Shown in pieces: positions 1 through 64,000 of a stretch of DNA of 64,000 nucleotides. The stretch comes from Parcubacteria group bacterium (GTDB taxonomy: Bacteria > Patescibacteriota > Minisyncoccia > Moranbacterales > UBA2206). Within the stretch, counting starts at the first letter, position 1, and every line of letters starts with the position of its first letter. The notes beneath the pieces were generated by a model. It was not told the origin of the DNA, made no database searches, and saw nothing but the letters and a program-made list of their open reading frames with translations. The DNA lies in contig JBAZYF010000001.1 in NCBI GenBank assembly GCA_041659505.1, positions 101,475-165,474 of the forward strand, written 5' to 3'. The position numbers were made by a program, and so were the translations under genes.

Positions 1-281
1 AAGGCTTTCTGGATATTCTCCGCACTTTCCAGATTAGTCAGCAAGATAATGGGTATTTTTTTAGTTTCCTCGTCGGCCTTTAACATATCCAAGACTTCAA
101 AGCCATCCTTTTTTGGCAGGATAATATCCAGCAAGATTAGGTCTAGATTTTTCGTTTTGGCCAATTTCACCGCCTCCTCGCCATCAAACACGTTCATAAC
201 TTCGAAACCTTCTTCAGTCAAGAATTCCAGCAAAGCCTTATTCAGAGTCGGCTCATCTTCCGCAACTAATATTTTCGTCAT
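1..281 (-). CDS. Response regulator, CheY-like receiver domain. The N-terminal part is in the window; the gene continues beyond the window start.
   Basis: Reverse translation from ATG at 279-281 reads MTKILVAEDEPTLNKALLEFLTEEGFEVMNVFDGEEAVKLAKTKNLDLILLDIILPKKDGFEVLDMLKADEETKKIPIILLTNLESAENIQKA... It has the acidic pocket, phospho-acceptor D and conserved K/T of REC domains. The + strand ORF 49..339 in the track is its antisense shadow. Confidence 0.75.
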   Translation of the reverse strand, partial: MTKILVAEDEPTLNKALLEFLTEEGFEVMNVFDGEEAVKLAKTKNLDLILLDIILPKKDGFEVLDMLKADEETKKIPIILLTNLESAENIQKA

Positions 282-361
282 ATTTTTTTATTCCTCCAGA
301 CCTCTCCTCTATAGAAAACAATCCGGACGAGAAAATTAATTAACTTTAAAAATTGTTAAAC

Positions 362-1336
362 TTATTCACTTTGGATACTTTTTTCTTGCTTGACTTTTCT
401 GCTTACCGGGATAGAAAAGCTAAAAATAGAACCAAGACCTTCTACTGAATCAAACCAAATTTCTCCCCCCAACTGACCAATTATGTTTTTAGAGATGTAC
501 AGACCCAACCCGGTCCCCTCTGTCTGATATTTGACAATGTTATCACTACGAAAAAATTTATCAAACACACGTCCGTGCTGCTCAAGCGGTATCCCGACGC
601 CATTATCTTTAATGCTGAAAATGACAAATTCTCCTTTCTTGAGAAGTTTTATCTCAATTTTTCCATGGTTAGTAGTATATTTAATTGCATTACCCAGAAG
701 ATTCTCCACTACCATTTGTAGTTTTTCCGGATCACCAAAAACCAATGGAACTTTTTTGGTATCACTAAAAATTACTTCGATAGATTTTTCCTTGGTTAAT
801 GGAGAGACGCCAGTAATCGCTCCTTTCGTAATTAATACAAGATTGGTAGGCATTCTTTTAATGATGAGCCTCCCTTGATCGATTCTTGCTACATCTAAAA
901 GATCATTGATTAATCTGGTCATCTTATTGCTGAGTGTATTGATATTTTCAATGCTTTCACGCTGCTTTCCGTCGATTTTTTCCTTGCGAAACTTGCACAA
1001 TAACAACTCTGTTTCCCAGCGGATAGCAGAAAGTGGGGTGCGTAACTGATGCGAAGCAACAGAAACAAATTCGCTTTTCATTTTATTTAGCTTTATCATT
1101 TGTTCCACCATAGTAATCACAACATTGCCCACAACCAAAACAACGATCACCACGAAACTTTCTGCCACAACTAAGAGCTCGGGACTATCATAATTCTTTG
1201 AAACATAGAAAGTCGCTGTCATTATTACTACAGCAACAACACCCATCATAATAAACAAAAACCCAGGGGTCTGCCAAAATTTTACCCCCAACTCACGCGC
1301 TTGTTTTTTTAAATTCAAATCATTGACGATCCACAT
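362..1336 (-). CDS. Sensor histidine kinase with an N-terminal TM region, a HisKA domain (H-box SHQLRTPL) and a HATPase_c domain (N box GNAIKYT, G1 DNGVGI, G2 GTGLGL).
   Basis: The 324 aa ORF carries canonical HK motifs. It lies immediately upstream of, and on the same strand as, the response regulator at 1-281, so it is probably a two-component operon. Confidence 0.85.
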   Translation of the reverse strand: MWIVNDLNLKKQARELGVKFWQTPGFLFIMMGVVAVVIMTATFYVSKNYDSPELLVVAESFVVIVVLVVGNVVITMVEQMIKLNKMKSEFVSVASHQLRTPLSAIRWETELLLCKFRKEKIDGKQRESIENINTLSNKMTRLINDLLDVARIDQGRLIIKRMPTNLVLITKGAITGVSPLTKEKSIEVIFSDTKKVPLVFGDPEKLQMVVENLLGNAIKYTTNHGKIEIKLLKKGEFVIFSIKDNGVGIPLEQHGRVFDKFFRSDNIVKYQTEGTGLGLYISKNIIGQLGGEIWFDSVEGLGSIFSFSIPVSRKVKQEKSIQSE

Positions 1337-1412
1337 ATATCTTTTGTTTTACTTCGCTCCGCCGTATCCGCCAGCTGGCGGAGAAGAAGAGCTATTTTTA
1401 TTTTGTAATTAA

Positions 1413-1421
1413 ATTATACCA
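1413..1421 (-). promoter_or_regulatory. Candidate extended -10 promoter (TGgTATAAT on the minus strand) for the HK-RR operon. A perfect 14 bp palindrome CCGCCAGCTGGCGG at 1368-1381 sits in the 5' leader.
   Basis: The reverse complement of 1413-1421 is TGGTATAAT. It lies ~77 nt upstream of the HK start at 1336. The palindrome is read directly from the sequence. Confidence 0.35.
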
Positions 1422-1508
1422 TAAAAAAATTAAAAAGTAGAGCACGCAACTAGAAAAGTTCTCCGATGCTAAACCTGCCGCATATAATCCAACCAGCAGA
1501 TCCCATTC

Positions 1509-3146
1509 TCACTCAACAGCAAGACCACTAGGAACACTGGGTGGAACCGTGTCCGCTCCTTGCAATTCATAGGCGCCGATATCATAGGCACCGCCTTGGG
1601 GACGGAGGAATGGTGAAGTGAATCCGGCACTGTTGATGGAAAGATTATAGGGACTGCCGAGGGTGGCGCCGGTGTTGATGGTGGGGCCTGATATGGTGGC
1701 GAAATAGTTTGTATTAGGAAGCATATTGGTGCCGTAGGTTCCATTAAAGCCGGTGGGAAGGGTGCCTCCGGTAAAGTTGGGGTCGGTGGTTTGGGCGGAT
1801 GCTTCCCAGGTGAGGACGCCGGCGCGATTATAACTCGTTCCACTACTGATGTGCGTGTCCGATAAACCAGAAGATCGATACACTAAATTGTTCGAGTGTG
1901 TCATAACATTATACTGATCGATAACCGGAATAAGATCATCGCCATAAACAATATTGTTCCGGAAATTGACTTCTGGTTCTCCGGTGTTTACACCAAAAAA
2001 TCCAATTGCGACAACGGCCTTAAAGTTTGTATTTTCATTCCCGGTTGAATAAATTGTATTATTATAGACATTAAAAACACTGCCCGTGTAATCATACCCG
2101 CCAGCAAGAGCAAACTCTGCTCCGTTTCCATTAGCATTCGTGATGCCATTATTGTAGATCAAGTTATTATAAAATGAAGCTGTTTCTGACAGACCTTGGA
2201 CATTAGTAATTGCAACGCCGTATAAAACATTTCCGCTGATAAGATTATTTCTAGCGATAAAATTATTCGGCGCCCCATTTTCCCCTTCCGGAGAAGTTCT
2301 GACAACTATTCCATAACCATTATTATTGATAAGCGTCGAGTATTCAACAGTAACATTGTCAACGTCATTGGCCATTTCCAGTCCACAGCCAGCTCCCAAT
2401 GCAGAACCGTTGTCCCGAGATACGCAATTCCTGATAAGCACACCGTCTATCTTGTTGCCGGGATAACCCCACGGAGCATACATGGCGATTCCTTCATGAT
2501 TGTTATTATGAAAGCTGGAGTTGAGAATTGATAAGTTGCTAGTAACTATGCCGGGGTTAGCCGTAGATATGACGTTTATGCCATAACCCCAATGTCCAGT
2601 GACGTTTGAATCTCCCGTATCCATAATATCGTGTACATCCACATTGTCGATCATGATGTTGGTTATATTCTCTGTGGCACTATTTCCAATCAAAATTCCT
2701 GAATTCCAATAATCATTCCCGTCCAGTTCAAATCCTCTGAATATCGTATTGCTAGTCGAGAGATCAACCATGCCATATGCGCCATTCGAATGATCTCCAA
2801 TGGCCTCAAATTTGGCTCTGGTTCCACTACCATAAGTTTCACCGTCATAGGTCACATTAGCTATGCCTATAGCTAAGACTCGTGATCCAGTTGGAGCAGC
2901 CCAGATATCTTGCGATCGGAAATAGACCGTGTCTCCATTGGCTAAAGTTACTGCTCCTGACCAGTTCGGCATTCCAGGGCAATGCGCCCAAGCATTTGCA
3001 TCATCTAGTCCAGAGAGAGCATCATTACCTCCGTTTTTGACATAGTAGGTGGCGGCACTAGCTTTAGCACTCATGCCAAAAATTGCAATAAACAAAATTG
3101 CTAGGAAAAAGATTTTTATTTTTGGATTTTTGATTTTGAGATTCAT
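1509..3146 (-). CDS. Secreted right-handed parallel beta-helix protein, array paralog P1 (545 aa), DUF1565-like.
   Basis: Signal peptide MNLKIKNPKIKIFFLAILFIAIFGMSAKASA followed by ATYYVKNGGND. The middle is Asn-rich and beta-helix-like (NN, YNN, FRNN motifs). The conserved C-terminal module is ...TWEASAQTTDPNFTGGTLPTGFNGTYG...GAYDIGAYELQGADTVPPSVPSGLAVE-stop. Confidence 0.85.
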   Translation of the reverse strand: MNLKIKNPKIKIFFLAILFIAIFGMSAKASAATYYVKNGGNDALSGLDDANAWAHCPGMPNWSGAVTLANGDTVYFRSQDIWAAPTGSRVLAIGIANVTYDGETYGSGTRAKFEAIGDHSNGAYGMVDLSTSNTIFRGFELDGNDYWNSGILIGNSATENITNIMIDNVDVHDIMDTGDSNVTGHWGYGINVISTANPGIVTSNLSILNSSFHNNNHEGIAMYAPWGYPGNKIDGVLIRNCVSRDNGSALGAGCGLEMANDVDNVTVEYSTLINNNGYGIVVRTSPEGENGAPNNFIARNNLISGNVLYGVAITNVQGLSETASFYNNLIYNNGITNANGNGAEFALAGGYDYTGSVFNVYNNTIYSTGNENTNFKAVVAIGFFGVNTGEPEVNFRNNIVYGDDLIPVIDQYNVMTHSNNLVYRSSGLSDTHISSGTSYNRAGVLTWEASAQTTDPNFTGGTLPTGFNGTYGTNMLPNTNYFATISGPTINTGATLGSPYNLSINSAGFTSPFLRPQGGAYDIGAYELQGADTVPPSVPSGLAVE

Positions 3147-3159
3147 TAGAAATTTTAAA

Positions 3160-4911
3160 TTATTCCACCGCTAGTCCGCTTGGCATATTCGGTGGAATCG
3201 CGTCAGATCCATGATATTCATAAGCACCAATGCTTGGAGGATTATTTATGGATTGTCCTAAATAATCCGTTGCCAGTCCCACATCGATTCCTGTCCATTT
3301 TGCGGGGGATGGAGCCGTTAGATTATAATCACCACCAGAAAAATTAAATAATAGAGGGTCAGAAACAGAACTATTAGCATCATACCCCAATGTGTTCCAT
3401 TGTAAAAATGTTTTACTTCCCCCATCATCTTCGATGGCCCATTCAGATGTGCCCCTATTAACATTGCTGGCCGGAAAGTACAAATTATAATTAATCACCG
3501 AGTTACTAACTGACCCTAAATACACAAGCCAATTTAAATTAGGGAGATTGTCGCTAACTACGATATTATTTTCAATGATATAGCTATCTAATTGGCCTAT
3601 TGAATATATGCCTATCCGACTGTCTGTTATGATCGTGTTATTATATATATAATTTTCTCCTCCTGGCGTAGCAATGGGAAAAATACTTAGATTACTAGTC
3701 CAACCATCAGAATTGCCGCCGTACAAAATATTGTAGTAAATTTTGTTATTATAAAAGGACGAGGCAAGTTGTTCAGGTGCTAATTGAATGGTATTTTGCA
3801 AAGTGTTGATATAATTTCTATAGATATTATTATTCGACCCATCGTGACAGGAACCGACATAATGAACAAATCCCCGGCACATCCCAGTAATATTATTTTC
3901 ATATACACTTGAGTTGTTTAAAGCTTGCGTCCCGATGCCTTCCGTATCTGTCCCACCTGACCAGCCCCAATATGTATAGGCGAAATCAATGTCATAATCA
4001 TTTCCGTATGTTCTCCAGATATAGGGGGTATTTTTGGCCTGAGAGCAATGAGTTATCGCATTAGATGCGATAGTTGCTCCCATAAAAGCACCCGCGTCAC
4101 CTTGAGTAGCAGTGTTAGCAGTTCCAAGCTCTATGCTATTTTGGACATAGCTAAAATTATTATCCGTGATACTAATTCCCGTGGATATGGCATTGTTGGT
4201 AAAAATCTGTACGCCTTGTATGATATCATCGAAATCAGAATTAGTAACTAGGATGTAATCATTATGAGAACCAGCAATGTTGGCAGTATAGACGCCATTG
4301 CCATATCTTCTAAAAGACAATCCATCAATAGTTATATAGCTATGAGAACCTAAGTTTATACCATACAAACGAGTATACTGAATAATGTGATCAGCCGGTA
4401 TCCCACTGGTTGGTTTATAGTAATTTTTCCATCCGCTTTCCCAGTATACATTTCCATAATTACATTCTGTGTCTCTGCCATATCTTAGTGGCACATCATC
4501 CTCATAGATTGCATTATTAGTCACCGCCGTTGTGCTATATACTCCAGCCACCGGATCATTGGCAGTCCACTCGGTAATTGTGACACTCCCATCCAGAATA
4601 GCCTTGCCTGTCCCATAAGAATTAATAATGATAGGATTCCCCTCTGTGCCAGAAGCGCCAACAGTAACTGTTCCATAATATGTCGTCCCACCTTTCTGCG
4701 AATAAGTATTGCCCGCCACCCACGATACTTCCGCCCAAGTTTTAAAAGGGCCACTAGCTCCGCAAGTTATAGTTGTACCATTGCCACTGCTTCCACAAGT
4801 TGGATCGATGTAGACCGTGGCAGCACTAGCCTTAGCACCAAAGCTAAAAAGGCCACAAAATATTAATAGACTTAGAAAAATTAATTTAGAATTTAGTAAT
4901 TTAGACTTCAT
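3160..4911 (-). CDS. Secreted beta-helix protein, array paralog P2 (583 aa), divergent subfamily.
   Basis: It has the same signal peptide style (…FGAKASA then ATVYIDPTCGSSGNGTT…PFKTWAEV). The cap and middle are different. It shares only the GAYEYHG motif and the terminal tail IPPNMPSGLAVE with the others. Confidence 0.8.
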   Translation of the reverse strand: MKSKLLNSKLIFLSLLIFCGLFSFGAKASAATVYIDPTCGSSGNGTTITCGASGPFKTWAEVSWVAGNTYSQKGGTTYYGTVTVGASGTEGNPIIINSYGTGKAILDGSVTITEWTANDPVAGVYSTTAVTNNAIYEDDVPLRYGRDTECNYGNVYWESGWKNYYKPTSGIPADHIIQYTRLYGINLGSHSYITIDGLSFRRYGNGVYTANIAGSHNDYILVTNSDFDDIIQGVQIFTNNAISTGISITDNNFSYVQNSIELGTANTATQGDAGAFMGATIASNAITHCSQAKNTPYIWRTYGNDYDIDFAYTYWGWSGGTDTEGIGTQALNNSSVYENNITGMCRGFVHYVGSCHDGSNNNIYRNYINTLQNTIQLAPEQLASSFYNNKIYYNILYGGNSDGWTSNLSIFPIATPGGENYIYNNTIITDSRIGIYSIGQLDSYIIENNIVVSDNLPNLNWLVYLGSVSNSVINYNLYFPASNVNRGTSEWAIEDDGGSKTFLQWNTLGYDANSSVSDPLLFNFSGGDYNLTAPSPAKWTGIDVGLATDYLGQSINNPPSIGAYEYHGSDAIPPNMPSGLAVE

Positions 4912-4938
4912 TTTAAATTTAGAATTTAGACTTTAAAA

Positions 4939-6438
4939 TTATTCTACTGCTAGTCCTGATGGAACTGTTGGTGGAGTTGTATCTGTTCCTTGGTATTCAT
5001 AGGCGCCGATGTCATAAGCTCCGACTGGACGTAAGAATGGTGAAGAGAGTCCGGCGCTGTTGATGGAAAGATTATAGGGACTGCCGAGGGTGGCGCCGGT
5101 GTTGATGGTGGGGCCTGATGTGGTGGCGAAATAGTTTGTATTAGGAAGCATATTGGTGCCGTAGGTTCCATTAAAGCCGGTGGGAAGGGTGCCTCCGGTA
5201 AAGTTGGGGTCGGTGGTTTGGGCGGTGGGTTCCCAGGTGAGGACATCGGATCGGTTATAATTTATATTTGTCACAACATGATCGGCAATATCACTTGAAG
5301 ATCTAAAAATTAGATTATTGGAATGAGTAAGTAGACCCAGATAATCATAAACTGCTTGATAGTTGTCAGAGCATGCAATATTATTCTTGAAATTTATTAT
5401 GGGAGTACCAATGGCCCAACGCAGATTAATAGCACTATAGACATCTGCAAAGAGTGTATTATTATAAAAATTCAAAACTGTTCCCGTTAGATCACCACCC
5501 AGATAAATTTCGTTTGAACCATTACTGTAAATAAGATTATTGTTAATACCACCAGTAACAGCCACACCAGCACTATCAACATCATACACGGTTATGCCAT
5601 GATCGCCATTATTATATATAATATTATATTTTATATCTAAACCGGTAGGGCTTCCATTTTCGCCAATAATAGATATCCCATTTGAGGCTGAATTGTAAAA
5701 AGATGAAAACTCTACTATAACATTTCTCGCGTCATTTTTAATCGCCAACCCAGATCCCCACGTTGATCCATCTTGCCCAGAGTCATGGCCCGAACAATTA
5801 CGTAATATTATATTGCTTTCAATGCCGCTTCCTCCACTATATACAACAAACGCCTCGTGTCCAGTATTATATACATTCGTATTAGATATTAAAACATCGC
5901 TAACGGCCGTACTAGGCTGTGCCGACACTCTGACACCATAAACATAATTACCCTCTGGGCAAATATTATCATGCACCTGACAATCATCAATTATTATATT
6001 TGATTTGTCAGCACCATAAATAGTAATACCATCAGTAATTTGGCTGTTCATATCGACATTAAAACTCCTAACCGTAACATTACTCTGCCCGATAAAAATC
6101 ACATAAGCTAGATTGCCAGTGGCTTTAAATGTAGCCCTCGTCCCGCTTCCATATATAGATCCATCATAAATTACACCTGCAGTAGCTACTAAAACAGGCG
6201 TCGTTGCGCTTGTCCACACATCTTGGCTACGAAAATATACAGTATCCCCGCTCGTCACTGTTGCCTCCACTTTGTCAATCGTCTCCCAAGCATTAGCATC
6301 ATCCAACCCGGAAAGAGAATCATTGCCTCCGTTTTTGACATAATAGGTGGCGGCGCTGGCTTTGGCACTCACGCCGAAAATTGCTAAAAATAAAATTGTT
6401 AGGAAAAAGATTTTTAGTTTTAAGTTTTGGTTTGGCAT
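4939..6438 (-). CDS. Secreted beta-helix protein, array paralog P3 (499 aa).
   Basis: N-terminus MPNQNLKLKIFFLTILFLAIFGVSAKASA then ATYYVKNGGNDSLSGLDDANAWETI. The C-terminal module is near-identical to P1 at the nucleotide level (about 170 nt). Confidence 0.85.
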   Translation of the reverse strand: MPNQNLKLKIFFLTILFLAIFGVSAKASAATYYVKNGGNDSLSGLDDANAWETIDKVEATVTSGDTVYFRSQDVWTSATTPVLVATAGVIYDGSIYGSGTRATFKATGNLAYVIFIGQSNVTVRSFNVDMNSQITDGITIYGADKSNIIIDDCQVHDNICPEGNYVYGVRVSAQPSTAVSDVLISNTNVYNTGHEAFVVYSGGSGIESNIILRNCSGHDSGQDGSTWGSGLAIKNDARNVIVEFSSFYNSASNGISIIGENGSPTGLDIKYNIIYNNGDHGITVYDVDSAGVAVTGGINNNLIYSNGSNEIYLGGDLTGTVLNFYNNTLFADVYSAINLRWAIGTPIINFKNNIACSDNYQAVYDYLGLLTHSNNLIFRSSSDIADHVVTNINYNRSDVLTWEPTAQTTDPNFTGGTLPTGFNGTYGTNMLPNTNYFATTSGPTINTGATLGSPYNLSINSAGLSSPFLRPVGAYDIGAYEYQGTDTTPPTVPSGLAVE

Positions 6439-6441
6439 TTT

Positions 6442-8046
6442 TTAATCTACACTTAGTCCACTCGGCGCATTCGGCGCAGTTATATCCGCTCCTTGATATT
6501 CATAAGCCCCAATATCATAAGCTCCAGCTAATCTAGCAATTGGATTGTCAGTACCGGCCGTGTTGATGTTGCCGTCATAGGGACTGCCAAGTGTGGCACC
6601 GTTGTTGATGGTGGGGCCGGATGTGGTGGCGAAATAATTGGTGTTGGGAAGCATGTCTGTGCCGTAGATGCCAGTGAAACCGGTAGGAAGCGTGCCGCCG
6701 TTAAATTGCGGGTCGGTGTTTTGGGCGGTGGGTTCCCAGGTATTGACCGCAGTTGAGGTATAGTCGGTAGTTTCCGTTTTAACTAACGTTCGACCAAGAG
6801 TTGTGGAATAAAATAAATTATTAGAATGATTCACAACTGGCGCTCCATCGATGAAAAGCTCTGTAAAATTACCGGCATACAAGATATTATTCTTAAAATT
6901 TACTTCTGCACCTTCTAGATTAGCCCACAAGCCTAAATTAACAAGACGAGCTGAATTCGTACAGGCCTTAGTCAGGGAATAAAAAGTATTATTGTAAATA
7001 TCAAAGACAGTGCCAGCCCCAAAAGCATCATCCGTGGCATTGCTACTTATGACAGAAAACTCAGCACAGTCCCCAATGCTCGGTTGACCATTTTCGTAAA
7101 GTAAGTTTCCATAGAAAGCACCTGACATAGTAAGTGCAGATGGGCTATATATGCGGATACCCGTATCAGCATTATTGTATATAACATTATATCTAACAAT
7201 CATGTTTATCGGGGCGGAAAAAACATTTTCCCCGCCTTCATAATCAGGCGAGGTTCTTACCAAAATTCCATCATGAATATTATCATACGCCCTGTTATAT
7301 TCGAGCGTAACATTTTTTGAATCATTAACGATAGAGAAACCTTCTAAATTATTGTGCGATATGCAATTTCTTACTAAAACAGTTTCGTTTTGGTTACCTG
7401 GCGTATTCCAACTAGCATAAACATCTATCCCGGTAGCATAGAGACAATCATATGTTTCAGTGTTTAATATTTGCACATTACTAGTTTTATGTCCTCCACT
7501 ATTGGAGACGATAATTCCATATCTGCCTGTATTGTGCACCGTACAATTATCAACGGTAATACCTGAGATGTCTTTGTCAGCAACATAGCCTATCCCGATA
7601 CCATCAAGCGAAGTTTGATCATTAGAATCTATATCAAACCCTCTAAAAATAATGTTACTTTCATTTAGGTCGGCAGTACTCCAATTGTTATACGAAGAGA
7701 CAGCATTTGATTTAAATTTAGCTCTTGTTCCTAATCCATAAGTAGCTCCGTCATAAATAACACCGCTAGTAGCATGCAACACGACTCCGGAAGTAATACT
7801 GGATTCCCACACATCTTGCGAACGAAAATAAACCATATCCCCGCTGGTCACTGTCGCCTCTACTTTAGCAATCGTCTCCCAAGCATTCGCATCATCCAAT
7901 CCCGAAAGACTATCATTGCCTCCGTTTTTGACGTAATAGGTGGCGGCACTGGCACTTGTACTCAAAACGAAAATCCCACTAAAGATAATTAGGCCAAAAA
8001 GGATTAAATTAAAATTTAGGAATCTAGTTTTCATTTCAAAATTCAA
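6442..8046 (-). CDS. Secreted beta-helix protein, array paralog P4 (534 aa).
   Basis: Same conserved cap. The C-terminal variant is ...DGNINTAGTDNPIARLAGAYDIGAYEYQGADITAPNAPSGLSVD, shared with P5. It is only 3 nt from the P3 start. Confidence 0.85.
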   Translation of the reverse strand: MNFEMKTRFLNFNLILFGLIIFSGIFVLSTSASAATYYVKNGGNDSLSGLDDANAWETIAKVEATVTSGDMVYFRSQDVWESSITSGVVLHATSGVIYDGATYGLGTRAKFKSNAVSSYNNWSTADLNESNIIFRGFDIDSNDQTSLDGIGIGYVADKDISGITVDNCTVHNTGRYGIIVSNSGGHKTSNVQILNTETYDCLYATGIDVYASWNTPGNQNETVLVRNCISHNNLEGFSIVNDSKNVTLEYNRAYDNIHDGILVRTSPDYEGGENVFSAPINMIVRYNVIYNNADTGIRIYSPSALTMSGAFYGNLLYENGQPSIGDCAEFSVISSNATDDAFGAGTVFDIYNNTFYSLTKACTNSARLVNLGLWANLEGAEVNFKNNILYAGNFTELFIDGAPVVNHSNNLFYSTTLGRTLVKTETTDYTSTAVNTWEPTAQNTDPQFNGGTLPTGFTGIYGTDMLPNTNYFATTSGPTINNGATLGSPYDGNINTAGTDNPIARLAGAYDIGAYEYQGADITAPNAPSGLSVD

Positions 8047-8062
8047 ATTAAAAAATTTTAAA

Positions 8063-9937
8063 TTATTCTACGGCCAGTCCGCTCGGCGCTCCGGGCGCGG
8101 TTGTATCCGCTCCTTGATATTCATAGGCGCCAATATCATAAGCTCCAGCTAATCTAGCAATTGGATTGTCAGTACCGGCCGTGTTGATGTTGCCGTCATA
8201 GGGACTGCCAAGTGTGGCACCGTTGTTGAGGGCATTGCCGGAAGTTATTTTGAAATAGTCGGTGTTGGGCACTATGTTGGCTCCATAAGTGCCGGAGAAT
8301 CCAGTTGGCAAAGTTCCGCCGGTAAATTGTGGGTCGGTGTTTTGGGCGGTGGGTTCCCAGACTGTAGTGACTGATCGATCATAGGTACTAGCCACCCACT
8401 TCTCACCAGCTACCGTATTCACATCTGAATACATATTGCCACCTTCATCGCGATAGACTTTGAGATAATTTGCTGAAACTTCATAGATATAAAATAAAGA
8501 ACCATTGAGATCGGGTGAGCTAAATCCTGTCCATTTCACAAAATTACCAACACTAAACAAACTGGTCCAATCACCTCCGCCAACTTTGGTAAAATACATA
8601 TAATCCCCCACGATGGATACCGTAACCACAGTCGAAGAAATTGGGATACTATCGTATGCAGCATCCCTAATGACCGCCAAAGAAGAACCGTCAGAACGAT
8701 AAATTAAATTGCTAGAATGAGTGAGCCAATGATGGCGATCATCTACGGCATAGCTATCGGAAGTATAAATTATATTATTTTTAAAATTAAATACTGGCGT
8801 TCCAAAAATATTTCCTCCGTATTCTGCAACAGCCATACCCGTGCCATAGCTACCATCATTATAAATAGTGTTATTATAAAAACTAAAAACGCTTGATGAG
8901 TAGTTAGCATTAGACACTGATATGCCAGGAGAGTTGTTATAAATAATATTTCCATAAAATGACCCACTCAAAATCTGACTATAATTATCTTGGATGAGAA
9001 TTCCTGAATCATTGTCATAAAGTTCATTATATCTGACAAGCATATTATTAGGTCCGCCATTACCCACCCCTCCATCGGGCGAAGTTCGTATGCTGATACC
9101 ATCTGCTTGTCCAAACAAGGCACAATATTCAACCGTCACATTATCAGAATTATTATTTATTGCTATGCCCATCCCAACACCCGTTCCAAGGACATCGGTC
9201 CCATTATCATGTACCTTACAATTCCTAATTAGCACCCTGTCAACACCATTTCCGGTGGAATTCCAACTGGGATATATAGCAATACCCTCATGATAATTAC
9301 TATAAACTTCGCTGTCTAGAATGCTGATGTCTGTGTTGATTATACCATCAGTCCGAGAACTTATTAATATTCCATACATCCATTCAGCTGATAAATTAGC
9401 TGGGTTTCCTAAATCAAAGACCTTGCAATTTTCAATAATAATATTTGAAATAGGTGCAATCAGACTTGCACTATAGCCAACAGATATTCCGGTCGTATTT
9501 ATTTGATTTCCATCAATGGAAAAATTATTAAATGAAACATCGCTTACGTTAATTTCAACCAACTCATTGGTAGCATCTCCAGTAAATCCAGTGCTGGCCT
9601 GCAATACAGCTCTTGTGCCACTGCCATAAGCAGAGCCATCGTAAGTTACGCCTTCTGTAGCTCTTAATAGTGGTACCACAGTTGATGAAGATGTCCACGT
9701 ATCCTGACTGCGAAAATAAACCGTATCCCCACTCGTCACGGAAGATTGAACTTTAGCAATCGTCTCCCAAGCATTGGCATCATCCAACCCCGAAAGGCTA
9801 TCATTGCCTCCGTTTTTGACGTAGTAGGTAGAGGCACTAGCTTTTGCACTCACACCAAAAACTGCACAAAATATAATTACCAGGAAAAAGATTTTTAGTT
9901 TTGAGTTTTGGATTTTGAGCTTCATTTTAAATTTCAA
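8063..9937 (-). CDS. Secreted beta-helix protein, array paralog P5 (624 aa), with an extra ~100 aa insert before the C-terminal module.
   Basis: Conserved cap. The insert YMYFTKVGGGDWTSLF...KWTGFSSPDLN is homologous to an insert in P8. The tail is APGAPSGLAVE. Confidence 0.85.
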   Translation of the reverse strand: MKFKMKLKIQNSKLKIFFLVIIFCAVFGVSAKASASTYYVKNGGNDSLSGLDDANAWETIAKVQSSVTSGDTVYFRSQDTWTSSSTVVPLLRATEGVTYDGSAYGSGTRAVLQASTGFTGDATNELVEINVSDVSFNNFSIDGNQINTTGISVGYSASLIAPISNIIIENCKVFDLGNPANLSAEWMYGILISSRTDGIINTDISILDSEVYSNYHEGIAIYPSWNSTGNGVDRVLIRNCKVHDNGTDVLGTGVGMGIAINNNSDNVTVEYCALFGQADGISIRTSPDGGVGNGGPNNMLVRYNELYDNDSGILIQDNYSQILSGSFYGNIIYNNSPGISVSNANYSSSVFSFYNNTIYNDGSYGTGMAVAEYGGNIFGTPVFNFKNNIIYTSDSYAVDDRHHWLTHSSNLIYRSDGSSLAVIRDAAYDSIPISSTVVTVSIVGDYMYFTKVGGGDWTSLFSVGNFVKWTGFSSPDLNGSLFYIYEVSANYLKVYRDEGGNMYSDVNTVAGEKWVASTYDRSVTTVWEPTAQNTDPQFTGGTLPTGFSGTYGANIVPNTDYFKITSGNALNNGATLGSPYDGNINTAGTDNPIARLAGAYDIGAYEYQGADTTAPGAPSGLAVE

Positions 9938-9945
9938 ATTGAAAA

Positions 9946-11538
9946 TTATTCCACCGCCAGTCCGCTCGGTGCCCCAGGTGCTGTTGTATCAGCTCCTTGG
10001 TATTCATAAGCCCCAATGTCATAAGCGCCGACTGGACGTAGAAAGGGAGAAGCTAATCCGGCACTATTGATGGAGCTATTGAAAGGACTGCCGAGGGTTG
10101 CGCCGGTATTGATAGTTGGCCCTGCGGTGGTGGCAAAATAATTAGTGTTGGGTAGCATATTTGATCCGTAGGTACCAGTAAATCCGGTGGGGAGGGTACC
10201 GCCGGTGAATTGCGGGTCGGTGTTTTGGGCGGTGGGTTCCCAATCGCCGATATTAGCACTTGTATATGTACTATTTTGAGTCCAAGCTAATGCACCCGCT
10301 GAAGGTCTGTAATAAATATTATTGGTATGTTGGGATGTTGTTAGTTGTGCGCCATAATCATAAAAACAACGAGCTGCCAAATCGCAATAATAAATATTAT
10401 TTCGGAACTCTATGCCGGAAGCATTACTACCTCCTTCATAAATTCCAGCGCAACCAAACATACTCGTGCTACCAGGAGAGTAAATTGTATTGTTATACAT
10501 CTTAATTGATTTGTCATGATAATCTATGCCACTCAATGCAATAGAAGCATCAATAAGTATATTGCCATAGAATGCGCCAGAACCATAAAAGTGAGGGAAG
10601 TCAAAATAACCGCTCGTAGAAAAACCAGTCCCCTGCATAAGATTATGCCTTATAATAAAATTATCCGGGTACTCATCTGGTCCGGTATAGTCTGGGCCGT
10701 AATTCAAAACAGCTATAGCTGAACCGCTTACAGTATTGTACTCAATGGTTATATTGTCCGAATCATTACCGATATCAATAGGATGAGTACTGCCACCAGC
10801 CTGCCCAACATCATACACGGTATTTCCTCGAACAAGCGCCATATTAACTCTATTGCCAGCGACACCCCAATTTGGATAAACAGCAATACCTTCATGCCCC
10901 GCTTCATGAACTATATTATTAGTCACCGTCACGTTGCTAGTTGTATGACTTCCGCGCGCTCCCACAAGAATTGCATAGTAGTAGGATGGATTAGGACTGT
11001 CTGTCGTGATGCCATTAATAATCTCACAATAATCCACAGTGATATCGGTAATGTCCCCCGACGGAGTTGGGCTAGTCCCGCCAATATACACACCACCGAG
11101 AGATAGCTCATTGCTATCAACCAAAAACCCCCTAAAAGTGACATTGCTTGTGTAAATTTGCACCACGCCATAACCAGCGACTCGGGACGTGGCTTGTAAT
11201 TTCGCTCTTGTTCCAGATCCGTATGTCGCCCCGTCATAAATCACCCCCTCCGTACAATTAAGCACGGGGTCTGCTCCTGTCCACGTATCCTGCGATCGAA
11301 AATACACAGTATCGCCACTCGTAGCAGAGGAGCTAACTTTGTCAATCGTCTCCCAAGCATTAGCATCATCCAACCCGGAAAGAGAATCATTGCCTCCGTT
11401 TTTGACATAATAGGTGGCGGCGCTGGCTTTGGCACTCAAGCCAAAAAAACCACAAAATATAATTACCAAAAAAATAATTTTGAATTTAAACTTGCTTGCC
11501 CCGGATGAGCAAAGCAATTTTTCGGAGTGTTTTTGCAT
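9946..11538 (-). CDS. Secreted beta-helix protein, array paralog P6. The ORF is open to 11607, but the start is most likely the Met of MQKHSEK... at 11538.
   Basis: ...KFKFKIIFLVIIFCGFFGLSAKASAATYYVKNGGNDSLSGLDDANAWETI... The conserved C-terminal module ends APGAPSGLAVE. The longer ORF would overlap the upstream ATPase stop at 11549. Confidence 0.8.
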   Translation of the reverse strand: MQKHSEKLLCSSGASKFKFKIIFLVIIFCGFFGLSAKASAATYYVKNGGNDSLSGLDDANAWETIDKVSSSATSGDTVYFRSQDTWTGADPVLNCTEGVIYDGATYGSGTRAKLQATSRVAGYGVVQIYTSNVTFRGFLVDSNELSLGGVYIGGTSPTPSGDITDITVDYCEIINGITTDSPNPSYYYAILVGARGSHTTSNVTVTNNIVHEAGHEGIAVYPNWGVAGNRVNMALVRGNTVYDVGQAGGSTHPIDIGNDSDNITIEYNTVSGSAIAVLNYGPDYTGPDEYPDNFIIRHNLMQGTGFSTSGYFDFPHFYGSGAFYGNILIDASIALSGIDYHDKSIKMYNNTIYSPGSTSMFGCAGIYEGGSNASGIEFRNNIYYCDLAARCFYDYGAQLTTSQHTNNIYYRPSAGALAWTQNSTYTSANIGDWEPTAQNTDPQFTGGTLPTGFTGTYGSNMLPNTNYFATTAGPTINTGATLGSPFNSSINSAGLASPFLRPVGAYDIGAYEYQGADTTAPGAPSGLAVE

Positions 11539-11548
11539 TTTTTTATTC

Positions 11549-12730
11549 TTACCGAATCTCCCCGCCCCAGATATAGTCGAAGAAGTTCGGCACAATCTGC
11601 CGACCAATCAGCCGGTACTTTTTCAGCCCGGCAGTCCGAGCTAAATTTTCCAGTTTCTTTTTGTCAGTTTCAATTGGTGTTTCTTTTACTTCCAATCCAA
11701 CTTTTTCATCAAGTACAAAATCAATCTCCCGACCGTTTTTGAGAGAATAATATTGCAACTTGCCCTGCTGGCGCAATTGATTGAAAATAGCATTTTCAAA
11801 TTTTGAACCGCCATTCAGATCCGCTAGGATTCCCGCCAGGCCATTGTCGCAAAAATAAATCTTTTGAGCTTTCACAATTTCTCGATCGAAACTTTTTGTA
11901 TAAATCGGGACTCTCTGGATTAAATAAGTTTTTTCGAAAAGATCCAAATAGCTGACTACTGTTGGACGAGAGAGATTGGAAAGACGTGCTAACTTGGAAT
12001 AATCCAGTTTTGTTCCAACGCGACCGGCTAACATTTTTAACAAATTATAGATATTCTGTTCGTTCCTAAAATCAGCCAAAAATTTAATGTCGATGTTGAG
12101 ATATGAGCTAATGATATCTCTAAGCAAATCCTTCTTTTCTTCCTCTGTATCGGCCAAAACCACTTCGGGAAAACCGCCAAATTCAACATAATTTTCATAG
12201 TAACTTCTTACTCGTTCATGCTCAATCGGATTGGCCTTTTTTTCCTGCCATTTCTCAGCTTTAAGATAGAAAACCTTATGAAAAACCAAATATTCTCCAA
12301 AATCCAAGGGATAGATTTCGAATATTTTTTTGCGCCCAGCCAGTGATTCACTGAAAAGATTTTTCAGATAATAGGAACTCGATCCGGTTACGATAAACTT
12401 CACATCAAAAGTATCGTATAAATATTTCAGAATACTAGCGATCGCTGGAAACATTTGAATTTCGTCTATTGCCAAATACATACGATCAGACATTGACAAC
12501 CCCTTGCTGGCAAGTTCCTTGAGAATGTTGTCATAATTTTTTTGATTAAACAGCGCCCGATTATCCACTCGCTCCAAATCGAGATAGAGTTTATTTTTTG
12601 AAGGAATGTCTTCCAGCAATTGATTGAGCAGTGTGGTCTTTCCTGTTCGGCGCATACCGGTAATCACGGTTATTTGCCTTGATTTGAGATGTTTTTTCAG
12701 TTCGGGATAAATTTTGCGCTCTAAAAACAT
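11549..12730 (-). CDS. AAA+ superfamily ATPase (COG1373/DUF4143 type) embedded in the beta-helix array.
   Basis: Walker A GMRRTGKTT, Walker B LAIDEIQ, and a sensor segment IVTGSSSY. The C-terminal half is of DUF4143 type. This is one of two such ATPases in the window; the other is at 33885-35126. Confidence 0.8.
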   Translation of the reverse strand: MFLERKIYPELKKHLKSRQITVITGMRRTGKTTLLNQLLEDIPSKNKLYLDLERVDNRALFNQKNYDNILKELASKGLSMSDRMYLAIDEIQMFPAIASILKYLYDTFDVKFIVTGSSSYYLKNLFSESLAGRKKIFEIYPLDFGEYLVFHKVFYLKAEKWQEKKANPIEHERVRSYYENYVEFGGFPEVVLADTEEEKKDLLRDIISSYLNIDIKFLADFRNEQNIYNLLKMLAGRVGTKLDYSKLARLSNLSRPTVVSYLDLFEKTYLIQRVPIYTKSFDREIVKAQKIYFCDNGLAGILADLNGGSKFENAIFNQLRQQGKLQYYSLKNGREIDFVLDEKVGLEVKETPIETDKKKLENLARTAGLKKYRLIGRQIVPNFFDYIWGGEIR

Positions 12731-12767
12731 AGATTTTTACATTAATAATTACTAAACTATATATATA

Positions 12768-12796
12768 ATATTACATTTAGTATCAATATTTGTCAA
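12768..12796 (-). promoter_or_regulatory. Sigma70-like promoter for the embedded ATPase. On the minus strand the -35 is TTGACA (12796-12791), the spacer is 17 nt, and the -10 is TAATAT (12773-12768).
   Basis: Hexamers were read on the reverse strand. The -10 lies ~38 nt upstream of the ATG at 12730. A 13 bp palindrome TGCTACTGTAGCA sits adjacent at 12797-12809. Confidence 0.45.
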
Positions 12797-12827
12797 CTGC
12801 TACTGTAGCATGGCTATTTTAAGCCTT

Positions 12828-14480
12828 TTATTCTACAGACAGTCCGCTAGGCGAAGCTGGCGGAGTTATCTCCGTGCCTTGATATTCATAGGCGCCGATA
12901 TCATATGTGCCAACTGGACGTAGAAAGGAAGTCTCCAGTCCGGCGCTGTTGATGGAACTGTTGTAGGGACTCCCAAGGGTGGCGCCAGTATCGAGAGCGT
13001 TGCCAGTTGTAATTTTAAAATAATCTGTATTAGGAAGCATATCGGTACCGTAGGTGCCGGTGAATCCGGTGGGGAGGGTGCCGCCAGTGAATGCGGGGTC
13101 GGTGGTTTGGGCGGTGGGTTCCCAAGTCAAAACGCCTGAACGGTTATAATTCACAGTGCTTGCAAATGTGGTAACGTGATTATCACTTGAACCGGATGAC
13201 CGAAAAATTAGATTGTTTGAATGTGTCAGGAAATTACCAGGGCAAGTAAAATCATCACTCCCACGACATTCTGCGATTCCTTCCCAGTTACTCGTGTAAA
13301 TCGCGTTATTTTTAAAATTAAACACAGGGATTGGAGTTCCTGCGATATCGCAGGAAGTATACTCGCAAGCCACAACTGGTTGCTTATACACGCACGGATT
13401 GTTAGTGCTGTAGATAGTATTATTATAATAACTGAATACTGATCCGCTATAATCACCATTAGGAATATCAATATCATGACATGCACCACTGCCACTCCAT
13501 CCAACACCAGTATCAAAGAATAAATTACCATAATATGCACCTGTCGAACCTTCCAGTCCCGCATCCCCGGTGCGATAAGACAACCCGAATCTATTATTAT
13601 AAATCATATTATAGCGCACAATTAGATTTGATACTGATTCGGAAGTGTCATAATTAGATGTTCCAACTATAATGCCCGTACCATTATCATGTATATTCGA
13701 GTACTCAATTGTAATATTATCTGATCTGTTCATGATATAAAAACCTTGGTCAAATCCAGAAGCATAAGTGATACCATCGCCACGACCAACATCGTATACT
13801 TCGCAATTTCTGACTGTTATTCTATTAATCCTACAGCCTGTCCTGTTCCAAGAATTATATAATGCAAACCCCTCATGACCCGTGCTGTACACCTTTGTAT
13901 CAGTAATTAATACATCGCTAACAACAACATCATTCGCGCTGATCCCTCCGACATAAAAACCATAAGCCCAATGGCCGGTAGGGACTAAGCTATTATGCAC
14001 ATCACAAGAATCAACAACTATATTACCAAAACTCACAGGAGCTCCCTGTCCGATGGCAAAAATGCATAATATCTGATCATTCCCATCTACATCAAATCCA
14101 CGAAAAACAACATTAGATACGTTTATTTTAACAACCGCCATATTATCAGCGGATGAGCTTGTTGCTCTCAGCGTGGCTTTTGCGCCAGAGCCATATTCAT
14201 TGCCAATATATGTTACCCCGGACACCGCAGTTAAAACAGTTGCTGCCCCTGTCCACGTATCCTGCGATCGAAAATACACAGTATCGCCACTCGTAGCAGA
14301 AGAGCTAACTTTAGCAATCGTCGCCCAAGCATTGGCATCATCCAATCCAGAAAAAGAATCATTACCTCCGTTTTTGACATAGTAGGTGGCAGCCTCAGAA
14401 TTCTTGACCATGCCAAAGAAGCTGCAAAATATAATTAAGTTAAAAAAGATTGCATTAAAAATTTTAAATTTAATTTTCAT
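12828..14480 (-). CDS. Secreted beta-helix protein, array paralog P7 (550 aa).
   Basis: MKIKFKIFNAIFFNLIIFCSFFGMVKNSEA then ATYYVKNGGNDSFSGLDDANAWATI. The C-terminal module ends TPPASPSGLSVE. Confidence 0.85.
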   Translation of the reverse strand: MKIKFKIFNAIFFNLIIFCSFFGMVKNSEAATYYVKNGGNDSFSGLDDANAWATIAKVSSSATSGDTVYFRSQDTWTGAATVLTAVSGVTYIGNEYGSGAKATLRATSSSADNMAVVKINVSNVVFRGFDVDGNDQILCIFAIGQGAPVSFGNIVVDSCDVHNSLVPTGHWAYGFYVGGISANDVVVSDVLITDTKVYSTGHEGFALYNSWNRTGCRINRITVRNCEVYDVGRGDGITYASGFDQGFYIMNRSDNITIEYSNIHDNGTGIIVGTSNYDTSESVSNLIVRYNMIYNNRFGLSYRTGDAGLEGSTGAYYGNLFFDTGVGWSGSGACHDIDIPNGDYSGSVFSYYNNTIYSTNNPCVYKQPVVACEYTSCDIAGTPIPVFNFKNNAIYTSNWEGIAECRGSDDFTCPGNFLTHSNNLIFRSSGSSDNHVTTFASTVNYNRSGVLTWEPTAQTTDPAFTGGTLPTGFTGTYGTDMLPNTDYFKITTGNALDTGATLGSPYNSSINSAGLETSFLRPVGTYDIGAYEYQGTEITPPASPSGLSVE

Positions 14481-14507
14481 TTCAAATTAAAAATTTTAAA
14501 TTTCAAA

Positions 14508-16424
14508 TTATTCCACTGCCAGTCCACCAGGCACACTGGGTGGAACCGTGTCCGCTCCTTGCAATTCATAGGCTCCAATATCATAGGCTCCGCCTTGGGG
14601 ACGCAAGAATGGCGAAGCCAGTCCGGCGCTGTTGATGGAGCTGTTAAATGGACTGCCGAGAGTCGCTCCAGTATCAATGGTTGGTCCTGTGGTGGTGGCG
14701 AAATAATTAGTGTTGGGTAGCAGATTGATGCCGTAGGTGCCGGTGAAACCGGTGGGAAGGGTGCCGACGGTGAACTCAGGGTCGGTGTTTTGGGCGGTTG
14801 GTTCCCAGGTAGCGACGGCTGAACGATTAAAATTAGTCATCGTCCCCTTTACTCCAGTCACAATATTAATATCCGTATAGGGTATTGAAGTTTTTGCAAC
14901 TCTCAGCTGATTTTCCGTCACCGCATCAACCATAAACACAATATTATTAAGTGCCGGCGTGGTAAAGCCAGACCATTTAAAAAAGTTATAATGTGTAAAA
15001 ATAGTTGTCCAGTCCGTACCGCCTGATTTGGTAAAATATGTATATGTTGCATCGTTAGAAACAGTTACTTCCGTCTCTGGAATAACCTCCGCGTAGCTCA
15101 TATTAGAAATGGCAGCCCCAGTCGATCCTGATGCTCTGTAAATAAGATTATTGGAGTGAGCTGTAATTTTAGTAAGATGATCATAAACTCCAATAGCATT
15201 ATTACTATAAATAATATTATTTTTAAAATTAACTATAGGGTAGTTCGCCATAGCGTTAGAGTATTGGAAAAAAGACACAATCCCATAACTTGTGGCTGAT
15301 ACGGTATTGTAAATAGTGTTGTTATAAATATCAAACGTACTTGCTTCGTATTCGCCATTACTAACTTCCAAATCGATGCCGGCATTATTGTAAAATATGT
15401 TGCTATAAATATTAGCATTAAGTGAGTGCACCAGGCCTATCTGCGTAGAAAAACCACTTCCCGTATTTTCATAAATCAGATTATTTCTAATTATCAAATT
15501 ATCTGGTGATCCGGCCGCAGCTTCCGGCGATGTCCGCTCCCAGATTCCCGTCATGCCATTATCACGGATACTATTAAATTCAACAGTGACATTATCTGCA
15601 TTGTTAGCGACAAGCACTCCTACTCCGCCATTGCCATATGTGCCGTTAGCATTGGTATAGGTCGGCCTAGTACCGCAATCATGAACATTATTTCCCCGCA
15701 CTGACACACCATCAACTCTCGGGTTCGTTCTTACCCATGCTGTGTAAATAGCAACACCTTCATGATAGGTATAGGCAACTTCATTATTGATTATATTAAA
15801 ATTAGTATGTGTGATATTATCATCGCCACCAGCAGCATAAAGTCCATATTGCCAGTTAGGTTGCCAAGTTTCATTAAGAATATTAGGATCAGTAATGCTG
15901 TGATTACCTCCGACAAGATTCGGATTGCCTGTGTGATGAATATAACAGTCCTTAACTGTAATATTGTCGATGGCCTTTCCGGCTCCATATCCAACATAAA
16001 GGCCACCACCGGTCCCCATTGAACTACCATCTACCTCAAATCCCTTGAAAACCACATCACTTTCATTGATAACGACTAAGCGATGCGTGTCCGCCTCAAG
16101 GCCAGTTATACCCTTTAATTCTGCCTTGACGCCAGCGGATGGCCACTCATTTCCAATATAAGAAACCCCTCTCTCGGCAGTCAAAAATGGGGCCGTTGAA
16201 AATTCCCAAATATCGCCGGAATTAAAATACACCATGTCCCCGCTAGTGACTGTCAATTGAACTTTGGCAATCGTCTCCCAAGCGCTGGCATCATCCAATC
16301 CAGAAAGACTATCATTGCCTCCGTTTTTGACGTAGTAAGTCGCAGCCTCTGAATTTCTTGCCATTCCAAAGATTCCGCAAAACAAAATTAGAAAGACGAA
16401 AATTTTTAATTTAGTTATTTTCAT
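14508..16424 (-). CDS. Secreted beta-helix protein, array paralog P8 (638 aa), with the same insert domain as P5.
   Basis: MKITKLKIFVFLILFCGIFGMARNSEA then ATYYVKNGGNDSLSGLDDASAWETI. The last ~80 nt are near-identical to P1 (...RPQGGAYDIGAYELQGADTVPPSVPGGLAVE). Confidence 0.85.
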   Translation of the reverse strand: MKITKLKIFVFLILFCGIFGMARNSEAATYYVKNGGNDSLSGLDDASAWETIAKVQLTVTSGDMVYFNSGDIWEFSTAPFLTAERGVSYIGNEWPSAGVKAELKGITGLEADTHRLVVINESDVVFKGFEVDGSSMGTGGGLYVGYGAGKAIDNITVKDCYIHHTGNPNLVGGNHSITDPNILNETWQPNWQYGLYAAGGDDNITHTNFNIINNEVAYTYHEGVAIYTAWVRTNPRVDGVSVRGNNVHDCGTRPTYTNANGTYGNGGVGVLVANNADNVTVEFNSIRDNGMTGIWERTSPEAAAGSPDNLIIRNNLIYENTGSGFSTQIGLVHSLNANIYSNIFYNNAGIDLEVSNGEYEASTFDIYNNTIYNTVSATSYGIVSFFQYSNAMANYPIVNFKNNIIYSNNAIGVYDHLTKITAHSNNLIYRASGSTGAAISNMSYAEVIPETEVTVSNDATYTYFTKSGGTDWTTIFTHYNFFKWSGFTTPALNNIVFMVDAVTENQLRVAKTSIPYTDINIVTGVKGTMTNFNRSAVATWEPTAQNTDPEFTVGTLPTGFTGTYGINLLPNTNYFATTTGPTIDTGATLGSPFNSSINSAGLASPFLRPQGGAYDIGAYELQGADTVPPSVPGGLAVE

Positions 16425-16671
16425 TTTTAATACAACGCACCCTAAAAAAACTTCCTGGGAATATCCTTATTTTAGCATGAAACAGGTGAAAAATAAACCT
16501 AGACTATTCTACCCACAAAGAAAAAAATTAGTATAATTTCAAAATCCTAATTTCCAGCGTCAAATTAATTTCAAATGCCAAATTTCAAATTAAACAGCTT
16601 CTTTTGTAATTTGAGCTTTAGATTTGGTTGGAAATTTAACATTTTGATTTTGAAATTAGCCCTTAGCATTA

Positions 16672-16710
16672 CAAAAAAAGACGCCACTTGCAAGCGTCCC
16701 TTTTGTTTTT
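16672..16710 (-). terminator. Rho-independent terminator downstream of groEL. The hairpin GACGC-N9-GCGTC is flanked by A/T runs and looks bidirectional.
   Basis: AAAAAAAGACGCCACTTGCAAGCGTCCCTTTTGTTTTTT lies directly after the groEL stop at 16739. Confidence 0.5.
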
Positions 16711-16738
16711 TATTTCTTGCTTCCTGTTTCTTTTATTC

Positions 16739-18415
16739 CTACATCATCCCACCCATCCCTCCCATTCCCGGCATTCCCATTCCGCCGCCTGCTCCCGCTT
16801 CTTTTTTCTCCGGCTTATCAGCGACTGCCGCTTGAGTAGTAAGGAAAATTGCCGCGATACTCACGGCATTTTCCAGCGCTGCTCGCGTCACTTTCATCGG
16901 ATCGATAATCCCGCTTTTCAGCATATCCGGGACAAATTCACCTGTGCTGGCATCAAATCCGAAATTGACTGATTTATTCTTAGTAATTTCATAAACAACC
17001 ACGCCAGGATCTTTCTGTCCGCCGTTAGCCACGATTTGTTTGGCCGGTTCTTCTAAGGCGCGCAAAAGCAGTTTGTAGCCCACACCATATTCCAGATCCT
17101 TGAATTTATTTCCCGCCAGAGCGCTTTCGGCTTTTGCGGACAAGTTCGCCGCTACTCGCAAGAGCGCCACACCCCCGCCCGCCACAATCCCCTCGGCATA
17201 GGCCGCGCGGGTTGCCGCCAGGGCGTCTTCCATTTTGTGTTTCATATAGGTCAATTCTGTTTCGGTCGCCGCGCCAACTTTAATGACCGCCACACCGCCG
17301 GAAATCTTAGCGAGCCGTTTTTGCAATTTTTCTTTGTCCCATTTGCTGTCGCTGGCTGATAGTTGCTTTTTAATCTGCGCTTCGCGCGCATCAATATCTT
17401 TTTTCTTACCCTTGCCACCGACAATCGTCGTTACATCTTTCGTCGCGATAACCTTGGAAGCTTGCCCAAGCATCGAAAGTTCCACATTTTCCATTTTCAT
17501 TCCGGTTTCATCAGAAATCACTTTACCTCCAGTGATGATGGCAATGTCTTCCAGAATGGCTTTTTTATTATCCCCAAATTCCGGCGCTTTTACTGCGAGC
17601 ACATTCAAAGTCCCTCGCAACTTATTCACAACCAAAGTCGTCAGTGCCTCGCCATCGACGTCTTCCGCGATAATTACAATGTCTTTTTTTCCACCGGCTG
17701 TGATCTTTTCCAAGATCGGCAAAATTTCCGCAATAGTAGAAATCTTTTTGTCCGTGATAATGATATAGGCCTCTTTCATCTCCGCTTTCAGCGATTCATT
17801 GTTAGTGAGCATATATGGTGAGATGTAGCCCTTGTCAAAATTCATGCCTTCCACCAATTCTTTTTCCAAGCCAAATGTCTGTGATTCTTCCACCGTCACC
17901 ACGCCGTCTTTTCCGACCTGCGAAATCACCTCAGAAATCATTTTCCCCATCTCGACACTTTCCGCGGAAATCGTCGCTACTTGAGCAATTTCTTCCTTGG
18001 AAGTGACGGCCTTGGCTGTTTTTTTCAGCTCCGCCACGACATCATTTTTCGCGTCTTCAATCCCCCGCCGGATACTGATCGGATTCATCCCAGTCGCCAC
18101 CAGTTTTGAACCTTCCCGCACGATCGCTTGCGCAAGAACTGTCGCCGTGGTCGTACCGTCGCCGGCCGTGTCATTAGTTTTGTTCGCGACTTCCTTGATC
18201 AAATCAGCTCCGATGTTTTCAAACTTATCCTCCAGCTCGATTTCCTTGGCAATGGAAACTCCGTCATTGGTGATGACCGGCGACCCAAAACCTCTATCCA
18301 AAATCACATTCCGCCCTCTTGGTCCAATCGTGATTTTAATCGCGTCCGCCACTTTGTCAATCCCCGCCTTGATTTTTTTCCTTGCGTCTTCATCAAACTT
18401 GATAATTTTGCTCAT
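16739..18415 (-). CDS. groEL: Chaperonin GroEL (Cpn60).
   Basis: 558 aa. The N-terminus MSKIIKFDEDARKKI..., the segment ...AVKAPEFGDNKKA... and the C-terminal GGM repeat tail GGGMGMPGMGGMGGMM are all typical of GroEL. Confidence 0.95.
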   Translation of the reverse strand: MSKIIKFDEDARKKIKAGIDKVADAIKITIGPRGRNVILDRGFGSPVITNDGVSIAKEIELEDKFENIGADLIKEVANKTNDTAGDGTTTATVLAQAIVREGSKLVATGMNPISIRRGIEDAKNDVVAELKKTAKAVTSKEEIAQVATISAESVEMGKMISEVISQVGKDGVVTVEESQTFGLEKELVEGMNFDKGYISPYMLTNNESLKAEMKEAYIIITDKKISTIAEILPILEKITAGGKKDIVIIAEDVDGEALTTLVVNKLRGTLNVLAVKAPEFGDNKKAILEDIAIITGGKVISDETGMKMENVELSMLGQASKVIATKDVTTIVGGKGKKKDIDAREAQIKKQLSASDSKWDKEKLQKRLAKISGGVAVIKVGAATETELTYMKHKMEDALAATRAAYAEGIVAGGGVALLRVAANLSAKAESALAGNKFKDLEYGVGYKLLLRALEEPAKQIVANGGQKDPGVVVYEITKNKSVNFGFDASTGEFVPDMLKSGIIDPMKVTRAALENAVSIAAIFLTTQAAVADKPEKKEAGAGGGMGMPGMGGMGGMM

Positions 18416-18449
18416 AAATTTATTTAGAATATTAATGAATTAAGCTATT

Positions 18450-18476
18450 TTAGCAATCACAATACTAGAGTGCTAA
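18450..18476. promoter_or_regulatory. CIRCE-like inverted repeat (HrcA operator) upstream of groEL: TTAGCAaTC-N9-GAGTGCTAA.
   Basis: It matches the CIRCE consensus TTAGCACTC-N9-GAGTGCTAA with one mismatch. It lies 35-60 nt upstream of the groEL ATG at 18415. Confidence 0.6.
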
Positions 18477-18529
18477 CATAGTCTATTTTGACAAAATCTG
18501 AAAATTTAGTCAAGCAACCCCGCGCGCGC

Positions 18530-19522
18530 CTAATAATTTATCGTTGCTTCTGCTATTTTTTCTACCCTTGCCTTAAATTCCTCAAATACTCTCGGGCCTT
18601 GTTTTTCAAAATTAGGCCAAAAAGCCAGTTCTTCGTCTGCATAAATTATCACTCCGCCTATTTTTTTTGTTTTTGGATTAGCCTTTATTTTAGCTGTTTG
18701 AAATTCTCGCAGATTGTTTTCAATAATTCTTGGGGCAAAAATCTTTTCCAAATTTTCTCTTACTGTTTTTGAAAATTGACTGTCTCTTATTTCTTTCATG
18801 TTTGCCAACCTATCGCTGAAGTTTGGACGAATCTCCTCTATCCATTTGTTTTTTTCTAAAAATTCATGATAAAAATTAAGCCCAAAAATTGGTACCATAA
18901 ACACATATTCATGGGCGGAAAAAAGATCCTTTATTGATACAGAAAAATCCGTAGATAAAAAATGATTGAGACAAATCTTATTTTTTATCTTTTCTCCGTG
19001 CCTTCTTATGCCAAGAACAGAAAGAAAAGCTACTGTCAAAAATCTTCCTGTAAAAATATGACCTTTTTCCAAAATAATCATCAAGTCCAAATCACTCTTC
19101 TCCTCGGCATTTTTCATTGCCATACGACCTGTCACGGCAATCATTCGGATAAATGGCACAAAGCGCAAAAGCTTAATTACGCGCCGAACAATTTTGTATT
19201 TCTCTTCCGAAATCTTATTCCTCTCGATTCTTTGCGCCACCAAATCTTTTCGCCCAGGCAAAAAATAATACCCACGAAAAGTTTCGATTTGCTTTTTCAA
19301 CGCTTCACTTTCTAATTCATTAATGATATCTATAATTAATATTTTCTTTTTTTCTTGCTTGCTTGCCGTAGCATTTTTGTCCACCGCAGCTTTAGCGGAT
19401 GAGGAGGCATAGGCAGGATCACTGATCAAATATTTCCACAACTCAAAAACCGTCAAAGGATAATCCAAGACGTCATAGTAGCAAATAGTGGCGAGAATGT
19501 TTTGGGAAAGACTATCAGACAT
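18530..19522 (-). CDS. Hypothetical protein with a Pol-beta-like nucleotidyltransferase fold motif (VTGRMAMKNAEEKSDLDLMII).
   Basis: 330 aa ORF with a G-x(10)-SDLDL pattern typical of the minimal NTase fold. No other recognisable domain. Confidence 0.45.
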   Translation of the reverse strand: MSDSLSQNILATICYYDVLDYPLTVFELWKYLISDPAYASSSAKAAVDKNATASKQEKKKILIIDIINELESEALKKQIETFRGYYFLPGRKDLVAQRIERNKISEEKYKIVRRVIKLLRFVPFIRMIAVTGRMAMKNAEEKSDLDLMIILEKGHIFTGRFLTVAFLSVLGIRRHGEKIKNKICLNHFLSTDFSVSIKDLFSAHEYVFMVPIFGLNFYHEFLEKNKWIEEIRPNFSDRLANMKEIRDSQFSKTVRENLEKIFAPRIIENNLREFQTAKIKANPKTKKIGGVIIYADEELAFWPNFEKQGPRVFEEFKARVEKIAEATINY

Positions 19523-19640
19523 TAATTTTCAATTTCTAATTTTCAATTTTCAAACAATTTTCAATGTTATAATTTTTGAATTTAGAAATTAATTCATTGG
19601 TCATTGTTTAGAAATTGGAAATTAGAAATTAGAAATTTCC

Positions 19641-22448
19641 CTAAAGGTATTTCCCCGTCCAACTTTTTTTGCATTTTTTCAGTTCCGCTGGTGAGCCTTC
19701 AAACACAATTTCTCCTCCGCCCGATCCGCCTTCCGGACCCAGATCGATCACCCAATCAGAATTGCGGATCACATCCACATTATGTTCAACGACTAAAACT
19801 GTATTACCTTTGTCGACCAGTGCGTCCAAAACACCCAGGAGTTTGCGGATATCTTCAAAGTGCAGTCCAATCGTTGGTTCATCTAAGATGTACAAAGTTT
19901 TTCCCGTTGCTCGACGTGCCAGCTCCGTGGCCAATTTGATCCGCTGCGCCTCACCACCAGAAAGATCAACGGCGCTTTGTCCTAATTTTAAATAACCCAA
20001 GCCGACTTTTTCCAGCGTGGATAATTTATCTGTCACTAGTTTGGAGTTTTTGAAAAACGCCAGAGCATAGCTCACGCTCATATCAAGTACTTGCGCAATA
20101 TTCACTCCGCGGTATTCAATCTCAAGAGTCCGCTGATTATACTTCGCGCCATTACACGTTTCACACGGCACATAGACATCCGGCAAGAGGTGCATCTCGA
20201 TTTTTTTCTTGCCCTCACCTTGGCAATCCTCACAACGTCCGCCCTTCATATTGAAACTGAAACGGCTAGCATCATACCCACGCGTCTGTGCCTCCTCTGT
20301 TTCGGCAAACAGCTCACGGATGAGCGAAAAAACTCCGGTGTAAGTTGCGGCGTTCGAGCGCGGGGTGCGACCGATCGGTGCTTGATTGATACTGATCACC
20401 TTGTCGATGTTTTCCATTCCGCTAATTTTTTTGTGCTGTCCAGGAGCTTCTTTGGTATTGAAAAAATGTTTAGCCAAAGCTTTGGACAAAATGTCTGAAA
20501 CTAAAGTTGATTTGCCCGAACCGGAAACGCCGGTAAGCGAAATAAATTTTCCCAAAGGTAAGCTCACATCAATATCTTTCAAATTATGCTCTGTCGCTCC
20601 CTGAATCTTGATAAATTTGCCCGAACCCTTGCGCGCTTTTTTCTTATCCCCGACCTGTCTTTTTCCGTTCAGGTACTGCGCGGTCACGGTTTTAGATTTG
20701 AGCAGCGTCGCGAGGTCACCAGAAAAAATCACCTCGCCACCTTCTTCGCCAGCCCCTGGCCCCATATCAATAATCCAATCTGCTGCCCGAATGATCTGTT
20801 CGTCGTGCTCCACGGTAATCAAAGAATTACCCGCTTCACGCAATTCTTCCATCGTCGCAATTAATTTTTCCGTATCACGATTATGCAATCCGATCGATGG
20901 TTCGTCTAAGACATAGGTGATGCCGGAGAGTTCTGAGCCAATCTGCGTCGCCAAGCGAATCCGCTGTCCTTCTCCGCCAGAAATCGAATTAGCCGAGCGC
21001 GAAAGTGAGAGATAACCCAATCCCACATTTTGGAGTGCGGCACTGCGCGCTTTCATTTCCTTGACCAATGGTAAAATAATATTTTTCTTCGCTGAGCTGA
21101 TGTTGATTTTTTCCAGCGCTTCCAAGAATTGCGAAAAATCAACCAGTGGCATATCCACAACCTGATCAATTGATTTGTCCGCCACGAGCACTGAAAGATA
21201 CTCCCCGCGCAGACGCTTGCCCAAACAAAGCGGGCAAACTTTCTCAATCATATATTTTTCAATCTCGCTTCTCAGATAGTTGGAATTCAGTTCTTCATAT
21301 TTCTTTTTCATCGTCGGGATGACGCCTTCGAAAATGATCTTCGGGTCATTGGATCCATAGAGCACGATATTCAAATGTTCCCGACTGATTTTTTTCACCG
21401 GAATATCGACAGAAAATCCATATTTCTCTCCCAGCATTTGCAAAATGTTATTCCCGCTCGTCAGCACGCTTGAGCGTCCGCCGGATTTGTTCCACGACAA
21501 AATCGCACCTTCAGCCAGTGTGAGATTTTTATTAGGAATGAGCAAATCTTCATCGATTTCCTTAATCACACCCAATCCTGAACAATGTTGGCAGGCGCCC
21601 TCGGGACTATTGAAAGAAAAATGTTTCGGTGTAATGTCCGCCACTTCAAAAAAACATTTCTTGCAGACAAAATCACGGTTATAAATTTTTTCTGTCTCAT
21701 TATCTTTAACAACCACGGCAGCACCTTTGCCCAATTTAAAAGCCGTTTCAATCGAATCTAAGATCCGTTCTCGATCAGGATTTTTCTTATTAAGCACGAT
21801 GCGATCAATTACAATTTCTGCGCTACACGTTTCGTCTGCTTCCAATTCGTTCTGCGACAGTGCCTCGGTCAGCGACACGATTTTTCCTCGAAATCGAATC
21901 CGCGCATAACCCAATTGACTGACACTTTTGAGCCGCTCTTTCAAGCTCTGATCTTTACCATTCAGCTTAGCGAGAATTGCAATATTAGTCTTTTCCGGCG
22001 AATCAAGAATGTCCTCCAATACTTCGGCATTAGAAATTTTTTCCAACGGCGTCTTGCAGTGCGGACAATGCGGCGCTCCGGCCTTAGCATAAAGCACACG
22101 CAGATAATCATAGATCTCTGTGAGCGTCCCCACCGTCGAACGCGGACTGCGCGCGATACTTTTTTGATCGATCGAGATAGTTGGCGTCAGATTTTCAATC
22201 TTGTCCACATCCGGTTTAGCCGACACATCCAGAAACTGTGTCGCATAACTCGACATGCCCTCGAGATAGCGCCGATTGCCTTCCGCATAAATCGCATCAA
22301 ACGCCAAAGAAGATTTTCCACTGCCAGAGAGTCCGGTAATGACCACCAGCTTATCCCGCGGAATTTCCACATCAATATTTTTCAAATTATTCACCCGCGC
22401 TCCGCGGACAATGATTTTGCTCCGATCTTTGGGTTTGTTTTTTGACAT
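19641..22448 (-). CDS. uvrA: Excinuclease ABC subunit A (UvrA), canonical length.
   Basis: 935 aa. Two ABC ATPase modules ([20 protein letters not shown]), zinc-finger Cys pairs, and the C-terminal LSGGE signature. Confidence 0.95.
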
Positions 22449-22541
22449 AAAGAAAAAAGAGGTTACATTTTTTAAAAAGACGCTAAAAGCATTACTAGGA
22501 ACAAATTTTACACTAGTTTTTAGGTTTTGGCAAGCTGCTGA

Positions 22542-23219
22542 CTATTCCAACGTCAAAACCTTACTATTCTCACGAAGCCATTTTCTGGCTGTTTTATATT
22601 CCGGCATCACGGTGGCGACTTTGTTCCAAAATTTTTGCGAATGGTTTTTTTCCGGAATGTGCATTAGCTCGTGGATGATGACATAATCTACCACCGCCTC
22701 CGGCGCCATAATGAGCCTCCAATTGAAGTTCAAACTATTTTTTGGTCCGCAAGAGCCCCAGTTGGTTTTGGCGTTGGAAATTTTAAGCGAACAGTATTTG
22801 AGGTTTAACTCTCCCGCGATCATTTTTGTCCGCTCGGAAATGGCTTCCTGCGCTTGTTTTTTGTACCAATCATGCATTCGTGCTTTTGCCCGCCACAAAA
22901 AAACTCTAGGAAAAAGTAATTTATGATCTTCGGTGACTTTAATCGTTGTCCCTTCCACTATTTCTAATTTATATCTTTTTCCCAGATAGAGAAATTCTTC
23001 GCCCGCCTCAAAAGTTTTTTTGGTCGCCTTGGGGCGCCGTTCAAATTCGCGCATCTTCCTTTCAATCCAAGCAAATTTTTCCTCGACCATTTTTTCGATG
23101 TAGCTGAGCGGCGTGCGCATCGGCGCACGCACGACCAACATCGCATCATGTGTAACCATAAGGGCAATATTTTTTCGCTTAGAGCGGATGATTTTTGAGA
23201 TTTTGATTTTATTTTCCAT
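22542..23219 (-). CDS. YgjP-like zinc metallohydrolase (DUF45/M48-like, HEXXH motif HELMH).
   Basis: The ORF is open to 23294. The first 25 codons read through a REP-like repeat, so the start is more likely [10 protein letters not shown] at 23219. [12 protein letters not shown] is a typical DUF45 motif. Confidence 0.65.
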
Positions 23220-23239
23220 ATCGCTAGCTTTATTTATAT

Positions 23240-23294
23240 CCCCTTCTCCATTAGGGAGAAGGTGGCCAAAGGCCGGATGAGGGAGGAGCCTCAC
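23240..23294. repeat. REP/MITE-like palindromic element (family 1, half copy). It has a CCTTCTCC-ATTA-GGAGAAGG hairpin plus a GGCCAAAGGCCGGATGAGGGAGG module.
   Basis: The same modules recur at 23658-23882, 51524-51669, 53911-54068 and 58318-58390. Confidence 0.7.
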
Positions 23295-23641
23295 GAAAAC
23301 TCATCAAGCTTCAGAAACACTCCAGTTAAATTAGAATTAATTTCTCCATTCCAAACTCTTAATACTCGATAGCCTTGTCTTTCAAGATACTTAGTACGCT
23401 CTAAGTCGTACTCCTCTTGTTCGCTATGCTGCCAGCCATCTAGTTCTATTATTAACTTCTTTTCTTCGCAGATAAAATCCACAATATATTTCCCGATTTG
23501 ATATTGTCTTCTAAACTTTAGGTTCTTGAACTGTCTGTTTTTAATTCTAGACCAGAGAATTATTTCTTGTGGCGTTGATTCTTTTCTTAGCTTTCTGCTT
23601 CGTTGTAAAGTTTTGGCTGTTAATTTTACTCTGAGTTTCAT
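23291..23641 (-). CDS. DUF559-type endonuclease domain protein (Vsr/PD-(D/E)xK-like).
   Basis: ...YIVDFICEEKKLIIELDGWQHSEQEEYDLERTKYLERQGYRVLRVWN matches the DUF559 pattern. The ORF's N-terminal extension (to 23704) runs through the repeat, so the start is likely MKLRVKL at 23641. Confidence 0.65.
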   Translation of the reverse strand: MKLRVKLTAKTLQRSRKLRKESTPQEIILWSRIKNRQFKNLKFRRQYQIGKYIVDFICEEKKLIIELDGWQHSEQEEYDLERTKYLERQGYRVLRVWNGEINSNLTGVFLKLDEFS

Positions 23642-23657
23642 TGGGTTTTGTTCAATG

Positions 23658-23882
23658 CCCCTTCTCCTCTCGGGAGAAGGTGCCCGGAGGGCGGATGAGG
23701 GCAAGGGCGTTTGATTAAGAAAAAATTAGCTTTGTTTAGATTATTCTTAGCTTATCACCCTTGCCCTCACCTGTCATGAGTACATGACATCCTCTCCCGA
23801 GGGGAGAAGAGGAATTGAAGAGACTATTTTATAGCCTCACCTGTCACGTGCTCGTGACATCCTCTCCCTAAGGGAGAGGAGG
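23658..23882. repeat. REP/MITE-like composite element (family 1). Two inverted arms flank ~55 bp, plus an extra tandem half.
   Basis: The left arm ...GGGAGAAGGTGCCCGGAGGGCGGATGAGGGCAAGGGC and the right arm CCCTTGCCCTCACCTGTCATGAGTACATGACATCCTCTCCCGAGGGGAGAAG are reverse complements in their modules. The GTCACGTGCTCGTGAC and TCCTCTCCCTAAGGGAGAGGA hairpins repeat at 23826-23882. Confidence 0.75.
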
Positions 23883-23891
23883 AAATTTTTA

Positions 23892-25262
23892 TTATTCCAT
23901 AAAACTCTTCCCTCGTAATTTTTTATGATACGTAATTGCAAAACGATGGGCTTCGTCGCGGACGCGTTCGATGATTTCGTCGGATATTTCCGGCACACTA
24001 CCGAAAGAATAGCGGTCGAGTTTTTTACGGGTCGGACCTTTGGCGACAGCCAAAAGCGGGATCTCCAGATGAAAATTTTTGAGCACACGCCGCACCGCTG
24101 TGAGATGACCTTGCCCGCCGTCTAAAATTATAAGATCTGGCATCGGCCAATTATTGCCAAATCTGCGCCCCAAAACTTCCGCCATCGAAGCCGTATCATT
24201 TGCGCCTTCGATGGTTTTTATTTTAAATTTGCGATACTGACTCTTGTTTGGGCCTATTTCCCCATTCGCATTATCAAACACCACCATAGACCCGACGCTC
24301 GATTTTCCGGAAATATTAGAAATGTCATAACCCTCAATGCGAAATGATTTTGCGTCGCCCTTGTAGAGACGAGGCACTGCCTCGTCTTGGCATTGTTGGT
24401 TTGCGCATTGACGTTCATTGCTCTCAAGACGTGGCAATGCCACGTCTCTACCTTCTGATATCAACGCAATATCCCGAATATGCTGCAACGCAAAAATCGC
24501 ATTGCGCATTTTCCCCGCTTTTTCAAATTCCTGTTTCTCGCTTAATTCTGACATTTCTTTTTTCATTTTCGCAAGCAATGTTTTTTTCTTGCCTTCCAAA
24601 ATCATCCGTATGCCACGGATATTTTTCATATAATCCTCTTTAGAAATCGCCCCAGCATATGGCCCCGGACAAAGCCCGATCTGAAAATCCAAGCAACCAC
24701 TTTCCGTTTTTTGCGCCTTGGAATGATAGGGAAAAATTTTCCTAAGTATTTTCAGCGCAATTTCAATATTTTTTTTGGAAATATATGGACCATAGATTTT
24801 ACTAAATTTGGATTTTATATCGACATCTTGATCCATTTCTCTTTTTCGCAAAAACAATATCCGCGGAAAATCTTCTTTTGTAATGGCAACATAAGAAAAT
24901 GACTTATCATCTTTTCCATCCACATTAAACTTCGGCTGCCACTTTTTGATCAGTCCCTGCTCTAAAATATATGCCTCCAAAACCGTCTCGGTTTTTCGAA
25001 CTTCAATATCCGCCACTTGAGAAATAAACATTTCAATCGGTCGCGATCCCATTCGTAAATTCGTAGGGGTTTGATTCATCAAACCCTCGGCTATTCCGGG
25101 TTCAATAAATTGAACCCCTACAAAATACGAACCAACCCGGTCTTTAAGTGATGTCGCTTTGCCCACATACAAAATTTTCCCAGAATCATTTCTAAAAATA
25201 TAGACACCGGGAGAGGTGGGCAGACTTTTCAGTTTTTTGGCGATTTTGGTTGACATTTGCAT
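23892..25262 (-). CDS. uvrC: Excinuclease ABC subunit C (UvrC). This is a short form lacking the C-terminal HhH region and carrying an in-frame palindromic-element insertion.
   Basis: GIY-YIG domain (GVYIFRNDSGKILYVGKATSLKDRVGSYF), UVR-like segment (EKQEFEKAGKMRNAIFALQ), and the RNase H-like endonuclease domain (YDISNISG...PDLIILDGGQGHL...RDEAHRFAITYH). 456 aa. Confidence 0.9.
   Translation of the reverse strand: MQMSTKIAKKLKSLPTSPGVYIFRNDSGKILYVGKATSLKDRVGSYFVGVQFIEPGIAEGLMNQTPTNLRMGSRPIEMFISQVADIEVRKTETVLEAYILEQGLIKKWQPKFNVDGKDDKSFSYVAITKEDFPRILFLRKREMDQDVDIKSKFSKIYGPYISKKNIEIALKILRKIFPYHSKAQKTESGCLDFQIGLCPGPYAGAISKEDYMKNIRGIRMILEGKKKTLLAKMKKEMSELSEKQEFEKAGKMRNAIFALQHIRDIALISEGRDVALPRLESNERQCANQQCQDEAVPRLYKGDAKSFRIEGYDISNISGKSSVGSMVVFDNANGEIGPNKSQYRKFKIKTIEGANDTASMAEVLGRRFGNNWPMPDLIILDGGQGHLTAVRRVLKNFHLEIPLLAVAKGPTRKKLDRYSFGSVPEISDEIIERVRDEAHRFAITYHKKLRGKSFME
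24363..24450. repeat. Palindromic element (family 4) inserted in frame inside uvrC. It has two perfect hairpins, GACGAGGCACTGCCTCGTC and GACGTGGCAATGCCACGTC, flanked by TAGAGA...TCTCTA.
   Basis: Read directly from the sequence. It encodes ...RDVALPRLESNERQCANQQCQDEAVPRLYK... in the UvrC linker. A second copy lies intergenic at 41158-41226. Confidence 0.75.
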
Positions 25263-25322
25263 AGATATAAGCTACATTACAACATCTTCTTTGACAATAC
25301 AATTAACCAAATTGGAGGATAT

Positions 25323-25505
25323 ATGGCAGAAAAGGAACTGTTGTATAAATATCTTATAGTTATTTGCCGCGAAGGAATAACCGAAGTTATTCCCTTCGAA
25401 AACGAAATTACTCCCGAAAGTGTCGATGCATATTTCGAACGCGTTTCTGAACAATGGTCAGATGCATATTTTTGCAAAGTCCTTAAGGGGCCAATTAAAA
25501 TATAA
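25323..25505 (+). CDS. Small hypothetical protein (60 aa) with a strong Shine-Dalgarno (GGAGGatatatATG).
   Basis: MAEKELLYKYLIVICREGITEVIPFENEITPESVDAYFERVSEQWSDAYFCKVLKGPIKI. It is the first gene of a two-gene + strand module between uvrC and uvrA2. Confidence 0.5.
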   Translation: MAEKELLYKYLIVICREGITEVIPFENEITPESVDAYFERVSEQWSDAYFCKVLKGPIKI

Positions 25506-25522
25506 AAATAGGAGGTACAAAA

Positions 25523-25989
25523 TGGTAGACTGGAAGAAAGCCAAACATTTCTTTTTTAAGGCGATGATCAACGGATGGGCCGGTAACGCAGAAAAAATTA
25601 CGCTACCGCAAATGCCCGGATACAAAGTGATTTCATTCAGTGAGGAAGATTTATATCTCACTGATTGCTATTGCGTAACACCGGATTCCACAAGTTCGGT
25701 AGGAACCACTACGATATATTACGAGGATAATCCTATTTGGATTATGCAATACGGCGGTTACTACAGAAAAGAAGCTATTGGATTTCTTAAGGAAGTATTG
25801 CTTTCTTCCTATGAAAACCGTGACTTCATTGGCGGACGTGGCCCATATCAACAAAAAAATCATGACCTGATTTATACAAACAACCCATCAACAAATCGAT
25901 TTCATGATTTTAAAGGAGAAGAGAACATACACAACCAGACATATAACATCAAAATGGGATATCACCATTATTGGGGCATGAGTTTTTAA
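25523..25989 (+). CDS. Hypothetical protein (155 aa) with a strong Shine-Dalgarno (AGGAGGtacaaaATG).
   Basis: MVDWKKAKHFFFKAMINGWAGNAEKITLPQMPGYKVISFSEEDLYLTDCYC...IWIMQYGGYYRKEAIGFLKEVL... I recognise no confident family. It starts 17 nt after the upstream small gene. Confidence 0.55.
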
Positions 25990-26082
25990 TCTGAAATTTT
26001 CCCACCTCTCCCATAATCGCTCAACAGCACCAACCCGGACAATCGTCACAACCGACTTTTGCCCGGTTTTTTATTTCCAAAA

Positions 26083-26143
26083 AATCAGTGAAATCACTTT
26101 AATCAGTGAAAATCAGTGGTTCTGATGTTTAGTGGTTCAGGCA
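26083..26143. repeat. CACTGATT-rich repeat (family 6) immediately 3' of uvrA2. It contains AATCAGTGGTTCTGAT.
   Basis: AAAATCAGTGAAATCACTTTAATCAGTGAAAATCAGTGGTTCTGATGTTTAGTGGTTCAGG. A related element with terminal inverted repeats is at 39925-40026. Confidence 0.6.
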
Positions 26144-29100
26144 TTCTTTCAGATATTTCCCCGTCCAACTCTCTTTATCCCACTTCGCCACTTCTTCCGG
26201 TGTGCCGGAAACAATCACTTTGCCGCCTTCTTTCCCGCCTTCCGGACCCAGATCAATGATCCAATCGGCGGTTTTTATCACATCTAAATTGTGCTCGATT
26301 ACAATCACGGTGTTGCCCGCATCCACCAGACGATTAAGAATGCCCAACAATTTTTTGATATCATCGAAATGCAAGCCAGTCGTCGGTTCGTCGAGAATGT
26401 AAAGCGTGTCGCCTGTTGCACGACGAGAAAGTTCCGTGGAAAGTTTGATCCGTTGGGCTTCTCCGCCGGAGAGCGTCGTGGCTGATTGGCCGAGTTGAAT
26501 GTAGCCCAAGCCGACATCTTCCAAAACTTTGAGCTTGTCGGCGATATCATGAAAATTAGCAAAAAATTCGCGCGCTTCGGAGATAGTCAAGGCCAGCACA
26601 TCCGCAATATTTTTGTCACGGTATTTCACTTTCAGCGTTTCACTATTGTAGCGTTTTCCACCGCAAACATCGCAAGGCAGATAAACATCCGGCATAAATT
26701 GCATTTCGATCTTATTATATCCATCCCCCTGGCAATTATCACAGCGTCCGCCTTTGACATTGAAAGAAAAGCGTCCCGGCGAATAGCCTTTCGCTTTGGC
26801 GTCGCGCGTTTCGGCAAACAGTTCGCGAATGGCCGTGAATAGTCCCGTGTAGGTCGCGGGATTGGACCGTGGCGTGCGACCGATCGGCGATTGATCAATC
26901 ATAATTACTTTGTTGAGATAATGATCGCCGACAATTTCACTGTGCTTGCCTGGCCGTTCCAGAGAACGCATAATTTTGGCTGAAAGCGCTTTGTAGAGAA
27001 TATCTTCCACCAGCGTTGATTTTCCCGAACCGGACACTCCGGTCACGCAGGTCAAAACTTTGAGCGGAAACGACACAGTAATATTTTGCAAATTATGTTC
27101 GCGCGCTCCCCGCACCACGAGCGTTTTTTTGCTTTTGAGCGATCGACGATATGCCGGGGCTTCAATCGAAAGATCTCCCCGTAAATATTTGGCCGTCAGT
27201 GATTCTTCACTTTTCATCACTTCTAGAGGCGTTCCTTCGGCGACAATTTCTCCGCCGTGTTTTCCCGCGCCTGGCCCGATGTCCACGAGGTAGTCCGCGG
27301 CGCGCATCGTTTCTTCATCGTGCTCCACCACAATCAAGGTATTACCCACATCGCGCAGTTGCAAAAGCGTCGCAAGCAGTTTGGCGTTGTCCCGCGCATG
27401 CAGACCAATTGATGGCTCATCAAGGATATACAGCACGCCAACGAGCTGGGAGCCGATCTGTGAGGCTAGGCGGATGCGTTGTGATTCTCCACCGGCTAAA
27501 GTGTTAGCGGCGCGACCGAGCGAAAGATAGCCAAGGCCGACGTCTTGCAAAAATCCCAAGCGATTTTGAATTTCTTTCAAGATCCGGCTAGCGATCAACT
27601 CTTCACGTTTGGTGAAATTTATTTTTTGAAAAAAATCCAACGTTTCCCGCACACTGATGGTGGAAACTTCATGGATGTTTTTCCCGCCTGCAACGCTATG
27701 CTCTTCAGAACTAGTACTTTCCTTTATTTTTTTACTATAACCGTCAGAATTCTCCGTTCCACTTAACAGCGTAGCATTGCGGGCAGGATCGCCCACAGTC
27801 ACAAGTAAAGCTTCTTTTTTATAGCGCGAACCGAGACAAGTCGAACAGGGATTTTGGGACATATATTTCTCAATGTCTGTGCGCACGCCTTCCGAATCAG
27901 TCTTGAGATAGCGATCCTGCAAATAGCCCACCACTCCCCGCCAGTGCATATTATATTTCCAACTTGATCCGGTCTTGCTTCTCAAGGTCACAGGAATTTC
28001 ATCCCCGCCCGCATCGCTACGCGAAGCGTTGCGGGCGGGAGCGCCTTCCTCTAACGTTATATCCGTTATATCTGAAGTGCCATAGAGCAGGGTATTAAAA
28101 TCATCATCGGAAAGGTCGCGCAAACGCACATTATCCCGAATGTCATAAAAATTCGTCACTGCGCGCAAAATTGTTCCCTGCCAATTGTTTTTCTTATAAC
28201 TCCACGGCATAATTCCGCCTTCCGCGATCGTTTTGTTCATATCCGGCACAACCAGATCAGGATCAATCTCTTTTTTCACGCCCAACCCTTCACAGGATGG
28301 ACAAGCACCAAACGGACTATTGAAAGAAAACAGGCGCGGTTCCAATTCCGGAAAATCCACCTCATGCACCGGACAAGAAAAATTCTGATTGAAAATCATT
28401 TCGCCATCAAAACTAGGACCAGAGCTAAGCTCTCGGCTCCGAGAGCTTAGCTCTGGTTTCTCTAGTTTTTCGGATTTAAGTCCTCTTATGGTTTTTTTTG
28501 CTGTTTTATTTTTCCCATCTCCTGTCATCAATTTTATTTTCACAATTCCCTTAGACAATTTCAAGGCTTGTTCCACACCTTCAAAGATCCGCGAAATATT
28601 CTCGGAATTTATTTCTACCTTATCAACTAAGATATCAATATTGTGTTTTTTATAACGTTCTAATTTCACCCGTGTGCCGATCTTTTCATCCAGCGCATAT
28701 TTTTTTCCGTTGACAAAGGCGGTGGAGAAACCGCGCCGAAACATCTCCTCGAGAAGTGTCGAGTATTCCCCTTTGCGTTCCCGCACGATAGGAGAAAAAA
28801 TTTCAATCGCACAATCATCTTTTTTTGATTTTTTATCCTTACCTGTCGTGCAAATATTCAAAATCCGATCCACAATTTCATCTGTGGACAGTTTCACGAT
28901 TTCTCGGTTGCAAATCGGACAATGCGCCACACCGATTTTGGCATAAAGCAGACGCAGATAGTCGTGAATTTCCGTCACCGTTCCCACGGTTGAACGTGGA
29001 TTGTGTGAAGCGGCTTTTTGGTCAATCGAAATCGCGGGACTAAGCCCCTCGATTGAATCGACTTCCGGCTTTCCCATCTGACCCAAAAACTGGCGGGCAT

Positions 29101-29281
29101 AGCTCGACAGACTTTCCAGATATCGCCGTTGTCCCTCGGCAAAAATGGTATCAAAAGCCAGCGTACTCTTGCCTGAGCCGGAAATTCCGGTGAAAACAAT
29201 AAATTTATTCCGCGGTAGATCGAGATTGATATTCTTGAGATTGTGCTCTCTCGCTCCGCGAATGATTAATTCGTCTTGCAT
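26129..29281 (-). CDS. uvrA: UvrA paralog (UvrA2), 1050 aa. It is a complete two-module UvrA with several G+C-rich insertions.
   Basis: [65 protein letters not shown]... plus a second module [11 protein letters not shown] and the LSGGEAQR signature. It is ~110 aa longer than the copy at 19641-22448 because of three insert segments. Confidence 0.9.
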   Translation of the reverse strand: MQDELIIRGAREHNLKNINLDLPRNKFIVFTGISGSGKSTLAFDTIFAEGQRRYLESLSSYARQFLGQMGKPEVDSIEGLSPAISIDQKAASHNPRSTVGTVTEIHDYLRLLYAKIGVAHCPICNREIVKLSTDEIVDRILNICTTGKDKKSKKDDCAIEIFSPIVRERKGEYSTLLEEMFRRGFSTAFVNGKKYALDEKIGTRVKLERYKKHNIDILVDKVEINSENISRIFEGVEQALKLSKGIVKIKLMTGDGKNKTAKKTIRGLKSEKLEKPELSSRSRELSSGPSFDGEMIFNQNFSCPVHEVDFPELEPRLFSFNSPFGACPSCEGLGVKKEIDPDLVVPDMNKTIAEGGIMPWSYKKNNWQGTILRAVTNFYDIRDNVRLRDLSDDDFNTLLYGTSDITDITLEEGAPARNASRSDAGGDEIPVTLRSKTGSSWKYNMHWRGVVGYLQDRYLKTDSEGVRTDIEKYMSQNPCSTCLGSRYKKEALLVTVGDPARNATLLSGTENSDGYSKKIKESTSSEEHSVAGGKNIHEVSTISVRETLDFFQKINFTKREELIASRILKEIQNRLGFLQDVGLGYLSLGRAANTLAGGESQRIRLASQIGSQLVGVLYILDEPSIGLHARDNAKLLATLLQLRDVGNTLIVVEHDEETMRAADYLVDIGPGAGKHGGEIVAEGTPLEVMKSEESLTAKYLRGDLSIEAPAYRRSLKSKKTLVVRGAREHNLQNITVSFPLKVLTCVTGVSGSGKSTLVEDILYKALSAKIMRSLERPGKHSEIVGDHYLNKVIMIDQSPIGRTPRSNPATYTGLFTAIRELFAETRDAKAKGYSPGRFSFNVKGGRCDNCQGDGYNKIEMQFMPDVYLPCDVCGGKRYNSETLKVKYRDKNIADVLALTISEAREFFANFHDIADKLKVLEDVGLGYIQLGQSATTLSGGEAQRIKLSTELSRRATGDTLYILDEPTTGLHFDDIKKLLGILNRLVDAGNTVIVIEHNLDVIKTADWIIDLGPEGGKEGGKVIVSGTPEEVAKWDKESWTGKYLKECLNH
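28419..28456. repeat. Perfect 38 bp palindrome CCAGAGCTAAGCTCTCGG|CTCCGAGAGCTTAGCTCTGG, inserted in frame in uvrA2.
   Basis: Read directly. It encodes KPELSSRSRELSSGP within a uvrA2-specific insert. Related GC-rich palindromes (CCCGCCCGC...GCGGGCGGG at ~28004-28046 and ~27770-27800) lie in two further inserts, both of which encode PARNA motifs. Confidence 0.7.
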
Positions 29282-29335
29282 AATATATAAAAAGTGTGAT
29301 GTGTTTAAATTTAGTATACTCTAGTTTACAGCTCT

Positions 29336-29354
29336 TTGAGTTTTCCTGCAAGCG
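29336..29354. repeat. 19 bp direct repeat TTTGAGTTTTCCTGCAAGC (copy 1). It is followed by two hairpins at 29374-29425.
   Basis: An identical 19-mer recurs at 30285-30303. The pair brackets the single gene 29411-30157. Confidence 0.7.
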
Positions 29355-29410
29355 AACTGTCCCTAAAATATTACGAGCCGGTACAAATGAGTTTGCACCG
29401 GCTCGCTTCC

Positions 29411-30157
29411 CTATTTAGGGATGTTGAAAGCTGTTTTTTTGAAAACCAGTCCGAAGAGCTGGCCACCACGCAAGGCTCGCTTGCTTATTTTTGCCTGATC
29501 AACAGAAAGAATCTCACTGAGATATCCCTCCCCATCGTCCCGTGGCAATACCACGCTTAGAATCTGAATAATCCAGAAATTTCCATCGGCATCTTGCAAT
29601 AAAGAGTTGTTAATATCGCAGACCCGACTTAAAGATATCGTGGTTAAATCAGCGACATAACAATAGTTGTAGATCGCCGAGGAATCCTGTGGCAAAAGGT
29701 CTTGATCCAAAATCCCTAGCTGAAGAAATTCCGATTTTTTGACTTGCCCGAATGCAAATAAATAACAGGCCGGACTAGTGATCACACCTCTCAGCGAGAA
29801 ACTGACCGGTTTGTCCTTATAAAGGGCATATATCCCTCTCGGCAGGACATTAGAATCGTGCAGTGCCCAGGCATAAGACCCATTGGCATATTTGAAATGG
29901 CATAATGTTCCTAGTCCTTCATTAAATACTAGCTCCATTTCAGAAGGGACGGTAAAAAATGACCATCCGCTAGACTGATAAAACGGGGACTCCAAAAAGA
30001 CCTGGTTCAGAATTGACATCGTTTCAACCACTATCCTTTTCTGATGGATTATTTCCTTTCCATTAAAAAAGTACAGAGCTCTCTGCTCACTTGCAAATGC
30101 TAACAAAGAACTTGATAACAAAACAATCATTACCATTAAACACAACCCTCTTTTCAT
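29411..30157 (-). CDS. Secreted hypothetical protein (248 aa) with an N-terminal signal peptide.
   Basis: MKRGLCLMVMIVLLSSSLLAFASEQ... No recognisable domain. It is flanked by the 19 bp direct repeats. Confidence 0.55.
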   Translation of the reverse strand: MKRGLCLMVMIVLLSSSLLAFASEQRALYFFNGKEIIHQKRIVVETMSILNQVFLESPFYQSSGWSFFTVPSEMELVFNEGLGTLCHFKYANGSYAWALHDSNVLPRGIYALYKDKPVSFSLRGVITSPACYLFAFGQVKKSEFLQLGILDQDLLPQDSSAIYNYCYVADLTTISLSRVCDINNSLLQDADGNFWIIQILSVVLPRDDGEGYLSEILSVDQAKISKRALRGGQLFGLVFKKTAFNIPK

Positions 30158-30284
30158 AAGACACCTCCTTGTGTGGTTTGTTGAAAAAATAATTGGTTAT
30201 CCTTATGTTTACACCAAAGAACAGCTTAGTCAAATAGCTCCTCAGTATAGGCTAAGATTTGAAACACTACATGGCTTGAAACTT

Positions 30285-30303
30285 TTTGAGTTTTCCTGCA
30301 AGC
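30285..30303. repeat. 19 bp direct repeat TTTGAGTTTTCCTGCAAGC (copy 2).
   Basis: Exact match to 29336-29354. Confidence 0.7.
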
Positions 30304-30389
30304 CAAAATCTTAGAAAAAAATTCAAGCCAGCTTTTAATAGAACAAAGCTGGCTTTTTTAGGCAGAGACATTGCACTGCACTTCTGGAG

Positions 30390-30575
30390 TTAATAGAAAA
30401 TGGCCATATCCCCTGGCTTGAGAGAAATGCCTTTTTCCACTCCCTTATTAAGATCGAATGAGGCAGATCCAAGTTCAACCATCTCCGAGTTTGCAATTGA
30501 GGCTGGATCATACATATACACTTTCTCGATGAACTCACCGAGAGTTCTTGAGTCTACAACTGGAAATTCTGGCAT
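30390..30575 (-). CDS. Small hypothetical protein (61 aa) with a strong Shine-Dalgarno (AAGGAGGaatcatATG).
   Basis: MPEFPVVDSRTLGEFIEKVYMYDPASIANSEMVELGSASFDLNKGVEKGISLKPGDMAIFY. The longer track ORF (to 30692) has no RBS and is rejected. The gene overlaps the upstream gene's 3' end by 36 nt. Confidence 0.5.
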   Translation of the reverse strand: MPEFPVVDSRTLGEFIEKVYMYDPASIANSEMVELGSASFDLNKGVEKGISLKPGDMAIFY

Positions 30576-30609
30576 ATGATTCCTCCTTTTAAAAAAGATT
30601 AAAAAAAAA

Positions 30610-31188
30610 TTAAGCAACGAACACTCTTCTGTAGCAGGCACGATCATTCTTACGAATTGGATCATGAAGCCCAATGCGCATCTGGCCATCACAAATCAAT
30701 GAGGTTACCCACCCTATACCAGGAATGCTGTCATCATTGAAACGTGACCCAGCGCAAAAAGCGATACGATTATGATCCAGTTGAAGTCCAGTTTCGTCGA
30801 AAAATTTGAGCGCATGGATCATTCCCTCAGTCAACGTTGCAGTCAAAACTCCAACCATTGAGACTTCCTTGGGAGACAATCCTCCCAAATCATCATCCGG
30901 CTCATCTCGCATAAGAATTGCATATGATCCGTTTTGCGCATGTCGATCGCTTTTCGCGACAAGTCGGTCTAGTTTTTTTTGCTCTGGAAGCCATAGATTG
31001 AATAGCTTTACAAATTTGTCGCGGAGTTGCTCGAAAGGAACATCTGCCATGACTATGTGTCTATAGCCGACTTTACTCTCAGGCATTTTAACATTAGAAA
31101 AATCACAATACATGTCAAAATGCCTCTTGTAAAAAGACTGTAAATCTTTGATGGCTTCCATGCAAGATTTTTCTGGTAATATTGGCAT
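30610..31188 (-). CDS. Hypothetical protein (193 aa) with a strong Shine-Dalgarno (AAGGAGGagactggtcATG).
   Basis: MPILPEKSCMEAIKDLQSFYKRHFDMYCDF... I recognise no family. It lies immediately downstream of the LexA-like repressor on the same strand. Confidence 0.5.
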   Translation of the reverse strand: MPILPEKSCMEAIKDLQSFYKRHFDMYCDFSNVKMPESKVGYRHIVMADVPFEQLRDKFVKLFNLWLPEQKKLDRLVAKSDRHAQNGSYAILMRDEPDDDLGGLSPKEVSMVGVLTATLTEGMIHALKFFDETGLQLDHNRIAFCAGSRFNDDSIPGIGWVTSLICDGQMRIGLHDPIRKNDRACYRRVFVA

Positions 31189-31303
31189 GACCAGTCTCCT
31201 CCTTACGTTCAAAAATGTTAAAGAGCCAAACTCTCCGTTAAATATAGCTACCGCTATAATAAACCAATTTATTACAATAAACCAGCGTTGTCAACCCCAA
31301 AAC

Positions 31304-31963
31304 CTAAAGGCTCACATATTTCACCGGCAAAACTTTTCGGAAAATGCCGGCAAAAATGAAGGAGTCGGATTTGTGGATAAAGATCGGCTGGTGGATCGGG
31401 TTGGTCGATTTGGGAAAAAGGCCGATCACGTCTTCACTGACTTTTTTGTAGCGTTTGATGGTGGCCATGCCGTTCACCACTGCCACGACAATCTTACCTT
31501 CCAATTCTTCCTGGTGTTCATATTTCTCAAAAATGACGTAGTCGCCATCGTTGATTTTTTCCTTGTCCATCGAATCGCCCAAGGCCTTCACGGCAAAAAG
31601 CAAAGACTCATCTTTGTCACGAAAAAGCGCTTTGGAAATTTGCAAAAAGCCGTCGACATTGTCCTGCGCATAAGCCAGCGCTTCTCCGCAAGATGCCAAG
31701 CCATAGACCGGCACAGAGAAAATATTTTTAAAATTAGTATAATTCTTGTTTTCCACCAGATAGATTTTCTTGTTCTTATCACGCTTGATTAGATCCTTTT
31801 TTTCGAGTGATTCAATCACTTGCATTACCGATTTCAAACTATCCTTCACACCTTGCGACTCCAAAAATTTTTGCAACCGATAGCTGGTGGGATTAGCTTT
31901 CCCCTGGTCGATCAGCTCTCGGATCGATTCCAGGATGTTTTGTTGTTTGGCTGTTAGGATCAT
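31304..31963 (-). CDS. lexA: LexA-like repressor (N-terminal wHTH plus S24 peptidase domain with Ser/Lys dyad).
   Basis: 219 aa. The N-terminus MILTAKQQNILESIRELIDQG is wHTH-like. It has the self-cleavage region VYGLASCGEA, the catalytic GDSM, and the Lys in ATIKRYKK. This matches the LexA/CI/UmuD S24 family. Confidence 0.75.
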   Translation of the reverse strand: MILTAKQQNILESIRELIDQGKANPTSYRLQKFLESQGVKDSLKSVMQVIESLEKKDLIKRDKNKKIYLVENKNYTNFKNIFSVPVYGLASCGEALAYAQDNVDGFLQISKALFRDKDESLLFAVKALGDSMDKEKINDGDYVIFEKYEHQEELEGKIVVAVVNGMATIKRYKKVSEDVIGLFPKSTNPIHQPIFIHKSDSFIFAGIFRKVLPVKYVSL

Positions 31964-32029
31964 AGTTTTATTTTGGTTTTTACGCGTCTAAATTTTAGTA
32001 AACACGTAAATCCTCTTTTTTTAATAATT

Positions 32030-32064
32030 ACAGTGTTATTTTAACATTGATAGTCTAACACTGT
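32030..32064. promoter_or_regulatory. Candidate operator upstream of the lexA-like gene: ACAGTGTTA-N17-TAACACTGT, with an inner 13 bp palindrome TGTTATTTTAACA (32034-32046).
   Basis: The inverted repeats were read directly. They lie 70-100 nt upstream of the repressor start at 31963. Assignment as an operator is inference. Confidence 0.3.
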
Positions 32065-32084
32065 CAAGTGCCCCTATTTACACT

Positions 32085-32112
32085 AAAAAAGCCCCGAATA
32101 ATCGGGGCTTTT
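32085..32112 (-). terminator. Rho-independent terminator (GCCCCG-AATAAT-CGGGGC plus a T run on the minus strand) after the DsbA-like gene.
   Basis: AAAAAAGCCCCGAATAATCGGGGCTTTT. The A run on + equals a T run on the minus strand, downstream of the stop at 32134. Confidence 0.6.
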
Positions 32113-32133
32113 GGCACTAATAAATTCTCAGGC

Positions 32134-33210
32134 TTAATTTCCGCAAGCAGCACCAGAGGCACTAGCAGCGGCAGGAGCAGTGCCCTCACCAAATCCCGGT
32201 GCGGGAGCAGCAGAGGAAAGTGTTGTCGAACATTCTTTCGGTTCAGTCTTAAATCCAGAGCAAATAGTTTTCAAAAGACTTGTAGCATCTCTTCCAGCTG
32301 AAGCAGCCTCCACCCCGTTAATTACGAGTGTTGGAGAACCTTTCACGCCATATTTTTCATTATCCGCCTTGTTCACATTGAACGGCGGGTATGATCCTTG
32401 GTAAGTACTCTTATCCTCATAATTTTTCGTCACGTCAAATTGAGTATCCGCTTGCGTCATGCAGGTTTTCACTGTTGCCGCAGCGACACCGGCTGTTTGC
32501 ATACAACTATCCTCTGTACCTTGCCCAACCTTGAGAAAACAAGTCAGGTAAGCACTTAATTTTGCCGGCTGATTTTTTTGGATGCAATATTGTCTCAAAT
32601 TTTCATCCAATTCTTTTTTGTCATGCATCGCGTAGTTGACAAATTTCAGAGTATAGTTAATTTTTGTTCCAAGAGCAGTGAGTACTGGCAGGATGCCTTT
32701 TTCAATCTGTGTTCCATATGGGCAATAACTCATCACGAACAGTTCCACAACCGGCTTGTCAGTTTTAGGAATTTCTGCCACAGGCTTGGTTTCTCCCGGT
32801 GTTTGCTCAGCAGCCATTTTTTGCTCTGTTTCCGCGATATCCATCACGCTAGGAAAAAACTTTGATCCGTCAGTTGATAGATAGGAAGTAATTTCTTGCT
32901 TTTGCGCTCCTTCGCCGATTGAAACCATCACTTTAAACATTCCGTTTTCCTTGGCCACTGACGTGATGTCGGCTTTCGCTCCACCTTGCATCAAATTGTT
33001 GTTGATGAAATCTGCCACTTTTGCCTTCGCCTGGCTTTCCGTCAAATTGTGTTTACTCCAAACTAGCTTATAGTAACCATAACCACCAAGCGCAACAACC
33101 AAAAGGATGATTGCAATAATCTTGGGCAAATGTTTTTTATATTTCTCGCAACCGCAAGTCCCCTTCTCGCAGCAGTCCGCATCCATGGACTCTTTCTTTT
33201 CTTCTTCCAT
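32134..33210 (-). CDS. Membrane-anchored thioredoxin-fold thiol-disulfide oxidoreductase (DsbA-like, CPYG active site).
   Basis: A TM segment IIAIILLVVALGGYGYY, then ...VMSYCPYGTQ... and a C-terminal Cys-rich region. Confidence 0.6.
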   Translation of the reverse strand: MEEEKKESMDADCCEKGTCGCEKYKKHLPKIIAIILLVVALGGYGYYKLVWSKHNLTESQAKAKVADFINNNLMQGGAKADITSVAKENGMFKVMVSIGEGAQKQEITSYLSTDGSKFFPSVMDIAETEQKMAAEQTPGETKPVAEIPKTDKPVVELFVMSYCPYGTQIEKGILPVLTALGTKINYTLKFVNYAMHDKKELDENLRQYCIQKNQPAKLSAYLTCFLKVGQGTEDSCMQTAGVAAATVKTCMTQADTQFDVTKNYEDKSTYQGSYPPFNVNKADNEKYGVKGSPTLVINGVEAASAGRDATSLLKTICSGFKTEPKECSTTLSSAAPAPGFGEGTAPAAASASGAACGN

Positions 33211-33357
33211 AATTTATTTTGAATTATTTATTAGATTACCGGTGATTGCCGATACTTTTGCTATTATAACCAATCAGCGAATTTCGTGCAAGCGCTCATT
33301 TTTAGCATCCGCATCCAAAATTTTATCCAGATCTTTGATAAATTAATTACTCCACGC

Positions 33358-33861
33358 CTAAGGCAACAGCGACTCAATATATTTTTTCATATTCGATACA
33401 AACTCTTCCGGTCGCTCTTGTGCATGTTTTCTCAATTCTTCTGGCGAAATCCAAGCCACCGCCTCAACTTCATCTTCTTGCAACACAAATTCATCGGCTT
33501 TTTTATCAATAGTCAGCATAAACCATTGAGTGAAATGGTAGCTCCCGTCAATTTTTGTTTTTGGTCCAAGTTCTGGTTTAATATTTTTTAGTCCCAATTC
33601 TTCTTCGGCTTCTTTGATTATATTATCCAAATAAGTTTCCCCTTTCTCGACTGTTCCCGCAACCGCAGGTCCCCACATCCCTGGATGATGCGCCTTAGAA
33701 TGATGCCGCTTCGCCAAAAGAATTTCACCACGAGAATTAGTTATCCATAAAGCCGAGACGCGATAAATGTTTTTCTTTTTGAAAGCGCCTCTCTCTTCAT
33801 GCCCAATAATTTCATCATTTTCATCAACGATGATTATTTTTTGTTTGGCTGGTTCGGTCAT
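33358..33861 (-). CDS. NUDIX hydrolase.
   Basis: NUDIX box GTVEKGETYLDNIIKEAEEELGL (Gx5Ex7REUxEExGU). Confidence 0.8.
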   Translation of the reverse strand: MTEPAKQKIIIVDENDEIIGHEERGAFKKKNIYRVSALWITNSRGEILLAKRHHSKAHHPGMWGPAVAGTVEKGETYLDNIIKEAEEELGLKNIKPELGPKTKIDGSYHFTQWFMLTIDKKADEFVLQEDEVEAVAWISPEELRKHAQERPEEFVSNMKKYIESLLP

Positions 33862-33884
33862 AGTAAGTACTTATTCTTTTTATA

Positions 33885-35126
33885 CTAAATTTTTCTGAAA
33901 CAATCAATTATTTCAATCTTTTCTATTTTTTTCAGTTGTCCAATTGTAACAACATAGCCAACGAGAAGTTTATTCTTTTCCACAAAACGCTTGACTGCAG
34001 AGATATCCTTTGCGCTGGTGTTTTTTTTGAATTTAATCTCTATTGGGATAAGCGCGGGAGCCGCGTCAAGCAAGATATCAATTTCTTCCCCACTTTTTGT
34101 GCGATAATATTTAATCGTTTCTGGATCCACTCCTTTTTTAATCAGCTCGGAAACATAAAATCCTTCAAAGAGAAATCCCGCGTCAGAACGCGCGTCAACT
34201 GAAGAAAAATTTCCCAAAAAATAATTTCGCACGCCATTATCAAGAAAATAAATTTTGGGCATTTTAGAAATTTCCTTGTTTTTGTTGGTAAAATATGGAC
34301 GCAGAATTGAAATAATATATGTCTCTTGCAAAATAGCCAAATAATTTTGCACGGTTTCTGTGCTTATCTCCGCTGCCGCTCCATACTTGGCATAGTTCGC
34401 CGTCTGCCCATGATTGATGGCTAAAATTTTCATGAGCTGACTGGCATTTCTTAACTTTTCCATTCTGACATATTCGGCAAAATCCTTTTTAATATAGAGA
34501 TCAAAAATGGAACGCAGTGCCTCTTTTTTTTCTTCAATAGTTTTGGACAAAACGACATCCGGATATCCACCAAAGACTAAAAATTCTTCCAGCAAAGCAT
34601 AGGCTTCGCGCATTGGAGAGAAGTAGTCTCCCGTTTGTACTTTTGGGAGTTGGTTTATTTTTGCAATAAGCTCAGACCTATCCTTAAAGTACAAAAATTC
34701 CTCAAAACTCAGTGGATAGACATGGGTGATTATTTTTCGTCCTGCCAAACTTTCTTGAATTGAATTTTTTATTTCCAATGATGATGATCCGGTAGCATAT
34801 ATTTTAATATTACTGTGGTGATCGTGGACGGATTTTATCACTCGCGATAAATCAACGTAACGTTGGAATTCATCCAAAAAAACATAGAAGAAATTTTTCT
34901 GTTTTTCCTCATAACCGTTTGTCTTGAAAGTGGCGATAGCTTTTTCGTAGGTCGCTACTTGCTCATAATCTGAAAAAATATCCACATCAAAAAAAATTCC
35001 TCCCAACTGTCGGTGCAGTTCTTTCAGAATTGTCGTTTTCCCCACTTGCCGGGGTCCAATGATAATTGAAGCCTTTTGGGAATTCTGTTGACCCAATATT
35101 TTACTGAAAACAAGCCTTTTTTTCAT
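33885..35126 (-). CDS. AAA+ superfamily ATPase (COG1373/DUF4143 type), second paralog.
   Basis: Walker A GPRQVGKTT, Walker B FLDEFQ, and YATGSSS. The start is taken at MKKRLVFSK. The ORF is open to 35204. Confidence 0.75.
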   Translation of the reverse strand: MKKRLVFSKILGQQNSQKASIIIGPRQVGKTTILKELHRQLGGIFFDVDIFSDYEQVATYEKAIATFKTNGYEEKQKNFFYVFLDEFQRYVDLSRVIKSVHDHHSNIKIYATGSSSLEIKNSIQESLAGRKIITHVYPLSFEEFLYFKDRSELIAKINQLPKVQTGDYFSPMREAYALLEEFLVFGGYPDVVLSKTIEEKKEALRSIFDLYIKKDFAEYVRMEKLRNASQLMKILAINHGQTANYAKYGAAAEISTETVQNYLAILQETYIISILRPYFTNKNKEISKMPKIYFLDNGVRNYFLGNFSSVDARSDAGFLFEGFYVSELIKKGVDPETIKYYRTKSGEEIDILLDAAPALIPIEIKFKKNTSAKDISAVKRFVEKNKLLVGYVVTIGQLKKIEKIEIIDCFRKI

Positions 35127-35190
35127 ATTTTTTACTAAAATAAGGTTATACCTGCTTTTAGTATATACTTTTATCTGGCATACGTCAAGT

Positions 35191-35607
35191 TTAGTATAAA
35201 TCATCTTCCGTCAAAACTTCAATGCCATTTTTCTTGAGCAGTTTTGTCATCACTCCGTCACCCTCAATCATAACGCCGGAAAAAGTGCCGTCATAAATTT
35301 TTCCACATCCACAGGATGGACTTTTTTGCTTCAAAATGGCAGTTGTAATTCCTCTGGCTTTAGCAATCTTCAAAACCTGCTCGGCACCGATTTTGAAATT
35401 AGCCGTCACATCAACCCCGCTTTTTGTGAAAACCCGATCGCCTCTTATCTCAGTTTGCTCCCGCGGAGTCAAAAGCCCCCTCAACTGCTCAGGACAAACC
35501 GGAACCAAAGTTTCTTTTTTAGCCAAAGCCAAAACTTTTTCATTGGCCTTATCACTGCCATCGTAACGACATTTTATACCCAAAAGGCATGCGCTGCAAA
35601 GTTTCAT
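35191..35607 (-). CDS. DUF523 family protein (TudS-like, Cys-rich).
   Basis: MKLCSACLLGIKCRYDG...VPVCPEQLGG...KSPSCGCG is the DUF523 pattern. Confidence 0.65.
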   Translation of the reverse strand: MKLCSACLLGIKCRYDGSDKANEKVLALAKKETLVPVCPEQLRGLLTPREQTEIRGDRVFTKSGVDVTANFKIGAEQVLKIAKARGITTAILKQKSPSCGCGKIYDGTFSGVMIEGDGVMTKLLKKNGIEVLTEDDLY

Positions 35608-35610
35608 AAA

Positions 35611-35832
35611 TTATTCATTTATCAATTTAAATCTAGGAGTTTCTTTCCCATCAACTATCACGTTTTCCAAAAACATCTGCTTGGGCCGCACCCATACGGA
35701 ACCTTTTCCAAAAGTTCTACATTCGTATAGTGCCCTATATACGACCATCTCTTCCAGTGTCTCGCTATGATGAGCGACGGCGATAACTTCAATGATGCCA
35801 CCCTTATAATGTTTATATTTTCCTAGTTTCAT
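35611..35832 (-). CDS. DUF1653 family small protein.
   Basis: MKLGKYKHYKGG...ALYE...GSVWVRPKQMF. Confidence 0.65.
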   Translation of the reverse strand: MKLGKYKHYKGGIIEVIAVAHHSETLEEMVVYRALYECRTFGKGSVWVRPKQMFLENVIVDGKETPRFKLINE

Positions 35833-35862
35833 AAAGCGTTTTATTACTCCTCTCTATGCGAT

Positions 35863-36366
35863 TTAAATTGAAGTTTTTATTTTCTCCGCCATTTTTTTTA
35901 ATTTTTTAAAATCCGCCATCGGGCCATCAGCTGAACTCAGATAGCCGGCATATTTTTTAAAATATTCAGATTTTTCACTGTTATACCGTTTCCAAATACC
36001 TTTTTTCATATGCCCCGTTCCGTGCATTGGAACAAGCTTGATGTGTGCATGGTCTATTCCGGTGCCTTCCATAATGAGTCCAACTCGACCAACGTCTTTA
36101 AAATAATCTTCCAAAAGTTTTGCTACTTTCTTGGCGGCTAGGATAAAATTTGCCAAAGCCTTGTCATCCATTTTCAAGACGTCGCTAGCGTAATGCTTTT
36201 TGGGAATAATCATCGCAAATCCTTCCGTATTGGGAAAAGGAGACAGCCAAGCCATATAGTTTTTATCCTCCCAAATCAAACTATCACCTAAGGGTTTGAT
36301 TTTACCTTTGGCGATTTCGCAAAAGATGCATTCACCCACGTCTGTTTTGTTTTTGTAGTTTGCCAT
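35863..36366 (-). CDS. HIT family hydrolase.
   Basis: Histidine triad IDHAHIKLVP. N-terminal CIFCEI. Confidence 0.8.
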   Translation of the reverse strand: MANYKNKTDVGECIFCEIAKGKIKPLGDSLIWEDKNYMAWLSPFPNTEGFAMIIPKKHYASDVLKMDDKALANFILAAKKVAKLLEDYFKDVGRVGLIMEGTGIDHAHIKLVPMHGTGHMKKGIWKRYNSEKSEYFKKYAGYLSSADGPMADFKKLKKMAEKIKTSI

Positions 36367-36459
36367 AATATTTTAAAGCTTGCTTAAAATTATATTTCGT
36401 GTTATTTTCCAGTATCAGCAACGACTGATATTGAAAATCATAGCCAAAAGGAGGCAAAA

Positions 36460-36753
36460 ATGCAACAAGCAAAACGAGATGACACAGGCTGCTGTATCGG
36501 CGAGATAAAAGCGGTAATGCCAGGCGACATTCTTACGCTTTTCCCAAGCGGCGATATTTTATTTCTTCGTGGATGTTATGGAATCGCAATTCCAGAAAGC
36601 GGAGTCATGCCAGAAAACGGGATTTGGACAGAAAAAAGCGTCTCTTCCCTAATCGCTTTCATTATAGACGAATTCGGACTTGCCGTAGAAAGAACGGAGA
36701 AAAAAAGCCTAATCTCCCCGGGTAATAATGTTTATTACCGCTTCATGCGATAA
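36460..36753 (+). CDS. Hypothetical small protein (97 aa) with a strong Shine-Dalgarno (AAAGGAGGcaaaaATG).
   Basis: MQQAKRDDTGCCIGEIKAVMPGDILTLFPSGD... No recognised family. Confidence 0.5.
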   Translation: MQQAKRDDTGCCIGEIKAVMPGDILTLFPSGDILFLRGCYGIAIPESGVMPENGIWTEKSVSSLIAFIIDEFGLAVERTEKKSLISPGNNVYYRFMR

Positions 36754-36768
36754 AACATCGCACGAAGC

Positions 36769-36812
36769 ATATGCCCGTTCAAGGATTAAAACCTTGCGGG
36801 CATATTATTTTT

Positions 36813-36815
<3 letters not shown>
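36769..36815. terminator. Convergent terminator hairpin ATATGCCCG-N19-CGGGCATAT plus a T run, between the hypothetical gene and the uvrB stop.
   Basis: Read directly. TATTTTTTT follows the stem. Confidence 0.55.
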
Positions 36816-38876
<2,061 letters not shown>

Positions 38877-38963
38877 AATGATTATATCTTGATAATATCA
38901 GACATTCTTTAAAATTTGAATTATTCGGACTGCAATCACCATTCACTCAAAAAGGAGGACCAG

Positions 38964-39380
38964 ATGAATACTAATACTAGATTTACTATTTCAGGTGCCA
39001 TTATAATGACAATAGTACTGGGACTTTTGCTGCTAGCTCATAGATTAGATGAAAGGGGGGTGGTTTCTGCTGGTATTACCAGCGCCGCTATACAGGAAAT
39101 ACGGCCTATCAGCACAACCCGTGACCCACAAAACATCAACCCAGAAAATGATTTTATTGGATTCGAGATTATCTTCACCAGTGAAATCCAATGCGGAAAA
39201 TTCAAAACCAATGTGGTAAGATTTTCCGCAGATCATTCAACTGGGTCTGGGCTTAGACAGATATTTATTATTGCTGGAAACCCCCAGCATAAATATGAAC
39301 TCCAGGATTTTACCATTCGCACCAAAGATGGTGGTAAAAGTTTTTATGTGATAACTTCGGTTATCGCAATCCTGAAATAA
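38964..39380 (+). CDS. Hypothetical membrane-anchored protein (138 aa), Shine-Dalgarno AAAAAGGAGGaccagATG.
   Basis: MNTNTRFTISGAIIMTIVLGLLLLAH... The upstream in-frame extension to 38916 lacks an RBS. Confidence 0.5.
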   Translation: MNTNTRFTISGAIIMTIVLGLLLLAHRLDERGVVSAGITSAAIQEIRPISTTRDPQNINPENDFIGFEIIFTSEIQCGKFKTNVVRFSADHSTGSGLRQIFIIAGNPQHKYELQDFTIRTKDGGKSFYVITSVIAILK

Positions 39381-39418
39381 TTCAATTCCATCTTCTTTCC
39401 AAGCGAACTCACTCGCAC

Positions 39419-39461
39419 CTGCCATATTTCCAAGAAACATCGGGAATATGGCAGTTTTTTT
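39419..39461 (+). terminator. Rho-independent terminator CTGCCATATTTCC-N-GGAATATGGCAG followed by TTTTTTT.
   Basis: Read directly, 40 nt after the stop at 39380. Confidence 0.7.
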
Positions 39462-39558
39462 ATTTTAAATTGTCTTGAACTGTGATTTTTGTGATTATTT
39501 GATGGACTATGATTTCTTAATCAAAATCCCAATCATAGTTTTCATTCAATCAGACGAA

Positions 39559-39861
39559 TCATAGTTCGAGATTAAGATAACAAGCGTAGCGATCAAGTTT
39601 CCAATCCCGCACCTGCCTTACAGTATTTGAACCTATTTCGACCATTTTAACCAACTGGTTAAAATGGTTATCCGTGTCCTGAACGCTATTAATGCAAGCC
39701 TTTATAGCCCTACTGATAACTTCCTGGGCTTTTTGCCAATTTGGATAACCCAAGAGAGGCATCAGCTCCCGCGCTTCCCAAAATTCGACACCATTTTCAT
39801 CGATCTTTTTAATGTTCTCAAAGTCCTTGTGGACTCCCAATGCAACTTCCATTTTTGTCAT
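39559..39861 (-). CDS. DinD-family (DNA-damage-inducible protein D) N-terminal domain protein, only 100 aa.
   Basis: ...GVEFWEARELMPLLGY...VEIGSNTVRQVRDWKLDRYACYLNL closely parallels the N-terminal domain of E. coli DinD (…GAEQWSARQLGKLLGY…VKIGSNAKRALKDIVLSRYACYL…). It lacks the C-terminal two-thirds. Confidence 0.6.
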   Translation of the reverse strand: MTKMEVALGVHKDFENIKKIDENGVEFWEARELMPLLGYPNWQKAQEVISRAIKACINSVQDTDNHFNQLVKMVEIGSNTVRQVRDWKLDRYACYLNLEL

Positions 39862-39924
39862 AGTTTTAGTGTTAGTTTTATTATAATGATATTATAACAC
39901 TAAAGCAAAACTACTGTCAATTGT

Positions 39925-40026
39925 CTGAACCACTGATTATCACATGAGCTCACATGATTTCACTGATTTATGAATCTAATCATGTGAAATCAGCGTAATC
40001 AGTGCGAATCAGTGGTTCTGATTTAT
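39925..40026. repeat. CACTGATT-family element (family 6) with ~15 bp terminal inverted repeats (TCTGAACCACTGATT ... AATCAGTGGTTCTGA) 3' of manC.
   Basis: The inverted termini were read directly. Internal CACATGA and CACTGATT repeats. Related to 26083-26143. Confidence 0.6.
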
Positions 40027-41096
40027 AGATACTTCCCTCCCCGCTCTTTCAACTCTTCCACTATTTTTTTCACATCCTGCGCTCGGGATTTGGGACAAAT
40101 GAGCAGTGCATCATCCGTGTCCACAATTAGCAAATTGTCTATGCCAATTGTTGCAATCAATTTATTTCCATTCCCCTTGATAAGCGAGTTTCTGCTTTCA
40201 ATAGCCAAAATATTACCATCCGTATAGGCTTGTTCTGGAGAAGCTAGGTATTCATAAATAACCCCCCAGGTGCCCATGTCCATCCACTTAAATGGATTGA
40301 TAATCAGGTAGGTCTGATCAAAAATATGTTTTGTAACATCTTCTACTGGGCCAGATTTCATAGAAGCATAAATTTTATCCACTTCCCTCGTTGAATCTTT
40401 TTTCCCGAGAGCTGTTTTTATCTTCATCAGTGCCTTATGCCAGGCGGGGTTATGTTTTTCATAAAGAGCCAGCATCAAATCGGGATACCAGCAATAGTGA
40501 TTTGAGTGGGTTGCTATTTTGAAATTACTGATTAGCTCCTCTGTTTCTTCGTAGGTATCCAGCCGGGGGATAAATTTTTGAATTTTGAAAATATCCATAT
40601 CCTCCTTGCTTTTGACCTGCTCACCTAGCATTAAATAGTCAATGCCCATATCTGGGTAGAGCGCTTTTTGTCCTCCAGTTACCAGCTTTTTCTCTTTCTT
40701 AACTAGTCTTTCGGCGGCTCTTGTCATTTCAATGAATTTTTTGTCCGGCTTACGAAGGCAATCCGCTTGAACAATCATGAAAGGTTCTTTGGGATATTTC
40801 ATAGCTACTTTCACAATTGCAAAGCCTGTGGCTGGCCCGGTATTTCTCGCCACGTCCGGTTCAATAATAATATTTTCTAGAGATATTTCCGGCGCATCTT
40901 CAACTACATACTTCACATATCTTCTTTTGGTTGAAACAAAAATATCCTGAGATCCATATTCCTTGAGTAACGATTCAACATTTTGCCTGAAGAGAGTTTT
41001 ATTTCCCACTATTGGCTGAAATTGCTTTGGCTTGTCTTCTCGACTCAATGGCCAAAGTTTAGTTCCTTGCCCTCCTGCGAAGATTATAAATTTCAT
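40023..41096 (-). CDS. manC: Mannose-1-phosphate guanylyltransferase (GDP-mannose pyrophosphorylase).
   Basis: The N-terminus MKFIIFAGGQGTKLWPLS is the nucleotidyl transferase glycine loop. 357 aa. Confidence 0.75.
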   Translation of the reverse strand: MKFIIFAGGQGTKLWPLSREDKPKQFQPIVGNKTLFRQNVESLLKEYGSQDIFVSTKRRYVKYVVEDAPEISLENIIIEPDVARNTGPATGFAIVKVAMKYPKEPFMIVQADCLRKPDKKFIEMTRAAERLVKKEKKLVTGGQKALYPDMGIDYLMLGEQVKSKEDMDIFKIQKFIPRLDTYEETEELISNFKIATHSNHYCWYPDLMLALYEKHNPAWHKALMKIKTALGKKDSTREVDKIYASMKSGPVEDVTKHIFDQTYLIINPFKWMDMGTWGVIYEYLASPEQAYTDGNILAIESRNSLIKGNGNKLIATIGIDNLLIVDTDDALLICPKSRAQDVKKIVEELKERGGKYL

Positions 41097-41157
41097 ACTG
41101 TTTCTTTTTAGTTAATTAAGTGGATTACCCCCTAATTAAACCACACCATTTGAAAAA

Positions 41158-41226
41158 ACGGAAATCTGGTAGAGACGAGGCACTGCCTCGTCTTAATGCT
41201 GGTGGTTTTTAAGACGAGGCAGTGCC
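41158..41226. repeat. Palindromic element (family 4), intergenic copy: GGTAGAGACGAGGCACTGCCTCGTCTT-N15-AAGACGAGGCAGTGCCTCGTCTCTAC.
   Basis: It has the same hairpin module as the uvrC in-frame insert (24363-24450). Confidence 0.75.
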
Positions 41227-41351
41227 TCGTCTCTACGGGGGATATTCGGCTATTACAAGCCAAGAAATGACTTAAAATAGCCATTTTGGACTTGACGAAA
41301 GAATGGCGCCGTGCTAACCTCAAATGAGTCATAGACTGGAAATTTTAATCT

Positions 41352-41597
41352 TTGATTTTCAAAAAAATGCTAAAAATCATTAATATTGCTGAAATCGTCA
41401 TCGCTATCGCGCTCATCGTTTCTATCTTATTGCAAAACAGAGGCGCGGGACTGTCCGGCACATTCGGTGGCGGATTTGAAGGCTATTACACCCGACGTGG
41501 ATTCGAAAAGTTCTTGGTCTATTTTTCCATCTTTCTTTCCACCGCCTTTATCATTCTGGCTATTATTAATTTGATTTTGACTAACAAGTTAAACTAA
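41352..41597 (+). CDS. secG: Preprotein translocase subunit SecG.
   Basis: Two TM helices flank LLQNRGAGLSGTFGGG, which matches the SecG signature (LLQ.GKG.GLG..FGG). Confidence 0.75.
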   Translation: MIFKKMLKIINIAEIVIAIALIVSILLQNRGAGLSGTFGGGFEGYYTRRGFEKFLVYFSIFLSTAFIILAIINLILTNKLN

Positions 41598-41706
41598 ACA
41601 TATTAGTAAACCGCTCGAAAATTGCAAGTGGCTCTCACCGCAATGTTTTGCGAAGCTCTACAGAGTCAGCAACTTCAAAGAAAAACTGCTCCTTTCTTTT
41701 TTAGTC

Positions 41707-43314
41707 TTGCTTTTCATTTCTTCTCTCGGCTATTGGGGGATTTCTTTCTATTATTCGCACACCCAAGCATTGCCAAATTATGGCGGTGAATACATCGAGG
41801 GTAGCGTCGGTCAACCGCAACATATCAATCCTTTGCTCAGCGCGTCCAATGATGTTGATGCTGATCTGTCTAAGATTATCTATAACGGCCTTCTGAAATA
41901 TGACGACAAAGGAGCACTTATCCCTGACTTAGCAGAGCGCTACGAAATCAGCGAAGATAAGACCGTCTATACTTTTTATCTGAAAAAAAATGTCACTTGG
42001 CATGATGGCGTGTCCTTTTCTGCCCGGGATGTAATTTTTACTTTCAACCTGATTAGTGACCCGGCCTACAAAAGCCCTCTACGCTCCAATTGGCAAGGCG
42101 TCACAGCCAATCTTGTCGATGATTCCACTGTCACTTTTACCACCAGCCCATATGCCGGGTTTCTCAGCAATGCTACTTTTGGCATTCTCCCTCAGCATCT
42201 ATGGGACAGTGTAAAACCAGAAAATTTTTCTTTGGCCCAATTTAATCTGGAACCGATCGGCACCGGACCGTTCAAATATAGCGGTTCATACCAAAAAGAT
42301 TCCAAAGGCAACATCCTTTCCTACAAACTAGTCGCCAATCCAAACTATTTCGACGGGAAACCTTATCTTTCCAAAATCACTTTTAATTACTACACGGACG
42401 AAGATTCCGCGCTAGACGCCTATAACCGCAAAGAGATTATGGGGATGAGCAGCATCTCTTCTCAGAAAATAGCTGCGATAAAGAATAAAAACAGTTCATT
42501 GGAACATATTTTTTCCATTCCGCGCTATTCGGCAGTTTTCCTCAATCAAAGCAAAAGCCTGCCCTTGGCTGACGATAAGGTCAGAGAAGCCCTGAACTAT
42601 GCCACCGACCGGAAGGAAATCATCCAACTCGTACTTGATGGAAAAGGCACGCCCGTCTACTCCCCGATTCTCCCGGGAATGCTTGGCTATTCTGCCGATC
42701 TAGGAAAAGTAGATTATGATCAGGAAAAAGCCAAAAAAATTCTGGATGATGCCGGCTGGAAAGTATCCGATGATAAATTCCGCAAAAAAAATGATACGCT
42801 GTTGGAAATAAATCTTATCACTACTGATTGGGATGAATTTACTGAAAGCGCAGAAATTCTCAAGACTCAGTGGGAAAAAATCGGAGCCAAGGTTGCCATA
42901 GAAAGTCTCTCTGTTTCGGATATCCAACAAAATTTTATCCGGCCAAGAGAATATGAAGCTTTGCTTTTCGGCCAAGTGATGGGTGCCGACCCCGACCTCT
43001 ATTCTTTCTGGCACTCGGCCCAGAAAAAAGATCCCGGTCTCAATCTCGCAATGTTCGGCGATAGTGAAACAGATAAATTGATCGAGAATGCTCGCATCGA
43101 ATTTGATCCCGCCAAGCGCGCCGAGCTTTATACGCAATTCCAAGAGAAATTAGTGGCTGAAATACCCGCTATCTTTCTTTGCAGCCCGGAATATATCTAC
43201 CCAGTCAACAAAAAAGTCCAAGGCATCGACATCCAAAATCTCATCTCCCCCGCCAAACGCTTTTCCAATATTGACAAGTGGTTCATCAGCACCAAACGGG
43301 TTTGGAAGAAATAA
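41707..43314 (+). CDS. ABC transporter substrate-binding protein, family 5 (peptide/nickel type). It is an orphan with no adjacent permease. It starts at TTG with no in-frame ATG upstream.
   Basis: N-terminal signal-anchor then ...LSKIIYNGLLKYDDKGALIPDLAERYEISEDKTVYTFYLKKNVTWHDGVSFSARDVIFTF..., the SBP_bac_5 pattern. Confidence 0.75.
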   Translation: MLFISSLGYWGISFYYSHTQALPNYGGEYIEGSVGQPQHINPLLSASNDVDADLSKIIYNGLLKYDDKGALIPDLAERYEISEDKTVYTFYLKKNVTWHDGVSFSARDVIFTFNLISDPAYKSPLRSNWQGVTANLVDDSTVTFTTSPYAGFLSNATFGILPQHLWDSVKPENFSLAQFNLEPIGTGPFKYSGSYQKDSKGNILSYKLVANPNYFDGKPYLSKITFNYYTDEDSALDAYNRKEIMGMSSISSQKIAAIKNKNSSLEHIFSIPRYSAVFLNQSKSLPLADDKVREALNYATDRKEIIQLVLDGKGTPVYSPILPGMLGYSADLGKVDYDQEKAKKILDDAGWKVSDDKFRKKNDTLLEINLITTDWDEFTESAEILKTQWEKIGAKVAIESLSVSDIQQNFIRPREYEALLFGQVMGADPDLYSFWHSAQKKDPGLNLAMFGDSETDKLIENARIEFDPAKRAELYTQFQEKLVAEIPAIFLCSPEYIYPVNKKVQGIDIQNLISPAKRFSNIDKWFISTKRVWKK

Positions 43315-43397
43315 CTTTTTTCTGTTTTTTCACTTTTCATAAGATAACTGTTCCGATAAAAAATCTGGTAATAAGTAATTTTTTTAAAATAATCCTT

Positions 43398-44423
43398 ATG
43401 CCAAAAACAAACAAGATCGACAAAGAAAATCTGCGTCAAGTCATCATCGACTCTCCCAAGCAGTTTGCCGAAGGATTCCGGTTAGCAAAAAACATCAAAC
43501 TAAAAAAACAGAAATTCACCGCCGTCTGCGTTTCCGGTATGGGAGGCTCATCACTGCCGGCTGATCTGCTACGAACTTACGTTGATCATCTTTTTGAAAC
43601 CAACTCAAAGGATAATGCGCCCTTGGAAATAATCCAAAATAAATCCTACGCCCTTCCCAAAAGGACACTCAAAAATTGCTTACACATCTTCGCATCTTAT
43701 TCCGGCAATACAGAAGAGACGCTTTCTGCTCTCGACGAAGCGATAAAATTGAAACTTCCTTCTGTCGGGCTGATGCACGGCGGAAAATTGCAAGAACTTT
43801 GCACGAAAAACAACATCCCATATGTCATCCTACCAGCCGTCAGTCAACCGCGCTATGCCAGTGGCTATTTTTTCGCTACCAGCCTGCAGATTCTTAATAA
43901 TCTCAACCTTATTGAAGATAAATCAAAAGAAATCGATCGTCTGGCTAAAAAACTGGAGGAGATGGTTACAACACTCGAAGCACCAGGGAAAATTTTGGCC
44001 AAGAAATTAAATGGAAAAACGCCGATTATCCACACGACAGACAAATATCGATCGGTTGCTCTTATCTGGAAAATTAAAATTAACGAAAATGCCAAGACGC
44101 CTTGTTTTTGGAATTTTTATCCAGAACTCAATCATAATGAAATGGTCGGCTACACTTTGCCCCAAGGAAAATTTCACATCGTAACGCTCCTTGACCCGAC
44201 TGATAATCCCAGAATTATAAAGCGGATGAAAATCACCGCCCCCCTGCTCAAAACTAAAGGAATCGAAACGACTTTTTTTGAAATGCCCGGTACTGAATTA
44301 TTCACCAAAATTTTTAGCACGCTACTTTTTGGCGATTGGGTTTCCTATTACCTCGCCCTTGCCTACGGCCAAGACCCAACGCCAGTTGATATGGTGGAAG
44401 ATTTGAAAAAAGCCCTAGCTTAG
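43398..44423 (+). CDS. Bifunctional phosphoglucose/phosphomannose isomerase (SIS domain, archaeal-type PGI/PMI).
   Basis: MPKTNKIDKENLRQVIIDSPKQF...AVCVSGMGGSSL... 341 aa. The track ORF extends upstream to 43278 without an RBS. Confidence 0.65.
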   Translation: MPKTNKIDKENLRQVIIDSPKQFAEGFRLAKNIKLKKQKFTAVCVSGMGGSSLPADLLRTYVDHLFETNSKDNAPLEIIQNKSYALPKRTLKNCLHIFASYSGNTEETLSALDEAIKLKLPSVGLMHGGKLQELCTKNNIPYVILPAVSQPRYASGYFFATSLQILNNLNLIEDKSKEIDRLAKKLEEMVTTLEAPGKILAKKLNGKTPIIHTTDKYRSVALIWKIKINENAKTPCFWNFYPELNHNEMVGYTLPQGKFHIVTLLDPTDNPRIIKRMKITAPLLKTKGIETTFFEMPGTELFTKIFSTLLFGDWVSYYLALAYGQDPTPVDMVEDLKKALA

Positions 44424-44433
44424 AAAACAAAAA

Positions 44434-44466
44434 ACCGCGCTTTTCAAAAGTGCGGTTTTTTTATGG
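44434..44466 (+). terminator. Terminator-like hairpin (AACCGC...GCGGTT with a nested CTTTTCAAAAG) plus a T run after the PGI/PMI gene.
   Basis: AAAAACCGCGCTTTTCAAAAGTGCGGTTTTTTT. Confidence 0.5.
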
Positions 44467-44470
44467 AACG

Positions 44471-44479
44471 TGGTATAAT
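44471..44479 (+). promoter_or_regulatory. Extended -10 promoter TGgTATAAT for the phosphomannomutase gene.
   Basis: TGGTATAAT at 44471-44479, 30 nt upstream of the ATG at 44509. Confidence 0.4.
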
Positions 44480-44508
44480 TGAAGCACTTAATTTTTAACT
44501 ACAAAACT

Positions 44509-45846
44509 ATGGAACCAAAAATTTTCAAAGCCTATGATATTCGCGGACTTTATCCGGCAGAAATCAACAAAGACGTCGCTTATACTATCGGCCGGGCACT
44601 CGTTACGCATACCAGTGCCAAAAAAGTGATCGTTGGATTTGATATGCGCGAATCTTCTCCGGAATTAGAAGCGGGTTTAATTTCCGGCATTACTGACCAA
44701 GGTGCTGACATTATCAGAATTGGAATCTCCACCACCCCGATGCTCTATTTTGCCTCCTGGCAAATTGAGGCAGATGTGGCAGTGATAATCACCGCTTCGC
44801 ACAATCCGGCCGAATGGAATGGGATGAAATTTTGCCTCAAAGGCGCTGTACCAATCGGTGAAGGCAGTGGGATGGAAGAGGTGCGAGACCTGGCCATTGC
44901 TGGAAATTTTCCAGAAAATACCACAAAGGGCGTGGTGACAGAAGAACTGGATTTTCACCAGAAATATCTCAGCTATATGGAACAGTTTTTTGTCACAGGT
45001 AAACCAAAGAAAAAATTAGTGATTGATTTTGCCAACGGAATGGGCATTTTGGATAAAGAAGTTTTTGAAAAATTTCCGACTGAAATTGAGGCGATTTATA
45101 TGTACGATACGCTCGACGGAAACTTCCCTAACCACGAAGCCAACCCGTTGAAAACGGAAACGCTCGCCGCGCTTCAGGAAAAAGTCGTGGCAGAAAAAGC
45201 CGATCTCGGCATCGCTTATGATGGTGATGCGGACCGCGTCGGTTTTGTTACAGAAACCGGAGAGGTTGTTTCCATGGATTACCTCATCGCCCTTTTGGCC
45301 AAGGAAGTACTCAAAAAAGATCCGGGAAGCCTCATCCTAATGGATCTGCGTAGTTCTAATGCGGTACGAGAAGTGATTGAAGAAGCGGGCGGGAAAGTGA
45401 ATCGTTGTCGCGTCGGACATTCACTGATCAAAAAACAGATGCGCGAGCAAGGGGCAGTTTTTGCCGGCGAACTTTCCGGCCACTATTTCTTCGCGGAAAA
45501 TAGTAAAGCAGAAATGACCACATTCGCTGTCATCACACTTTTAAATCTCATGAATGAAACTGGCAAAAAAATGTCTGAATTAATTACTGAATTAAAAAGG
45601 TATTTTCACAGCGGAGAAATTAATTCTGATGTCGCCGACAAAGATGCAGTGATGAGAAACCTCAAAGAAATTTACAAAGCCGGAAAGTTGGATGAGCTAG
45701 ATGGCATCCGCATCGACTTTCCTGAATGGTGGTTTAACGTTCGCGCCTCAAACACCGAACCAAAGTTAAGATTAAATTTGGAAGCGAAGACAAAGGAGTT
45801 GATGGAAGAAAAAAGGGATGAAGTTCTGGGGATTATTAGAGGCTAA
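44509..45846 (+). CDS. Phosphomannomutase/phosphoglucomutase (alpha-D-phosphohexomutase).
   Basis: MEPKIFKAYDIRG..., active-site TASHNP (IITASHNPAEWNGMKF), and Mg-binding DGDADR. Confidence 0.85.
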   Translation: MEPKIFKAYDIRGLYPAEINKDVAYTIGRALVTHTSAKKVIVGFDMRESSPELEAGLISGITDQGADIIRIGISTTPMLYFASWQIEADVAVIITASHNPAEWNGMKFCLKGAVPIGEGSGMEEVRDLAIAGNFPENTTKGVVTEELDFHQKYLSYMEQFFVTGKPKKKLVIDFANGMGILDKEVFEKFPTEIEAIYMYDTLDGNFPNHEANPLKTETLAALQEKVVAEKADLGIAYDGDADRVGFVTETGEVVSMDYLIALLAKEVLKKDPGSLILMDLRSSNAVREVIEEAGGKVNRCRVGHSLIKKQMREQGAVFAGELSGHYFFAENSKAEMTTFAVITLLNLMNETGKKMSELITELKRYFHSGEINSDVADKDAVMRNLKEIYKAGKLDELDGIRIDFPEWWFNVRASNTEPKLRLNLEAKTKELMEEKRDEVLGIIRG

Positions 45847-45856
45847 TAATCAAAAA

Positions 45857-45879
45857 AGAGCCTCGAGGCTCTTTTTTTA
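45857..45879 (+). terminator. Rho-independent terminator AGAGCCTC-GAGGCTCT followed by TTTTTTT.
   Basis: Read directly after the PMM stop. Confidence 0.7.
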
Positions 45880-45880
45880 T

Positions 45881-46051
45881 GTGTCATTCCCGCGAAGGCG
45901 GGAATCCAGGTTCCACTAGCTTTAAACTCTGGAAAATCGAGATGCAAGTCTAACATGCTTTTAGTTTCAGTAAGTCTTGAATTTTAATAATTCGTTTTTT
46001 CCTAGTGTTGAACTTGAGGTGCCTGGATCCCCGCCTTCGCGAGGATGACAC
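45881..46051. repeat. MITE-like element, family 2, copy 1. Its ~30 bp terminal inverted repeats are GTGTCATTCCCGCGAAGGCGGGAATCCAGGTTCCACTAG ... CCTGGATCCCCGCCTTCGCGAGGATGACAC.
   Basis: The terminal inverted repeats were read directly. There are three copies in the window (also 59118-59320 and 63497-63665). Confidence 0.8.
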
Positions 46052-46126
46052 TCATTGAAGTGTCTTGCAAAAAAAAGAAACGAGTCATCGGCTCGCTTCT
46101 CATCTTTCTCAGTAAATTAGAACAAT

Positions 46127-47293
46127 TTAAAGGATAAACCCCACTTTTTTCTTCACCTCATCCAACTTCTTCTTCGCCAATGGTCGGACTTTTTTGGCGC
46201 CGTCTTCGAGGATCTTTAGCACTTTTTCGTCAGACAATTCCGCCATCCGTCTTTGGAACGGTTCGAGGAATTTGATAATTACTTCTGCGAGTTCTGTTTT
46301 GAAGTCAGAATACTTTTTACCCACAAAAAGCTCCGCCACTTCTTGGGGTTTTTTATTGTCCAAAAGAGCATAAATATTGATCAAATTTTTGAGCGCCGGT
46401 TTATCGTCAGAATAAATAATTTCACTGCCGCTGTCCGTCACCGCTTTTTTGATTTTTCTCTTCACTGTATCCGCGTCATCGCTAAGTGCGATGTAGTTAT
46501 ATTCCGATTTGGCCGATTTAGACATTTTCTTGGTTGGATCATCAAGACCCATGATATTTTCACTTTCTTTGTTTGTGTACGCCTCTGGCACCACAAATGT
46601 CTCGCCAAATTTATGATTAAATCTTTGTGCTAAAGTCCGCGCTAGTTCGATGTGTTGCTTTTGGTCTTTGCCGACAGGCACCGCCTGGGTATCATAGAGC
46701 AAAATATCAGCCGCCATTAAAACTGGGTAATCAAAAAGACCAACCGAAGATTTATTAAATGTTTCTCTGATAAATTTTTTATATACATCAACGGTTGAAA
46801 GTATGGCTGTTTTATGCAAAAAATTTGCAAGTTCAAGAATCTTATCTGCTTTAACCGCTCTATCGATTACGAACCCATTGTTTTCTAAATTCGTTATTAT
46901 ATCTTCCTTTGATTTTTCCATCATTGCTTCAACAAAAACATCTTCGTCAAAACCAGTCTTATCTTTGAATTGAGTCATTTTATTCAGATCACCATTCTGG
47001 GTAATCGTATTTAAAATCCAACTCAGCTCCGCATGCTCCGAAACGTGCGATTGGATAAAAATTGAACATTTCCCTGGGTCTATCCCCGCTGCCAAATAAA
47101 TCTTGGCGATTTCAATTGTGCGACGACGTAGCGTTTCCGGATCTTGCGGAACCGTGATGGCGTGCATATCCACGACACAAAAAATCGAATCATACTCCTC
47201 TTGTAACTTGACCCAATTCTGGATTGCGCCGAGATAGTTTCCAATGTGAAGATTCCCCGATGGCTGAATGCCAGAAAATATGCGTTTTTTCAT
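46127..47293 (-). CDS. trpS: Tryptophan--tRNA ligase (TrpRS) with an ~60-70 aa insertion.
   Basis: HIGH-region GIQPSGNLHIGNYLG, KMSKS motif, and the TrpRS-specific GKDQKQHIELAR. Confidence 0.85.
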   Translation of the reverse strand: MKKRIFSGIQPSGNLHIGNYLGAIQNWVKLQEEYDSIFCVVDMHAITVPQDPETLRRRTIEIAKIYLAAGIDPGKCSIFIQSHVSEHAELSWILNTITQNGDLNKMTQFKDKTGFDEDVFVEAMMEKSKEDIITNLENNGFVIDRAVKADKILELANFLHKTAILSTVDVYKKFIRETFNKSSVGLFDYPVLMAADILLYDTQAVPVGKDQKQHIELARTLAQRFNHKFGETFVVPEAYTNKESENIMGLDDPTKKMSKSAKSEYNYIALSDDADTVKRKIKKAVTDSGSEIIYSDDKPALKNLINIYALLDNKKPQEVAELFVGKKYSDFKTELAEVIIKFLEPFQRRMAELSDEKVLKILEDGAKKVRPLAKKKLDEVKKKVGFIL

Positions 47294-47297
47294 AGGA

Positions 47298-48137
47298 TTA
47301 TTTACCGCTTAGTTTTTTAGTATCTTTATTTTTCAAAAAATTATTCTTCGAAACAATCGGCCGTTTCAATTTCCTTTCAATTTGCTTTCTGGCCGTTCCA
47401 GCAATTTGTCCACCGACTCGCGCGTCATCTTTCAGTCTCGGCAAGCCCTGGGAATCTTTTGTGCGATGAATTTCCGTCGTTGTTCTTTCTCCGAGCATCG
47501 TGAGTATGAGCTCGAAATCATCCATGTGATCACGCAGATTTTCCCACTTCAACCCTTTCACCTTTTTATATTCCGCTGGCGTTATACCAAAAGTAGCCTT
47601 GGAAATTTCTGCAGTCAAAATTTCATAATCCCGCTGCTCTTTTGCTCCACGTTTTTGCCATTCATCGGTTAGTTCTTCGCGAACAGCAATACCGCGCATC
47701 CGTTTTTCAATCCAATCTTCGGGATAGCCTTTGAGCTTATAGAGCAGTTTCGTTCTTTTAGTCGCCAGTTCAGGATTTTCAATTTCTTGTATTCGCTCAT
47801 AGCCCACTTTCGCCAACCAACGTTTTAGTGGCTCAGCTTTGGGCGAAGGAATTGATTGAACAATACGAAACATTCCCTCAGTATTGGCGCAATCAGTTTC
47901 ATATTTTTTCCCATCTGTCGCCTCCAATTTCAGTTGTACCCAAATTGGGGACAACTGAAGATCAATAAACTCGCGCCGTTTTACCTTACCCCAATATTGC
48001 CTTGGGGTGGGGCTATCTGTTAGTACAGCAACCACATCAACAATCGAAAACCACCACTCTTTCTGATGCAGCGTTTTTCGAATTGACTTGCCTCTAAATA
48101 TGGCGATTTGATTATTTTGATTTTCGCTGTCCAACAC
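47298..48137 (-). CDS. Bro-N domain / DinD-family protein (DNA-damage-inducible protein D-like, antirepressor-like), 279 aa.
   Basis: The N-terminus IAIFRGKSIRKTLHQKEWWFSIVDVVAVL is Bro-N/KilA-N-like. The C-terminal half (...KGLKWENLRDHMDDFELILTMLGERTTTEIHRTKD...) parallels the E. coli DinD C-terminal region. The DinD comparison is from memory. Confidence 0.5.
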   Translation of the reverse strand: MLDSENQNNQIAIFRGKSIRKTLHQKEWWFSIVDVVAVLTDSPTPRQYWGKVKRREFIDLQLSPIWVQLKLEATDGKKYETDCANTEGMFRIVQSIPSPKAEPLKRWLAKVGYERIQEIENPELATKRTKLLYKLKGYPEDWIEKRMRGIAVREELTDEWQKRGAKEQRDYEILTAEISKATFGITPAEYKKVKGLKWENLRDHMDDFELILTMLGERTTTEIHRTKDSQGLPRLKDDARVGGQIAGTARKQIERKLKRPIVSKNNFLKNKDTKKLSGK

Positions 48138-48303
48138 AATTTTACAAAAAATTAACTAAATCCATTTTAGCCCATTTTATCGTTTCGGGCAATTCTCGCT
48201 AAAACAAAAGCCCCGCCTAAGCAGAGCTCCTGTATTTTTACTGATTCCCGTTCACTGCTTGCCTACCAAAGCTTTAGCGTGGGCAGGTTTACTGCTCACT
48301 GTT

Positions 48304-50121
48304 TTAAACTTCAATAATCACCGGCAAAACCATTGGGCGTCTTTGCGTCTGTTGGAAGAGATAGAGTCCGACGACTTCGCGGATGTTGTCTTCGATGAAT
48401 TTCTTTTCTGGTGAAGTTTTTTTGGAGGTCGTATCCTTGATCGCTTTTTGCACGCGCCGCTTTGTTTCATTGATCAGGTCAAAGTTATCTTTGACATAGA
48501 TGAATCCGCGAGAAGTGATTTGAATGTTACCGACAATTTCTTTTTTCTTGCTGTCAAGAATGACTGTGATGACAAACATTCCATCAGCGCTGAGCACTTG
48601 ACGGTCACGAATGACCACTTGTCCCACGTCGCCGACACCCAGTCCATCCACCATCACATAGCTCGTGTCAACTTTTTTCGGCAAGACTTTGGCTTTACCT
48701 TTTTGCACTTCCAAAACGTTGCCGTTGTCCAGCACAAAAATATTTTCTTTGCGAAATCCGATCCGCACTGCCAGTTTTTCCGCTTCTTTGAGCATATAGT
48801 GATTAGCATAGACCGGCAAGAAAAAATCTGGGCGCACTTGCCTGAGCATCTCTTGGATATCTTGTGCGCTACAATGACCACTAGTGTGGACATCCATCAC
48901 ATCCGAGTGGATGACATTGTCGCATTTGCGATAAAGATTATCTTTCAAACGTTGGACCGTCCGTTCGTTGCCCGGAATGACCGAGGAAGAAAAGATGACT
49001 GTATCGTTTTTCTTGATTTTGATGAAGCGATGATTGTCCGTGATGATGCGTGAAAGCACAGCATTCCCCTCGCCTTGCGCACCGGTACAGATGATCACTA
49101 CTTTGTTTTCCGGGTATTTGTGCAAGTCGTTGACGGTAATCAGGGTTTCTTTGTGCATCTTGATGTACCCCAGTTCTTTAGCAATCTCCACATTCATTTT
49201 CATGCTATAGCCATCCAGGGCTACTTTCTTGCCGACTTTTTCGGCATATTCCAAAATGTGGCCGATGCGCCTGATCTGGGAAGAAAAGGTACCAATGATA
49301 ATCTTGCCGGTCGCTTCGCGGATCAGTTTTTCCAAGTTATAGTACATTTCCTCTTCGGTCGTACGGGATGGATTGGTAACGATTGCGCCGAGGCTTTCCA
49401 GCATCAAAATTCTAGGGCTGGGCAATTTCGACAAATGATCATAGGTCAAAAGCTTTCCGCCCTCGGGCGTTTTTTCCATCGTCCAGTCGCCGGGATGAAT
49501 CACGGTTCCGTCCGGGGTTTTGAGAATCACGCCGACGGCGTCCATGATGGAATGTTCGATCTCAAAAAATTCGATAGTAAACTTTCCTAAGGATACTTTA
49601 TCCGTGACTGATTTGACGCGGATGGTTTTCAGATTTTGAGCAGAACCTTTTTCAAAGTCTTCCAATTTTTTCTTGACCATAGCGAGCGTCATGTCGCGAC
49701 CGATGATTGGCGGATAGCCCAGTTGGCGCAGAAGGATCGGCGCCGCACCGATATGATCCAAATGGCCATGGCTCAAAACGACACCACGGATATTTTTTTC
49801 TTTACCTTTGAGATAGCTGATATTGGGAATGATGTAATCAATTCCCGGCATATCTTCTTCCGGAAATTGCAGACCCATGTCAAGGATGACGATATCTCCG
49901 CCATATTCAAACACAGTCATGTTGCGCCCAACTTCCTCATTACCGCCCAAGGGAATGATGCGCAAACTCTCCTTAGAACTTCCCGAATTTGTTGTCATCG
50001 GCATCGGGCTGCGATTTGGTTTTGGTTTTAGCCTCGCTAAACCGTCGAGGTTTTTGGGTATCGCAAAACTGTTTGGACGTGCCAAACCAGCTGGCGATAC
50101 ATTGGTTGTTTTCTTAAACAT
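48304..50121 (-). CDS. rnj: Ribonuclease J (metallo-beta-lactamase/beta-CASP RNase). The start is uncertain; an alternative Met lies ~40 codons in.
   Basis: The HxHxDH motif (VVLSHGHLDHIGAAP), the beta-CASP region and the C-terminal domain all match RNase J. Confidence 0.85.
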   Translation of the reverse strand: MFKKTTNVSPAGLARPNSFAIPKNLDGLARLKPKPNRSPMPMTTNSGSSKESLRIIPLGGNEEVGRNMTVFEYGGDIVILDMGLQFPEEDMPGIDYIIPNISYLKGKEKNIRGVVLSHGHLDHIGAAPILLRQLGYPPIIGRDMTLAMVKKKLEDFEKGSAQNLKTIRVKSVTDKVSLGKFTIEFFEIEHSIMDAVGVILKTPDGTVIHPGDWTMEKTPEGGKLLTYDHLSKLPSPRILMLESLGAIVTNPSRTTEEEMYYNLEKLIREATGKIIIGTFSSQIRRIGHILEYAEKVGKKVALDGYSMKMNVEIAKELGYIKMHKETLITVNDLHKYPENKVVIICTGAQGEGNAVLSRIITDNHRFIKIKKNDTVIFSSSVIPGNERTVQRLKDNLYRKCDNVIHSDVMDVHTSGHCSAQDIQEMLRQVRPDFFLPVYANHYMLKEAEKLAVRIGFRKENIFVLDNGNVLEVQKGKAKVLPKKVDTSYVMVDGLGVGDVGQVVIRDRQVLSADGMFVITVILDSKKKEIVGNIQITSRGFIYVKDNFDLINETKRRVQKAIKDTTSKKTSPEKKFIEDNIREVVGLYLFQQTQRRPMVLPVIIEV

Positions 50122-50467
50122 ACTTTTCGAAAATTAAAGACACCAAAAAAAGTTGGTTGCCCTTAACAAAAGCGACATACGCGCTTTTTTATTTAAAGAA
50201 ATTAGTTAGTATTATCAATCCCAGAGAAACTCCGGGCTTTTTTTCTACAAAAAGCTACGCGAAACAAATAATAAGCTCGTCACGCCGTAGCCCTGGCGGA
50301 GGAGGAGTTAATAATAAAGAAATAGAATAATTGACTAAAACAAAAGGTTTTCTTCCACTGCTGAAATTATATCATACTATTATACACGAATCAACAGAAT
50401 TGTCAAATGGTCTTGTGGAAACCGGTGAAATTAGCTAGACTGAAAATATTATCCATAAAGAAACACT

Positions 50468-51520
50468 ATGTCACTAAAAATCGGGATTGTCGGACTGCCA
50501 AATGTGGGAAAATCAACCCTTTTTAAAGCCTTAACCAGGACACAGGTAGATATCAGCAACTACCCTTTTTGCACGATCGAACCCAATGTGGGAATCGTAA
50601 AAGTGCCAGATGAACGCCTTGATAAGCTGGCTGAAATGTCAAAGTCGGCCAAAATCATTCCAGCCATCATTGAATTTGTCGACATTGCCGGCATCGTGAA
50701 AGGCGCCTCGACTGGGGAAGGCTTGGGTAACAAATTCCTTTCCAATATCCGCGAGGTTGACGCCATCTGCCAAGTCGTTCGAGTATTTGATAATTCTAGC
50801 ATCATTCACGTTAATAATAAAATCGATCCAGAAAGTGACATTGAAACGATCAACACTGAACTAATTTTGGCTGATCTAGAAACTATTGGCAAAGTGAAAA
50901 TTCGCCTTGAAAAAGAAATGCGTGGCAATAAAAAGGGCGCTGCTGAACAACTGGACGTACTGAATAAAATTAGGGAAAATCTTGAAGCAGGAAAAACGGC
51001 CAACTCTACCAGCCTAGATCTTGAAGAAGAAAACACAAAAATCATCGTGCGCGAACTGTCCCTACTCACGATGAAACCGTTTTTATACATTTTCAATGTC
51101 GCTGACGTCGAAACTAAATTATCGGAAAATCTGGAAAAATTACCGCATGTCAAATTGGATATAAAAATCGAAGAAGAATTGATCGAGATGACGAAAGCGG
51201 AAGCCGAGGAACTGAGCGTGCGATCAAATCTAGATGAACTCATCGTACGCGCCTATGAACTTTTGGGGCTCATCACCTTTCTCACTACCGGCAAAGATGA
51301 AACGCGCGCCTGGACAATCAAAAAGGGCTGGACCGCACCGCTGGCCGGCACCGCCATCCACAATGATTTCAAAGATAAATTCATCCGCGCCGAAGTGATC
51401 AACTGGCAAAAACTCCTGGACGCCGAAACCTGGTCAAAAGCCAAAGAACTCGGAACACTCCGCTTGGAAGGCAAGGAATATGTCGTTGCCGATGGGGATG
51501 TGATTGAGTTTAAGATTTAA
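50468..51520 (+). CDS. ychF: Redox-regulated ATPase YchF (Obg-family GTPase/ATPase with a C-terminal TGS domain).
   Basis: [23 protein letters not shown]... 350 aa. The C-terminal [22 protein letters not shown] matches the TGS domain. Confidence 0.9.
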
Positions 51521-51523
51521 ATC

Positions 51524-51669
51524 CACCTCATCCGGCCTTCGGCCACCTTCTCCTTAGTAAGGAGAAGGGCTCAACGCATAACCTCCTCGATTCCTAAGCT
51601 CAGAGAAATTGATACAACATATCTGCATTTGTCCCCTCTCCTTACTAAGGAGAGGGTTAGGGTGAGGTG
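51524..51669. repeat. REP/MITE-like element (family 1). Two inverted arms flank ~55 bp.
   Basis: CACCTCATCCGGCCTTCGGCCACCTTCTCCTTAGTAAGGAGAAGGGC ... CCCCTCTCCTTACTAAGGAGAGGGTTAGGGTGAGGTG. Confidence 0.7.
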
Positions 51670-51699
51670 AATTAATTCGTAATTCTTAGAGAAAACTAT

Positions 51700-52503
51700 A
51701 TGACCATCATCCACGCAATAATTTTCGGCATCATTCAGGGCTTGGGAGAATTTTTGCCCATCTCCTCTTCTGCTCACCTAGTAATCTTTCCTTGGCTGTT
51801 CAATTTTCCAGATCCGGGACTGGCTTTTGATGTCGCGTTGCATTTTGGCACATTAATCGCTGTCGTATTATTTTTCTGGAAAGATTGGCTGAAAATTATT
51901 GCCCTCGCTTTTGGTTTTTCGAAAAAATTAAAATTAACTTCAGTCATAAATTATCCCAAAAATACGTTTTGGCTTTTGGTGATCGCCACAATTCCGGGAG
52001 CGCTTATTGGGTATCTTCTCGAAAAACAAGCGGAAACAATTTTCCGCTCTCCGCTCCTCATCGCCGGTACACTAGTTCTGGCCGGATTAGTTTTGTATTG
52101 GGTTGATAAAATGGGCAAGAAAAATCAGAACTTTGATAAAGTCACTCCCAAAAATGCACTCCTAATCGGGCTTTCCCAAGCCGTCGCGATTATTCCCGGC
52201 ATTTCTCGTTCCGGTGCAACAATTTCAACGGCTCTCGCTTTGGGCCTTGATCGTACGAGCGCCGCGCGTTTTTCATTCCTGATGTCTGCGCCAATTATTT
52301 TTGGCGCGACGATTTTAAAATTTTCCGATCTCATTGCTGATTTCAGTTTTGTCCAATTTATTGCTATCCTCTTTTCCGCCCTCTCCGGTTTTCTCGCTAT
52401 CGCCTGGATGTTAAAATTCATCGAACGCGTAAGCTACAAAATCTTTTTCTGGTACCGTTTGGCTTTTGCGGTGGTTATTGTTTTGATTTTTTTCTGGCGC
52501 TAA
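51700..52503 (+). CDS. uppP: Undecaprenyl-diphosphate phosphatase (UppP/BacA).
   Basis: MTIIHAIIFGIIQGLGEFLPISSSAHLVIF... is the BacA signature. 267 aa, polytopic membrane protein. Confidence 0.9.
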   Translation: MTIIHAIIFGIIQGLGEFLPISSSAHLVIFPWLFNFPDPGLAFDVALHFGTLIAVVLFFWKDWLKIIALAFGFSKKLKLTSVINYPKNTFWLLVIATIPGALIGYLLEKQAETIFRSPLLIAGTLVLAGLVLYWVDKMGKKNQNFDKVTPKNALLIGLSQAVAIIPGISRSGATISTALALGLDRTSAARFSFLMSAPIIFGATILKFSDLIADFSFVQFIAILFSALSGFLAIAWMLKFIERVSYKIFFWYRLAFAVVIVLIFFWR

Positions 52504-52647
52504 ATTTGACTAATCCCCCATTATGCGCTAAACTGTGCAAACAACCTAGAAAGCCCCGAAGTTCTCTCGCCTGGCAACTTTTTTTGCCAGGATAAGAGCA
52601 CAAACATTCCGCATCGGGGCAAACTCTGGCGGTTTTTGTTTTTAGGT

Positions 52648-52784
52648 GTCATCCTGAGCGTAGTCCGTACTCGGACGAAGTCGAAGGATCTGCTATCGAA
52701 TATCGTTAGCTTCATATCTAAAGGCTAAGTGTTGGGTTACGCAAAGCAGATTCTTCGACTCCGCTGCGCTGCGCTCAGAATGAC
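52648..52784. repeat. MITE-like element, family 3: GTCATCCTGAGCG...CGAAGTCGAAGGATCTGCT // AGCAGATTCTTCGACTCCG...CGCTCAGAATGAC.
   Basis: Nested imperfect inverted repeats plus an internal GTCCGTACTCGGAC palindrome. Single copy in the window. Confidence 0.65.
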
Positions 52785-52851
52785 AATTGCGATTTTTCAT
52801 ACACAAGAGTAAAGTTATATTAATTAACTAATTCATTAGAACGAAAAAATT

Positions 52852-53358
52852 ATGCGTTACGAACTGTTCTATCTCGTCGGTGTTTCGAAAGAAGTCGACT
52901 TGGATAAAATCAAGGCTGAGGTAGACGAAATTGTCACCAGCCACGCGGGTGTTTTTGAAGAAAAGATGACCCAGGAAAAAAGAAAGATGGCTTATAAGAT
53001 CAAAAAGGACACTCATGGCATTTATGTAGCCAAGCGGTTTTCCACTGAAGAACCGGCTAACGTCCCGGAAATCATCAACAAGCTCAATCTCCACCCGGGA
53101 GTTTTGCGTTTCATCATCAGCGATGCATCGGAACTGCCAGAACTGAAAACGAAAGAAGAGCGCATCGAGCAAGAAGAAAAAAGAGGTGAAGTAGAAAAAA
53201 TGCGCGAGGCGAAAAAAGAAGCGGAAGAGCTAGAAAAAAATCCGGTCAAAAAAGAAGAAGTAGCCCCAGCCGCTCCAAAGACCCCAGAAGAAGTCACCCA
53301 AAAAGCCGAAGACGCCGAGGCGTTGGATAAAAAACTGGACGAAATTCTCAACAGCTAG
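52852..53358 (+). CDS. rpsF: 30S ribosomal protein S6 with an acidic/lysine-rich C-terminal extension.
   Basis: MRYELFYLVGVSKEV...MAYKIKKDTHGIYV matches the S6 core. Confidence 0.85.
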   Translation: MRYELFYLVGVSKEVDLDKIKAEVDEIVTSHAGVFEEKMTQEKRKMAYKIKKDTHGIYVAKRFSTEEPANVPEIINKLNLHPGVLRFIISDASELPELKTKEERIEQEEKRGEVEKMREAKKEAEELEKNPVKKEEVAPAAPKTPEEVTQKAEDAEALDKKLDEILNS

Positions 53359-53422
53359 TTTTTATTAATTATTAAGTATAGACGACCTGCAATTGCGGGA
53401 CGTCTCTACCGATAACAAAAAT

Positions 53423-53905
53423 ATGAACATCAACAAAGTGATCCTCGTCGGAAGATTGACTCGGGATCCCGAAGTAAGAACTACAACTACCGGACAAACT
53501 GTCACTTCCATCTCAATTGCTACTAACCGCTTCTGGAAAGACAAGAACGGACAAAAGCAAGACCAGACAGAATTCCACAATGTCGTACTTTGGGGCAAGC
53601 TCGGTGAAATTGCCGGACAATATCTGACAAAAGGACAAGAAGCCTATTTCGAAGGTAGAATGTCCACAAGGAAATATACTGGAAAAGATGGCACTGAACG
53701 ACGCACAACCGAAGTAGTCGCCGAGAATATGCAACTGGGATCGCGCGCCGGACAAGGTGGCGGACAAGCAGCGGGAACTTACAACAAACCGATTGCTGCT
53801 CCAGCGCAAGCTCAAAGTCCACAAGCACCATCTTCAGAAGAAATCCCCACGATAAATCTTGATGAAGAGGAAGACGAGGTGAGAATTGAGGACGTACCAT
53901 TTTAG
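53423..53905 (+). CDS. ssb: Single-stranded DNA-binding protein.
   Basis: MNINKVILVGRLTRDPEVRTTTTGQTVTSISIATNRFW... is an OB fold. It has a Gly/Gln-rich linker and an acidic tail ending DVPF. Confidence 0.9.
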   Translation: MNINKVILVGRLTRDPEVRTTTTGQTVTSISIATNRFWKDKNGQKQDQTEFHNVVLWGKLGEIAGQYLTKGQEAYFEGRMSTRKYTGKDGTERRTTEVVAENMQLGSRAGQGGGQAAGTYNKPIAAPAQAQSPQAPSSEEIPTINLDEEEDEVRIEDVPF

Positions 53906-53910
53906 TAATT

Positions 53911-54068
53911 CCTCCTCTCCCTTAGGGAGAGGATGTCACATACTCGTGACAGGTGAGGGAAAAGGGCTAAAAAATTATAGGTAAACTAACTAAAATTAGT
54001 CTTTCTATAACATCAAGTCCCCTCCCTCATCCGCCCTTCGGGCACCTTCTCCCTAAGGGAGAAGGGGT
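53911..54068. repeat. REP/MITE-like element (family 1). Two inverted arms flank ~55 bp.
   Basis: CCTCCTCTCCCTTAGGGAGAGGATGTCACATACTCGTGACAGGTGAGGGAAAAGGGC ... CCCCTCCCTCATCCGCCCTTCGGGCACCTTCTCCCTAAGGGAGAAGGGG. Confidence 0.7.
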
Positions 54069-54098
54069 AATTCGTTTAATTTGTAAGTAATTTAAAGT

Positions 54099-54341
54099 AT
54101 GTATAACAATCGCAACAGCAACGAAATCAGCGTGCCGGAGAAAAAACTCTGCCACTTCTGCCAGAATCGGATCGAAAAGATCGATTTCAAGGATGCCTAT
54201 TTCATCCGCCGTTTTATGAATTCTCAAGGCAAGATTTATCCACCAAAGCGTCATGGAACCTGCACCAAACACCAAAGAGTGCTCACGAACGCGATCAAAA
54301 AAGCCCGCGTCATGGCGCTGGTGCCTTTTGTGGCAAGATAG
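54099..54341 (+). CDS. rpsR: 30S ribosomal protein S18.
   Basis: ...CHFCQNRIEKIDFKDAYFIRRFMNSQGKIYPPKRHGTCTKHQRVLTNAIKKAR. Confidence 0.9.
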   Translation: MYNNRNSNEISVPEKKLCHFCQNRIEKIDFKDAYFIRRFMNSQGKIYPPKRHGTCTKHQRVLTNAIKKARVMALVPFVAR

Positions 54342-54475
54342 CCTTTTAGTGTCATTAAAAGCAGGTTCGAGTTTGTAACTCGAACCTCATAGTTTACTAG
54401 CTAAATCTGTTCTATGGTAAACTAAAAGGACCGGGTTACAAACCCGCTCCTGCGAAATTAAATAAAAAAATATTT

Positions 54476-55033
54476 ATGATTGGAATTTCAGATATCAAGA
54501 CTGGGAAAAATATCATCTTGAATGGGATGCCATTTGCCGTGCTTTACCACGAACACTCCAAGACCGGACGCGCGGGATCAGTGCTGCGCACGCGCCTCAA
54601 GAACCTGACGACCGGAGCGGTCCTCGAAAAAACCTTTCAAGGTGCCGAACATGTGGAAGAAGCGACGATCACCAAATCCAAAGCCCAGTTTCTCTACAAA
54701 GAAAACACCGATTATTGTTTTATGGATAACGAATCCTACGAACAATTCTCGCTTTCCACGGAAACACTGGGAGATAATGTGGATTACTTGACCGAAGGAA
54801 CGGAAGTGATGTTTCTCAATTTTGAAGGTAACGCAATCAACATCGAACTGCCGGTCAAGATGAAACTGAAAGTGACTGAAGCGCCACCAGGCATCAAAGG
54901 CAATACCGTTTCCACTGGAGGCAAAATGGTCACCCTAGAAACCGGTAAAAAAATCTCCACTCCTCTTTTCGTTGAAGCTGGAGATGAAATTATCGTCAAC
55001 ACGGAAAAGGGTGAATATGTCAGTCGAGCGTAA
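54476..55033 (+). CDS. efp: Elongation factor P.
   Basis: MIGISDIKTGKNIILNGMPFAVLYHEHSKTGRAGSVLRTRLKNLTTGA... matches EF-P domain I with its conserved loop. Confidence 0.9.
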   Translation: MIGISDIKTGKNIILNGMPFAVLYHEHSKTGRAGSVLRTRLKNLTTGAVLEKTFQGAEHVEEATITKSKAQFLYKENTDYCFMDNESYEQFSLSTETLGDNVDYLTEGTEVMFLNFEGNAINIELPVKMKLKVTEAPPGIKGNTVSTGGKMVTLETGKKISTPLFVEAGDEIIVNTEKGEYVSRA

Positions 55034-55052
55034 AATTAGAATTTATTCGTAG

Positions 55053-55075
55053 AGACGCCCCGCTGGGCGTCTTTA
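55053..55075 (+). terminator. Possible efp terminator hairpin AGACGCCC-CGCT-GGGCGTCT. The T run is weak.
   Basis: Read directly. Confidence 0.4.
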
Positions 55076-55130
55076 AAAACCAGTTATTTTACAAAATACT
55101 TTTAGGGGAGTCAAAGGAAAGGAGAGCGAT

Positions 55131-55526
55131 ATGAAAGATGAGAATAGCACCGGGAATAAAGGCCCCGAGCGCATACTCAAGATCGGACATAACATGTACA
55201 CGACCTTGGAAGCGCAACAGCTCAAGGCAAGAATAAAATCTCCTGATTTGATGGACATTGAACCAATAACTGCGGGCGAACTTATTGAGCAACCAAAAGA
55301 GAAAACGCAAAGTCCCGCAAAAAAACGTAGAAAAAAGTACTTCAACGGAAGGGGGCCATTTTCCAAGATTAACCAATTAACAACCACTATCGGCATGATT
55401 AATGCCGTAACTAACCATGGCCTGGGCGGAGATGGATTTAGTGCCATCAGAAGCTCCGAAATTGCCCAAGGCGTATCAGAATATTACAAGATCGCCACCG
55501 ATCTAAATTATGGGAAAATAAAATGA
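55131..55526 (+). CDS. Hypothetical protein (131 aa) flanked by 15 bp perfect inverted repeats. Shine-Dalgarno AAAGGAAAGGAGagcgatATG.
   Basis: MKDENSTGNKGPERILKIGHNMYTTLEAQQLKARIKSPDLMDIEPITAGE... The basic segment KKRRKKY. No recognised family. Confidence 0.5.
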   Translation: MKDENSTGNKGPERILKIGHNMYTTLEAQQLKARIKSPDLMDIEPITAGELIEQPKEKTQSPAKKRRKKYFNGRGPFSKINQLTTTIGMINAVTNHGLGGDGFSAIRSSEIAQGVSEYYKIATDLNYGKIK

Positions 55527-55610
55527 TTTATCCAAAATCGACTCCCTGAAAAAAGGGGAACAGCGATTCCCCTCCCCTAAAAGTATTTGGTGAAAATTAA
55601 CTATCCGAGT

Positions 55611-56231
55611 TTAAATCCCCACCAACCGATTGACTTCTTTTTGAATCACTTTTTTTATTTCTTCCCAATCCGCCCTTTGGAGCATCACAGGAGATGCTTC
55701 ATTTTGTGCGTCCTCAAAATAGACAAGACTTTTCAAAATATGCATCTTATTGTAGTGGATATTGGCGTATCTTTTTTCAAAAAATCCGATAATTTCTTCC
55801 AAAGAATATTTTTTCAATAAAAAATACAGATCAATAAAATCTTTTTTGCTTCCTCGTGACGAGATAGCATCAACTTTCATCGCCGCGATATCCCGCTCAT
55901 CCGCCAGTTTTGCATCCTCAAAAGCAATAAAGGGAAATAGTGGCGAATAATTATAATATAAAAATGTTATTTTCACCCCATCCAAAATTCCATGCAAAGT
56001 TCCTGGGGCTTCGCTAACCACTTCAAAATTACCAGTATCTGCCAACTGGCCTTTTAATTTTCCCAAACTAAACTCTTTTTCCGTAAACCAATCCAAATCA
56101 ATCGACTCACGTTGGCCAAGTTGAATTGCCAAGGCTGTTCCGCCAGCCAGATAAAAATCTTTGACGATGCCGGATGAGACTAGTTTGTCCAAAACGGACT
56201 GAGTTTTTTTTGTGATTGCTTCTTTGTGCAT
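55611..56231 (-). CDS. AbiEii/AbiGii-family nucleotidyltransferase (type IV toxin-like).
   Basis: The N-terminal motif FYLAGGTALAIQLGQRESIDLDWF matches the AbiEii/DUF1814 signature (F.LkGGTAL...R.S.DlD.f). 206 aa. Confidence 0.6.
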   Translation of the reverse strand: MHKEAITKKTQSVLDKLVSSGIVKDFYLAGGTALAIQLGQRESIDLDWFTEKEFSLGKLKGQLADTGNFEVVSEAPGTLHGILDGVKITFLYYNYSPLFPFIAFEDAKLADERDIAAMKVDAISSRGSKKDFIDLYFLLKKYSLEEIIGFFEKRYANIHYNKMHILKSLVYFEDAQNEASPVMLQRADWEEIKKVIQKEVNRLVGI

Positions 56232-56470
56232 TCTATTTGTGATAAATTAAAATATTGGCACCAAAAAAACTGCGACTTCGGATTCAGCTTATTACTTTCA
56301 AGCGCATATTGCTTTAGCTTCTCCTTGCCATATTGCTCACTTGCCCACCGCACATCATCTGTGTCGCCAAAAGCCAAAATTCTCTCCACGACGAATTTTT
56401 CATTTTTTTGAGCATTTAGTTCTTTTAGGTCAACATCCCAAAAAAGGGCTGTTTTTTGTAGTGTTTCCAT
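56180..56470 (-). CDS. Small hypothetical protein (96 aa) overlapping the AbiEii-like gene. It is a putative cognate partner (antitoxin?).
   Basis: METLQKTALFWDVDLKELNAQKNEKFVVERILAFGDTDDVRWASEQYG... It overlaps the downstream toxin-like ORF by 52 nt. It has no AbiEi-type HTH. Confidence 0.35.
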   Translation of the reverse strand: METLQKTALFWDVDLKELNAQKNEKFVVERILAFGDTDDVRWASEQYGKEKLKQYALESNKLNPKSQFFWCQYFNLSQIECTKKQSQKKLSPFWTN

Positions 56471-56549
56471 ATCTTCAATTATAGCACAAAATCACCAAAA
56501 AATCCAGCTTTCTATTGTAAGCGCTAGAAATACTTGCTAGACTAGTCTT

Positions 56550-56996
56550 ATGGGCGTACTTGCAATCAACAAAAGAGCCAATTTTGACTATTCCCTCCTG
56601 GATCAGTATGAGGCTGGTTTGGTTTTGAGCGGACAGGAGGTCAAATCGGCCCGATCAGGCCAAGTCAGTCTGAAAGAAAGCTTTGTGACGCTCAAAGGCA
56701 CGGAATTATACCTTACTAACGCCTACATTGCACCATATAAGCAAGCGGGGCTAAAACAGGTCAATGATCCGACCCGCGCGAGAAAACTGCTCCTGCGAAA
56801 GTCAGAAATCCGCCAATTGATTGGAAAAGTCCGCACAGAAGGCTTGACATTAGTGCCACTTAGGTTGTATACTAAGAAACGACTATTGAAGTTATCTTTT
56901 GCCGTGGGAAAAGGCAAAAAGAAGTTCGATAAGCGCGAGGATTTAGCCAAAAAAGAGGCCAAACGGAATATTGATAGGGCGCTCAAGAATTCTTAA
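56550..56996 (+). CDS. smpB: SsrA-binding protein SmpB.
   Basis: ...ANFDYSLLDQYEAGLVLSGQEVKS... and a C-terminal basic tail. It lies adjacent to tmRNA. Confidence 0.9.
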   Translation: MGVLAINKRANFDYSLLDQYEAGLVLSGQEVKSARSGQVSLKESFVTLKGTELYLTNAYIAPYKQAGLKQVNDPTRARKLLLRKSEIRQLIGKVRTEGLTLVPLRLYTKKRLLKLSFAVGKGKKKFDKREDLAKKEAKRNIDRALKNS

Positions 56997-57099
56997 CTTT
57001 TGCAGTTTCTGATATCTAAATAAATAATCTCTGTGCTTGGAAATTAGGGCAATTGGGATTTGTTTAGAAATTAGAAATTGAAAATTAGAAATTATACCT

Positions 57100-57528
57100 G
57101 GGGATGCCTGGTTTCGACAGGTTGTACGTTTAAAATATGCAAGCCGAGCTCTTATAGCTGCTCGTAAAACCGCTATTAAAGTTATAAGTGTAAACTTACT
57201 AACAAAAGCAAAAACTGCGATTGCGCAAGCTTTCACAGTCAACTTTGCTACCGCTCTTGCCTAATACTAGTCTTTACTAGTTAGGGCACCAGCCATCGGA
57301 CTTATTTTCGCCCAAGAGGTAAAATCCGGTGTCACATCATTGGGCTAGCTCTCGATATTTTTCTTGACGATCAAGAGCAAAACTAAAGTCAGGGATAGAT
57401 CGGAAAGGTTTTGTTCGCCATTCACTTTTCGATCGACCCGCCTCGTGCGGAAAATAAGGCGGAATAAGCTTGTAGTATATTTTGAATGAATAATTTTGGA
57501 CGCGAGTTCAACTCTCGCCATCTCCACA
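57100..57528 (+). ncRNA. ssrA: tmRNA (SsrA).
   Basis: The 5' end GGGGATGCCTGGTTTCGACAGG and the 3' end GGACGCGAGTTCAACTCTCGCCATCTCCAC match the conserved tRNA-like ends (E. coli: GGGGCUGAUUCUGGAUUCGACGGG ... GGACGCGGGUUCAACUCCCGCCAGCUCCACCA). The internal ORF ends ...FATALA-TAA, as tag peptides typically do. It lies immediately downstream of smpB. Confidence 0.8.
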
Positions 57529-57787
57529 AAATATTTCAATACTATTTGAAATATACGAGTAATGGGTTTCCGCCCAAGGCGGATCAGCCTCGGGCTGACA
57601 ACTCCCATCATCTCCACAACTACGAATTACGAATTTATACGAATGTACTAACGCGTGAATCGCTTAGCGTATAAATAATATAAAGTTTATATATTTTTCG
57701 TACATTCGTACCAATTCGTAATTCGTAGAGAATACGAAACATAATCATTAAATTAAAGCTATCAGACGAACACCCTACAAACGACCA

Positions 57788-58312
57788 GTGGTCAGAAAAG
57801 GACCGATCACGAGAATCAACGATCAGATCCGCGTACCGGAAGTGCGGGTTATTCGTGATTCTGATAATGCGCAATTGGGCGTCATCCCGACCAGCCAAGC
57901 CTTGGAGCTGGCACATGACGAAGGACTTGATCTCGTGGAAATCGCTCCTCAAGCCAAACCTCCGGTTTGCAAGATTATGGATTTTGGAAAATTTCAATAC
58001 CAAAAATCTCGTTTGGAAAGAGTGAATAAGACCAAGCAGAAAAAATCCGAAGTGAAAGGCATCCGATTGGGAGTTCGTACCGATACGCACGATTTGGAAT
58101 TTAAGAAAGCCCAAGCAGAAAAATTTTTGAAAAAAGGCGCTAAGGTGAAAGTAGAACTAACAATGCGTGGAAGAGAAAAGGCCCATCAAGATCTGGCTCG
58201 GGCCAATCTGAAACAGTTCCTCCATGAGATCGCGATCCCCTACAAGATCGAACAAGAGATCAAGCGCTATCCAGGAGGATTCAATGCTATTATCGCTCCG
58301 GACGAAGAATAG
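57788..58312 (+). CDS. infC: Translation initiation factor IF-3.
   Basis: ...INDQIRVPEVRVIRDSDNAQLGVIPTSQALELAHDEGLDLVEIAPQAKPPVCKIMDFGKFQYQ... The true start may be a non-AUG codon upstream. Confidence 0.9.
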   Translation: MVRKGPITRINDQIRVPEVRVIRDSDNAQLGVIPTSQALELAHDEGLDLVEIAPQAKPPVCKIMDFGKFQYQKSRLERVNKTKQKKSEVKGIRLGVRTDTHDLEFKKAQAEKFLKKGAKVKVELTMRGREKAHQDLARANLKQFLHEIAIPYKIEQEIKRYPGGFNAIIAPDEE

Positions 58313-58317
58313 CTCCA

Positions 58318-58390
58318 TTCCCCTTCGCCCCTAGGGAGAAGCCTGCCTGCCGGTAGGCAGGGTGGCCAAAGGCCGGATGAGGGAAAGGGC
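58318..58390. repeat. REP/MITE-like element (family 1, half copy): ...CCTGCCTGCCGGTAGGCAGGGTGGCCAAAGGCCGGATGAGGGAAAGGGC.
   Basis: It shares the GGCCAAAGGCCGGATGAGGGA module with 23240-23294. Confidence 0.65.
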
Positions 58391-58448
58391 TAAATAATAT
58401 AGAAAACATTTTTTAAGATAAATAATTATTGAGTTAGATTTTAAATTT

Positions 58449-58643
58449 ATGCCAAAGCTAAAAACGAAAAAAGCGCTTGCCAAGAAGATCAAGATAACGA
58501 AAAACAAAAAGGTGATCCGCCGATCAACTGGACAAAACCACTATAACTCGAAAGAAAACGGCAAGGTCGGACGAGAGAAAAAGGGCGACAAAAGACTCTT
58601 CAAAGCTGATGAGAAAAATGTCCTAAAGAGAATGCACTGTTAA
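58449..58643 (+). CDS. rpmI: 50S ribosomal protein L35.
   Basis: MPKLKTKKALAKKIKITKNKKVIRR... is L35. Confidence 0.9.
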   Translation: MPKLKTKKALAKKIKITKNKKVIRRSTGQNHYNSKENGKVGREKKGDKRLFKADEKNVLKRMHC

Positions 58644-58724
58644 ATTGTTAAATGGTTACATTGTTTCATTGCTAATATATTTTCATAACCATTTAGCAAT
58701 TTAACAATATAACAATGTAAATAT

Positions 58725-59069
58725 ATGACTAGAGTAAAACGCGGAATGGCCGCCTCAAAAAGAAGAAAGAATCTCTTGGAAGACGCCAAAGGTTTCAAAT
58801 GGAGAAGAAGTACTAATTATCGCGCCGCCAAAGAAGCTGTGATCAAAGCGGGCTCTTATGCTTTCCGCGATCGCCGAGCGAAAAAGCGCGTGATGCGAAA
58901 ATTGTGGATCACAAGGCTCAATATTGCTCTTCGCGAATTGGGATTCAAATACAGCCAATTTATTAAAATTATGGCTGACAAAAAAATTGAGCTAGATCGC
59001 AAAGTGCTTTCTCAGATGGCCGTAACTGAACCGAAAGTTTTTGCTAAGTTGATCGAGTCGGTGAAATAG
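58725..59069 (+). CDS. rplT: 50S ribosomal protein L20.
   Basis: MTRVKRGMAASKRRKNLLEDAKGFKWRRS...RDRRAKKR... is L20. The order infC-rpmI-rplT is classic. Confidence 0.9.
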   Translation: MTRVKRGMAASKRRKNLLEDAKGFKWRRSTNYRAAKEAVIKAGSYAFRDRRAKKRVMRKLWITRLNIALRELGFKYSQFIKIMADKKIELDRKVLSQMAVTEPKVFAKLIESVK

Positions 59070-59092
59070 ATTTTATTTCAACATTTTTAAAA

Positions 59093-59114
59093 CCCCGCAT
59101 GAGCGGGGTTTTTT
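59093..59114 (+). terminator. Rho-independent terminator CCCCGC-ATGA-GCGGGG followed by TTTTTT.
   Basis: Read directly after the rplT stop. Confidence 0.75.
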
Positions 59115-59117
59115 GAT

Positions 59118-59320
59118 GTGTCATTCCCGCGACCGCGTGCCGCCTTAGCTTTAGCGGTGGAGCAAGGCGGGAATCCAGTTTCCACTAGTTATCAACTCTG
59201 GAAAATCGAGATGCAAGTCCAGCAAGCTCTCAATTTCAGTTAGTCTTGAATTTCAATAATTCGTTTTTTCTTAATTTAAGATCTGAGGTGCCTGGATCCC
59301 CGCCTTCGCGGGGATGACAC
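59118..59320. repeat. MITE-like element, family 2, copy 2.
   Basis: GTGTCATTCCCGCGACCGCG...GGCGGGAATCCAGTTTCCACTAG ... CCTGGATCCCCGCCTTCGCGGGGATGACAC. The internal sequence is similar to copy 1. Confidence 0.8.
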
Positions 59321-59332
59321 AAGAGAAAAACA

Positions 59333-59533
59333 TTACCTCTTCTTCCCCAAAATCACCTCACGGATCAAACGTCGGAGGCCATAAAAGGGCAACCAGATCC
59401 AGAGTGTTTTTTTGAACCAGGTGTTCCAAAAAGCATTGGGATTGGTGGCGAAATAATCAAAGACAAGGTAGAGGATGAAAAAAAGCAGAATGAATGGTCC
59501 AAACATCAGCACATAGGCATCAAATATATTCAT
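59333..59533 (-). CDS. Small hypothetical membrane protein (66 aa).
   Basis: MNIFDAYVLMFGPFILLFFILYLVFDYF... One or two TM helices. Confidence 0.4.
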   Translation of the reverse strand: MNIFDAYVLMFGPFILLFFILYLVFDYFATNPNAFWNTWFKKTLWIWLPFYGLRRLIREVILGKKR

Positions 59534-59553
59534 GAATTTGGCTAAAAAATAAA

Positions 59554-60273
59554 TTAATTTTTATTATTAATCTCATAGAGCACGTCTTTTTTCTCCACCA
59601 TAATTTTCCAGCCTTTCTTTTGAGCGATCTGGCGCAGATTCAAATCGGGATTGAAAGCGATCGGCGCATCGACCAGTTCCAAAAATGATGCGTCAGATTG
59701 CGTATCACCAATCCCAAAAGATCCGACCAGCGAGATATCATTTTCTGCCACAAACTGCTTCACGACTGAACCCTTGTCATGCGTCGGCTCAAAGACAGTT
59801 TTCCCCGTATAAAGCTTATTTTTGTCGATTTCATAGACACTGCCATAGTAAGCATCAAATTGGAGAATTTCGGCATATTCTTTCACGATCTCGATCGGTG
59901 AACCGGAAATCATGAGCATCACGTGGTCATGGCGCATCTCTTCAATAATTTTTTTAGCAAAGATGTAGGTCCGCTTGGCATTGAAATCAGCCACTACCTT
60001 TGCCGCCTTGATGATATCCTCCTGACTCTTGCCTTTTAGATTTTTTTCATATAAATCCACTAGTTTCACGCGATACGCCTCATAGGTCCCCTCGTTGTCC
60101 AGCCAGTGGCCATAGAGAGTCATTAGTTCACTACGGACAGTTTTGGGAAATATCTTCATCCAAGACAATTCGTTCAAAAGTTCAAAAGCTAAATTTTTAC
60201 GAAAAATCGTACCATCAATATCAAAAATAGCAATTTTTTTCTTATGCATTTTTTTGCAGATTTCTTTGATCAT
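59554..60273 (-). CDS. HAD-IB family hydrolase (phosphoserine phosphatase-like).
   Basis: Motif I IAIFDIDGTI, motif II S/T in MLMISGS, motif III K, and motif IV GDTQSD. Confidence 0.7.
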   Translation of the reverse strand: MIKEICKKMHKKKIAIFDIDGTIFRKNLAFELLNELSWMKIFPKTVRSELMTLYGHWLDNEGTYEAYRVKLVDLYEKNLKGKSQEDIIKAAKVVADFNAKRTYIFAKKIIEEMRHDHVMLMISGSPIEIVKEYAEILQFDAYYGSVYEIDKNKLYTGKTVFEPTHDKGSVVKQFVAENDISLVGSFGIGDTQSDASFLELVDAPIAFNPDLNLRQIAQKKGWKIMVEKKDVLYEINNKN

Positions 60274-60280
60274 GCTTTTT

Positions 60281-60949
60281 TCAAAATCTTAGATATTTAT
60301 CCCAATGCGCATACAGCTCGGCAGTCGTGGCCAGATCGCGCGCACAATACCTGGCAATCTCCAAATACTTTCCTGCCTGATAGAGCTCACCTACCATATC
60401 TCCTGTAATACCTTCGTCTTTGGAACTAACGATTCCGAAAAATTTAGCATAAAAATCCAAATTGTACCGGCGCGTCGCTCCATAAAAAGTCAACTGCTCT
60501 AAGAGATCGCAATGTGTCACGTGGGAATAACGATAACCGAAAAGATTCTTGGCGGGATGAATTTCATGTTTGGCACTGCGAAGTGCCAGAAACGGTCCGT
60601 CGAAACTACGCCCGTTGAACGTGATGATCTGGTCATAGCTTTGCATCAGTTCCCAAAATTTTTCCAAGATTTCTCTTTCTGTCCCACTCACATATTTCAC
60701 TCCATTTTCTTCAAATTCAATTTTTTCTTCGCCCTTATTTTGAAAAAGGATCAGCCCCTTTAACGTGCCCGGATTAAGCATCCCAATCGTTACAATCTCG
60801 CCCGTGAGAGGGCTAAGCCCCAGGCGCTTTTTCACTTCATCCTGCTCTTCATCATCTTTGGCGTATTTGAGCAGATACTCCTGCGTTTCCCTTTCCAACG
60901 CCTCAAAATCAAAACCGATCGTCTCGATATCAACAACAATTCTTGCCAT
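60281..60949 (-). CDS. RNase H-like fold 3'-5' exonuclease domain protein.
   Basis: MARIVVDIETIGFDFE... is the Exo I motif DxE. ...ITFNGRSFDGPFL... and the C-terminal YCARDL (Exo III-like Y..D). Confidence 0.55.
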   Translation of the reverse strand: MARIVVDIETIGFDFEALERETQEYLLKYAKDDEEQDEVKKRLGLSPLTGEIVTIGMLNPGTLKGLILFQNKGEEKIEFEENGVKYVSGTEREILEKFWELMQSYDQIITFNGRSFDGPFLALRSAKHEIHPAKNLFGYRYSHVTHCDLLEQLTFYGATRRYNLDFYAKFFGIVSSKDEGITGDMVGELYQAGKYLEIARYCARDLATTAELYAHWDKYLRF

Positions 60950-61005
60950 AAAATTATCTTGAACTGAAATTGTTTAGGCTTTTTTAGTATTCAATTTATT
61001 TCTGT

Positions 61006-61284
61006 CTATTCTTCCCCGTTCGCTTCCATCAAATCTACACCATGCTTCTTATGTATCAAACGCAATTCATCAAATCTTTTGACTTGCAATGTAATTTTTC
61101 TTATTGCCTCAGGATCTCCTTTTGTCACTGTATCATATAGCAGTTCCATTAATGATTTTTTATATTCTTCCCAGTCTATACTTTTATCAGCTTTAAGTTC
61201 TTCCCTGACAGTCTCCATGAAAAACAACCCTGGGTCATCTGCTTTTTTTTCGATCCCCCTATTTTCTCCAAACAATTCTACCAT
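61006..61284 (-). CDS. Hypothetical protein (92 aa).
   Basis: ORF only. No recognised motifs. Confidence 0.3.
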   Translation of the reverse strand: MVELFGENRGIEKKADDPGLFFMETVREELKADKSIDWEEYKKSLMELLYDTVTKGDPEAIRKITLQVKRFDELRLIHKKHGVDLMEANGEE

Positions 61285-61314
61285 ATTTTTTTCTTTAATA
61301 ATTACACATCTATT

Positions 61315-62463
61315 CTAATACACAATCACCGGAGTGCCAACCTCGGCCCAGTCGTAGACGATTTTGGCCGGTCCGACGCCCAAGCGCATACAACCATGCG
61401 AAACGGGGATCCCCAGGTGATTGGCGCCTTCCTTGTAGCCTCCTGGCCACTCCGGTAGCTCGTGGATGCCGAATTTACCACCTGGAACGATAGCCATCCA
61501 GTTAGGCATATAGAGACCGTAGGCTTTGGAATAGGCACGCGGCGTTTTATTGTAAATCTGGTGCGTACCGACCGGCGTTTCCATTCCCCGCTTGCCTGAT
61601 GAAATCAGAAAAGCGTCGAGCAGTGTTCCGCTTTCAAAGGTGGTCATTATTTGAGTAGCCAGATTAACATCAATATATTTCCCTTCGGTTATTTTGGCCT
61701 TGGTATATTTTTTCGCTTGATCGATGCGGAGCGCATGATCTTTTTCCCAAACAACTGGAGTAGGCTTCAATGTTTCAAACACTCCATCATAAATCTGCTT
61801 GTAGTTTTCATCCCCGTCCTCCGTCACTTTAGCAAATATTTTCAACGTATATTTTATACCATTTTCAATATTGCTTTTTGGTAAAATTTTAAATTGAGTC
61901 TTCTGGGGATTGAGCTGGTAATCCAAGCCATTGCCTGGATTTAGGACAAATTTGATGTAATAATTTTCAACTGATCGATTGAAATTGACCATAATCGGAT
62001 CTTCTGCTCCCAAAACCACATCTGTCGCGCCATCAACTGGAAAAACTGATCCTATCTCTGGAAGTCCAGCTACAGAAAAAGCTAGCTTTCTGTCTAAAAT
62101 TTTGGTCAGCATCGTTGTGCGCCCTTCTGGCAGACTGATTACATAGCTCACTGTAGGCTGCCAAAAAGTTCTCGGGGTGATAGTCAATTTTCTTTTTGCC
62201 TCATCAAAATCAAACGTCACTTTTTCATCTGGAATAATTTTTATCCCTTTTGCATAATCAGCATTCCAGACCGGTACAGAAAAATTAATTTCAACCGCCT
62301 CTTTCACGCCAACATCTTTTGTTTTCTTCACTACGACATTTTCCTGATAAGCTTTCCCATAAAACTGCCAGCCATAAAAAGCGATCAAACTCAAAGAAGC
62401 CAAAATCAAGCAAAATAAAAATGTTTTGACGAAAAGTTGGAAGAAGTTTGATTTTTTTTGCAT
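61315..62463 (-). CDS. L,D-transpeptidase (YkuD domain) with an N-terminal TM anchor.
   Basis: Catalytic HGCMRL near the C-terminus (...GIPVSHGCMRLGVGPAKIVYDW...). Confidence 0.8.
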   Translation of the reverse strand: MQKKSNFFQLFVKTFLFCLILASLSLIAFYGWQFYGKAYQENVVVKKTKDVGVKEAVEINFSVPVWNADYAKGIKIIPDEKVTFDFDEAKRKLTITPRTFWQPTVSYVISLPEGRTTMLTKILDRKLAFSVAGLPEIGSVFPVDGATDVVLGAEDPIMVNFNRSVENYYIKFVLNPGNGLDYQLNPQKTQFKILPKSNIENGIKYTLKIFAKVTEDGDENYKQIYDGVFETLKPTPVVWEKDHALRIDQAKKYTKAKITEGKYIDVNLATQIMTTFESGTLLDAFLISSGKRGMETPVGTHQIYNKTPRAYSKAYGLYMPNWMAIVPGGKFGIHELPEWPGGYKEGANHLGIPVSHGCMRLGVGPAKIVYDWAEVGTPVIVY

Positions 62464-62466
62464 AAA

Positions 62467-63483
62467 TTATTGATTATGAAACATCCCTTTCGCCGTGTCC
62501 CACAGTTCTGGGTGATTATTATTCACTTTCAACCAATACCACCACTCCGCGCCCCAGAGATAGATTTCTGGAAAACCAACTTGCCGGGCGAAGGAAACAT
62601 TATCCTGCAGTTTTTGGACATTCATTGACTCAAATTGTTTTTCCAGAGGTTGATTAGTTGTCCAGCCATTGATCCATGGTTCCGCTTGCAACTCAATCAC
62701 AATTGCATTGTCATTTTTGACAAACAACTGATTCATCCAATATTTGAATTGAAAAAAGCGCGGACCGATCGGATAGGTATAAAAAAGATCATATTTAGCA
62801 GTATAAATCGTCCGGTACATTGTCGTACCGAAAATATCCGCCCGAGAAATTGCATTGTACCATAAGCTAAGTTCTCCCGAATCAGTCACGATGATTTTTC
62901 GACTGGGGTCAGTTTTGTGCGCCATCGCGATTTCACTATCCAATAGATTTTTGTCCAAGACCGGACACTCCCCAAATTTCAAAAACGGCTCATTCTCAAT
63001 CTGCCAATATTTGACCGCCTTAGAATTTTTATAATGCTCAACCACGACCCGCACAAATTCCACCAGCTCCATTTTTCTCTTAGCATCATCATTTTTGAGA
63101 TATTCCGGGATGAAACATTCTGGCCAACGTGGCACTTTTTGTCCAACGGCGAGAATTATTTCGGCATTGCGTTTTTCGGCCTCCTGCATCTGCCAATCTA
63201 GATCAGTAAAATCATATTGACCTTCTTGCGGTTCCACCCAATCCCAATAGACCGGCACACGGATCTTTTTCACACCCAAATCATCCAAAGTAGCAAGGTA
63301 GGCCGCGCGCCAATCCAGACCAATATCCTCAGCGTAGCGCTTGGAAAAGGTGACACCCAGTTTTGCGTCAGTATTTTCTTTGGCTACAGGAATATTAAAA
63401 AAAATCAGAATTACACAAGCAAGAGCAAAGATGACGAGGAAGGTTTTGAAGATAATTTTGAGCACTTTTTTTGTTTTTTGCAT
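62467..63483 (-). CDS. Membrane-anchored TIM-barrel glycoside hydrolase (GH5-like clan GH-A). NEP catalytic motif WQIENEP.
   Basis: 338 aa. N-terminal TM helix. ...KYWQIENEPF... is the typical acid/base NEP of clan GH-A. Confidence 0.55.
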   Translation of the reverse strand: MQKTKKVLKIIFKTFLVIFALACVILIFFNIPVAKENTDAKLGVTFSKRYAEDIGLDWRAAYLATLDDLGVKKIRVPVYWDWVEPQEGQYDFTDLDWQMQEAEKRNAEIILAVGQKVPRWPECFIPEYLKNDDAKRKMELVEFVRVVVEHYKNSKAVKYWQIENEPFLKFGECPVLDKNLLDSEIAMAHKTDPSRKIIVTDSGELSLWYNAISRADIFGTTMYRTIYTAKYDLFYTYPIGPRFFQFKYWMNQLFVKNDNAIVIELQAEPWINGWTTNQPLEKQFESMNVQKLQDNVSFARQVGFPEIYLWGAEWWYWLKVNNNHPELWDTAKGMFHNQ

Positions 63484-63496
63484 TTTTGTTTCTGCC

Positions 63497-63665
63497 GTGT
63501 CATTCCCGCGAAGGCGGGAATCCAGGTTCCACTAGTTATGTATTATAAAAAAATGAATTATAAATTCTCAGATTTCATATTACAGCTTGTTTATTTTTTA
63601 TTTGTTCGTTTTCTCTAAAAGTTAAGCCTGAGGTATCTGGATCCCCGCCTTCGCGGGGATGACAC
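63497..63665. repeat. MITE-like element, family 2, copy 3. Same terminal inverted repeats, different AT-rich interior.
   Basis: GTGTCATTCCCGCGAAGGCGGGAATCCAGGTTCCACTAG ... CTGGATCCCCGCCTTCGCGGGGATGACAC. Confidence 0.8.
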
Positions 63666-63672
63666 GAATTAA

Positions 63673-63993
63673 TTATCTCTTCACATGCGAAACCAGTCCG
63701 ATTCCAACGGCAATAATAATAATCGCTAAAATCTTCTGCAGAACGGTTTTCCAATCTTTTTTTTCTTGCATCACTTCGGGCACCCAGGCGGAAAAAAGGA
63801 TGCTGAGGATGAAAATAAAGACATATTCGACAGAAACCAGTGCGCTCACGATCGTCACACTAGCTGTGGCCAGTGAGGTGGCATATTCTTTCAGAAACGA
63901 TCCACTGCCACCCATAATTTTGGCCAGCACAAAAGAAGCGCCTGATTTTTGGTGGTCTTTTTGGGGCTTTTTAAATTTCAAAAGTGAACCCAA
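63673..63993 (-). CDS. Hypothetical membrane protein (106 aa). It may extend beyond the window end.
   Basis: Two predicted TM helices (…ASVTIVSALVSVEYVFIFILSILFSAWV…, …ILAIIIIAVGIGLVSHV). The start lies within 8 nt of the window edge. Confidence 0.35.
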   Translation of the reverse strand: MGSLLKFKKPQKDHQKSGASFVLAKIMGGSGSFLKEYATSLATASVTIVSALVSVEYVFIFILSILFSAWVPEVMQEKKDWKTVLQKILAIIIIAVGIGLVSHVKR

Positions 63994-64000
63994 GATGGCT

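Follow-up and report, generated by a model that had tools for sequence, protein, structure and literature searches.

A single-gene ATPase-nuclease of the PDC-S01 family that looks like an insertion in a beta-helix gene array of a Parcubacteria genome

We describe ATP1, a gene from a Parcubacteria (Patescibacteria) MAG that is a further member of a very common, uncharacterised ATPase-nuclease family and a candidate anti-phage gene. With a probability of roughly 60%, we read ATP1 as a stand-alone, self-regulated, single-gene cassette that was inserted into an array of beta-helix genes and whose role most likely lies in genetic conflict. Its position in the array appears to reflect insertion rather than a working role there. 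This reading starts from documented features of the gene (the family it belongs to, its domains and fold, its catalytic residues, the conservation of its promoter and operator, its variable surroundings and the signature of insertion) and adds to them a presumed operator binder, trigger, substrate and host benefit. Coordinates refer throughout to the window, the stretch of 64,000 nucleotides (64 kb) that was analysed.

Background

PDC-S01 consists of an ATPase fused to a PD-(D/E)XK domain and ranks as the fourth most common defence candidate, as yet unvalidated (PMC12988326). A PDC-S01 representative assayed in E. coli B against phages T4, T5 and T7 was outside the four candidates that gave protection (bioRxiv 10.1101/2024.09.26.614923). 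DUF4143, the C-terminal domain in ATP1, is listed within the PD-(D/E)XK superfamily with function unknown (PMC3424549). A preliminary description of the window had called this ATPase family widespread and functionally undefined, which agrees with the PDC-S01 assignment reported here.

Results

Domains and predicted fold

The ATPase of DUF4143/COG1373 type that the preliminary description placed inside the beta-helix array is confirmed by its open reading frame and by both of its domains.

11549..12730, (-) strand: ATP1, 393-aa AAA_14 + DUF4143 ATPase-nuclease of the PADLOC PDC-S01 family (ORF, Pfam, PADLOC, structure model)
12632..12658, (-) strand: Walker A motif, G25-M-R-R-T-G-K-T-T33 (columns invariant in a 32-sequence alignment)
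12461-12466, (-) strand: Walker B motif, D89-E90 of ATP1 (invariant in the same alignment)
11684..11797, (-) strand: PD-(D/E)xK core, comprising E312 (11795-11797), D337 (11720-11722) and E347-x-K349 (11684-11692)

AAA_14 spans residues 18-148 (5.7e-33; 114.1 bits against a cutoff of 27, passing the Pfam gathering score), and DUF4143 lies C-terminal to it at residues 214-349 (2.8e-29; 102.3 bits against 28.1). The protein matches the PADLOC PDC-S01 HMMs over its full length (E 1.8e-67); no NCBIfam model reached its cutoff. The Walker motifs are intact, with G25, R27, G30, K31, T32, D89 and E90 invariant among the 32 aligned sequences. A fold search was needed to place the nuclease domain, because a sequence-only search of the C-terminal domain against the PDB returned no significant match and a Pfam search relaxed to E values of up to 10 yielded for this domain a single weak match, Mrr_cat, and that for the second copy in the window, ATP2 (E 0.059). 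In the full-length structure model (pLDDT 90.3), a STAND/Orc1-like ATPase is predicted to be followed by a winged helix and then, at the C-terminus, by a PD-(D/E)xK nuclease whose catalytic residues are intact. The alpha-beta-beta-beta-alpha-beta core and its E...D...ExK residues are present in the DUF4143 C-terminal part, and the top Foldseek matches of ATP1 are to Orc1/Cdc6 bound to origin DNA.

A conserved promoter with a candidate operator

The promoter reported earlier for this gene (TTGACA, 17 nt and TAATAT, at 12796-12768) is present exactly as described, and an inverted repeat overlaps it.

12768..12796, (-) strand: ATP1 promoter, -35 box TTGACA (12796-12791), 17-nt spacer, -10 box TAATAT (12773-12768) (site scan and ortholog conservation)
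12750..12782, (-) strand: inverted repeat TACTAAA-N19-TTTAGTA, with the -10 box and the probable start of transcription between its arms; putative operator (motif count; independently found as a palindrome)

Taken alone, this promoter is not distinctive, since our scan found 102 promoter-like sites in 20 kb against 56 expected, about 23 of them matching at least 10 of 12 positions. It is comparison across orthologs that makes the promoter convincing as a real one. The TTGACA-17-TAnnnT arrangement is kept before ATP1 orthologs in 10 of 11 independent genomic contexts. Within the 29-nt promoter block, pairwise identity averages 67%, compared with 29% over the 30 nt that precede it and 35% for third codon positions. 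Conservation ends abruptly upstream of the -35 box, and the promoter spacer contains a conserved TAGTA-N-TACTA-like site.

The pattern TACTAAA...TTTAGTA occurs exactly twice in the 64-kb window, once upstream of each ATPase paralog, where 0.02 matches would be expected; other subfamilies of AAA_14 + DUF4143 ATPases carry palindromes of their own. From this distribution we infer a putative operator for autoregulation, the ATPase itself being its presumed binder. An RNA hairpin is unlikely because the left half-site sits in the untranscribed -10 region, and a search of Rfam at gathering scores detected no known RNA element upstream of the ATPase, its only match being a tmRNA at 57100-57529.

A divergent second copy

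The divergent second copy announced for 33885-35126 has the same domains and 31% identity to ATP1.

33885..35126, (-) strand: ATP2, 413-aa paralog of a different subfamily (Pfam, PADLOC; start agrees with the public annotation, P0121)
35133..35188, (-) strand: ATP2 promoter TTGACG (35188-35183)-17-TATACT (35165-35160) with inverted repeat TACTAAAA...TTTTAGTA (35133-35163), kept before the orthologs at loci L057 and L058

ATP2 scores 102.5 bits for AAA_14 and 127.3 bits for DUF4143, and it too matches the PDC-S01 HMMs over its full length (E 1.4e-85). The alignment with ATP1 extends over 391 aa (E 7e-46). A recent duplication is rejected, given that the two are 31% identical to each other and each has orthologs of 78-89% identity elsewhere (up to 80-89% for ATP2). 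The ATP2 promoter begins 2 nt past the stop codon of the preceding gene, and the surroundings consist of DNA-repair and housekeeping genes, with a cluster of two UvrA paralogs, UvrB, UvrC and a LexA-like gene.

The probable insertion site in the beta-helix array

9946..11538, (-) strand: BH6, beta-helix gene 10 nt downstream of the ATP1 stop codon (context; annotated form 530 aa, P0241)
11491..12827, (-) strand: inserted cassette of about 1.34 kb, approximate extent, comprising promoter, ATP1 gene and about 55 nt (L060 comparison, junctions)
12828..14480, (-) strand: BH7, beta-helix gene upstream of the insert (context)

Beta-helix genes in the array are separated by only 3-27 nt, and it is in the sense of these gaps that we can confirm the earlier remark about most other genes here lacking clear promoters. 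The closest BH6 ortholog, at locus L060 (86% identity), is preceded by a canonical AT-rich inter-gene spacer, homology to the window restarting near position 11487; only 28 nt are available at the upstream end of L060, so this probable empty site rests on a short stretch. On this comparison, the segment of about 1.34 kb looks like a cassette inserted in the array. The insert now provides the BH6 start codon (11538-11536) and about the first 15 residues. A scan of the 10-nt gap between ATP1 and BH6 found no terminator-like site, and read-through from ATP1 into BH6-BH1 is probable because the genes are co-oriented and no terminator intervenes.

Transposon-like ends were considered for ATP1 and rejected: the window copy has no terminal inverted repeats, regular target-site duplications were not seen, and the sole repeat is an 8-nt AT-rich direct repeat (GAATAAAA) that we do not regard as meaningful.

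Genomic contexts of orthologs

A scan of the genome collection gave just 6 loci, so synteny was compared in a small sample of 11 ATP1-type and 3 ATP2-type contexts, supplemented by 37 loci anchored on beta-helix genes. ATP1 orthologs of 60-78% identity occur at unrelated loci, beside genes for glycolysis, glycosyltransferases, toxin-antitoxin systems, an ABC transporter or a serine recombinase, and ATP2 orthologs occupy two different positions within type IV pilus clusters. No partner gene recurs across the 14 ortholog contexts, which fits a single-gene system. A beta-helix neighbour is missing from 9 of the 11 ATP1-type contexts and from all ATP2-type contexts. Conversely, no ATPase occurs in three arrays that comprise four or more beta-helix genes (five to six tandem genes at L014, four at L025 and five at L060), so the proposed check of whether an ATPase is always embedded in such arrays came out negative.

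ATPases do adjoin beta-helix genes at three further independent loci. At L011/12, 2 nt separate a beta-helix C-terminal remnant from the -35 box, and 28 nt separate the ATPase stop codon from the beta-helix gene that follows (555 aa); at L038, the end of a beta-helix gene is followed after 12 nt by the promoter of a 27%-identical ATPase. L029/34 alternates a beta-helix gene, an ATPase, a beta-helix gene, an ATPase and a beta-helix gene. Tandem duplication was rejected as the source of this alternation, the two ATPases being just 32% identical.

Recognised defence systems were not found beside ATP1 or ATP2 in the window. Among the 11 ATP1-type contexts, four have AbiEii, Fic, a Schlafen-like ATPase or ParD/PemK nearby.

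Comparison with known systems

ATP1 and ATP2 share with PDC-S01 (COG1373, 'predicted AAA+ ATPase') both Pfam domains, the single-gene state and the typical embedding between genes; nothing sets them apart from this family, itself without demonstrated function. The archaeal Walker-type ATPases Sso1545 (PDB 2fna) and PAB2304 (PDB 2qen) belong to a different Pfam family (ATPase_2 with DUF234), have about 20% identity to ATP1 and carry a different C-terminal module; their function is likewise unknown. The NB-ARC-like NTPase, helical domain and winged helix of STAND NTPases (Avs/AVAST, NLR, Apaf-1/CED-4) are found in the ATP1 model too. Unlike those proteins, ATP1 is much smaller at 393 aa, carries its effector C-terminally and lacks a repeat-type sensor (TPR, LRR, WD40): Pfam detects no repeat domain in ATP1, and the protein stops after the nuclease domain at residue 393. 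Compared with the CRISPR nucleases Can2/Card1 and with Cas4/NucS-type PD-(D/E)xK enzymes, ATP1 has neither a CARF/SAVED sensor nor a CRISPR context, and its controlling module is an ATPase.

Discussion

In the model we favour, the gene would move as a compact cassette whose limits are its own -35 box and its stop codon, and it would have landed, co-oriented, in the spacer between two beta-helix genes. Mobility of the gene is supported by the junction resembling an empty site at L060 and, as detailed below, by the comparison of L057 with L058 and by the direct repeats at L008 and L052. The N-terminal STAND/Orc1-like P-loop ATPase with its helical lid may serve as a nucleotide-dependent switch or oligomerisation module, the winged helix would bind DNA, and the C-terminal PD-(D/E)xK nuclease, with its intact catalytic tetrad, would be the effector. 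By binding the TACTAAA half-site repeats over its own promoter, the winged helix may hold expression low in an autoregulatory loop. The most likely role would be genetic conflict, through ATP-controlled cleavage of nucleic acids, whether in defence against phages or plasmids or in the service of a selfish element.

Several of these observations would also suit a mobile cassette of a purely selfish kind: an ATPase-nuclease under its own control, spreading by horizontal transfer and inserting between co-oriented genes with zero benefit to its host. PDCs are defined by embedding (bioRxiv 10.1101/2024.01.29.577857), and the 'embedding' that nominated PDC-S01 would then reflect insertion behaviour, not immunity. 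The unit is compact, its flanks are not conserved, and it is embedded in operons as dissimilar as the beta-helix array, a pilus cluster, glycosyltransferases and housekeeping genes. Between L057 and L058 the ATPase is more conserved (81% identity) than its syntenic neighbours (64-69%), its position differs, and one junction is empty. Direct repeats of 80 and 75 nt flank the gene at L008 and L052, and at L056 it is followed, after 39 nt, by a large serine recombinase. Genomes carry several copies, tandem ones included, possible decayed copies occur at L004 and L005, and close relatives are found in MAGs of other phyla. Against zero benefit, the strong conservation of catalytic residues over thousands of homologs points to selection on activity. 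Mobile-element hallmarks are also wanting: the contexts examined show no consistently linked transposase or integrase, unlike Tn7/Mu-type modules (TnsC/MuB ATPase with TnsA-type nuclease), and the ends lack the repeats and duplications noted above. A viral origin was rejected after an alignment-based scan and an exact promoter-motif scan of 2.9 million viral contigs gave zero matches. On balance we consider a purely selfish element unlikely.

The preliminary description had raised a functional link between ATPase and array, and had held that arrays without the ATPase, or ATPases at unrelated loci, would speak against it; both were found. Such a partnership, in which DNA breaks or remodelling promote cassette recombination or the ATPase controls downstream genes, could draw on the adjacency in four independent loci (the window, L011/12, L029/34 and L038) and on an ATP1 promoter that can drive BH6-BH1 across the 10-nt gap. 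Yet the ATPase-free arrays include that of the closest relative, most ortholog contexts contain no beta-helix gene, this genome's other copy, ATP2, has DNA-repair and housekeeping genes for neighbours, and some adjacency is to be expected because these genomes hold many genes of both families. Judged from these gene neighbourhoods, the link is not supported, and we hold the partnership to be improbable; the adjacency itself stands. Its recurrence would not be predicted by pure chance insertion, unless surface-protein islands are preferred landing sites.

Finally, a housekeeping role, in which the protein would bind specific DNA sites as Orc1/Cdc6 does, take part in replication, repair or transcription and use its nuclease for repair, would match the Foldseek results, the specific site at the gene's own promoter and the Uvr/LexA-like cluster around ATP2, but is very improbable because synteny is not kept even among 80% orthologs, copy number varies, with tandem copies, the operator motif is restricted to the two ATPase promoters in 64 kb, and, as distinct from Orc1/Cdc6 initiators, the two divergent copies vary in location among relatives and neither lies at an origin, cumulative GC skew being monotonic across both loci.

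Conclusions

The ATP1 reading can be extended, speculatively and with considerable doubt, to the whole family. PDC-S01 genes would be autonomous, self-repressed cassettes that move between genomes and insert precisely between co-oriented genes, often in surface clusters (beta-helix arrays, LamG giant proteins, pilus operons, glycosyltransferase clusters), after which their promoter reads into downstream host genes. Embedding would be a property of the cassette, and the recurring beta-helix junction would mark either a preferred landing site or an interplay with surface-protein variation. The PDC-S01 literature we examined mentions neither the conserved promoter and operator nor a cassette-like insertion.

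For the array, these results remove the idea of the ATPase as array machinery as unsupported; the insert has altered how BH6 begins, and BH6-BH1 may now be expressed from it. For PDC-S01, reportedly among the commonest prokaryotic candidate defence genes and of unknown mechanism, they make the family testable, through a conserved promoter and operator-like repeat common to paralogs of 31% identity, a compact cassette boundary from -35 box to stop codon, and a gene clearly dropped into otherwise conserved operons.

Results

The AAA+ ATPase of DUF4143/COG1373 type (ATP1) that a preliminary description had placed inside the beta-helix array was confirmed, together with a second paralog (ATP2). 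The relevant features are as follows:

11549-12730, minus strand: ATP1, 393 aa
12828-14480: BH7, beta-helix gene upstream of ATP1
9946-11538: BH6, beta-helix gene downstream of ATP1
12828-16424: BH7-BH8 sub-array
1509-11538: BH1-BH6 sub-array
33885-35126, minus strand: ATP2, 413 aa, with the start of the public annotation

Pfam assigns AAA_14 to residues 18-148 of ATP1 (5.7e-33) and DUF4143 to residues 214-349 (2.8e-29), both well over cutoff, and public records list an identical protein from a MAG named 'Parcubacteria group bacterium', on a contig of 656 kb. The genes on either side of ATP1 belong to an array of eight co-oriented genes encoding secreted beta-helix proteins, at distances of 97 nt (BH7) and 10 nt (BH6); the other array junctions span 3-27 nt. 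ATP2 has the same two domains and 31% identity to ATP1. As previously described, it lies beside NUDIX and DUF523 genes, with a 2-thiouracil desulfurase/DUF523-type gene on one side and the NUDIX gene on the other. The surrounding region encodes two UvrA paralogs, UvrB, UvrC, a LexA-like peptidase and a HIT protein. The UvrA paralogs (935 and 1050 aa; 19641-22448 and 26129-29281, minus strand), UvrC (23892-25262), UvrB (36813-38876) and the LexA-like S24 peptidase (31304-31963) fall within one 20 kb, with ATP2 amid them.

Protein family and predicted fold

Both proteins match the PADLOC models of the phage-defence candidate family PDC-S01 over their full length (E 1.8e-67 for ATP1, E 1.4e-85 for ATP2), and neither reaches the cutoff of any NCBIfam model. 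In a 32-sequence alignment, the Walker A (G25xRxxGKT), Walker B (D89 E90) and GRK (132-134) motifs are invariant, as are E312, D337 and K349, with E347 conserved in at least 90% of sequences. The AlphaFold model of ATP1 is confident (pLDDT 90.3, pTM 0.89), and its first ~260 residues resemble STAND NTPases (plant NLRs, CED-4, Avs5, Apaf-1), DNA-bound Orc1/Cdc6, and MuB and TnsC. These likenesses agree with the literature, which describes DUF4143/COG1373 as a PD-(D/E)XK family without assigned function (PMC3424549) and PDC-S01 as a fusion of an ATPase with a PD-(D/E)XK domain, ranked fourth among the commonest prokaryotic defence candidates and still awaiting validation (PMC12988326). The same sources bear out the earlier view of the family as functionally undefined. 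PDC families owe their nomination to occurrences embedded in loci of BREX, DISARM, type I RM and Hma systems (bioRxiv 10.1101/2024.01.29.577857). When one study challenged a representative of PDC-S01 with T4, T5 and T7 in E. coli B, it fell outside the four protective candidates (bioRxiv 10.1101/2024.09.26.614923). ATP1 is a new member of a known, functionally uncharacterised family.

A further single gene surrounded by housekeeping genes lies at 47298-48137 (minus strand). It encodes a 279-aa protein with a Bro-N domain (PADLOC candidate PDC-S13, E 4.7e-112), and its neighbours are RNase J on one side (48304-50121) and, on the other, a Trp/Tyr-type tRNA synthetase (46127-47293). At gathering score, Rfam matches one element of the window, a tmRNA gene (57100-57529, plus strand, 148.6 bits).

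Conserved promoter and putative operator

The sigma70-like promoter previously reported for ATP1, TTGACA-17-TAATAT, is present at 12796-12768. By itself it does not stand out: a scan of 20 kb gave 102 promoter-like sites (56 expected), of which some two dozen, this one included, match equally well. It is comparative evidence that greatly strengthens the claim. Among the upstream regions of orthologs at 58-78% protein identity, ten of 11 independent genomic contexts keep TTGACA unchanged, with the spacer at 17 nt and a -10 box of the form TAnnnT, and the spacer itself is largely conserved (consensus TTGACAAATAGTATTACTAAATGTAAAGT). Mean pairwise identity is 67% in the 29-nt promoter block; the 30 nt directly before it reach 29%, and the third codon positions within the gene 35%. 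Conservation of the ATP1 type starts at the -35 box and stops at the stop codon, with no relationship among the 3' flanks.

A TAGTA-N-TACTA palindrome lies within the conserved spacer, and a related second site follows downstream of the -10 box. For ATP1, the two sites make an inverted repeat, TACTAAA-N19-TTTAGTA (12750-12782). Across the 64-kb window, the pattern TACTAAA-N(5-30)-TTTAGTA has exactly two occurrences (0.02 expected), one directly upstream of ATP1 and one directly upstream of ATP2. The ATP2 promoter, TTGACG-17-TATACT with TACTAAAA...TTTTAGTA, is retained in the 80% orthologs of loci L057 and L058, and more distant paralogs carry other palindromes at the same position: TATACA-type (L006, L007), TACTAAAAT-type (L038) and TGCAT-type (L029). 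Since no gene was consistently linked to these ATPases across the contexts compared, the simplest reading of the repeat is a putative operator that the ATPase's own winged helix would bind.

Probable insertion into the array

A beta-helix-anchored HMM scan covered 37 metagenome loci and L060, the locus with the closest BH6 ortholog (86% identity). There, the 28 nt before the ortholog's start codon are the usual AT-rich array spacer rather than the 3' end of an ATPase gene, and homology with the window picks up again only at ~11487; on this sequence comparison, ~1.34 kb of the window (roughly 11491-12827) therefore has the look of an insertion. BH6 appears to owe to the insert both the start codon it now uses (11538) and its first ~15 residues; this stretch (11491-11538; MQKHSEKLLCSSGAS) has no counterpart in the L060 ortholog. 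BH7 and BH8 form a distinct subgroup by their signal-peptide ends (...NSEAATYYV, versus ...KASAATYYV in BH1-BH6), so the insert lies at the seam between two sub-arrays. Direct repeats flank the ATPase in two other loci: 80 nt in L008 (9860-9939 and 11203-11282; the first ~56 nt are a duplicated terminator) and 75 nt at 87% identity in L052 (7813-7887 and 9966-10040).

All eight beta-helix proteins (1509-16424, alignment A1) have a near-identical signal peptide followed by ATYYVKNGGNDSLSGLDDANAWETI, and share the end ...GAYDIGAYEYQGxDxxPPxxPSGLAVE-stop, which falls where an Fn3-like domain or linker would usually start; BH2 (3160-4911) is an outlier at 26% identity. Array spacers and gene 5' ends are made of an AT-rich TTTGAAATTTAAAATT-type repeat (14481-14507, 16425-16738 and other junctions), which also occupies the 314 nt preceding BH8. 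In L050 and L052, comparable sequence lies before the ATPase cassettes.

Genomic contexts and the proposed array link

Genomic contexts of ATP1 orthologs outside the window
L008: PGK and enolase genes, hypotheticals
L010: giant LamG proteins
L011/12: AbiEii, LamG, Fic, beta-helix genes
L050/51: three tandem paralogs adjoining a Schlafen-like ATPase
L052/53: methyltransferases, AbiEii, Bro-N, second paralog, PIF1
L054: glycosyltransferases
L055: ArgRS, ParD/PemK, ABC transporter
L056: collagen-like protein, large serine recombinase
L002, L003: two MAG contigs, no beta-helix gene

ATP2 orthologs show the same insertion-like behaviour. In L058, an 81%-identical ortholog separates a pilin-like gene from the prepilin peptidase; in L057 nothing intervenes at this junction, and the ATPase is found 3 kb off, adjoining DNA ligase. 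The pilus genes common to both loci have only 64-69% identity. No relative was found in the viral contigs searched.

The Schlafen-like gene beside the three tandem AAA_14 + DUF4143 paralogs (L050/L051 5300-9700, and L005) encodes SLFN_AlbA_2 + HATPase_c_4, and these loci contain repeated intergenic segments (...TTCTTGCAGTTAAAATACGGC...). Orthologs with 51-62% identity lie on contigs whose bins are assigned to Armatimonadota, Flavobacteriales and Bacteroidales (L002, L003, L004). The operator block of L003 is duplicated and TTGACA absent, two in-frame stops interrupt the L004 copy, and that of L005 is split; these cases could reflect inter-phylum transfer, binning errors or decay.

The preliminary description had raised the possibility that the ATPase is functionally tied to the array. 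Adjacency to beta-helix genes does recur. In L011/12, the -35 box follows 2 nt after a beta-helix C-terminal remnant, and 28 nt past the ATPase stop codon comes a beta-helix gene of 555 aa; in L038, 12 nt separate the end of a beta-helix gene from the promoter of a 27%-identical ATPase; and in L029/34, three beta-helix genes, the first of 900 aa and the second of 907 aa, alternate with two ATPases that are 32% identical to each other. Against such a link, L014, L025 and L060 carry arrays of at least four tandem beta-helix genes with no ATPase, and the ortholog contexts are unrelated, with beta-helix neighbours only in the window and L011/12. In an unbiased sample, 2 of ~19 ATPase genes have a beta-helix neighbour, which does not show enrichment over chance, and both families are abundant in these small genomes. 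We regard a specific functional link as unsupported and improbable. Many other contexts also involve cell-surface genes (LamG giants, pilins, glycosyltransferases, a collagen-like protein), a pattern that fits variable surface-gene islands tolerating or attracting insertions.

The 900-aa and 907-aa beta-helix proteins of L029 (1-11804; also L034) have their N- and C-termini in common, and their genes finish with the same 3' sequence (GCCTGGGTTTTGA). The two different AAA_14 + DUF4143 genes of L029 are preceded by the TGCAT-type palindromes, and an ATPase_2/DUF234 protein is encoded at the contig start.

Discussion

What is new here is the conserved promoter with its putative operator, the cassette boundaries and the evidence of insertion. 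Together they raise the question of whether the embedding of PDC-S01 family members signifies defence or the insertion behaviour of the cassette itself.

Follow-up and report, generated by a model that had tools for sequence, protein, structure and literature searches.

The window, the whole 64-kb stretch of DNA that we analysed, contains a group of DNA-repair genes between 19.6 and 39.9 kb: uvrA1, a uvrC without the HhH region, a full-length uvrA2, a gene for a LexA-type S24 repressor, uvrB and a dinD fragment. We consider it likely that this group is best explained overall as an inherited neighbourhood whose uvr genes lie outside the LexA-box regulon, and that no transferred island is involved. 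The neighbourhood would be chromosomal, vertically inherited and typical of one clade of Candidatus Moranbacteria (Patescibacteria/CPR), the lineage of the uncultured organism that carries the window. The uvr genes of E. coli are scattered and not clustered. By profile searches (Pfam/NCBIfam), both uvrA genes, uvrB, uvrC and the lexA-like gene lie within one neighbourhood, and the grouping claimed in a preliminary description of this DNA proved to be non-random, judging from these identities, from the low probability of chance proximity and from the recurrence of the order in relatives. The genes concerned, and two further loci that had been associated with them, are as follows.

19641-22448, minus strand: uvrA1, canonical class-I UvrA, 935 aa (NF001503, 1267 bits; cut-off 1147)
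23892-25262, minus strand: uvrC, 456 aa, with GIY-YIG, UVR and RNase-H endonuclease domains (TIGR00194, 325 bits; cut-off 285)
26129-29281, minus strand: uvrA2, second full-length class-I UvrA, 1050 aa (NF001503, 1405 bits)
31304-31963, minus strand: lexA homologue, 219 aa, with winged-helix N-terminus, Cys-Gly site (SCGEA), GDSM serine and TIKRY lysine
36813-38876, minus strand: uvrB, 685-687 aa (NF003673, 981 bits)
39559-39861, minus strand: truncated dinD, residues 1-100 of a protein of about 288, Bro-N domain (NF008573, 114 bits)
47298-48137, minus strand: Bro-N domain protein, 279 aa, Bro-N only, without LexA box
52852-53905, plus strand: rpsF-ssb, with ssb (53393-53905) directly after rpsF; ordinary ribosomal-protein/ssb operon, without LexA box

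The LexA homologue and its predicted operator

The LexA-type repressor noted earlier looks like a genuine autoregulated LexA, with twin predicted operators at its own promoter. Its C-terminus matches Peptidase_S24 (E=2e-18), with the Ser/Lys dyad in the GDSM and TIKRY motifs. LexA_DNA_bind is the best match at the N-terminus, weak at 20.5 bits where the gathering score is 23.7, and alignment to TIGR00498 is end-to-end at 88 bits, under the cut-off of 111. The self-cleavage site, S-C-G-E-A, is Cys-Gly and not the canonical Ala-Gly at which E. coli LexA is cleaved. Cys-Gly is the cleavage site of UmuD, and the site in the LexA homologue is probably still cleavable.

The inverted repeat flagged at 32030-32064 is real (exact, 9+9 nt) and is the outer part of two overlapping palindromes in the lexA promoter. 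The predicted operators in the window are:

32031-32063, minus strand: twin LexA operators (predicted), 32045-32063 over the -35 TTGACA and 32031-32049 over the -10 TAAAAT of lexA
39884-39902, minus strand: LexA box (predicted) at the dinD fragment, over the -10 of promoter TTGACA-18-TATAAT (39891-39920)

The box is a 19-bp palindrome, CAGTGWTA-N3-TAWCACTG. The twin boxes at lexA are 14 bp apart, have CAATG in common, score 25.4 and 23.8 bits against the position weight matrix (PWM), and are conserved at the -35 and -10 across an alignment of 18 lexA promoters that includes the one in the window. The dinD-fragment box scores 18.8 bits and is the only match of at least 8 bits that the window has outside lexA; across 20 shuffles the highest score reached was 16.7. 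The promoters themselves are strong matches, 11/12 plus TG for lexA and 12/12 plus TG for the dinD fragment. Among related contigs, the same box lies upstream of recA in three, upstream of lexA in one (L049), and upstream of dinD in L025 (a 91-aa form) and L123 (288-aa DinD). We observed this conservation and distribution directly. Because the same box precedes recA, lexA and full-length dinD in related contigs, and on the strength of its position, its palindromy and this classic gene set, we read it as an operator to which LexA would bind.

We propose that this LexA is an SOS repressor of the working type, which would repress its own strong promoter via the two overlapping palindromes and would self-cleave at Cys-Gly once RecA is activated. 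As far as 64 kb of this genome and the relatives show it, the regulon would be small, comprising lexA and the truncated dinD in the window, and recA and full-length dinD in relatives. As in the E. coli SOS regulon, an autoregulated LexA-type S24 repressor has palindromic operators over its own promoter, and recA and dinD of the Moranbacteria clade bear a common box. By contrast, the E. coli operator is CTGT-N8-ACAG. The B. subtilis LexA/DinR box, GAAC-N4-GTTC, was not found at the window's lexA promoter. With the 19-bp box, LexA from an uncultured CPR clade gains a clean operator that can be tested. Sanchez-Osuna, Barbe and Erill (2017, Environ Microbiol 19:3465; cited in PMC8565304) reportedly addressed the same question for the SOS network of the Patescibacteria, the same superphylum.

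The dinD gene at 39559-39861 is an N-terminal fragment, as had been stated: it covers only model positions 7-95 of 288 in NF008573 (114 bits against a cut-off of 242), and is 50% identical to residues 1-100 of the 288-aa DinD in L123. We rejected the idea that the remainder survives as a frameshifted pseudogene, since nothing beyond residues 1-100 was found in the window. The second supposed DinD-family gene, 47298-48137, did not match the DinD model, showed no resemblance in BLASTP to either the fragment or a full-length DinD, and is not a DinD orthologue. The ssb gene is present where it was described, in an ordinary rpsF-ssb operon. The ORF beside the dinD fragment (40023-41096) encodes a ManC-type nucleotidyltransferase.

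Promoters of the uvr genes

We scanned the window with a footprint-derived PWM at a threshold of at least 8 bits. There were three matches, only at the lexA and dinD-fragment promoters, and no LexA box was detected near any uvr gene at this threshold; a PWM scan would miss control of the uvr promoters by another, unrelated regulator or through a strongly degenerate site. The maximum PWM score was -6.7 bits upstream of uvrA1 and -1.0 bits upstream of uvrA2, and the region upstream of uvrB is unconserved and has no box. Across the 250 nt upstream of 53 uvrA1, uvrA2, uvrC and uvrB orthologues, the best scores were at most 4.9 bits, and the background 95th percentile was 4.9. No box was found at uvr genes in 306 kb of relatives, or upstream of a uvr gene at any of 120 box-bearing metagenome loci; these pattern matches are mostly AT-rich chance matches from unrelated organisms, and only those with CPR-type-gene neighbours were used. 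A search of the window for the exact 9-nt repeat arms returned the lexA promoter as sole match, with no enrichment of half-sites carrying one mismatch. Inspection by eye and comparison of orthologues revealed no other motif common to the uvr promoters, the recurring elements being a TTGCxx -35 and a TGTAAA-type -10. The proposal of a shared upstream operator therefore finds no support in the window, in the orthologous upstream regions or in the metagenome loci. The elements that bear on uvrA transcription are:

22505-22533, minus strand: uvrA1 promoter, TTGCCA-17-TAAAAT, without LexA box, kept in close relatives
29323-29351, minus strand: uvrA2 promoter, TTGCAG-17-TAAACT, without LexA box
29373-29406, minus strand: terminator hairpin, 15-bp stem, 3' of a 248-aa cargo gene, insulating uvrA2 from upstream transcription

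By inspection, there is a second hairpin terminator at ~30330-30365, and lexA and uvrA2 are separated in the window by both terminators and a separate conserved promoter. The excision-repair genes would lie outside the visible LexA regulon. The promoters of uvrA1 and uvrA2 are recognisable, box-free and of sigma-70 type. Because of these promoters, and of the terminators between lexA and uvrA2, constitutive expression is the likeliest state of the uvr genes.

It is unlikely that the genes instead form a co-regulated DNA-damage island, with LexA controlling the uvr genes via missed sites or by read-through from the lexA promoter. Consistent with such control, the cluster encloses lexA, which shares its strand with uvrA2, uvrC and uvrA1, and uvrA and uvrB are LexA-regulated in both E. 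coli and B. subtilis. In one relative (L019), uvrA2 begins 13 bp past the lexA stop codon, with neither promoter nor terminator between, and in another (L020) the gap is 96 bp, with no obvious terminator; because of these short gaps, read-through from the lexA promoter could in some relatives make uvrA2 damage-inducible, perhaps together with uvrC and uvrA1. By contrast, in the window two terminators and a promoter intervene, and uvrB lies upstream of lexA, past five unrelated genes. Moreover, the box is confined in the window to lexA and the dinD fragment, the 53 orthologous upstream regions score at background, and none of the 120 metagenome loci places a box next to a uvr gene, leaving the suggested co-regulation unsupported.

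The preferred reading, of uvr genes outside the LexA-box regulon, sets this clade apart from E. coli, in which LexA controls uvrA and uvrB and the uvr genes are scattered, whereas in the Moranbacteria window these genes are clustered and have no box. Excision-repair genes are also physically linked in the Firmicutes uvrBA operon, which in B. subtilis has the box GAAC-N4-GTTC; the window, by contrast, links uvrA2, uvrC and uvrA1, places uvrB at a distance of several kb, and shows no LexA box at these genes. The neighbourhood is a counter-example to the intuition that repair genes clustered beside lexA must be SOS-regulated.

Conservation and cargo of the neighbourhood

We compared gene order with that in relatives, and found the expected conservation: the order uvrB, thioredoxin-like gene, lexA, uvrA2, uvrC, uvrA1, cpn60 recurs down to ~52-58% UvrC identity. 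In L020, uvrB, a 345-aa gene, lexA, uvrA2, uvrC, uvrA1, a 320-aa gene and cpn60 all lie inside 15 kb. In six relatives, L020 among them, uvrC directly follows uvrA2, and several genomes keep the two at most a few tens of bp apart (about 5-50), an operon-like spacing that makes their co-transcription there probable. The housekeeping flanks (cpn60, SBP_bac_5, secG and PGI) are syntenic across relatives. From this we propose that the conserved core would be uvrA2-uvrC followed by uvrA1, with the thioredoxin-like gene and usually uvrB upstream, and lexA between in one subclade; in the window genome, the core would be separated by strain-variable cargo genes. Synteny and gene identities were observed directly, and we infer the order of the insertion events from sequence. 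The cargo and neighbouring genes are:

22542-23294, minus strand: YgjP-like metallopeptidase, present in many relatives
23291-23704, minus strand: DUF559 Vsr-like endonuclease, found in the window genome only, among compared relatives
25420-25989, plus strand: DUF5680 cargo gene, inserted between uvrA2 and uvrC in the opposite orientation
29332-30303, minus strand: inserted cassette, with a gene for a secreted protein of 248 aa (29411-30157) between two 22-nt direct repeats
32134-33210, minus strand: thioredoxin-like protein, 358 aa, membrane-anchored, conserved neighbour with no obvious repair role
33358-36366, minus strand: genes between lexA and uvrB (NUDIX, AAA_14/DUF4143 ATPase, 2-thiouracil desulfurase, DUF1653, HIT), partly conserved

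It is improbable that the genes are neighbours by chance or neutrally, as a functionally meaningless feature of a small genome that persists only through the closeness of the relatives. CPR genomes are small, the intervening genes (thioredoxin-like, NUDIX, HIT, ManC) are unrelated to repair, and the adjacency of lexA and uvrB is gone in seven relatives, all of which would fit this explanation. Against it stand the operon-like uvrA2-uvrC gaps and the probability that four independent loci fall in a 19-kb span of a roughly 1-Mb genome, 4 x (0.019)^3 or ~3e-5 as an order-of-magnitude estimate.

Strong Shine-Dalgarno sequences do precede small ORFs, as first described: AAGGAGG before 30390-30575 and 36460-36753, and AAGGAGGTG before 29411-30157. 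These genes are variable cargo. Our check of start regions detected no Shine-Dalgarno sequence before core genes; uvr genes and lexA have starts like those of ribosomal and other core genes. The repeats of the inserted cassette (29332-29353 and 30282-30303) duplicate the -35 region of uvrA2. Some cargo genes have strong ribosome-binding sites that look foreign, and on either side of one lies a duplicated part of the uvrA2 promoter.

Horizontal transfer, which the preliminary description raised as a possibility, is very unlikely to have built up or brought in the entire NER/SOS block: this explanation could draw on the variable strong-SD cargo, the direct repeats around one cassette, the DUF559 and DUF4143-type genes inside, the raised GC of uvrA2 (0.48) and the divergence of the UvrA copies, of which at least one could be foreign, but the block and its flanks are syntenic across relatives, the uvr and lexA starts are SD-less, the window showed neither an integrase nor a tRNA target nor repeats flanking the island as a whole, GC is only modestly raised, and the extra GC in uvrA2 is due to palindromic inserts.

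Some candidate roles among the neighbours were also set aside. The conserved 358-aa and 330-aa unknowns were considered as hidden repair factors, and by sequence look membrane thioredoxin-like and nucleotidyltransferase-like; a homologue of the thioredoxin-like neighbour has a weak VSR_TRX match. The two AAA_14/DUF4143 genes, considered as copies of one mobile element, are only 31% identical.

The UvrA paralogues and the short UvrC

Both UvrA copies contain two ABC ATPase modules, a UvrB-interaction domain and an insertion (DNA-binding) domain, and pairwise alignment showed intact Walker A/B and signature motifs in each. In uvrA1, profile searches detected both UvrA_inter and UvrA_DNA-bind; the protein scores 1033 bits against PDB 2r6f, and its orthologues in relatives are 68-93% identical. 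The uvrA2 product is 44% identical to that of uvrA1 and retains the UvrB-interaction domain (UvrA_inter, 82.8 bits). A second UvrA-family gene in one genome is also found in Deinococcus radiodurans, whose class-II UvrA is PDB 2vf7. Class II is marked by the absence of the UvrB-interaction domain, which the 1050-aa uvrA2 product has. We ruled out class II ('UvrA2') for this protein, given the presence of UvrA_inter, a score above the UvrA equivalog cut-off and higher scores for class-I structures (~1090 bits) than for the class-II structure (664).

A profile search of UvrC did not detect the C-terminal (HhH)2 domain, and the protein stops 13 residues past the RNase-H domain. The best 120 homologues are all 363-509 aa long with an identical domain set, indicating that the absence is clade-wide. 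The short UvrC differs from the E. coli and T. maritima proteins in missing this DNA-binding domain. It shares the GIY-YIG 3'-incision domain and the UVR motif with the UvrC homologue Cho, and differs from Cho in that the RNase-H-like 5'-incision domain is kept.

All components belong to well-known families, so the neighbourhood is no new system. The conserved uvrA2-uvrC-uvrA1 module raises the biochemical question of how NER works in minimal-genome bacteria that have a pair of UvrA paralogues and a UvrC lacking (HhH)2; a literature search on Moranbacteria uvrA or CPR NER returned nothing specific. Tentatively, and with rather low confidence, we suggest that Moranbacteria may run a modified form of excision repair in which UvrA1 and UvrA2 form a heterodimer or divide their labour, the pathway is uncoupled from SOS, and LexA controls a regulon reduced to lexA, recA and dinD. 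This suggestion draws on a conserved module in which two intact, anciently diverged class-I UvrA genes flank a uvrC whose product lacks HhH. Divided labour may mean, for example, separate lesion classes or compensation for the DNA-binding domain missing from UvrC.

The uvrA2 ORF also contains perfect GC-rich palindromes, with no further copies elsewhere in the 64-kb window. They are in frame, lengthen the gene and add peptide loops. In this they resemble the Rickettsia palindromic elements, which likewise lie within genes and leave the frame unbroken, and from which they differ in sequence and in lineage.

Repair genes and their order in relatives

We scanned the long ORFs of the window with Pfam and NCBIfam models, which bore out nearly all of the gene names given in the preliminary description:

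19641-22448, minus strand: uvrA1, 935 aa (NF001503, 1267 bits; cut-off 1147)
23892-25262, minus strand: uvrC, 456 aa, with GIY-YIG, UVR and RNase-H-like endonuclease domains
26129-29281, minus strand: uvrA2, a second uvrA, 1050 aa (NF001503, 1405 bits)
31304-31963, minus strand: lexA, encoding a LexA-like S24 protein
36813-38876, minus strand: uvrB
39559-39861, minus strand: DinD fragment, a 100-aa ORF matching positions 7-95 of the 288-position DinD model (114 bits)
47298-48137: proposed second DinD, with a generic Bro-N domain only
53393-53905: ssb, directly after rpsF, the usual housekeeping arrangement

The model match agrees with the earlier reading of 39559-39861 as an N-terminal DinD fragment. 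The gene at 47298-48137 had no match to the DinD model, and by BLASTP it resembled neither the fragment nor full-length DinD; we withdraw its assignment to that family.

The 1050-aa UvrA, of which verbatim copies occur on metagenome contigs, is not a class-II "UvrA2", since it retains the UvrB-interaction domain and is a much closer fit to class-I structures than to the class-II protein of Deinococcus. The two class-I UvrAs are anciently diverged and only 44% identical in alignment, with all ATPase motifs intact in both. UvrC stops 13 residues past its last domain and therefore has no (HhH)2 domain; comparison of UvrC homologues indicated that this domain is missing from, and has been lost throughout, the whole clade.

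Searching a genome collection with the LexA protein, we recovered 18 loci (65-98% identity), nearly all labelled Candidatus Moranbacteria/Moraniibacteriota or Patescibacteria, which places the window on the chromosome of a CPR bacterium. When proteins encoded in the window were compared with the 18 loci by tblastn, a recurring order emerged, kept down to 72% LexA identity: uvrB-(variable genes)-358-aa thioredoxin-like protein-lexA-(variable genes)-uvrA2-uvrC-(YgjP)-uvrA1-330-aa protein-cpn60. On contigs with UvrC homologues of only 52-58% identity, the uvrA2-uvrC pair was always present, usually followed by uvrA1 and preceded by the thioredoxin-like gene and uvrB. One of these contigs, L020, also carries lexA, with the whole set in ~12.4 kb and short spacers flanking lexA and the uvrA2-uvrC-uvrA1 module; the uvrA2-uvrC gap is about 5-50 bp in several genomes. 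No uvr genes lie within 10 kb of the more distant lexA loci L013, L014 and L018. The clustering of repair genes is real, non-random and inherited, with gene order conserved in relatives. Most interesting is the conserved uvrA2-uvrC-uvrA1 module, with two intact class-I UvrAs and a UvrC lacking (HhH)2; a UvrA that is specialised or acts as a heterodimer is one candidate explanation for it.

The lexA promoter and a predicted operator

In the LexA homologue, a Ser/Lys dyad is accompanied by a Cys-Gly cleavage site; the LexA DNA-binding domain matches its N-terminus over the full length, though weakly. The lexA promoter is near-consensus (TTGACA-18-TAAAAT, with TG), and conservation in the upstream regions of all relatives compared extends well past both hexamers. 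The conserved element consists of two 19-bp palindromes, CAGTGWTA-N3-TAWCACTG (the box), 14 bp apart with a central CAATG in common:

32031-32049: palindrome over the lexA -10
32045-32063: palindrome over the lexA -35

The inverted repeat at 32030-32064, previously suggested as the starting point for an operator search, comprises their outer arms and is part of the predicted LexA operator.

A PWM from 24 box sites (19.9 bits) gave three matches of at least 8 bits in the 64-kb window: the two lexA sites and 39884-39902 (18.8 bits; maximum in 20 Markov shuffles, 16.7 bits), exactly over the -10 of the perfect DinD-fragment promoter (TTGACA-18-TATAAT). Across 306 kb of related loci, the sole non-lexA match of at least 13 bits was a recA promoter (L018). 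Scanning a metagenome collection with the exact pattern yielded 120 matches, among them boxes lying 20-52 nt ahead of two recA genes, one lexA and one gene for a full-length 288-aa DinD; on another Parcubacteria contig, a perfect palindrome (20.9 bits) precedes a 91-aa DinD-N-like gene, then a RhuM gene. Together, lexA, recA and dinD form the classic SOS signature. Because the box is found at all three, we infer that it is this clade's LexA operator, through which the DinD fragment is predicted to be under LexA.

On CPR-like contigs the box also precedes putative genes, named by motif inspection only, for an N6-adenine methyltransferase-like protein (L092 3490), a cytosine-5 DNA methyltransferase-like protein (L105 2729) and a 61-aa Cys-rich protein (L075 9116), which may belong to the regulon as well, or to mobile elements. 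In more distant relatives (L013-L018, L020, L025, L049, L075, L101, L123), a perfect DnaA-box-like GTTATCCACAG precedes the -35 by ~10 nt at the lexA, recA and dinD promoters and at some unrelated ones; none occurs in the window, even with one mismatch allowed. The lexA 5' UTR contains a hairpin, TTTACGTGTTTA-N8-TAGACGCGTAAA (31979-32010), retained with differing sequence in L003, L009 and L010. The leaders of L002, L004 and L007 have instead a ~130-nt MITE-like insert bounded by ATCCCCCACCACTTTT...AAAAGTGGTGGGGGAT, found in L004 also upstream of the thioredoxin-like gene.

The uvr genes and LexA

We scored 250 nt upstream of 53 uvrA1, uvrA2, uvrC and uvrB orthologue starts with the PWM. No box was found: best scores were -10.3 to 4.9 bits, the distribution of random segments (median -4.5, 95th percentile 4.9), as compared with 16.7-26.9 bits for lexA promoters. 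None of the 120 metagenome matches lay beside a uvr gene. Each uvrA gene of the window has its own conserved promoter (TTGCCA-17-TAAAAT for uvrA1, TTGCAG-17-TAAACT for uvrA2), and lexA is separated from uvrA2 by two hairpin terminators. The uvr genes are outside the predicted LexA-box regulon, and the expected operator motif shared by the repair genes was not recovered. The original observation stands, and its interpretation as a co-regulated damage island is half right: LexA has a predicted operator at the flagged repeat, with the DinD fragment under it, whereas the uvr genes do not share it. The uvrA2 start is 13 bp past lexA in L019 and 96 bp past it, without a clear terminator, in L020; given these short gaps, induction of uvrA2 by read-through is plausible in some relatives, and may be the ancestral state.

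Variable cargo and inserted sequences

The genes that separate the conserved ones in the window (DUF559, DUF5680, an AAA_14/DUF4143 ATPase, DUF1653, and 248-aa and 200-aa unknowns) are missing or different in relatives; the gene for the secreted 248-aa protein is flanked by 22-nt direct repeats duplicating the uvrA2 promoter -35 region. Three small unknown ORFs are preceded by AAGGAGG or AAGGAGGTG, the strong Shine-Dalgarno sequences remarked on earlier. Such sequences are lacking from lexA, all the uvr genes and the other core genes, and this contrast suggests that the cargo is foreign and the repair genes are not. The flanks are housekeeping genes syntenic in relatives, the window contains neither an integrase gene nor a tRNA gene, and GC is even across the region except in uvrA2. 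These features do not support a horizontally transferred island; the region is native chromosome, with small variable insertions scattered through it.

Perfect in-frame palindromes give uvrA2 its surplus GC and length; they supply most of its ~115 additional residues and are similar to Rickettsia palindromic elements. These GC-rich palindromes (27682-28457) include one of 19+19 nt at 28418-28457, encoding PELSSRSRELSSGP, and one of 18+18 nt at 28004-28039 (APARNASRSDAGG); the arm AGCGTTGCGGGCGGGA recurs at 27682-27697 and 27773-27788, flanking a 75-nt loop. No other copies occur elsewhere within the 64-kb window. A palindrome with a 12-bp stem, GTAGAGACGCATTGCAATGCGTCTCTAC, lies in uvrB (37577-37604), and a similar hairpin, GTAGAGACG, lies between uvrC and uvrA1 in L022; the two may belong to a further family of small inserted palindromes.

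The intergenic spacers at 19523-19645, 39925-40030 and 39470-39558 form long imperfect hairpins of short tandem units (AATTTCTAA-type; CACTGATT/AATCAGTG-type). The dinD fragment lies between two such arrays, which have a similar GTTCAGACAATT / GTTCAAGACAATT junction, a hint that the truncation came about through recombination between the two.

Between a histidine kinase gene and cpn60 lie nine large same-strand ORFs (1509-16424; 499-638 aa), five with a right-handed beta-helix match; a second AAA_14/DUF4143 ATPase gene (11549-12730) breaks up the array. Since relatives have one ~913-aa gene at that position (L020), surface proteins seem to have expanded here in a lineage-specific manner. A CIRCE-like inverted repeat, TTAGCACTC-N9-GATTGCTAA (18440-18475), follows the cpn60 promoter and implies HrcA-type heat-shock control. 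At 55611-56231 and 57100-57529, an AbiEii-type toxin gene adjoins smpB and the tmRNA gene (tag AIAQAFTVNFATALA).

Follow-up and report, generated by a model that had tools for sequence, protein, structure and literature searches.

Repetitive extragenic palindromes (REPs) tagged with GTAG or CGTC have been defined in more than 80 species, together with their head-to-head (HH) dimers and subfamilies with complementary stems (Di Nocera 2013, PMC3733652). Intragenic REPs are mostly dimers that encode 20-30 aa, and many of them lie in genes for replication and global repair; the hosts include uvrA and uvrB, and the supplement contains uvrC of R. conorii and of X. autotrophicus (PMC3733652). Two of the Rickettsia palindromic elements (RPEs), RPE-4 and RPE-6, are CGTC-tagged REPs (CGTC-1/-4) that give peptides such as VIPAKAGI; RPE-1 is longer (PMC3733652).

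REPINs are composed of two inverted REPs with a short spacer, which form one long hairpin and are thought to be the replicating unit (Bertels & Rainey 2011, PMC3116915). They were described as extragenic and abundant, beside a single-copy RAYT in Pseudomonas and its relatives (PMC3116915). The enzymes of TnpA-REP subclass 2.4 (RAYT group 4) have a median length of 194 aa and the motifs NH[IFV]H, WQ and YIxNNP (Quentin 2018, PMC6006769). In this subclass the stretch from HuH to Y has variable REP insertions that keep the frame, and the distribution of the subclass is patchy and covers several phyla (PMC6006769). The same study describes 'double-foot' REPs, with GT[AG]G at the 5' and C[TC]AC at the 3' end, and proposes that they originated by central deletion of an inverted dimer (PMC6006769). 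The TnpA-REPs of E. coli and other bacteria bind the folded single-stranded REP in vitro, with cleavage guided by the GTAG foot (PMC3333891, PMC3479197, PMC8266576).

We analysed a stretch of 64 kb (the whole of it is called the window below) in which a palindromic element lies within uvrC. Judged by its sequence, the element is a BIME/REPIN-like head-to-head dimer of a GTAG-tagged REP. Like the Rickettsia RPEs, it is a palindromic repeat that conserved proteins tolerate in frame within their loops. On the other hand, it is GTAG-tagged, its sequence is unrelated to the RPE families and its peptides are of the form RD..PRLY or VETR..VST.

A REP dimer in the reading frame of uvrC

The element, its parts and its host gene have the following positions:

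24363..24451, no strand assigned: head-to-head dimer of a GTAG-tagged REP with the GTAG termini outside, 89 nt
24363-24387: left unit of the dimer
24388-24426: spacer of the dimer (39 nt)
24427-24451: right unit of the dimer
23892..25262, minus strand: uvrC, the host gene, 456 aa, with GIY-YIG, UVR and RNase H-like endonuclease domains and no HhH domain

The layout of 24363-24451 is GTAGAGACGAGGCACTGCCTCGTCT-TGGCATTGTTGGTTTGCGCATTGACGTTCATTGCTCTCA-AGACGTGGCAATGCCACGTCTCTAC, that is, GTAG-AGACGAGGCACTGCCTCGTCT, the 39-nt spacer and AGACGTGGCAATGCCACGTCT-CTAC. An earlier note on this DNA had described an 88-bp element in frame in uvrC; the element is real and in frame, but its end coordinate was 1 nt short. 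The two perfect hairpins reported with it were found again: each has 19 nt and a 10-bp stem, and is a perfect palindrome with a single base at its centre. Between the two units there is one compensated difference, a pair that is A-T in one and T-A in the other, and the loop base differs as well; the arms of 27 nt are 89% complementary. Folded as single-stranded DNA, the 89-mer pairs its two arms in one long stem, with energies of -27.5 and -28.8 kcal/mol and z of -7.7 and -8.3.

The GTAG followed by a 10-bp stem with a 1-nt centre agrees with the published GTAG-tagged REPs, which have a stem of 6-13 bp and a tiny loop (PMC3733652). As in the HH dimers, whose partners are 1-100 bp apart, a distance also given as 20-100 bp (PMC3733652), the tags are outside; the spacers are 39 nt here and 18 nt in an intergenic copy described below. 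In contrast, the uvrC cases of that paper are of the CGTC type (PMC3733652), whereas the element in the window is of the GTAG type. The string GAGACG is absent from the text and from five text-form supplements of PMC3733652, whose 24 families have their consensus sequences in Figure 1. Literature matches to the literal GTAGAGACG were limited to unrelated primers.

Read on the minus strand, the dimer corresponds to UvrC residues G271-Y300 (GRDVALPRLESNERQCANQQCQDEAVPRLY), and the codons GT AGA GAC avoid the TAG of the GTAG foot. Pfam places GIY-YIG at 18-107, UVR at 227-261 and UvrC_RNaseH_dom at 307-443, with the insert between the last two, in the linker where it had been located before. Apart from the inserts uvrC is intact, and its conserved positions are invariant across the orthologues. 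We modelled the structure with AlphaFold2 on the UvrC alignment. The catalytic domains reach a pLDDT of 85-92 and the insert (271-300) stays below 50, which makes it a low-confidence loop between well-folded domains. Stretches with pLDDT <50 are few and the two longest, 51-72 and 263-304, are both REP inserts; few sequences align in those columns, which may be part of the reason for the low values.

Related palindromes in the window

The window holds further palindromes of this kind:

41169..41236, no strand assigned: intergenic dimer, a sibling of the one in uvrC and from the same family; its 28-nt arms are perfect, with a 12-nt gap
37577..37604, no strand assigned: 'double-foot' solo, a REP from a sister subfamily (GTAGAGACGCATTGCAATGCGTCTCTAC), which uvrB reads in frame as VETHCNASL
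36813-38876, minus strand: uvrB, host gene of the solo at 37577-37604
55049..55072, plus strand: single-foot REP variant (GTAGAGACGCCCCGCTGGGCGTCT), 16 nt past the stop codon of efp, with TTTAAAAA after it
25063..25121, no strand assigned: second GTAG...CTAC head-to-head dimer in uvrC, of a different REP family (GGGGTTTGATTCATCAAACCC / GGGTTCAATAAATTGAACCCC)

A second, intergenic copy had been proposed at 41158-41226. This copy exists, but at 41169-41236, about 10 nt away. It sits between divergent ORFs, and the 18-nt spacer between its REP units keeps part of the uvrC spacer core (AAACCACCAGCA vs AAACCAACAATGCCA). Its single-stranded DNA fold has -34.3 kcal/mol (z -13), and arm-to-arm minimum-free-energy stems of this kind (z -7.7 to -13) are a feature that the dimers share with REPINs. 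A consensus scan for a promoter or terminator role of the intergenic dimer gave no signal above the shuffle expectation.

The second dimer within uvrC uses the other open frame and encodes V48-T67 (VGVQFIEPGIAEGLMNQTPT), within the GIY-YIG region. It gives two local hairpins when folded, and residues 51-72 have pLDDT <50. A palindrome is also carried by uvrA in the window, as by uvrB and the second uvrC site, and a separate family in the window encodes the RPE-type peptide VIPAKAGI.

The hairpin pattern gave 8 strand-matches in the window (0.00 expected from shuffles), and 9 GTAG-tagged perfect hairpins were counted there against 0.57 expected. For the family itself the count is two dimers and two related units, compared to about 0.6 expected, and the density is low. 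The low apparent copy number, the many copies in coding sequence and the absence of a RAYT from the window all differ from the situation described for REPINs. A search of the window against Rfam found the tmRNA alone at gathering thresholds; in E-value mode there were generic miRNA-hairpin matches far below threshold.

The same site in UvrC orthologues

The nearest relatives of the UvrC in the window are Moranbacteria. The orthologues span 406-509 aa, and this range is due to at least five variable insertion spots. At the DNA level, seven of the eight genes compared (the window gene and seven orthologues) have a GTAG...CTAC unit at the identical codon position, after ...ATATCAGARG. Dimers of 89, 89, 80 and 71 nt are found in the window, P0002, P0006 and P0005, respectively. 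Solos with three different fully paired stems occupy the site in P0020 (GACGAGGCAGTGCCTCGTC), P0010 (GACGCATTGCAATGCGTC) and P0015 (GACGCCCCAGCGGGGCGTC), and in P0003 an AT-rich tandem repeat replaces the REP unit. All GTAG...CTAC lengths that were measured (89, 80, 71, 68 and 29 nt) are 2 mod 3. The hairpin at the uvrC site is shared by orthologues down to about 60% identity. Two of the solos lead back to the window: the unit in P0010 is identical to the 28-mer of the uvrB solo, and the stem in P0015 closely resembles the REP variant after efp.

The linker could be delimited in about 93 homologues of UvrC from Moranbacteria. About 30 of them have a REP at the same codon position (a solo in about 26, a dimer in 4), about 19 have an AT-rich repeat, and the rest have further repeat types or unrecognisable sequence. 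Linkers of the solo type have 20-24 aa and those without a REP 19-22 aa, so that a solo makes the linker no longer; only the dimer form adds length, about 20 aa. No empty site was found among the uvrC orthologues examined. In a neighbour-joining (NJ) tree of UvrC the dimer-bearing sequences fall into one shallow clade, mixed with other states, and the solos are on deeper branches; the tree, made from 392 ungapped columns, is shallow, star-like and free of support values, and thus indicative only.

Dimers, solos and unrelated repeats at one codon position argue for an old site with fast turnover rather than a recent insertion, and we therefore regard the linker site as old and not as a recent acquisition private to this genome. 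The earlier idea of a lineage-specific insert holds in so far as the alignment of orthologues shows it absent or different in many of them, but it is neither private nor recent. The long persistence at one orthologous site fits an inactive relic that is inherited vertically as well as it fits ongoing mobility.

A palindrome of local origin could produce some of these patterns. It could be a quasi-palindrome in the linker that intrastrand template switching has perfected, or selection could keep it as a structure, in mRNA or DNA, that regulates uvrC. Indeed, orthologues with as little as about 60% identity still have the unit at this codon position, and its stems vary but stay fully paired. However, the stem variants of the uvrC site recur in uvrB, after efp and in many genes and phyla, and the spacer is shared with dimers elsewhere, including some within RAYT-like genes. 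Unrelated repeats take over the site in close relatives, which argues against a required structure. A local origin is therefore improbable in our view. There is also the trivial explanation that the palindrome is a chimera created by assembly or binning, as the source is a metagenome-assembled genome (MAG) and palindromes can confuse assemblers. We see practically no chance of this, given that the same element is found at the same uvrC position in independent assemblies from JGI, ENA and NCBI.

Distribution of the repeat family across phyla

Beyond the second dimer in the window, other copies do exist in many genomes. The exact 25-mer module was found at at least 120 loci when one genome per species was scanned. 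The hosts among these loci belong to many phyla: CPR, Acidobacteriota, Verrucomicrobiota, Bacteroidota, Omnitrophota, WOR-3 and Chloroflexota, as well as Calditrichaceae and Gammaproteobacteria. Each copy is either a 29-nt double-foot solo, which is a perfect palindrome, or one half of a dimer whose spacer has 3-100 nt. GTAG/CTAC double-foot units account for 51 of 138 hairpins among the at least 120 loci. A core of the AAACCAACAA type is common to several CPR spacers and the uvrC spacer, and the intergenic copy in the window has a truncated version of it. This shared core supports the notion that the dimer as a whole, and not the hairpin alone, behaves as a unit. No target-site duplication is consistent across the copies: AAG/AAG stands beside the uvrC copy and is missing at the intergenic copy and at the orthologous copies.

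Genes that host the hairpin include those for LigA, RecQ, a Xer-like integrase, ComEC, KsgA and TsaD, a class I aaRS, radical SAM enzymes and glycosyltransferases. Open frames with 150 codons or more contain about half of the CPR solos, compared to 80% of random positions. CPR solos are thus depleted from coding sequence, yet they are tolerated there. We use these figures for CPR only, because in genomes with 57-59% GC an open frame of 150 codons is not a reliable sign of coding sequence.

The same DNA has two stop-free frames and gives RDEALPRLY in some genes and VETRHCLVST in others, so it is at the nucleotide level that the sequence is conserved. This bears on the possibility that the element is a selected protein module, in which about 30 residues would give UvrC a function, for example as an interaction or regulatory loop. 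The segment is in frame in several orthologues and the rest of the gene is intact, as one would expect of such a module. On the other hand, the two frames yield unrelated peptides in different hosts, disorder is predicted for the segment, close relatives do without it or have something else in its place, and what is conserved across phyla is the nucleotide sequence. A module selected for its peptide is accordingly a highly unlikely explanation.

The associated transposase

At two of the loci, L033 (Verrucomicrobiia) and L083 (Acidobacteriota), an ORF of 190-211 aa is bracketed by inverted units in the arrangement GTAG-hairpin-CACT...gene...AGTG-hairpin-CTAC. The arms of L083 read GCGGCA on the left and GTGGCA on the right, the same asymmetry as in the gene-less dimers of 107-139 nt in those phyla. 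Both ORFs score 20.6-22.7 bits against the Pfam family Y1_Tnp (PF01797), just under the cutoff of 23, and their best NCBIfam match is REP_Tyr_transpos (NF047646), with 53.2 and 43.6 bits compared to a cutoff of 80. Many of the RAYT-like homologues have a precomputed match to PF01797. When a profile of 24 homologues was compared with all PDB sequences, the sole match was 4ER8, the E. coli TnpA-REP (E = 1.9e-6). Since the scores are below the curated cutoffs and 4ER8 is the sole match in PDB, the proteins are distant members and not equivalogs of the E. coli enzyme.

A RAYT-like homologue lies within or beside the hairpin at 9 of 120 loci, out of at least 120. The RAYT-like proteins of CPR are intact (185-196 aa) and have a hairpin in frame directly after the HuH motif. 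They carry the motifs PNHVH or PNHLH, WQ (AWQSRFYDH) and YIxxNP (YIRNNP or YIKTNP), and H82, H84 and Y172 are invariant. In the alignment, solos, dimers and other subfamilies stand straight after HuH, with variable in-frame inserts before Y. Some of the CPR genes contain a full dimer, and its spacer peptide LETNEYRGVDQQLQ resembles the one in uvrC, LESNERQCANQQCQ. The proteins themselves are only about 46% identical between phyla that share an identical 25-nt hairpin.

In length and motifs the RAYT-like proteins agree with subclass 2.4 (PMC6006769), the NHLH of some being a minor deviation. They fit TnpA-REP subclass 2.4 (RAYT group 4), an assignment by motifs and not by HMMs or a tree. GTAG REPs have been associated with RAYT genes in REPtrons (PMC3733652), an arrangement that we found at L033 and L083 and not in the window. 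A tblastn search with the L033 and L083 proteins found no RAYT-like gene in the window, and the source contig was without a match among the best 120 of 1331 homologues of a Moranbacteria RAYT-like query.

The earlier note had likened the element to the Correia elements of Neisseria. These are MITEs with terminal inverted repeats (TIRs) that duplicate a TA target, and most descriptions place their copies between genes. The element could accordingly be a classical MITE of the TIR type (Correia- or RPE-1-like), derived from a DDE insertion sequence and moved by cut-and-paste with a target-site duplication. It is small like the Correia elements, at 68-89 nt, and has terminal inverted repeats of 27-28 nt. 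However, the duplication is inconsistent, the AAG/AAG of uvrC being missing at other copies, and each supposed TIR is a complete, self-palindromic hairpin with its own GTAG foot, of which solos exist. The only gene seen between arms among the at least 120 loci is a Y1/HUH transposase (L033 and L083), and no DDE transposase was bounded by arms at the 120 loci examined, out of at least 120. The comparison with Correia elements does not survive these three differences (duplication, autonomous hairpins, link to a Y1 transposase), and we consider a TIR-type MITE very improbable.

Discussion

The uvrC element is quite probably a REP dimer of the 'long / double-foot' type that goes with subclass 2.4, which would have been moved in trans and is tolerated in the UvrC linker. 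The RPE-like reading of the earlier note, that of a repeated and probably mobile palindrome in frame in a linker, is borne out by the copies in the window and in many genomes and by the variation among orthologues.

A TnpA-REP supplied in trans would bind the hairpin with its GTAG foot on single-stranded DNA and cleave it, and REP units or dimers would be excised and rejoined elsewhere without a target duplication. We infer this trans-mobilisation from the biochemistry of the TnpA-REPs of E. coli and other bacteria. Insertions in coding sequence would persist only if they have an open frame, preserve the frame of the host gene and fall into a permissive loop. One copy would have landed in the disordered linker that joins UVR to the endonuclease domain and survived there, because its frame avoids the TAG of the foot and the linker tolerates extra residues. 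Later, the site would have changed by spacer indels in multiples of three, by exchange for other REP subfamilies and by replacement of the REP with unrelated repeats, and deletions between the two arms, which resemble each other, may have reduced dimers to double-foot solos of 29 nt. Transposition itself is likewise something that we infer, as are its direction, from dimer to solo or the reverse, and current activity in the source genome.

The position within a DNA repair gene had been put forward as noteworthy. The element is in uvrC, but this is less noteworthy than it seems, because in-frame REPs in uvrA, uvrB, uvrC and other repair genes have already been reported (PMC3733652). Since both the kind of element and its presence in repair proteins have been published, the finding has little import for mechanism. 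The uvrC element is an ordinary member of the known GTAG-REP class, and the new part is the host lineage, Moranbacteria (CPR). The description of the class (PMC3733652, from 2013) predates the CPR genomes, CPR members are not mentioned in the complete-genome sample of PMC6006769, and the literature that we searched held no paper linking RAYT or REP to CPR.

With these results, the known range of GTAG REPs and of RAYT group-4 systems includes Moranbacteria as well as other lineages of CPR. REP inserts explain much of the length variation and many odd low-complexity peptides in CPR proteins, and such peptides affect annotation, alignments and structure prediction. Furthermore, one orthologous codon that is found with a dimer, with a solo, with another subfamily or with a replacement provides a natural series for the gain, collapse and loss of REPs.

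Finally, it is possible, if rather doubtful, that a REP/TnpA-REP system of subclass 2.4 is active in the streamlined CPR genomes and re-uses 'landing pads' in coding sequence. Candidates for such landing pads are the UvrC linker, the loop that follows HuH in the transposase of the system itself, and places in uvrA and uvrB. If this were true, solos, dimers and subfamilies would turn over rapidly at orthologous codons, and the identical 25-nt hairpin in different phyla would point to recent transfer between phyla or to an unusually strong constraint imposed by the enzyme. REPIN-RAYT systems are pictured as mostly vertical and lineage-specific, and either outcome would stand in contrast to that.

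Palindromic inserts in the uvr genes

We find palindromic inserts in all three of uvrA, uvrB and uvrC within the window. Four elements in these genes account for six of the window's 11 perfect hairpins located in open frames of at least 250 codons.

Inserts in the uvr genes
25063-25121, in uvrC (GIY-YIG region): second GTAG...CTAC head-to-head dimer, GGGGTTTGATTCATCAAACCC / GGGTTCAATAAATTGAACCCC
37577-37604, in uvrB (36813-38876, minus strand): solo double-foot REP (a single REP with a foot at both ends), in frame, peptide VETHCNASL
28418-28457, 27998-28048 and 27677-27793, in uvrA (26129-29281, minus strand): three in-frame palindromic segments of other families

The dimer in the GIY-YIG region belongs to a different REP family from the main uvrC element and is translated in the other frame, giving residues V48-T67 of UvrC. 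At this spot (columns 76-105 of the UvrC alignment) orthologues carry other repeat types. The uvrA segments comprise a perfect inverted repeat of 19 bp (PELSSRSRELSSGP), a hairpin with a 10-bp stem, CCCGCCCGCA...TGCGGGCGGG (APARNASRSDAGG), and an inverted repeat of this type that is split, its arms being about 60 nt apart.

The UvrC proteins of the window's clade (23892-25262 and its orthologues) are short, with 406-509 aa, and Pfam detects no C-terminal helix-hairpin-helix domain in them. At four orthologous loci (L121, L123, L125 and L127) uvrC is flanked on both sides by UvrA-like genes. In about 19 orthologues, including P0003 and P0004, an AATTTCC/AAAATTC tandem encoding the peptide NFQFPISNFQ takes the place of the REP at the uvrC linker. 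These linkers often keep an RD[DE]N start, which may be what is left of the REP foot. An AT-rich repeat of the window is similar to this tandem.

Other repeats and an RNA gene in the window

19524-19637: AT-rich repeat AATTTTCAATTTC...
23242-23262, 23660-23680, 23860-23880, 51546-51656 and 53913-54065: hairpin family CCTTCTCC-loop-GGAGAAGG
45883-45906, 46026-46049, 59295-59318, 63499-63522 and 63640-63663: REP family GTCATTCCCGCGAAGGCGGGAATC, separate from the GTAG element
57100-57529: tmRNA gene (Rfam RF00023, 148.6 bits), the only Rfam match in the whole window at the gathering threshold

The CCTTCTCC-loop-GGAGAAGG hairpins cluster between genes and also where the YgjP-like and DUF559 ORFs are annotated to begin. 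Both ORFs have N-terminal extensions (e.g. MPSSALRAPSPERRRG) that probably represent repeat sequence and are not translated.

The five GTCATTCCCGCGAAGGCGGGAATC copies, where none is expected in the window, are laid out as two dimers and one single, and apparently lie outside genes. When translated, this family gives the peptide VIPAKAGI, the same that Di Nocera (2013, PMC3733652) lists for the intragenic CGTC-1 (RPE-4/6-type) repeats of Rickettsia conorii. The literally Rickettsia-like family thus occurs in this CPR genome as well.

RAYT-like genes and spread across phyla

In CPR genomes, the REP also lies in frame within RAYT-like transposase genes, after the HuH motif (L016, 1513-2129; L102, 2591-2945; L069 and L097). 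In L016, a frameshift at the hairpin splits the copy. At L102, the GTAG unit precedes the ATG by 28 nt and the partner unit is within the gene, so that only the gene's 5' half is enclosed by the two.

REP families are, as a rule, lineage-specific. Yet the identical 25-nt hairpin, present at at least 120 loci, is shared even between phyla in which the identity of the RAYT-like proteins is only about 46% (CPR versus Verrucomicrobia/Acidobacteria), which points to either horizontal spread or strong constraint.

Follow-up and report, generated by a model that had tools for sequence, protein, structure and literature searches.

In-frame palindromic repeats as the probable source of the extra length of a canonical class I UvrA in Candidatus Moranbacteria

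Introduction

Rickettsia palindromic elements (RPEs) were reportedly found by Ogata et al. in 2000 and 2002 to be inserted in frame in protein-coding genes. The classical RPE-1 is roughly 100-150 bp in size. A second described group is formed by the GTAG- and CGTC-tagged intragenic REPs, which are palindromes of 20-40 bp inside genes, notably those of nucleotide excision repair (NER; Di Nocera, De Gregorio and Rocco 2013, PMC3733652). REP inserts occur in both uvrA genes of Opitutus terrae, and in uvrA or uvrB of Thioalkalivibrio and R. conorii (PMC3733652). Second UvrA-family genes are also known in the form of class II UvrAs, which are defined by the absence of the UvrB-binding domain and of the first zinc motif (PMC9328131, PMC3167621). 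Nothing specific was found in the literature on in-frame palindromes in Patescibacteria or Moranbacteria. Here, we analyse two uvrA genes in a 64-kb stretch of Moranbacteria DNA (the window), one of which carries palindromic inserts.

Results

The two uvrA genes, here called uvrA-L and uvrA-S, are both full-length open reading frames on the minus strand and lie 3.68 kb apart (Table 1), close to the 4 kb given in an earlier reading made from the sequence alone (the sequence-only reading). A ygjP-like gene, uvrC and a DUF5680 gene are found between them, and uvrB, uvrC and a gene for a LexA-like S24 peptidase belong to the same cluster as uvrA-L. That reading also had uvrA-L about 110 residues longer owing to inserts, and the length difference is indeed 115 residues, with three in-frame inverted-repeat elements in the longer gene.

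Table 1. Positions of the two uvrA genes and of the repeat elements in uvrA-L, numbered along the window
Feature	Position	Strand	Description
uvrA-L	26129-29281	minus	1050 aa, class I UvrA; conserved canonical copy, insert-bearing
uvrA-S	19641-22448	minus	935 aa, second class I-type UvrA; without inserts, divergent paralog
36-bp palindromic repeat	28004-28039		12 codons, aa 415-426, insertion domain; encodes PARNASRSDAGG
105-bp element	27683-27787		35 codons, aa 499-533; encodes PARNATLLSG...EHSVAGG
40-bp palindrome	28418-28457		arms 28418-28436 and 28439-28457; encodes PELSSRSRELSSG
Variable linker, indel hotspot 2	28403..28525	minus	aa 253-293, UvrB-binding domain to zinc module 1

UvrA-L has the features expected of a canonical class I UvrA. 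Both proteins exceed the cut-off of NF001503, the NCBIfam UvrA equivalog (1147 bits), and UvrA-L scores higher (1405.3 bits, against 1267 bits for UvrA-S); its score against TIGR00630 is 1340.8 bits. The UvrB-binding domain (PF17760) and the insertion domain (PF17755) were found by Pfam in both copies. In UvrA-L these span residues 155-251 and 340-408, the latter match stopping just before the 36-bp insert. UvrA-L aligns to solved UvrA structures and matches the isolated UvrB-binding domains 3fpn and 4dfc; UvrA-S also matches 3fpn, and aligns in a single stretch to residues 21-952 of Geobacillus UvrA (2r6f), UvrB-binding domain included. The zinc modules of UvrA-L (C120/C123/C302/H305, where CxxH replaces the second CxxC; C326/C329/C478/C481; and C846/C849/C869/C872) are invariant or nearly so among orthologues, as are the Walker and signature motifs of its two ABC ATPase sites. 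The UvrB-binding domain is present in both copies, and the zinc and ATPase motifs of UvrA-L are intact.

The phylogeny of both copies suggested in the sequence-only reading, built by neighbour-joining, placed the slower-evolving UvrA-L among other bacterial UvrAs and UvrA-S in a separate, faster clade. Core identity between UvrA-L and its orthologue L003 is 95.7%. A diverged UvrA2 of class II type is not supported for the enlarged copy, given its higher equivalog score, the presence of PF17760 and its slower evolution. UvrA-L is the canonical class I UvrA, and the divergent copy is UvrA-S. Class II membership was rejected for both, as each has the UvrB-binding domain. From its genomic context, UvrA-L presumably still works in NER with the neighbouring uvrB and uvrC. 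UvrA-S, of which an identical protein is recorded as MFA5961162.1 on a 656-kb contig, is not insert-free throughout its clade: a few distant orthologues do carry inserts.

Across Moranbacteria this old pair keeps its synteny. It is kept in at least ten related loci, with uvrA-S 1.4-3.8 kb downstream of uvrA-L in ten, and the order of the NER genes is conserved among related loci. The two proteins are approximately 50% identical and fall into their own orthologue clades; together with the presence of the pair in at least ten related loci, this led us to reject a recent tandem duplication. At least one contig from an independent assembly (ENA k141_404315, 158.7 kb) encodes the identical 1050-residue UvrA-L with all three inserts. 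An assembly artefact is unlikely because of this exact recurrence, and was rejected.

Whether the inserts are additions was judged from empty sites in a codon alignment of 18 uvrA-L orthologues. Compared with close orthologues, uvrA-L gains a precise number of whole codons at the 36-bp and at the 105-bp element, and neither site shows target-site duplication. In 16 of the 18, the 36-bp position is a clean empty site, GCx followed directly by GAT. The empty site of the 105-bp element, likewise clean, lies directly before a conserved AAA codon in 15 orthologues (L016 has an Arg codon there). The in-frame insertion of palindromes envisaged in the sequence-only reading is therefore supported for these two of the three elements; for the 40-bp palindrome, which has no dispersed copies, it is one of two possibilities.

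The 36-bp element consists of two 18-nt arms, 89% complementary, and folds with −18.5 kcal/mol (z = −4.7). It belongs to a family found on at least 120 metagenome contigs. An identical 36-mer lies in the opposite orientation inside uvrB of the related genome L004. Of 122 copies, 75 lie within open frames of at least 100 codons, including those for ArgG, DnaK, MreB, BipA, NrdD, AlaRS, CysRS, ClpB, MutL, a UvrD-like helicase and others; the family also occupies intergenic DNA. The family spans GC contents from 0.30 to 0.65, and apparently more than one phylum (Patescibacteria and a PVC-group contig). Flanks are unconserved, target-site duplication is absent, and an offset hairpin, with pairs running from 7-25 to 14-18, is preserved by covariation. 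The unit, CCYGCCYGCAWYGCTWYG and then CRWAGCRWTGCRGGCRGG, is stop-free in four to five of its six frames, and the three frames are used 34:11:4 in 49 host open reading frames. Its main reading is a hydrophilic frame with Pro first and Gly-Gly last, giving the peptide PARNA[ST]xSxAGG. The insert peptides of UvrA-L, like this one, are given as predicted translations. Specificity for NER genes was rejected, as repair helicase or nuclease genes make up only two of the 49 long host frames. Within the window no intact copy lies outside uvrA-L, the sole further trace being a decayed copy in uvrB. The commonest 36-mer variant had no match in plasmid and phage collections. Beside the 36-bp family, an GTAGAGAC-type and a 13-8-13 repeat type were distinguished.

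In the 105-bp element, 69 bp are enclosed by inverted repeats of 18 nt at the two ends (27683-27700 and 27770-27787). Its termini, CCTGCCCGCAATGCTACG and CATAGCGTTGCAGGCGGG, are those of the most frequent 36-bp family variant, so that by its sequence the element reads as this variant with its centre split by 69 bp. The two further inverted repeats noticed earlier as related to the perfect palindrome are this element, which contains PARNATLLSG, and the 36-bp element, and they do belong to one repeat family. The 105-bp element was found only in the window and in its closest relative, L009, at a nucleotide divergence of about 15%; its 69-bp interior has no copy besides the L009 orthologue. Between the two, nonsynonymous and synonymous-only codon differences stand at 7 and 4 in the insert, compared to 46 and 341 in the core. 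Thus the insert appears approximately neutral at the protein level, while the rest of the protein is under strong purifying selection. Some selective retention is nevertheless possible, because the element has persisted since the split of the window and L009 lineages and just one of its six frames is free of stops.

The 40-bp palindrome has 19-nt arms that are 100% complementary around a 2-nt spacer. It had been described as a perfect palindrome of 38 bp at 28419-28456; it is perfect, but each arm is one base longer. Chance alone is expected to give no palindromes of this kind. As single-stranded DNA it folds with −21.2 kcal/mol (z = −8.5), and within it an 8-nt linker joins the 13-nt near-palindrome AGAGCTAAGCTCT to AGAGCTTAGCTCT. 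The variable linker in which it lies is missing in the shortest orthologues and in solved UvrAs. Symmetric variants occupy the same site in orthologues L157, L158, L015 and L016. With homologous flanks, orthologues carry different yet equally symmetric forms (GGAGCTAAGCTCC-GTTGCAAC-GGAGCTTAGCTCC and GGGACTAAGTCCC-GAAGCTTC-GGGACTTAGTCCC, next to the AGAGCT... form of the window), which suggests that the palindrome changes in concert at its site. Neither it nor its 13-nt unit has copies beyond orthologous uvrA sites in the window, about 1.1 Mb of loci and viral contigs. The searches thus divided the palindromes: the 36-bp family is widespread, whereas the 40-bp palindrome, seen in the loci and contigs searched only at orthologous uvrA sites, was not found to belong to a dispersed family as the 36-bp and 105-bp elements do.

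Across 77 orthologues, inserts recur at the same hotspots, and stereotyped palindrome-encoded peptides, e.g. PASTRGDDRSSTRGG, appear at four positions in different orthologues. The low-confidence segments of an AlphaFold model of UvrA-L (mean pLDDT 74) are residues 146-154, 253-291, 408-425 and 498-530, which are the four insert hotspots; pLDDT is below 50 in the last three, and residues 253-291 have no modelled secondary structure. All uvrA-L inserts are thus predicted to lie within unstructured loops. The window as a whole holds 15 GC-rich inverted repeats, compared to 0-6 (mean 2.3) in block shuffles, and its intragenic palindromes are mostly in uvrA-L, uvrB and uvrC.

Discussion

We consider it likely, at roughly 80%, that uvrA-L encodes the canonical class I UvrA of Candidatus Moranbacteria (Patescibacteria), and that the gene owes its excess length to the insertion of short repeats, able to form hairpins, into its coding sequence. 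Elements of the 36-bp and 105-bp type would be selfish or neutral passengers, whose surviving copies are those that keep the frame, avoid stops and land in permissive surface loops. We propose that such selection is why the same four UvrA sites have been targeted repeatedly across lineages. The 36-bp unit would suit the life of a passenger well, with exactly 12 codons, four to five open frames out of six and a mostly hydrophilic reading. Spread would most likely proceed via a single-stranded hairpin intermediate, and the enzyme that processes it, whether of the HUH/RAYT type or of some other kind, would be encoded elsewhere. No transposase or RAYT (Y1/HUH) gene was found among the 41 Pfam-scanned open reading frames of the window, so mobility is deduced only from the distribution of the copies.

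A bolder version of this reading, which we put forward as speculation and think rather doubtful, is that the 36-bp unit is an undescribed, phylum-crossing mobile hairpin specialised for life inside protein-coding genes, being 12 codons long, mostly stop-free and coding for a loop-friendly peptide. What is kept among its variants is an offset, bulged hairpin on each strand and not a simple palindrome, which would point to recognition of single-stranded DNA by a dedicated enzyme; NER genes might be preferred, or preferentially tolerated.

Could the inserts instead be adaptive? A neofunctionalised UvrA2, in which they act as modules that change the choice of partner or substrate, as in the class II UvrAs linked to drug resistance, would account for the retention of two paralogs, for inserts within the domains that contact UvrB and DNA, and for the persistence of the 105-bp insert since the L009 split. 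However, of the two copies UvrA-L is closer to the canonical type and evolves more slowly, and it has all zinc and ATPase motifs and the UvrB-binding domain that class II UvrAs lack (PMC9328131). Moreover, inserts vary among orthologues that are 85-92% identical and are absent from many; their sequence tracks DNA symmetry and no protein pattern; disorder is predicted for them; protein-level constraint is relaxed in the 105-bp insert; and the 12-codon unit recurs in dozens of unrelated proteins. We therefore regard neofunctionalisation as very improbable. Still less credible, to the point of being negligible, is that the pair arose by recent tandem duplication, or the inserts by chimeric assembly. 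Only the proximity of the genes speaks for this, against their identity of about 50%, separate clades and conserved synteny, the exact protein encoded in another assembly, and a 105-bp insert common to L009 with substitutions both in the insert and in its flanks.

A function at the nucleic-acid level fares slightly better and is still improbable. The palindromes would then be kept as mRNA hairpins (in ribosome pausing, mRNA decay or attenuation of NER-cluster transcription), as DNA cruciforms or as protein-binding sites. The hairpins are very stable, the hotspot-2 palindrome varies in concert between orthologues, covariation preserves the offset hairpin of the 36-bp family, and the concentration of the window's intragenic palindromes in uvrA-L, uvrB and uvrC resembles a pattern noted by Di Nocera et al. 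in other phyla (PMC3733652). Yet presence differs among close orthologues, position shifts among the four hotspots, and the identical element type lies in unrelated genes and intergenic DNA. An Rfam scan of 26000-29400 (E ≤ 1) gave a chance-level match only, and conservation of structure is equally expected if a mobilising enzyme recognises the hairpin.

As for the 40-bp palindrome, we take it to be either an element that is older and of a different family, or a palindrome generated locally, its symmetry being upheld by concerted change of the arms, e.g. through template switching in the hairpin. Of these, an origin in place, by hairpin-templated strand switching in a low-complexity linker with the same process keeping the symmetry, is a serious minority possibility. 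It would fit the lack of other copies in viral contigs, the window and some 1.1 Mb of loci, unrelated ones included, as well as the differing but equally symmetric versions at one site. The copy search, however, covered a small sample of genomes, and dispersed repeats demonstrably enter the other uvrA-L hotspots; replacement by related family members is therefore also possible.

Protein-coding palindromes have classically been a curiosity of Rickettsia. These data add the candidate phyla radiation to their range, with one 12-codon element common to very different uncultured bacteria. Such inserts inflate and fragment domain matches, as where the PF17755 match ends just before an insert, and can mislead annotation towards diverged paralogs. 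Like an insertion scan performed by nature, the hotspots that recur in UvrA, UvrB and UvrC indicate which loops of these NER proteins are permissive. The 36-bp family is a tractable case of hairpin DNA that spreads without a visible transposase, and is relevant to the question of whether such DNA targets repair genes in particular. To our knowledge, the targeting of repair genes by palindromes observed in other phyla has never been explained.

How do these elements compare with known systems? Like RPEs, they are short palindromic repeats placed in frame in conserved, functional protein-coding genes, they are dispersed over many unrelated genes whose proteins tolerate the added peptide segments, and their hosts have small, reduced genomes. 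They differ in host (Patescibacteria and a PVC-group contig, not Rickettsia; the likeness drawn here is one of description), in a main unit of 36 bp (12 codons) compared to about 100-150 bp for RPE-1, and in the GC range and apparent multi-phylum reach of the family. With intragenic REPs they share the form of short palindromic repeats within NER genes, uvrA included, and the uvrB and uvrC of the window do hold GTAG-ended palindromes. In contrast, no uvrA-L element has a terminal GTAG or CGTC tag: the elements begin CCYGCC or ACCAGAG, and GTAG is internal in the 36-mer. Nor was a RAYT gene found among the scanned reading frames of the window, and the arm sequences of the 36-mer are absent from the supplementary text of Di Nocera et al. 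(PMC3733652).

The class II paralogs (D. radiodurans UvrA2, DrrC and Ecm16) resemble this locus in being second UvrA-family genes in one genome, but they are without the UvrB-binding domain and first zinc motif that both copies here have (PMC9328131, PMC3167621). The 105-bp element is similar to bacterial MITEs in its 18-nt terminal inverted repeats, its non-coding origin and its size. Unlike MITEs, neither filled site has a target-site duplication, the flanks are unconserved, and the ends are the two halves of a 36-bp palindrome; we know of no cognate transposase. The uvrA-L inserts are probably selfish DNA of a sort that is rare in protein-coding genes but has been described before, with RPEs and intragenic REPs as their closest precedents.

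An enlarged, conserved UvrA and a short, divergent paralog

The nucleotide excision repair (NER) cluster lies on the minus strand of the window (~41% G+C), whose top-ranking protein matches assign it to Candidatus Moranbacteria (Parcubacteria group, Patescibacteria), and its gene order is identical in the relative L157. In L157, as in nine genome loci, the orthologue of the short copy, uvrA-S, is found 1.4-3.8 kb downstream of that of the long copy, uvrA-L.

Table. Features of the NER cluster, its repeats and the UvrA-L insertion hotspots.
Feature	Position	Strand	Remarks
uvrB	36813-38876	-	First in cluster order
S24/LexA-like peptidase gene	31304-31963	-	Second, after uvrB
uvrA-L	26129-29281	-	1050 aa; after peptidase gene
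DUF5680 gene		+	Between uvrA-L and uvrC
uvrC	23892-25262	-	Between DUF5680 and ygjP-like genes
ygjP-like gene		-	Between uvrC and uvrA-S
uvrA-S	19641-22448	-	935 aa; between ygjP-like gene and groEL
groEL		-	Last, after uvrA-S
40-bp palindrome (uvrA-L)	28418-28436 and 28439-28457		Arms of 19 nt, perfectly complementary, 2 nt between
36-bp palindrome (uvrA-L)	28004-28039		18+18 nt, 89% complementary
105-bp element (uvrA-L)	27683-27787		18-nt ends are inverted copies, same sequence type as 36-bp palindrome
Decayed 36-bp-family copy (uvrB)	37839-37874	-	AANNASQNNAGG; 22/36 matches
28-bp palindrome (uvrB)	37577-37604	-	GTAGAGACGCATTGCAATGCGTCTCTAC (VETHCNASL); perfect, common to L157
uvrC dimers	24363-24451 and 25060-25124	-	GTAGAGAC-type hairpin dimer, absent from L157 orthologue; GTAG-tagged REP-like dimer
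Other palindromic families, intergenic	41166-41239, 51545-51657, 53911-54067, 23651-23882, 45881-46051, 63496-63666		
AT-rich CAAATTTCAAAT-type repeats	19524-19637 and 16566-16658		Between genes
Class I W/Y tRNA synthetase gene	46127-47293		
Hotspots 1-4 (UvrA-L residues)	~146-158, 253-293, 414-426, 498-533		

The sequence-only reading had asked whether the enlarged gene is a UvrA2 with a diverged, class II-like role. A UvrA counts as class II when it lacks the first zinc motif as well as the UvrB-binding domain (PMC9328131, PMC3167621). Both copies passed the curated UvrA equivalog threshold (1405 bits for UvrA-L, 1267 bits for UvrA-S), contained PF17760 (UvrB-binding domain) and PF17755 (insertion/DNA-binding domain), and matched 3fpn, a crystal structure of the UvrB-binding domain. 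At each of the two ATPase sites both copies retain the Walker A/B, signature and H-loop motifs, and both keep the cysteines of three zinc modules; the second half of module 1 reads CxxH in UvrA-L. UvrA-S aligned in a single stretch to residues 21-952 of Geobacillus UvrA. As both have the UvrB-binding domain and the zinc-module cysteines, a class II identity was rejected for either copy.

A neighbour-joining tree (898 nearly gap-free columns), whose deep branching is tentative as it has neither bootstrap support nor a class II outgroup, joined the UvrA-L clade to UvrAs from other Patescibacteria and from bacteria outside that group (52-55% identity) and placed UvrA-S in a clade of its own, which evolves faster. 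UvrA-L is highly conserved (95.7% identity to the related locus L003, 80.4% to L014), UvrA-S is 66.7% identical to its L014 counterpart, and the two copies share ~50% identity. The earlier picture is therefore inverted: the enlarged UvrA-L is the conservative copy and UvrA-S the divergent paralog, and a diverged UvrA2 is the wrong reading of uvrA-L. We infer that UvrA-L is still a working class I UvrA.

UvrA-S length is mostly constant among close relatives (927-937 aa). Some more distant orthologues (P0129, P0135, P0142, P0185, P0205) have inserts within a single loop of the UvrB-binding domain (~aa 188-205) that resemble palindrome-type peptides at the protein level (SPSPELRHSEGEAL, VGTGQCPVPTGVGA). 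Two proteins encoded by relatives, P0108 and P0111, are double-length UvrA-like proteins (fused UvrA-UvrA, ~1780 aa) that recall the fused form of NCBIfam NF001885.

Palindromic elements at hotspots in uvrA-L

Recomputed arms, complementarity, coordinates and in-frame translation all bore out the palindromes proposed within uvrA-L. Translation continues in frame across all three elements and gives PELSSRSRELSSG (40-bp), PARNASRSDAGG (36-bp) and PARNATLLSGTENSDGYSKKIKESTSSEEHSVAGG (105-bp). No match like the 19+2+19 palindrome is expected by chance, and as single-stranded DNA the 40-bp palindrome folded at -21.2 kcal/mol (z = -8.5) and the 36-bp palindrome at -18.5 kcal/mol (z = -4.7). The elements are not assembly errors, because an independent assembly also encodes the exact 1050-aa protein.

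Moranbacteria UvrA-L orthologues (18 aligned by codon, 77 by protein) ranged from 944 to 1073 aa, with nearly all variation confined to four hotspots. The window's addition at hotspot 3, lying between GCT and GAT, is precisely the 36-bp palindrome; this junction is uninterrupted in 16 of the 18 orthologues. At hotspot 4 the 105-bp element was restricted to the window and to L009, its closest relative at 90% identity; 15 orthologues have a clean empty site directly before a conserved AAA codon, which in L016 is an Arg codon. Neither filled site showed a target-site duplication. The codon alignments thus show the 36-bp and 105-bp elements as precise in-frame additions, so that in-frame palindrome insertion, as first proposed, holds for these two and is plausible for the 40-bp palindrome.

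Different palindromes occupy the same hotspots in other orthologues, with PASTRGD..SSTRGG elements at hotspot 3 (L016, P0002) and GTAGAGAC...GTCTCTAC elements at hotspot 1 (L004, L005, L010, L014, L015). An identical stereotyped peptide was found at differing positions across orthologues, which argues for dispersed repeats rather than local duplication. The hotspot-2 linker of L001, L003 and L009 contains an in-frame AT-rich sequence (FQNPNFQFQTKSK) that was judged, by eye only, to be CAAATTTCAAAT-like.

In the AlphaFold model (mean pLDDT 74), segments with pLDDT <50 include residues 146-154, 253-291, 408-425 and 498-530; these coincide with the four hotspots and have almost no secondary structure. 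The inserts therefore occupy loops that are predicted to be disordered. In the comparison of the window with L009, the core differed at 341 synonymous-only and 46 nonsynonymous codons, and the 105-bp insert at 4 and 7, respectively. The insert is thus near neutral at the protein level, with relaxed constraint, and the core is strongly constrained.

A dispersed 36-bp family

A degenerate 36-mer pattern matched at least 120 metagenome contigs. Among the matches listed, contig G+C ranged from 0.30 to 0.65, 75 of 122 copies lay within open frames of 100 codons or more, no conservation of flanking bases was seen, and the 49 host ORFs of at least 200 codons encoded ordinary housekeeping proteins (ArgG, DnaK, MreB, BipA, NrdD, AlaRS, CysRS, LeuRS/IleRS-type, ClpB, MutL, a UvrD-like helicase-nuclease, aminotransferases and others). 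The unit spans 12 codons and is stop-free in 4-5 of six frames; frame use among the 49 host ORFs was 34:11:4, favouring PARNA[ST]xSxAGG. The 105-bp element is the most abundant variant among the matches listed, CCTGCCCGCAATGCTACG then CATAGCGTTGCAGGCGGG, with 69 bp placed exactly at the dyad; some metagenome copies likewise have extra DNA of 9-19 bp at their centre. By these comparisons the 36-bp and 105-bp elements belong to a dispersed repeat family.

The uvrB of the Moranbacteria locus L004 carries a 36/36 identical copy in opposite orientation, and L157 has a 33/36 copy at the same site, the two differing by an inverted central 16 nt; the decayed copy in the window's uvrB lies at this site too. 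The family does not appear confined to Patescibacteria: among the matches listed, one host contig with 62% G+C (L068) encodes a CysRS that, among named relatives, is nearest to those of Kiritimatiellia, Lentisphaerota and Verrucomicrobiota, so its host looks like a PVC-group bacterium and the family would cross phyla.

Covariation was scored over the 21 distinct variants among the matches listed. Unexpectedly, variable positions did not maintain the full-length palindrome (0.036 vs 0.069 in shuffles); they did maintain an offset 8-bp hairpin pairing columns 7-14 with 18-25 (0.260 vs 0.131 +/- 0.022; 0/500 shuffles as high). At pair 11-21, AU and UA each account for 10 variants; at pair 7-25, UA accounts for 14 and CG for 4. 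The hairpin has a constant A.A mismatch, its mirror image is kept on the opposite strand, and GC dinucleotides recur every 5 nt. With so few variants, this signal is suggestive rather than proof.

Origin of the 40-bp palindrome

The 40-bp palindrome behaves differently from the other two elements. Searches of the window, ~1.1 Mb of fetched loci and viral contigs found no further copy of it. Orthologues with homologous flanks have the same 40-bp-type architecture, with symmetric and concerted differences. It may be a member of an older repeat family, or it may have formed in place and been homogenised by hairpin template switching.

Other repeats in the window

In our own scan the window had six GC-rich inverted repeats inside genes; four of them lay in uvrA-L, uvrB and uvrC, genes that together account for 12.8% of coding DNA. 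The GTAG-tagged dimer of uvrC (GTAGGGGTTTGATTCATCAAACCC / GGGTTCAATAAATTGAACCCCTAC) is inside the GIY-YIG region. The intergenic families comprise GTAGAGACGAGGCACTGCCTCGTCT dimers, CCTTCTCC..GGAGAAGG units and GTCATTCCCGCGAAGGCGGGAATCC pairs with spacers of ~50 or ~100 bp; other Moranbacteria have VETxxxASL and PSPxKGEG peptides, characteristic of the first two families, encoded in frame in their UvrA orthologues. The tRNA synthetase gene hints at an insert as well, because its Pfam tRNA-synt_1b match is split in two, the best stretch starting at residue 154.

Proposed mechanism and relation to known repeats

We propose that the uvrA-L inserts are selfish or neutral hairpin repeats that would spread through a single-stranded hairpin stage with an enzyme whose gene lies elsewhere, and that selection would retain only where they keep the frame, bring no stop codon and fall in a loop. 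No transposase gene was found among the Pfam-scanned ORFs of the 64-kb window.

The searchable, incomplete literature yielded no account of the 36-bp family and none of this phenomenon in Patescibacteria. The uvrA-L elements have no terminal GTAG or CGTC tag and no target-site duplication; we therefore regard them as working like Rickettsia palindromic elements (RPEs) and REPs, with membership unproven. The phenomenon itself matches that of RPEs and of intragenic REPs, which Di Nocera et al. (2013, PMC3733652) reported from NER genes; the two uvrA genes of Opitutus terrae are among their examples. The finding thus adds to an already described kind of in-gene palindromic repeat.
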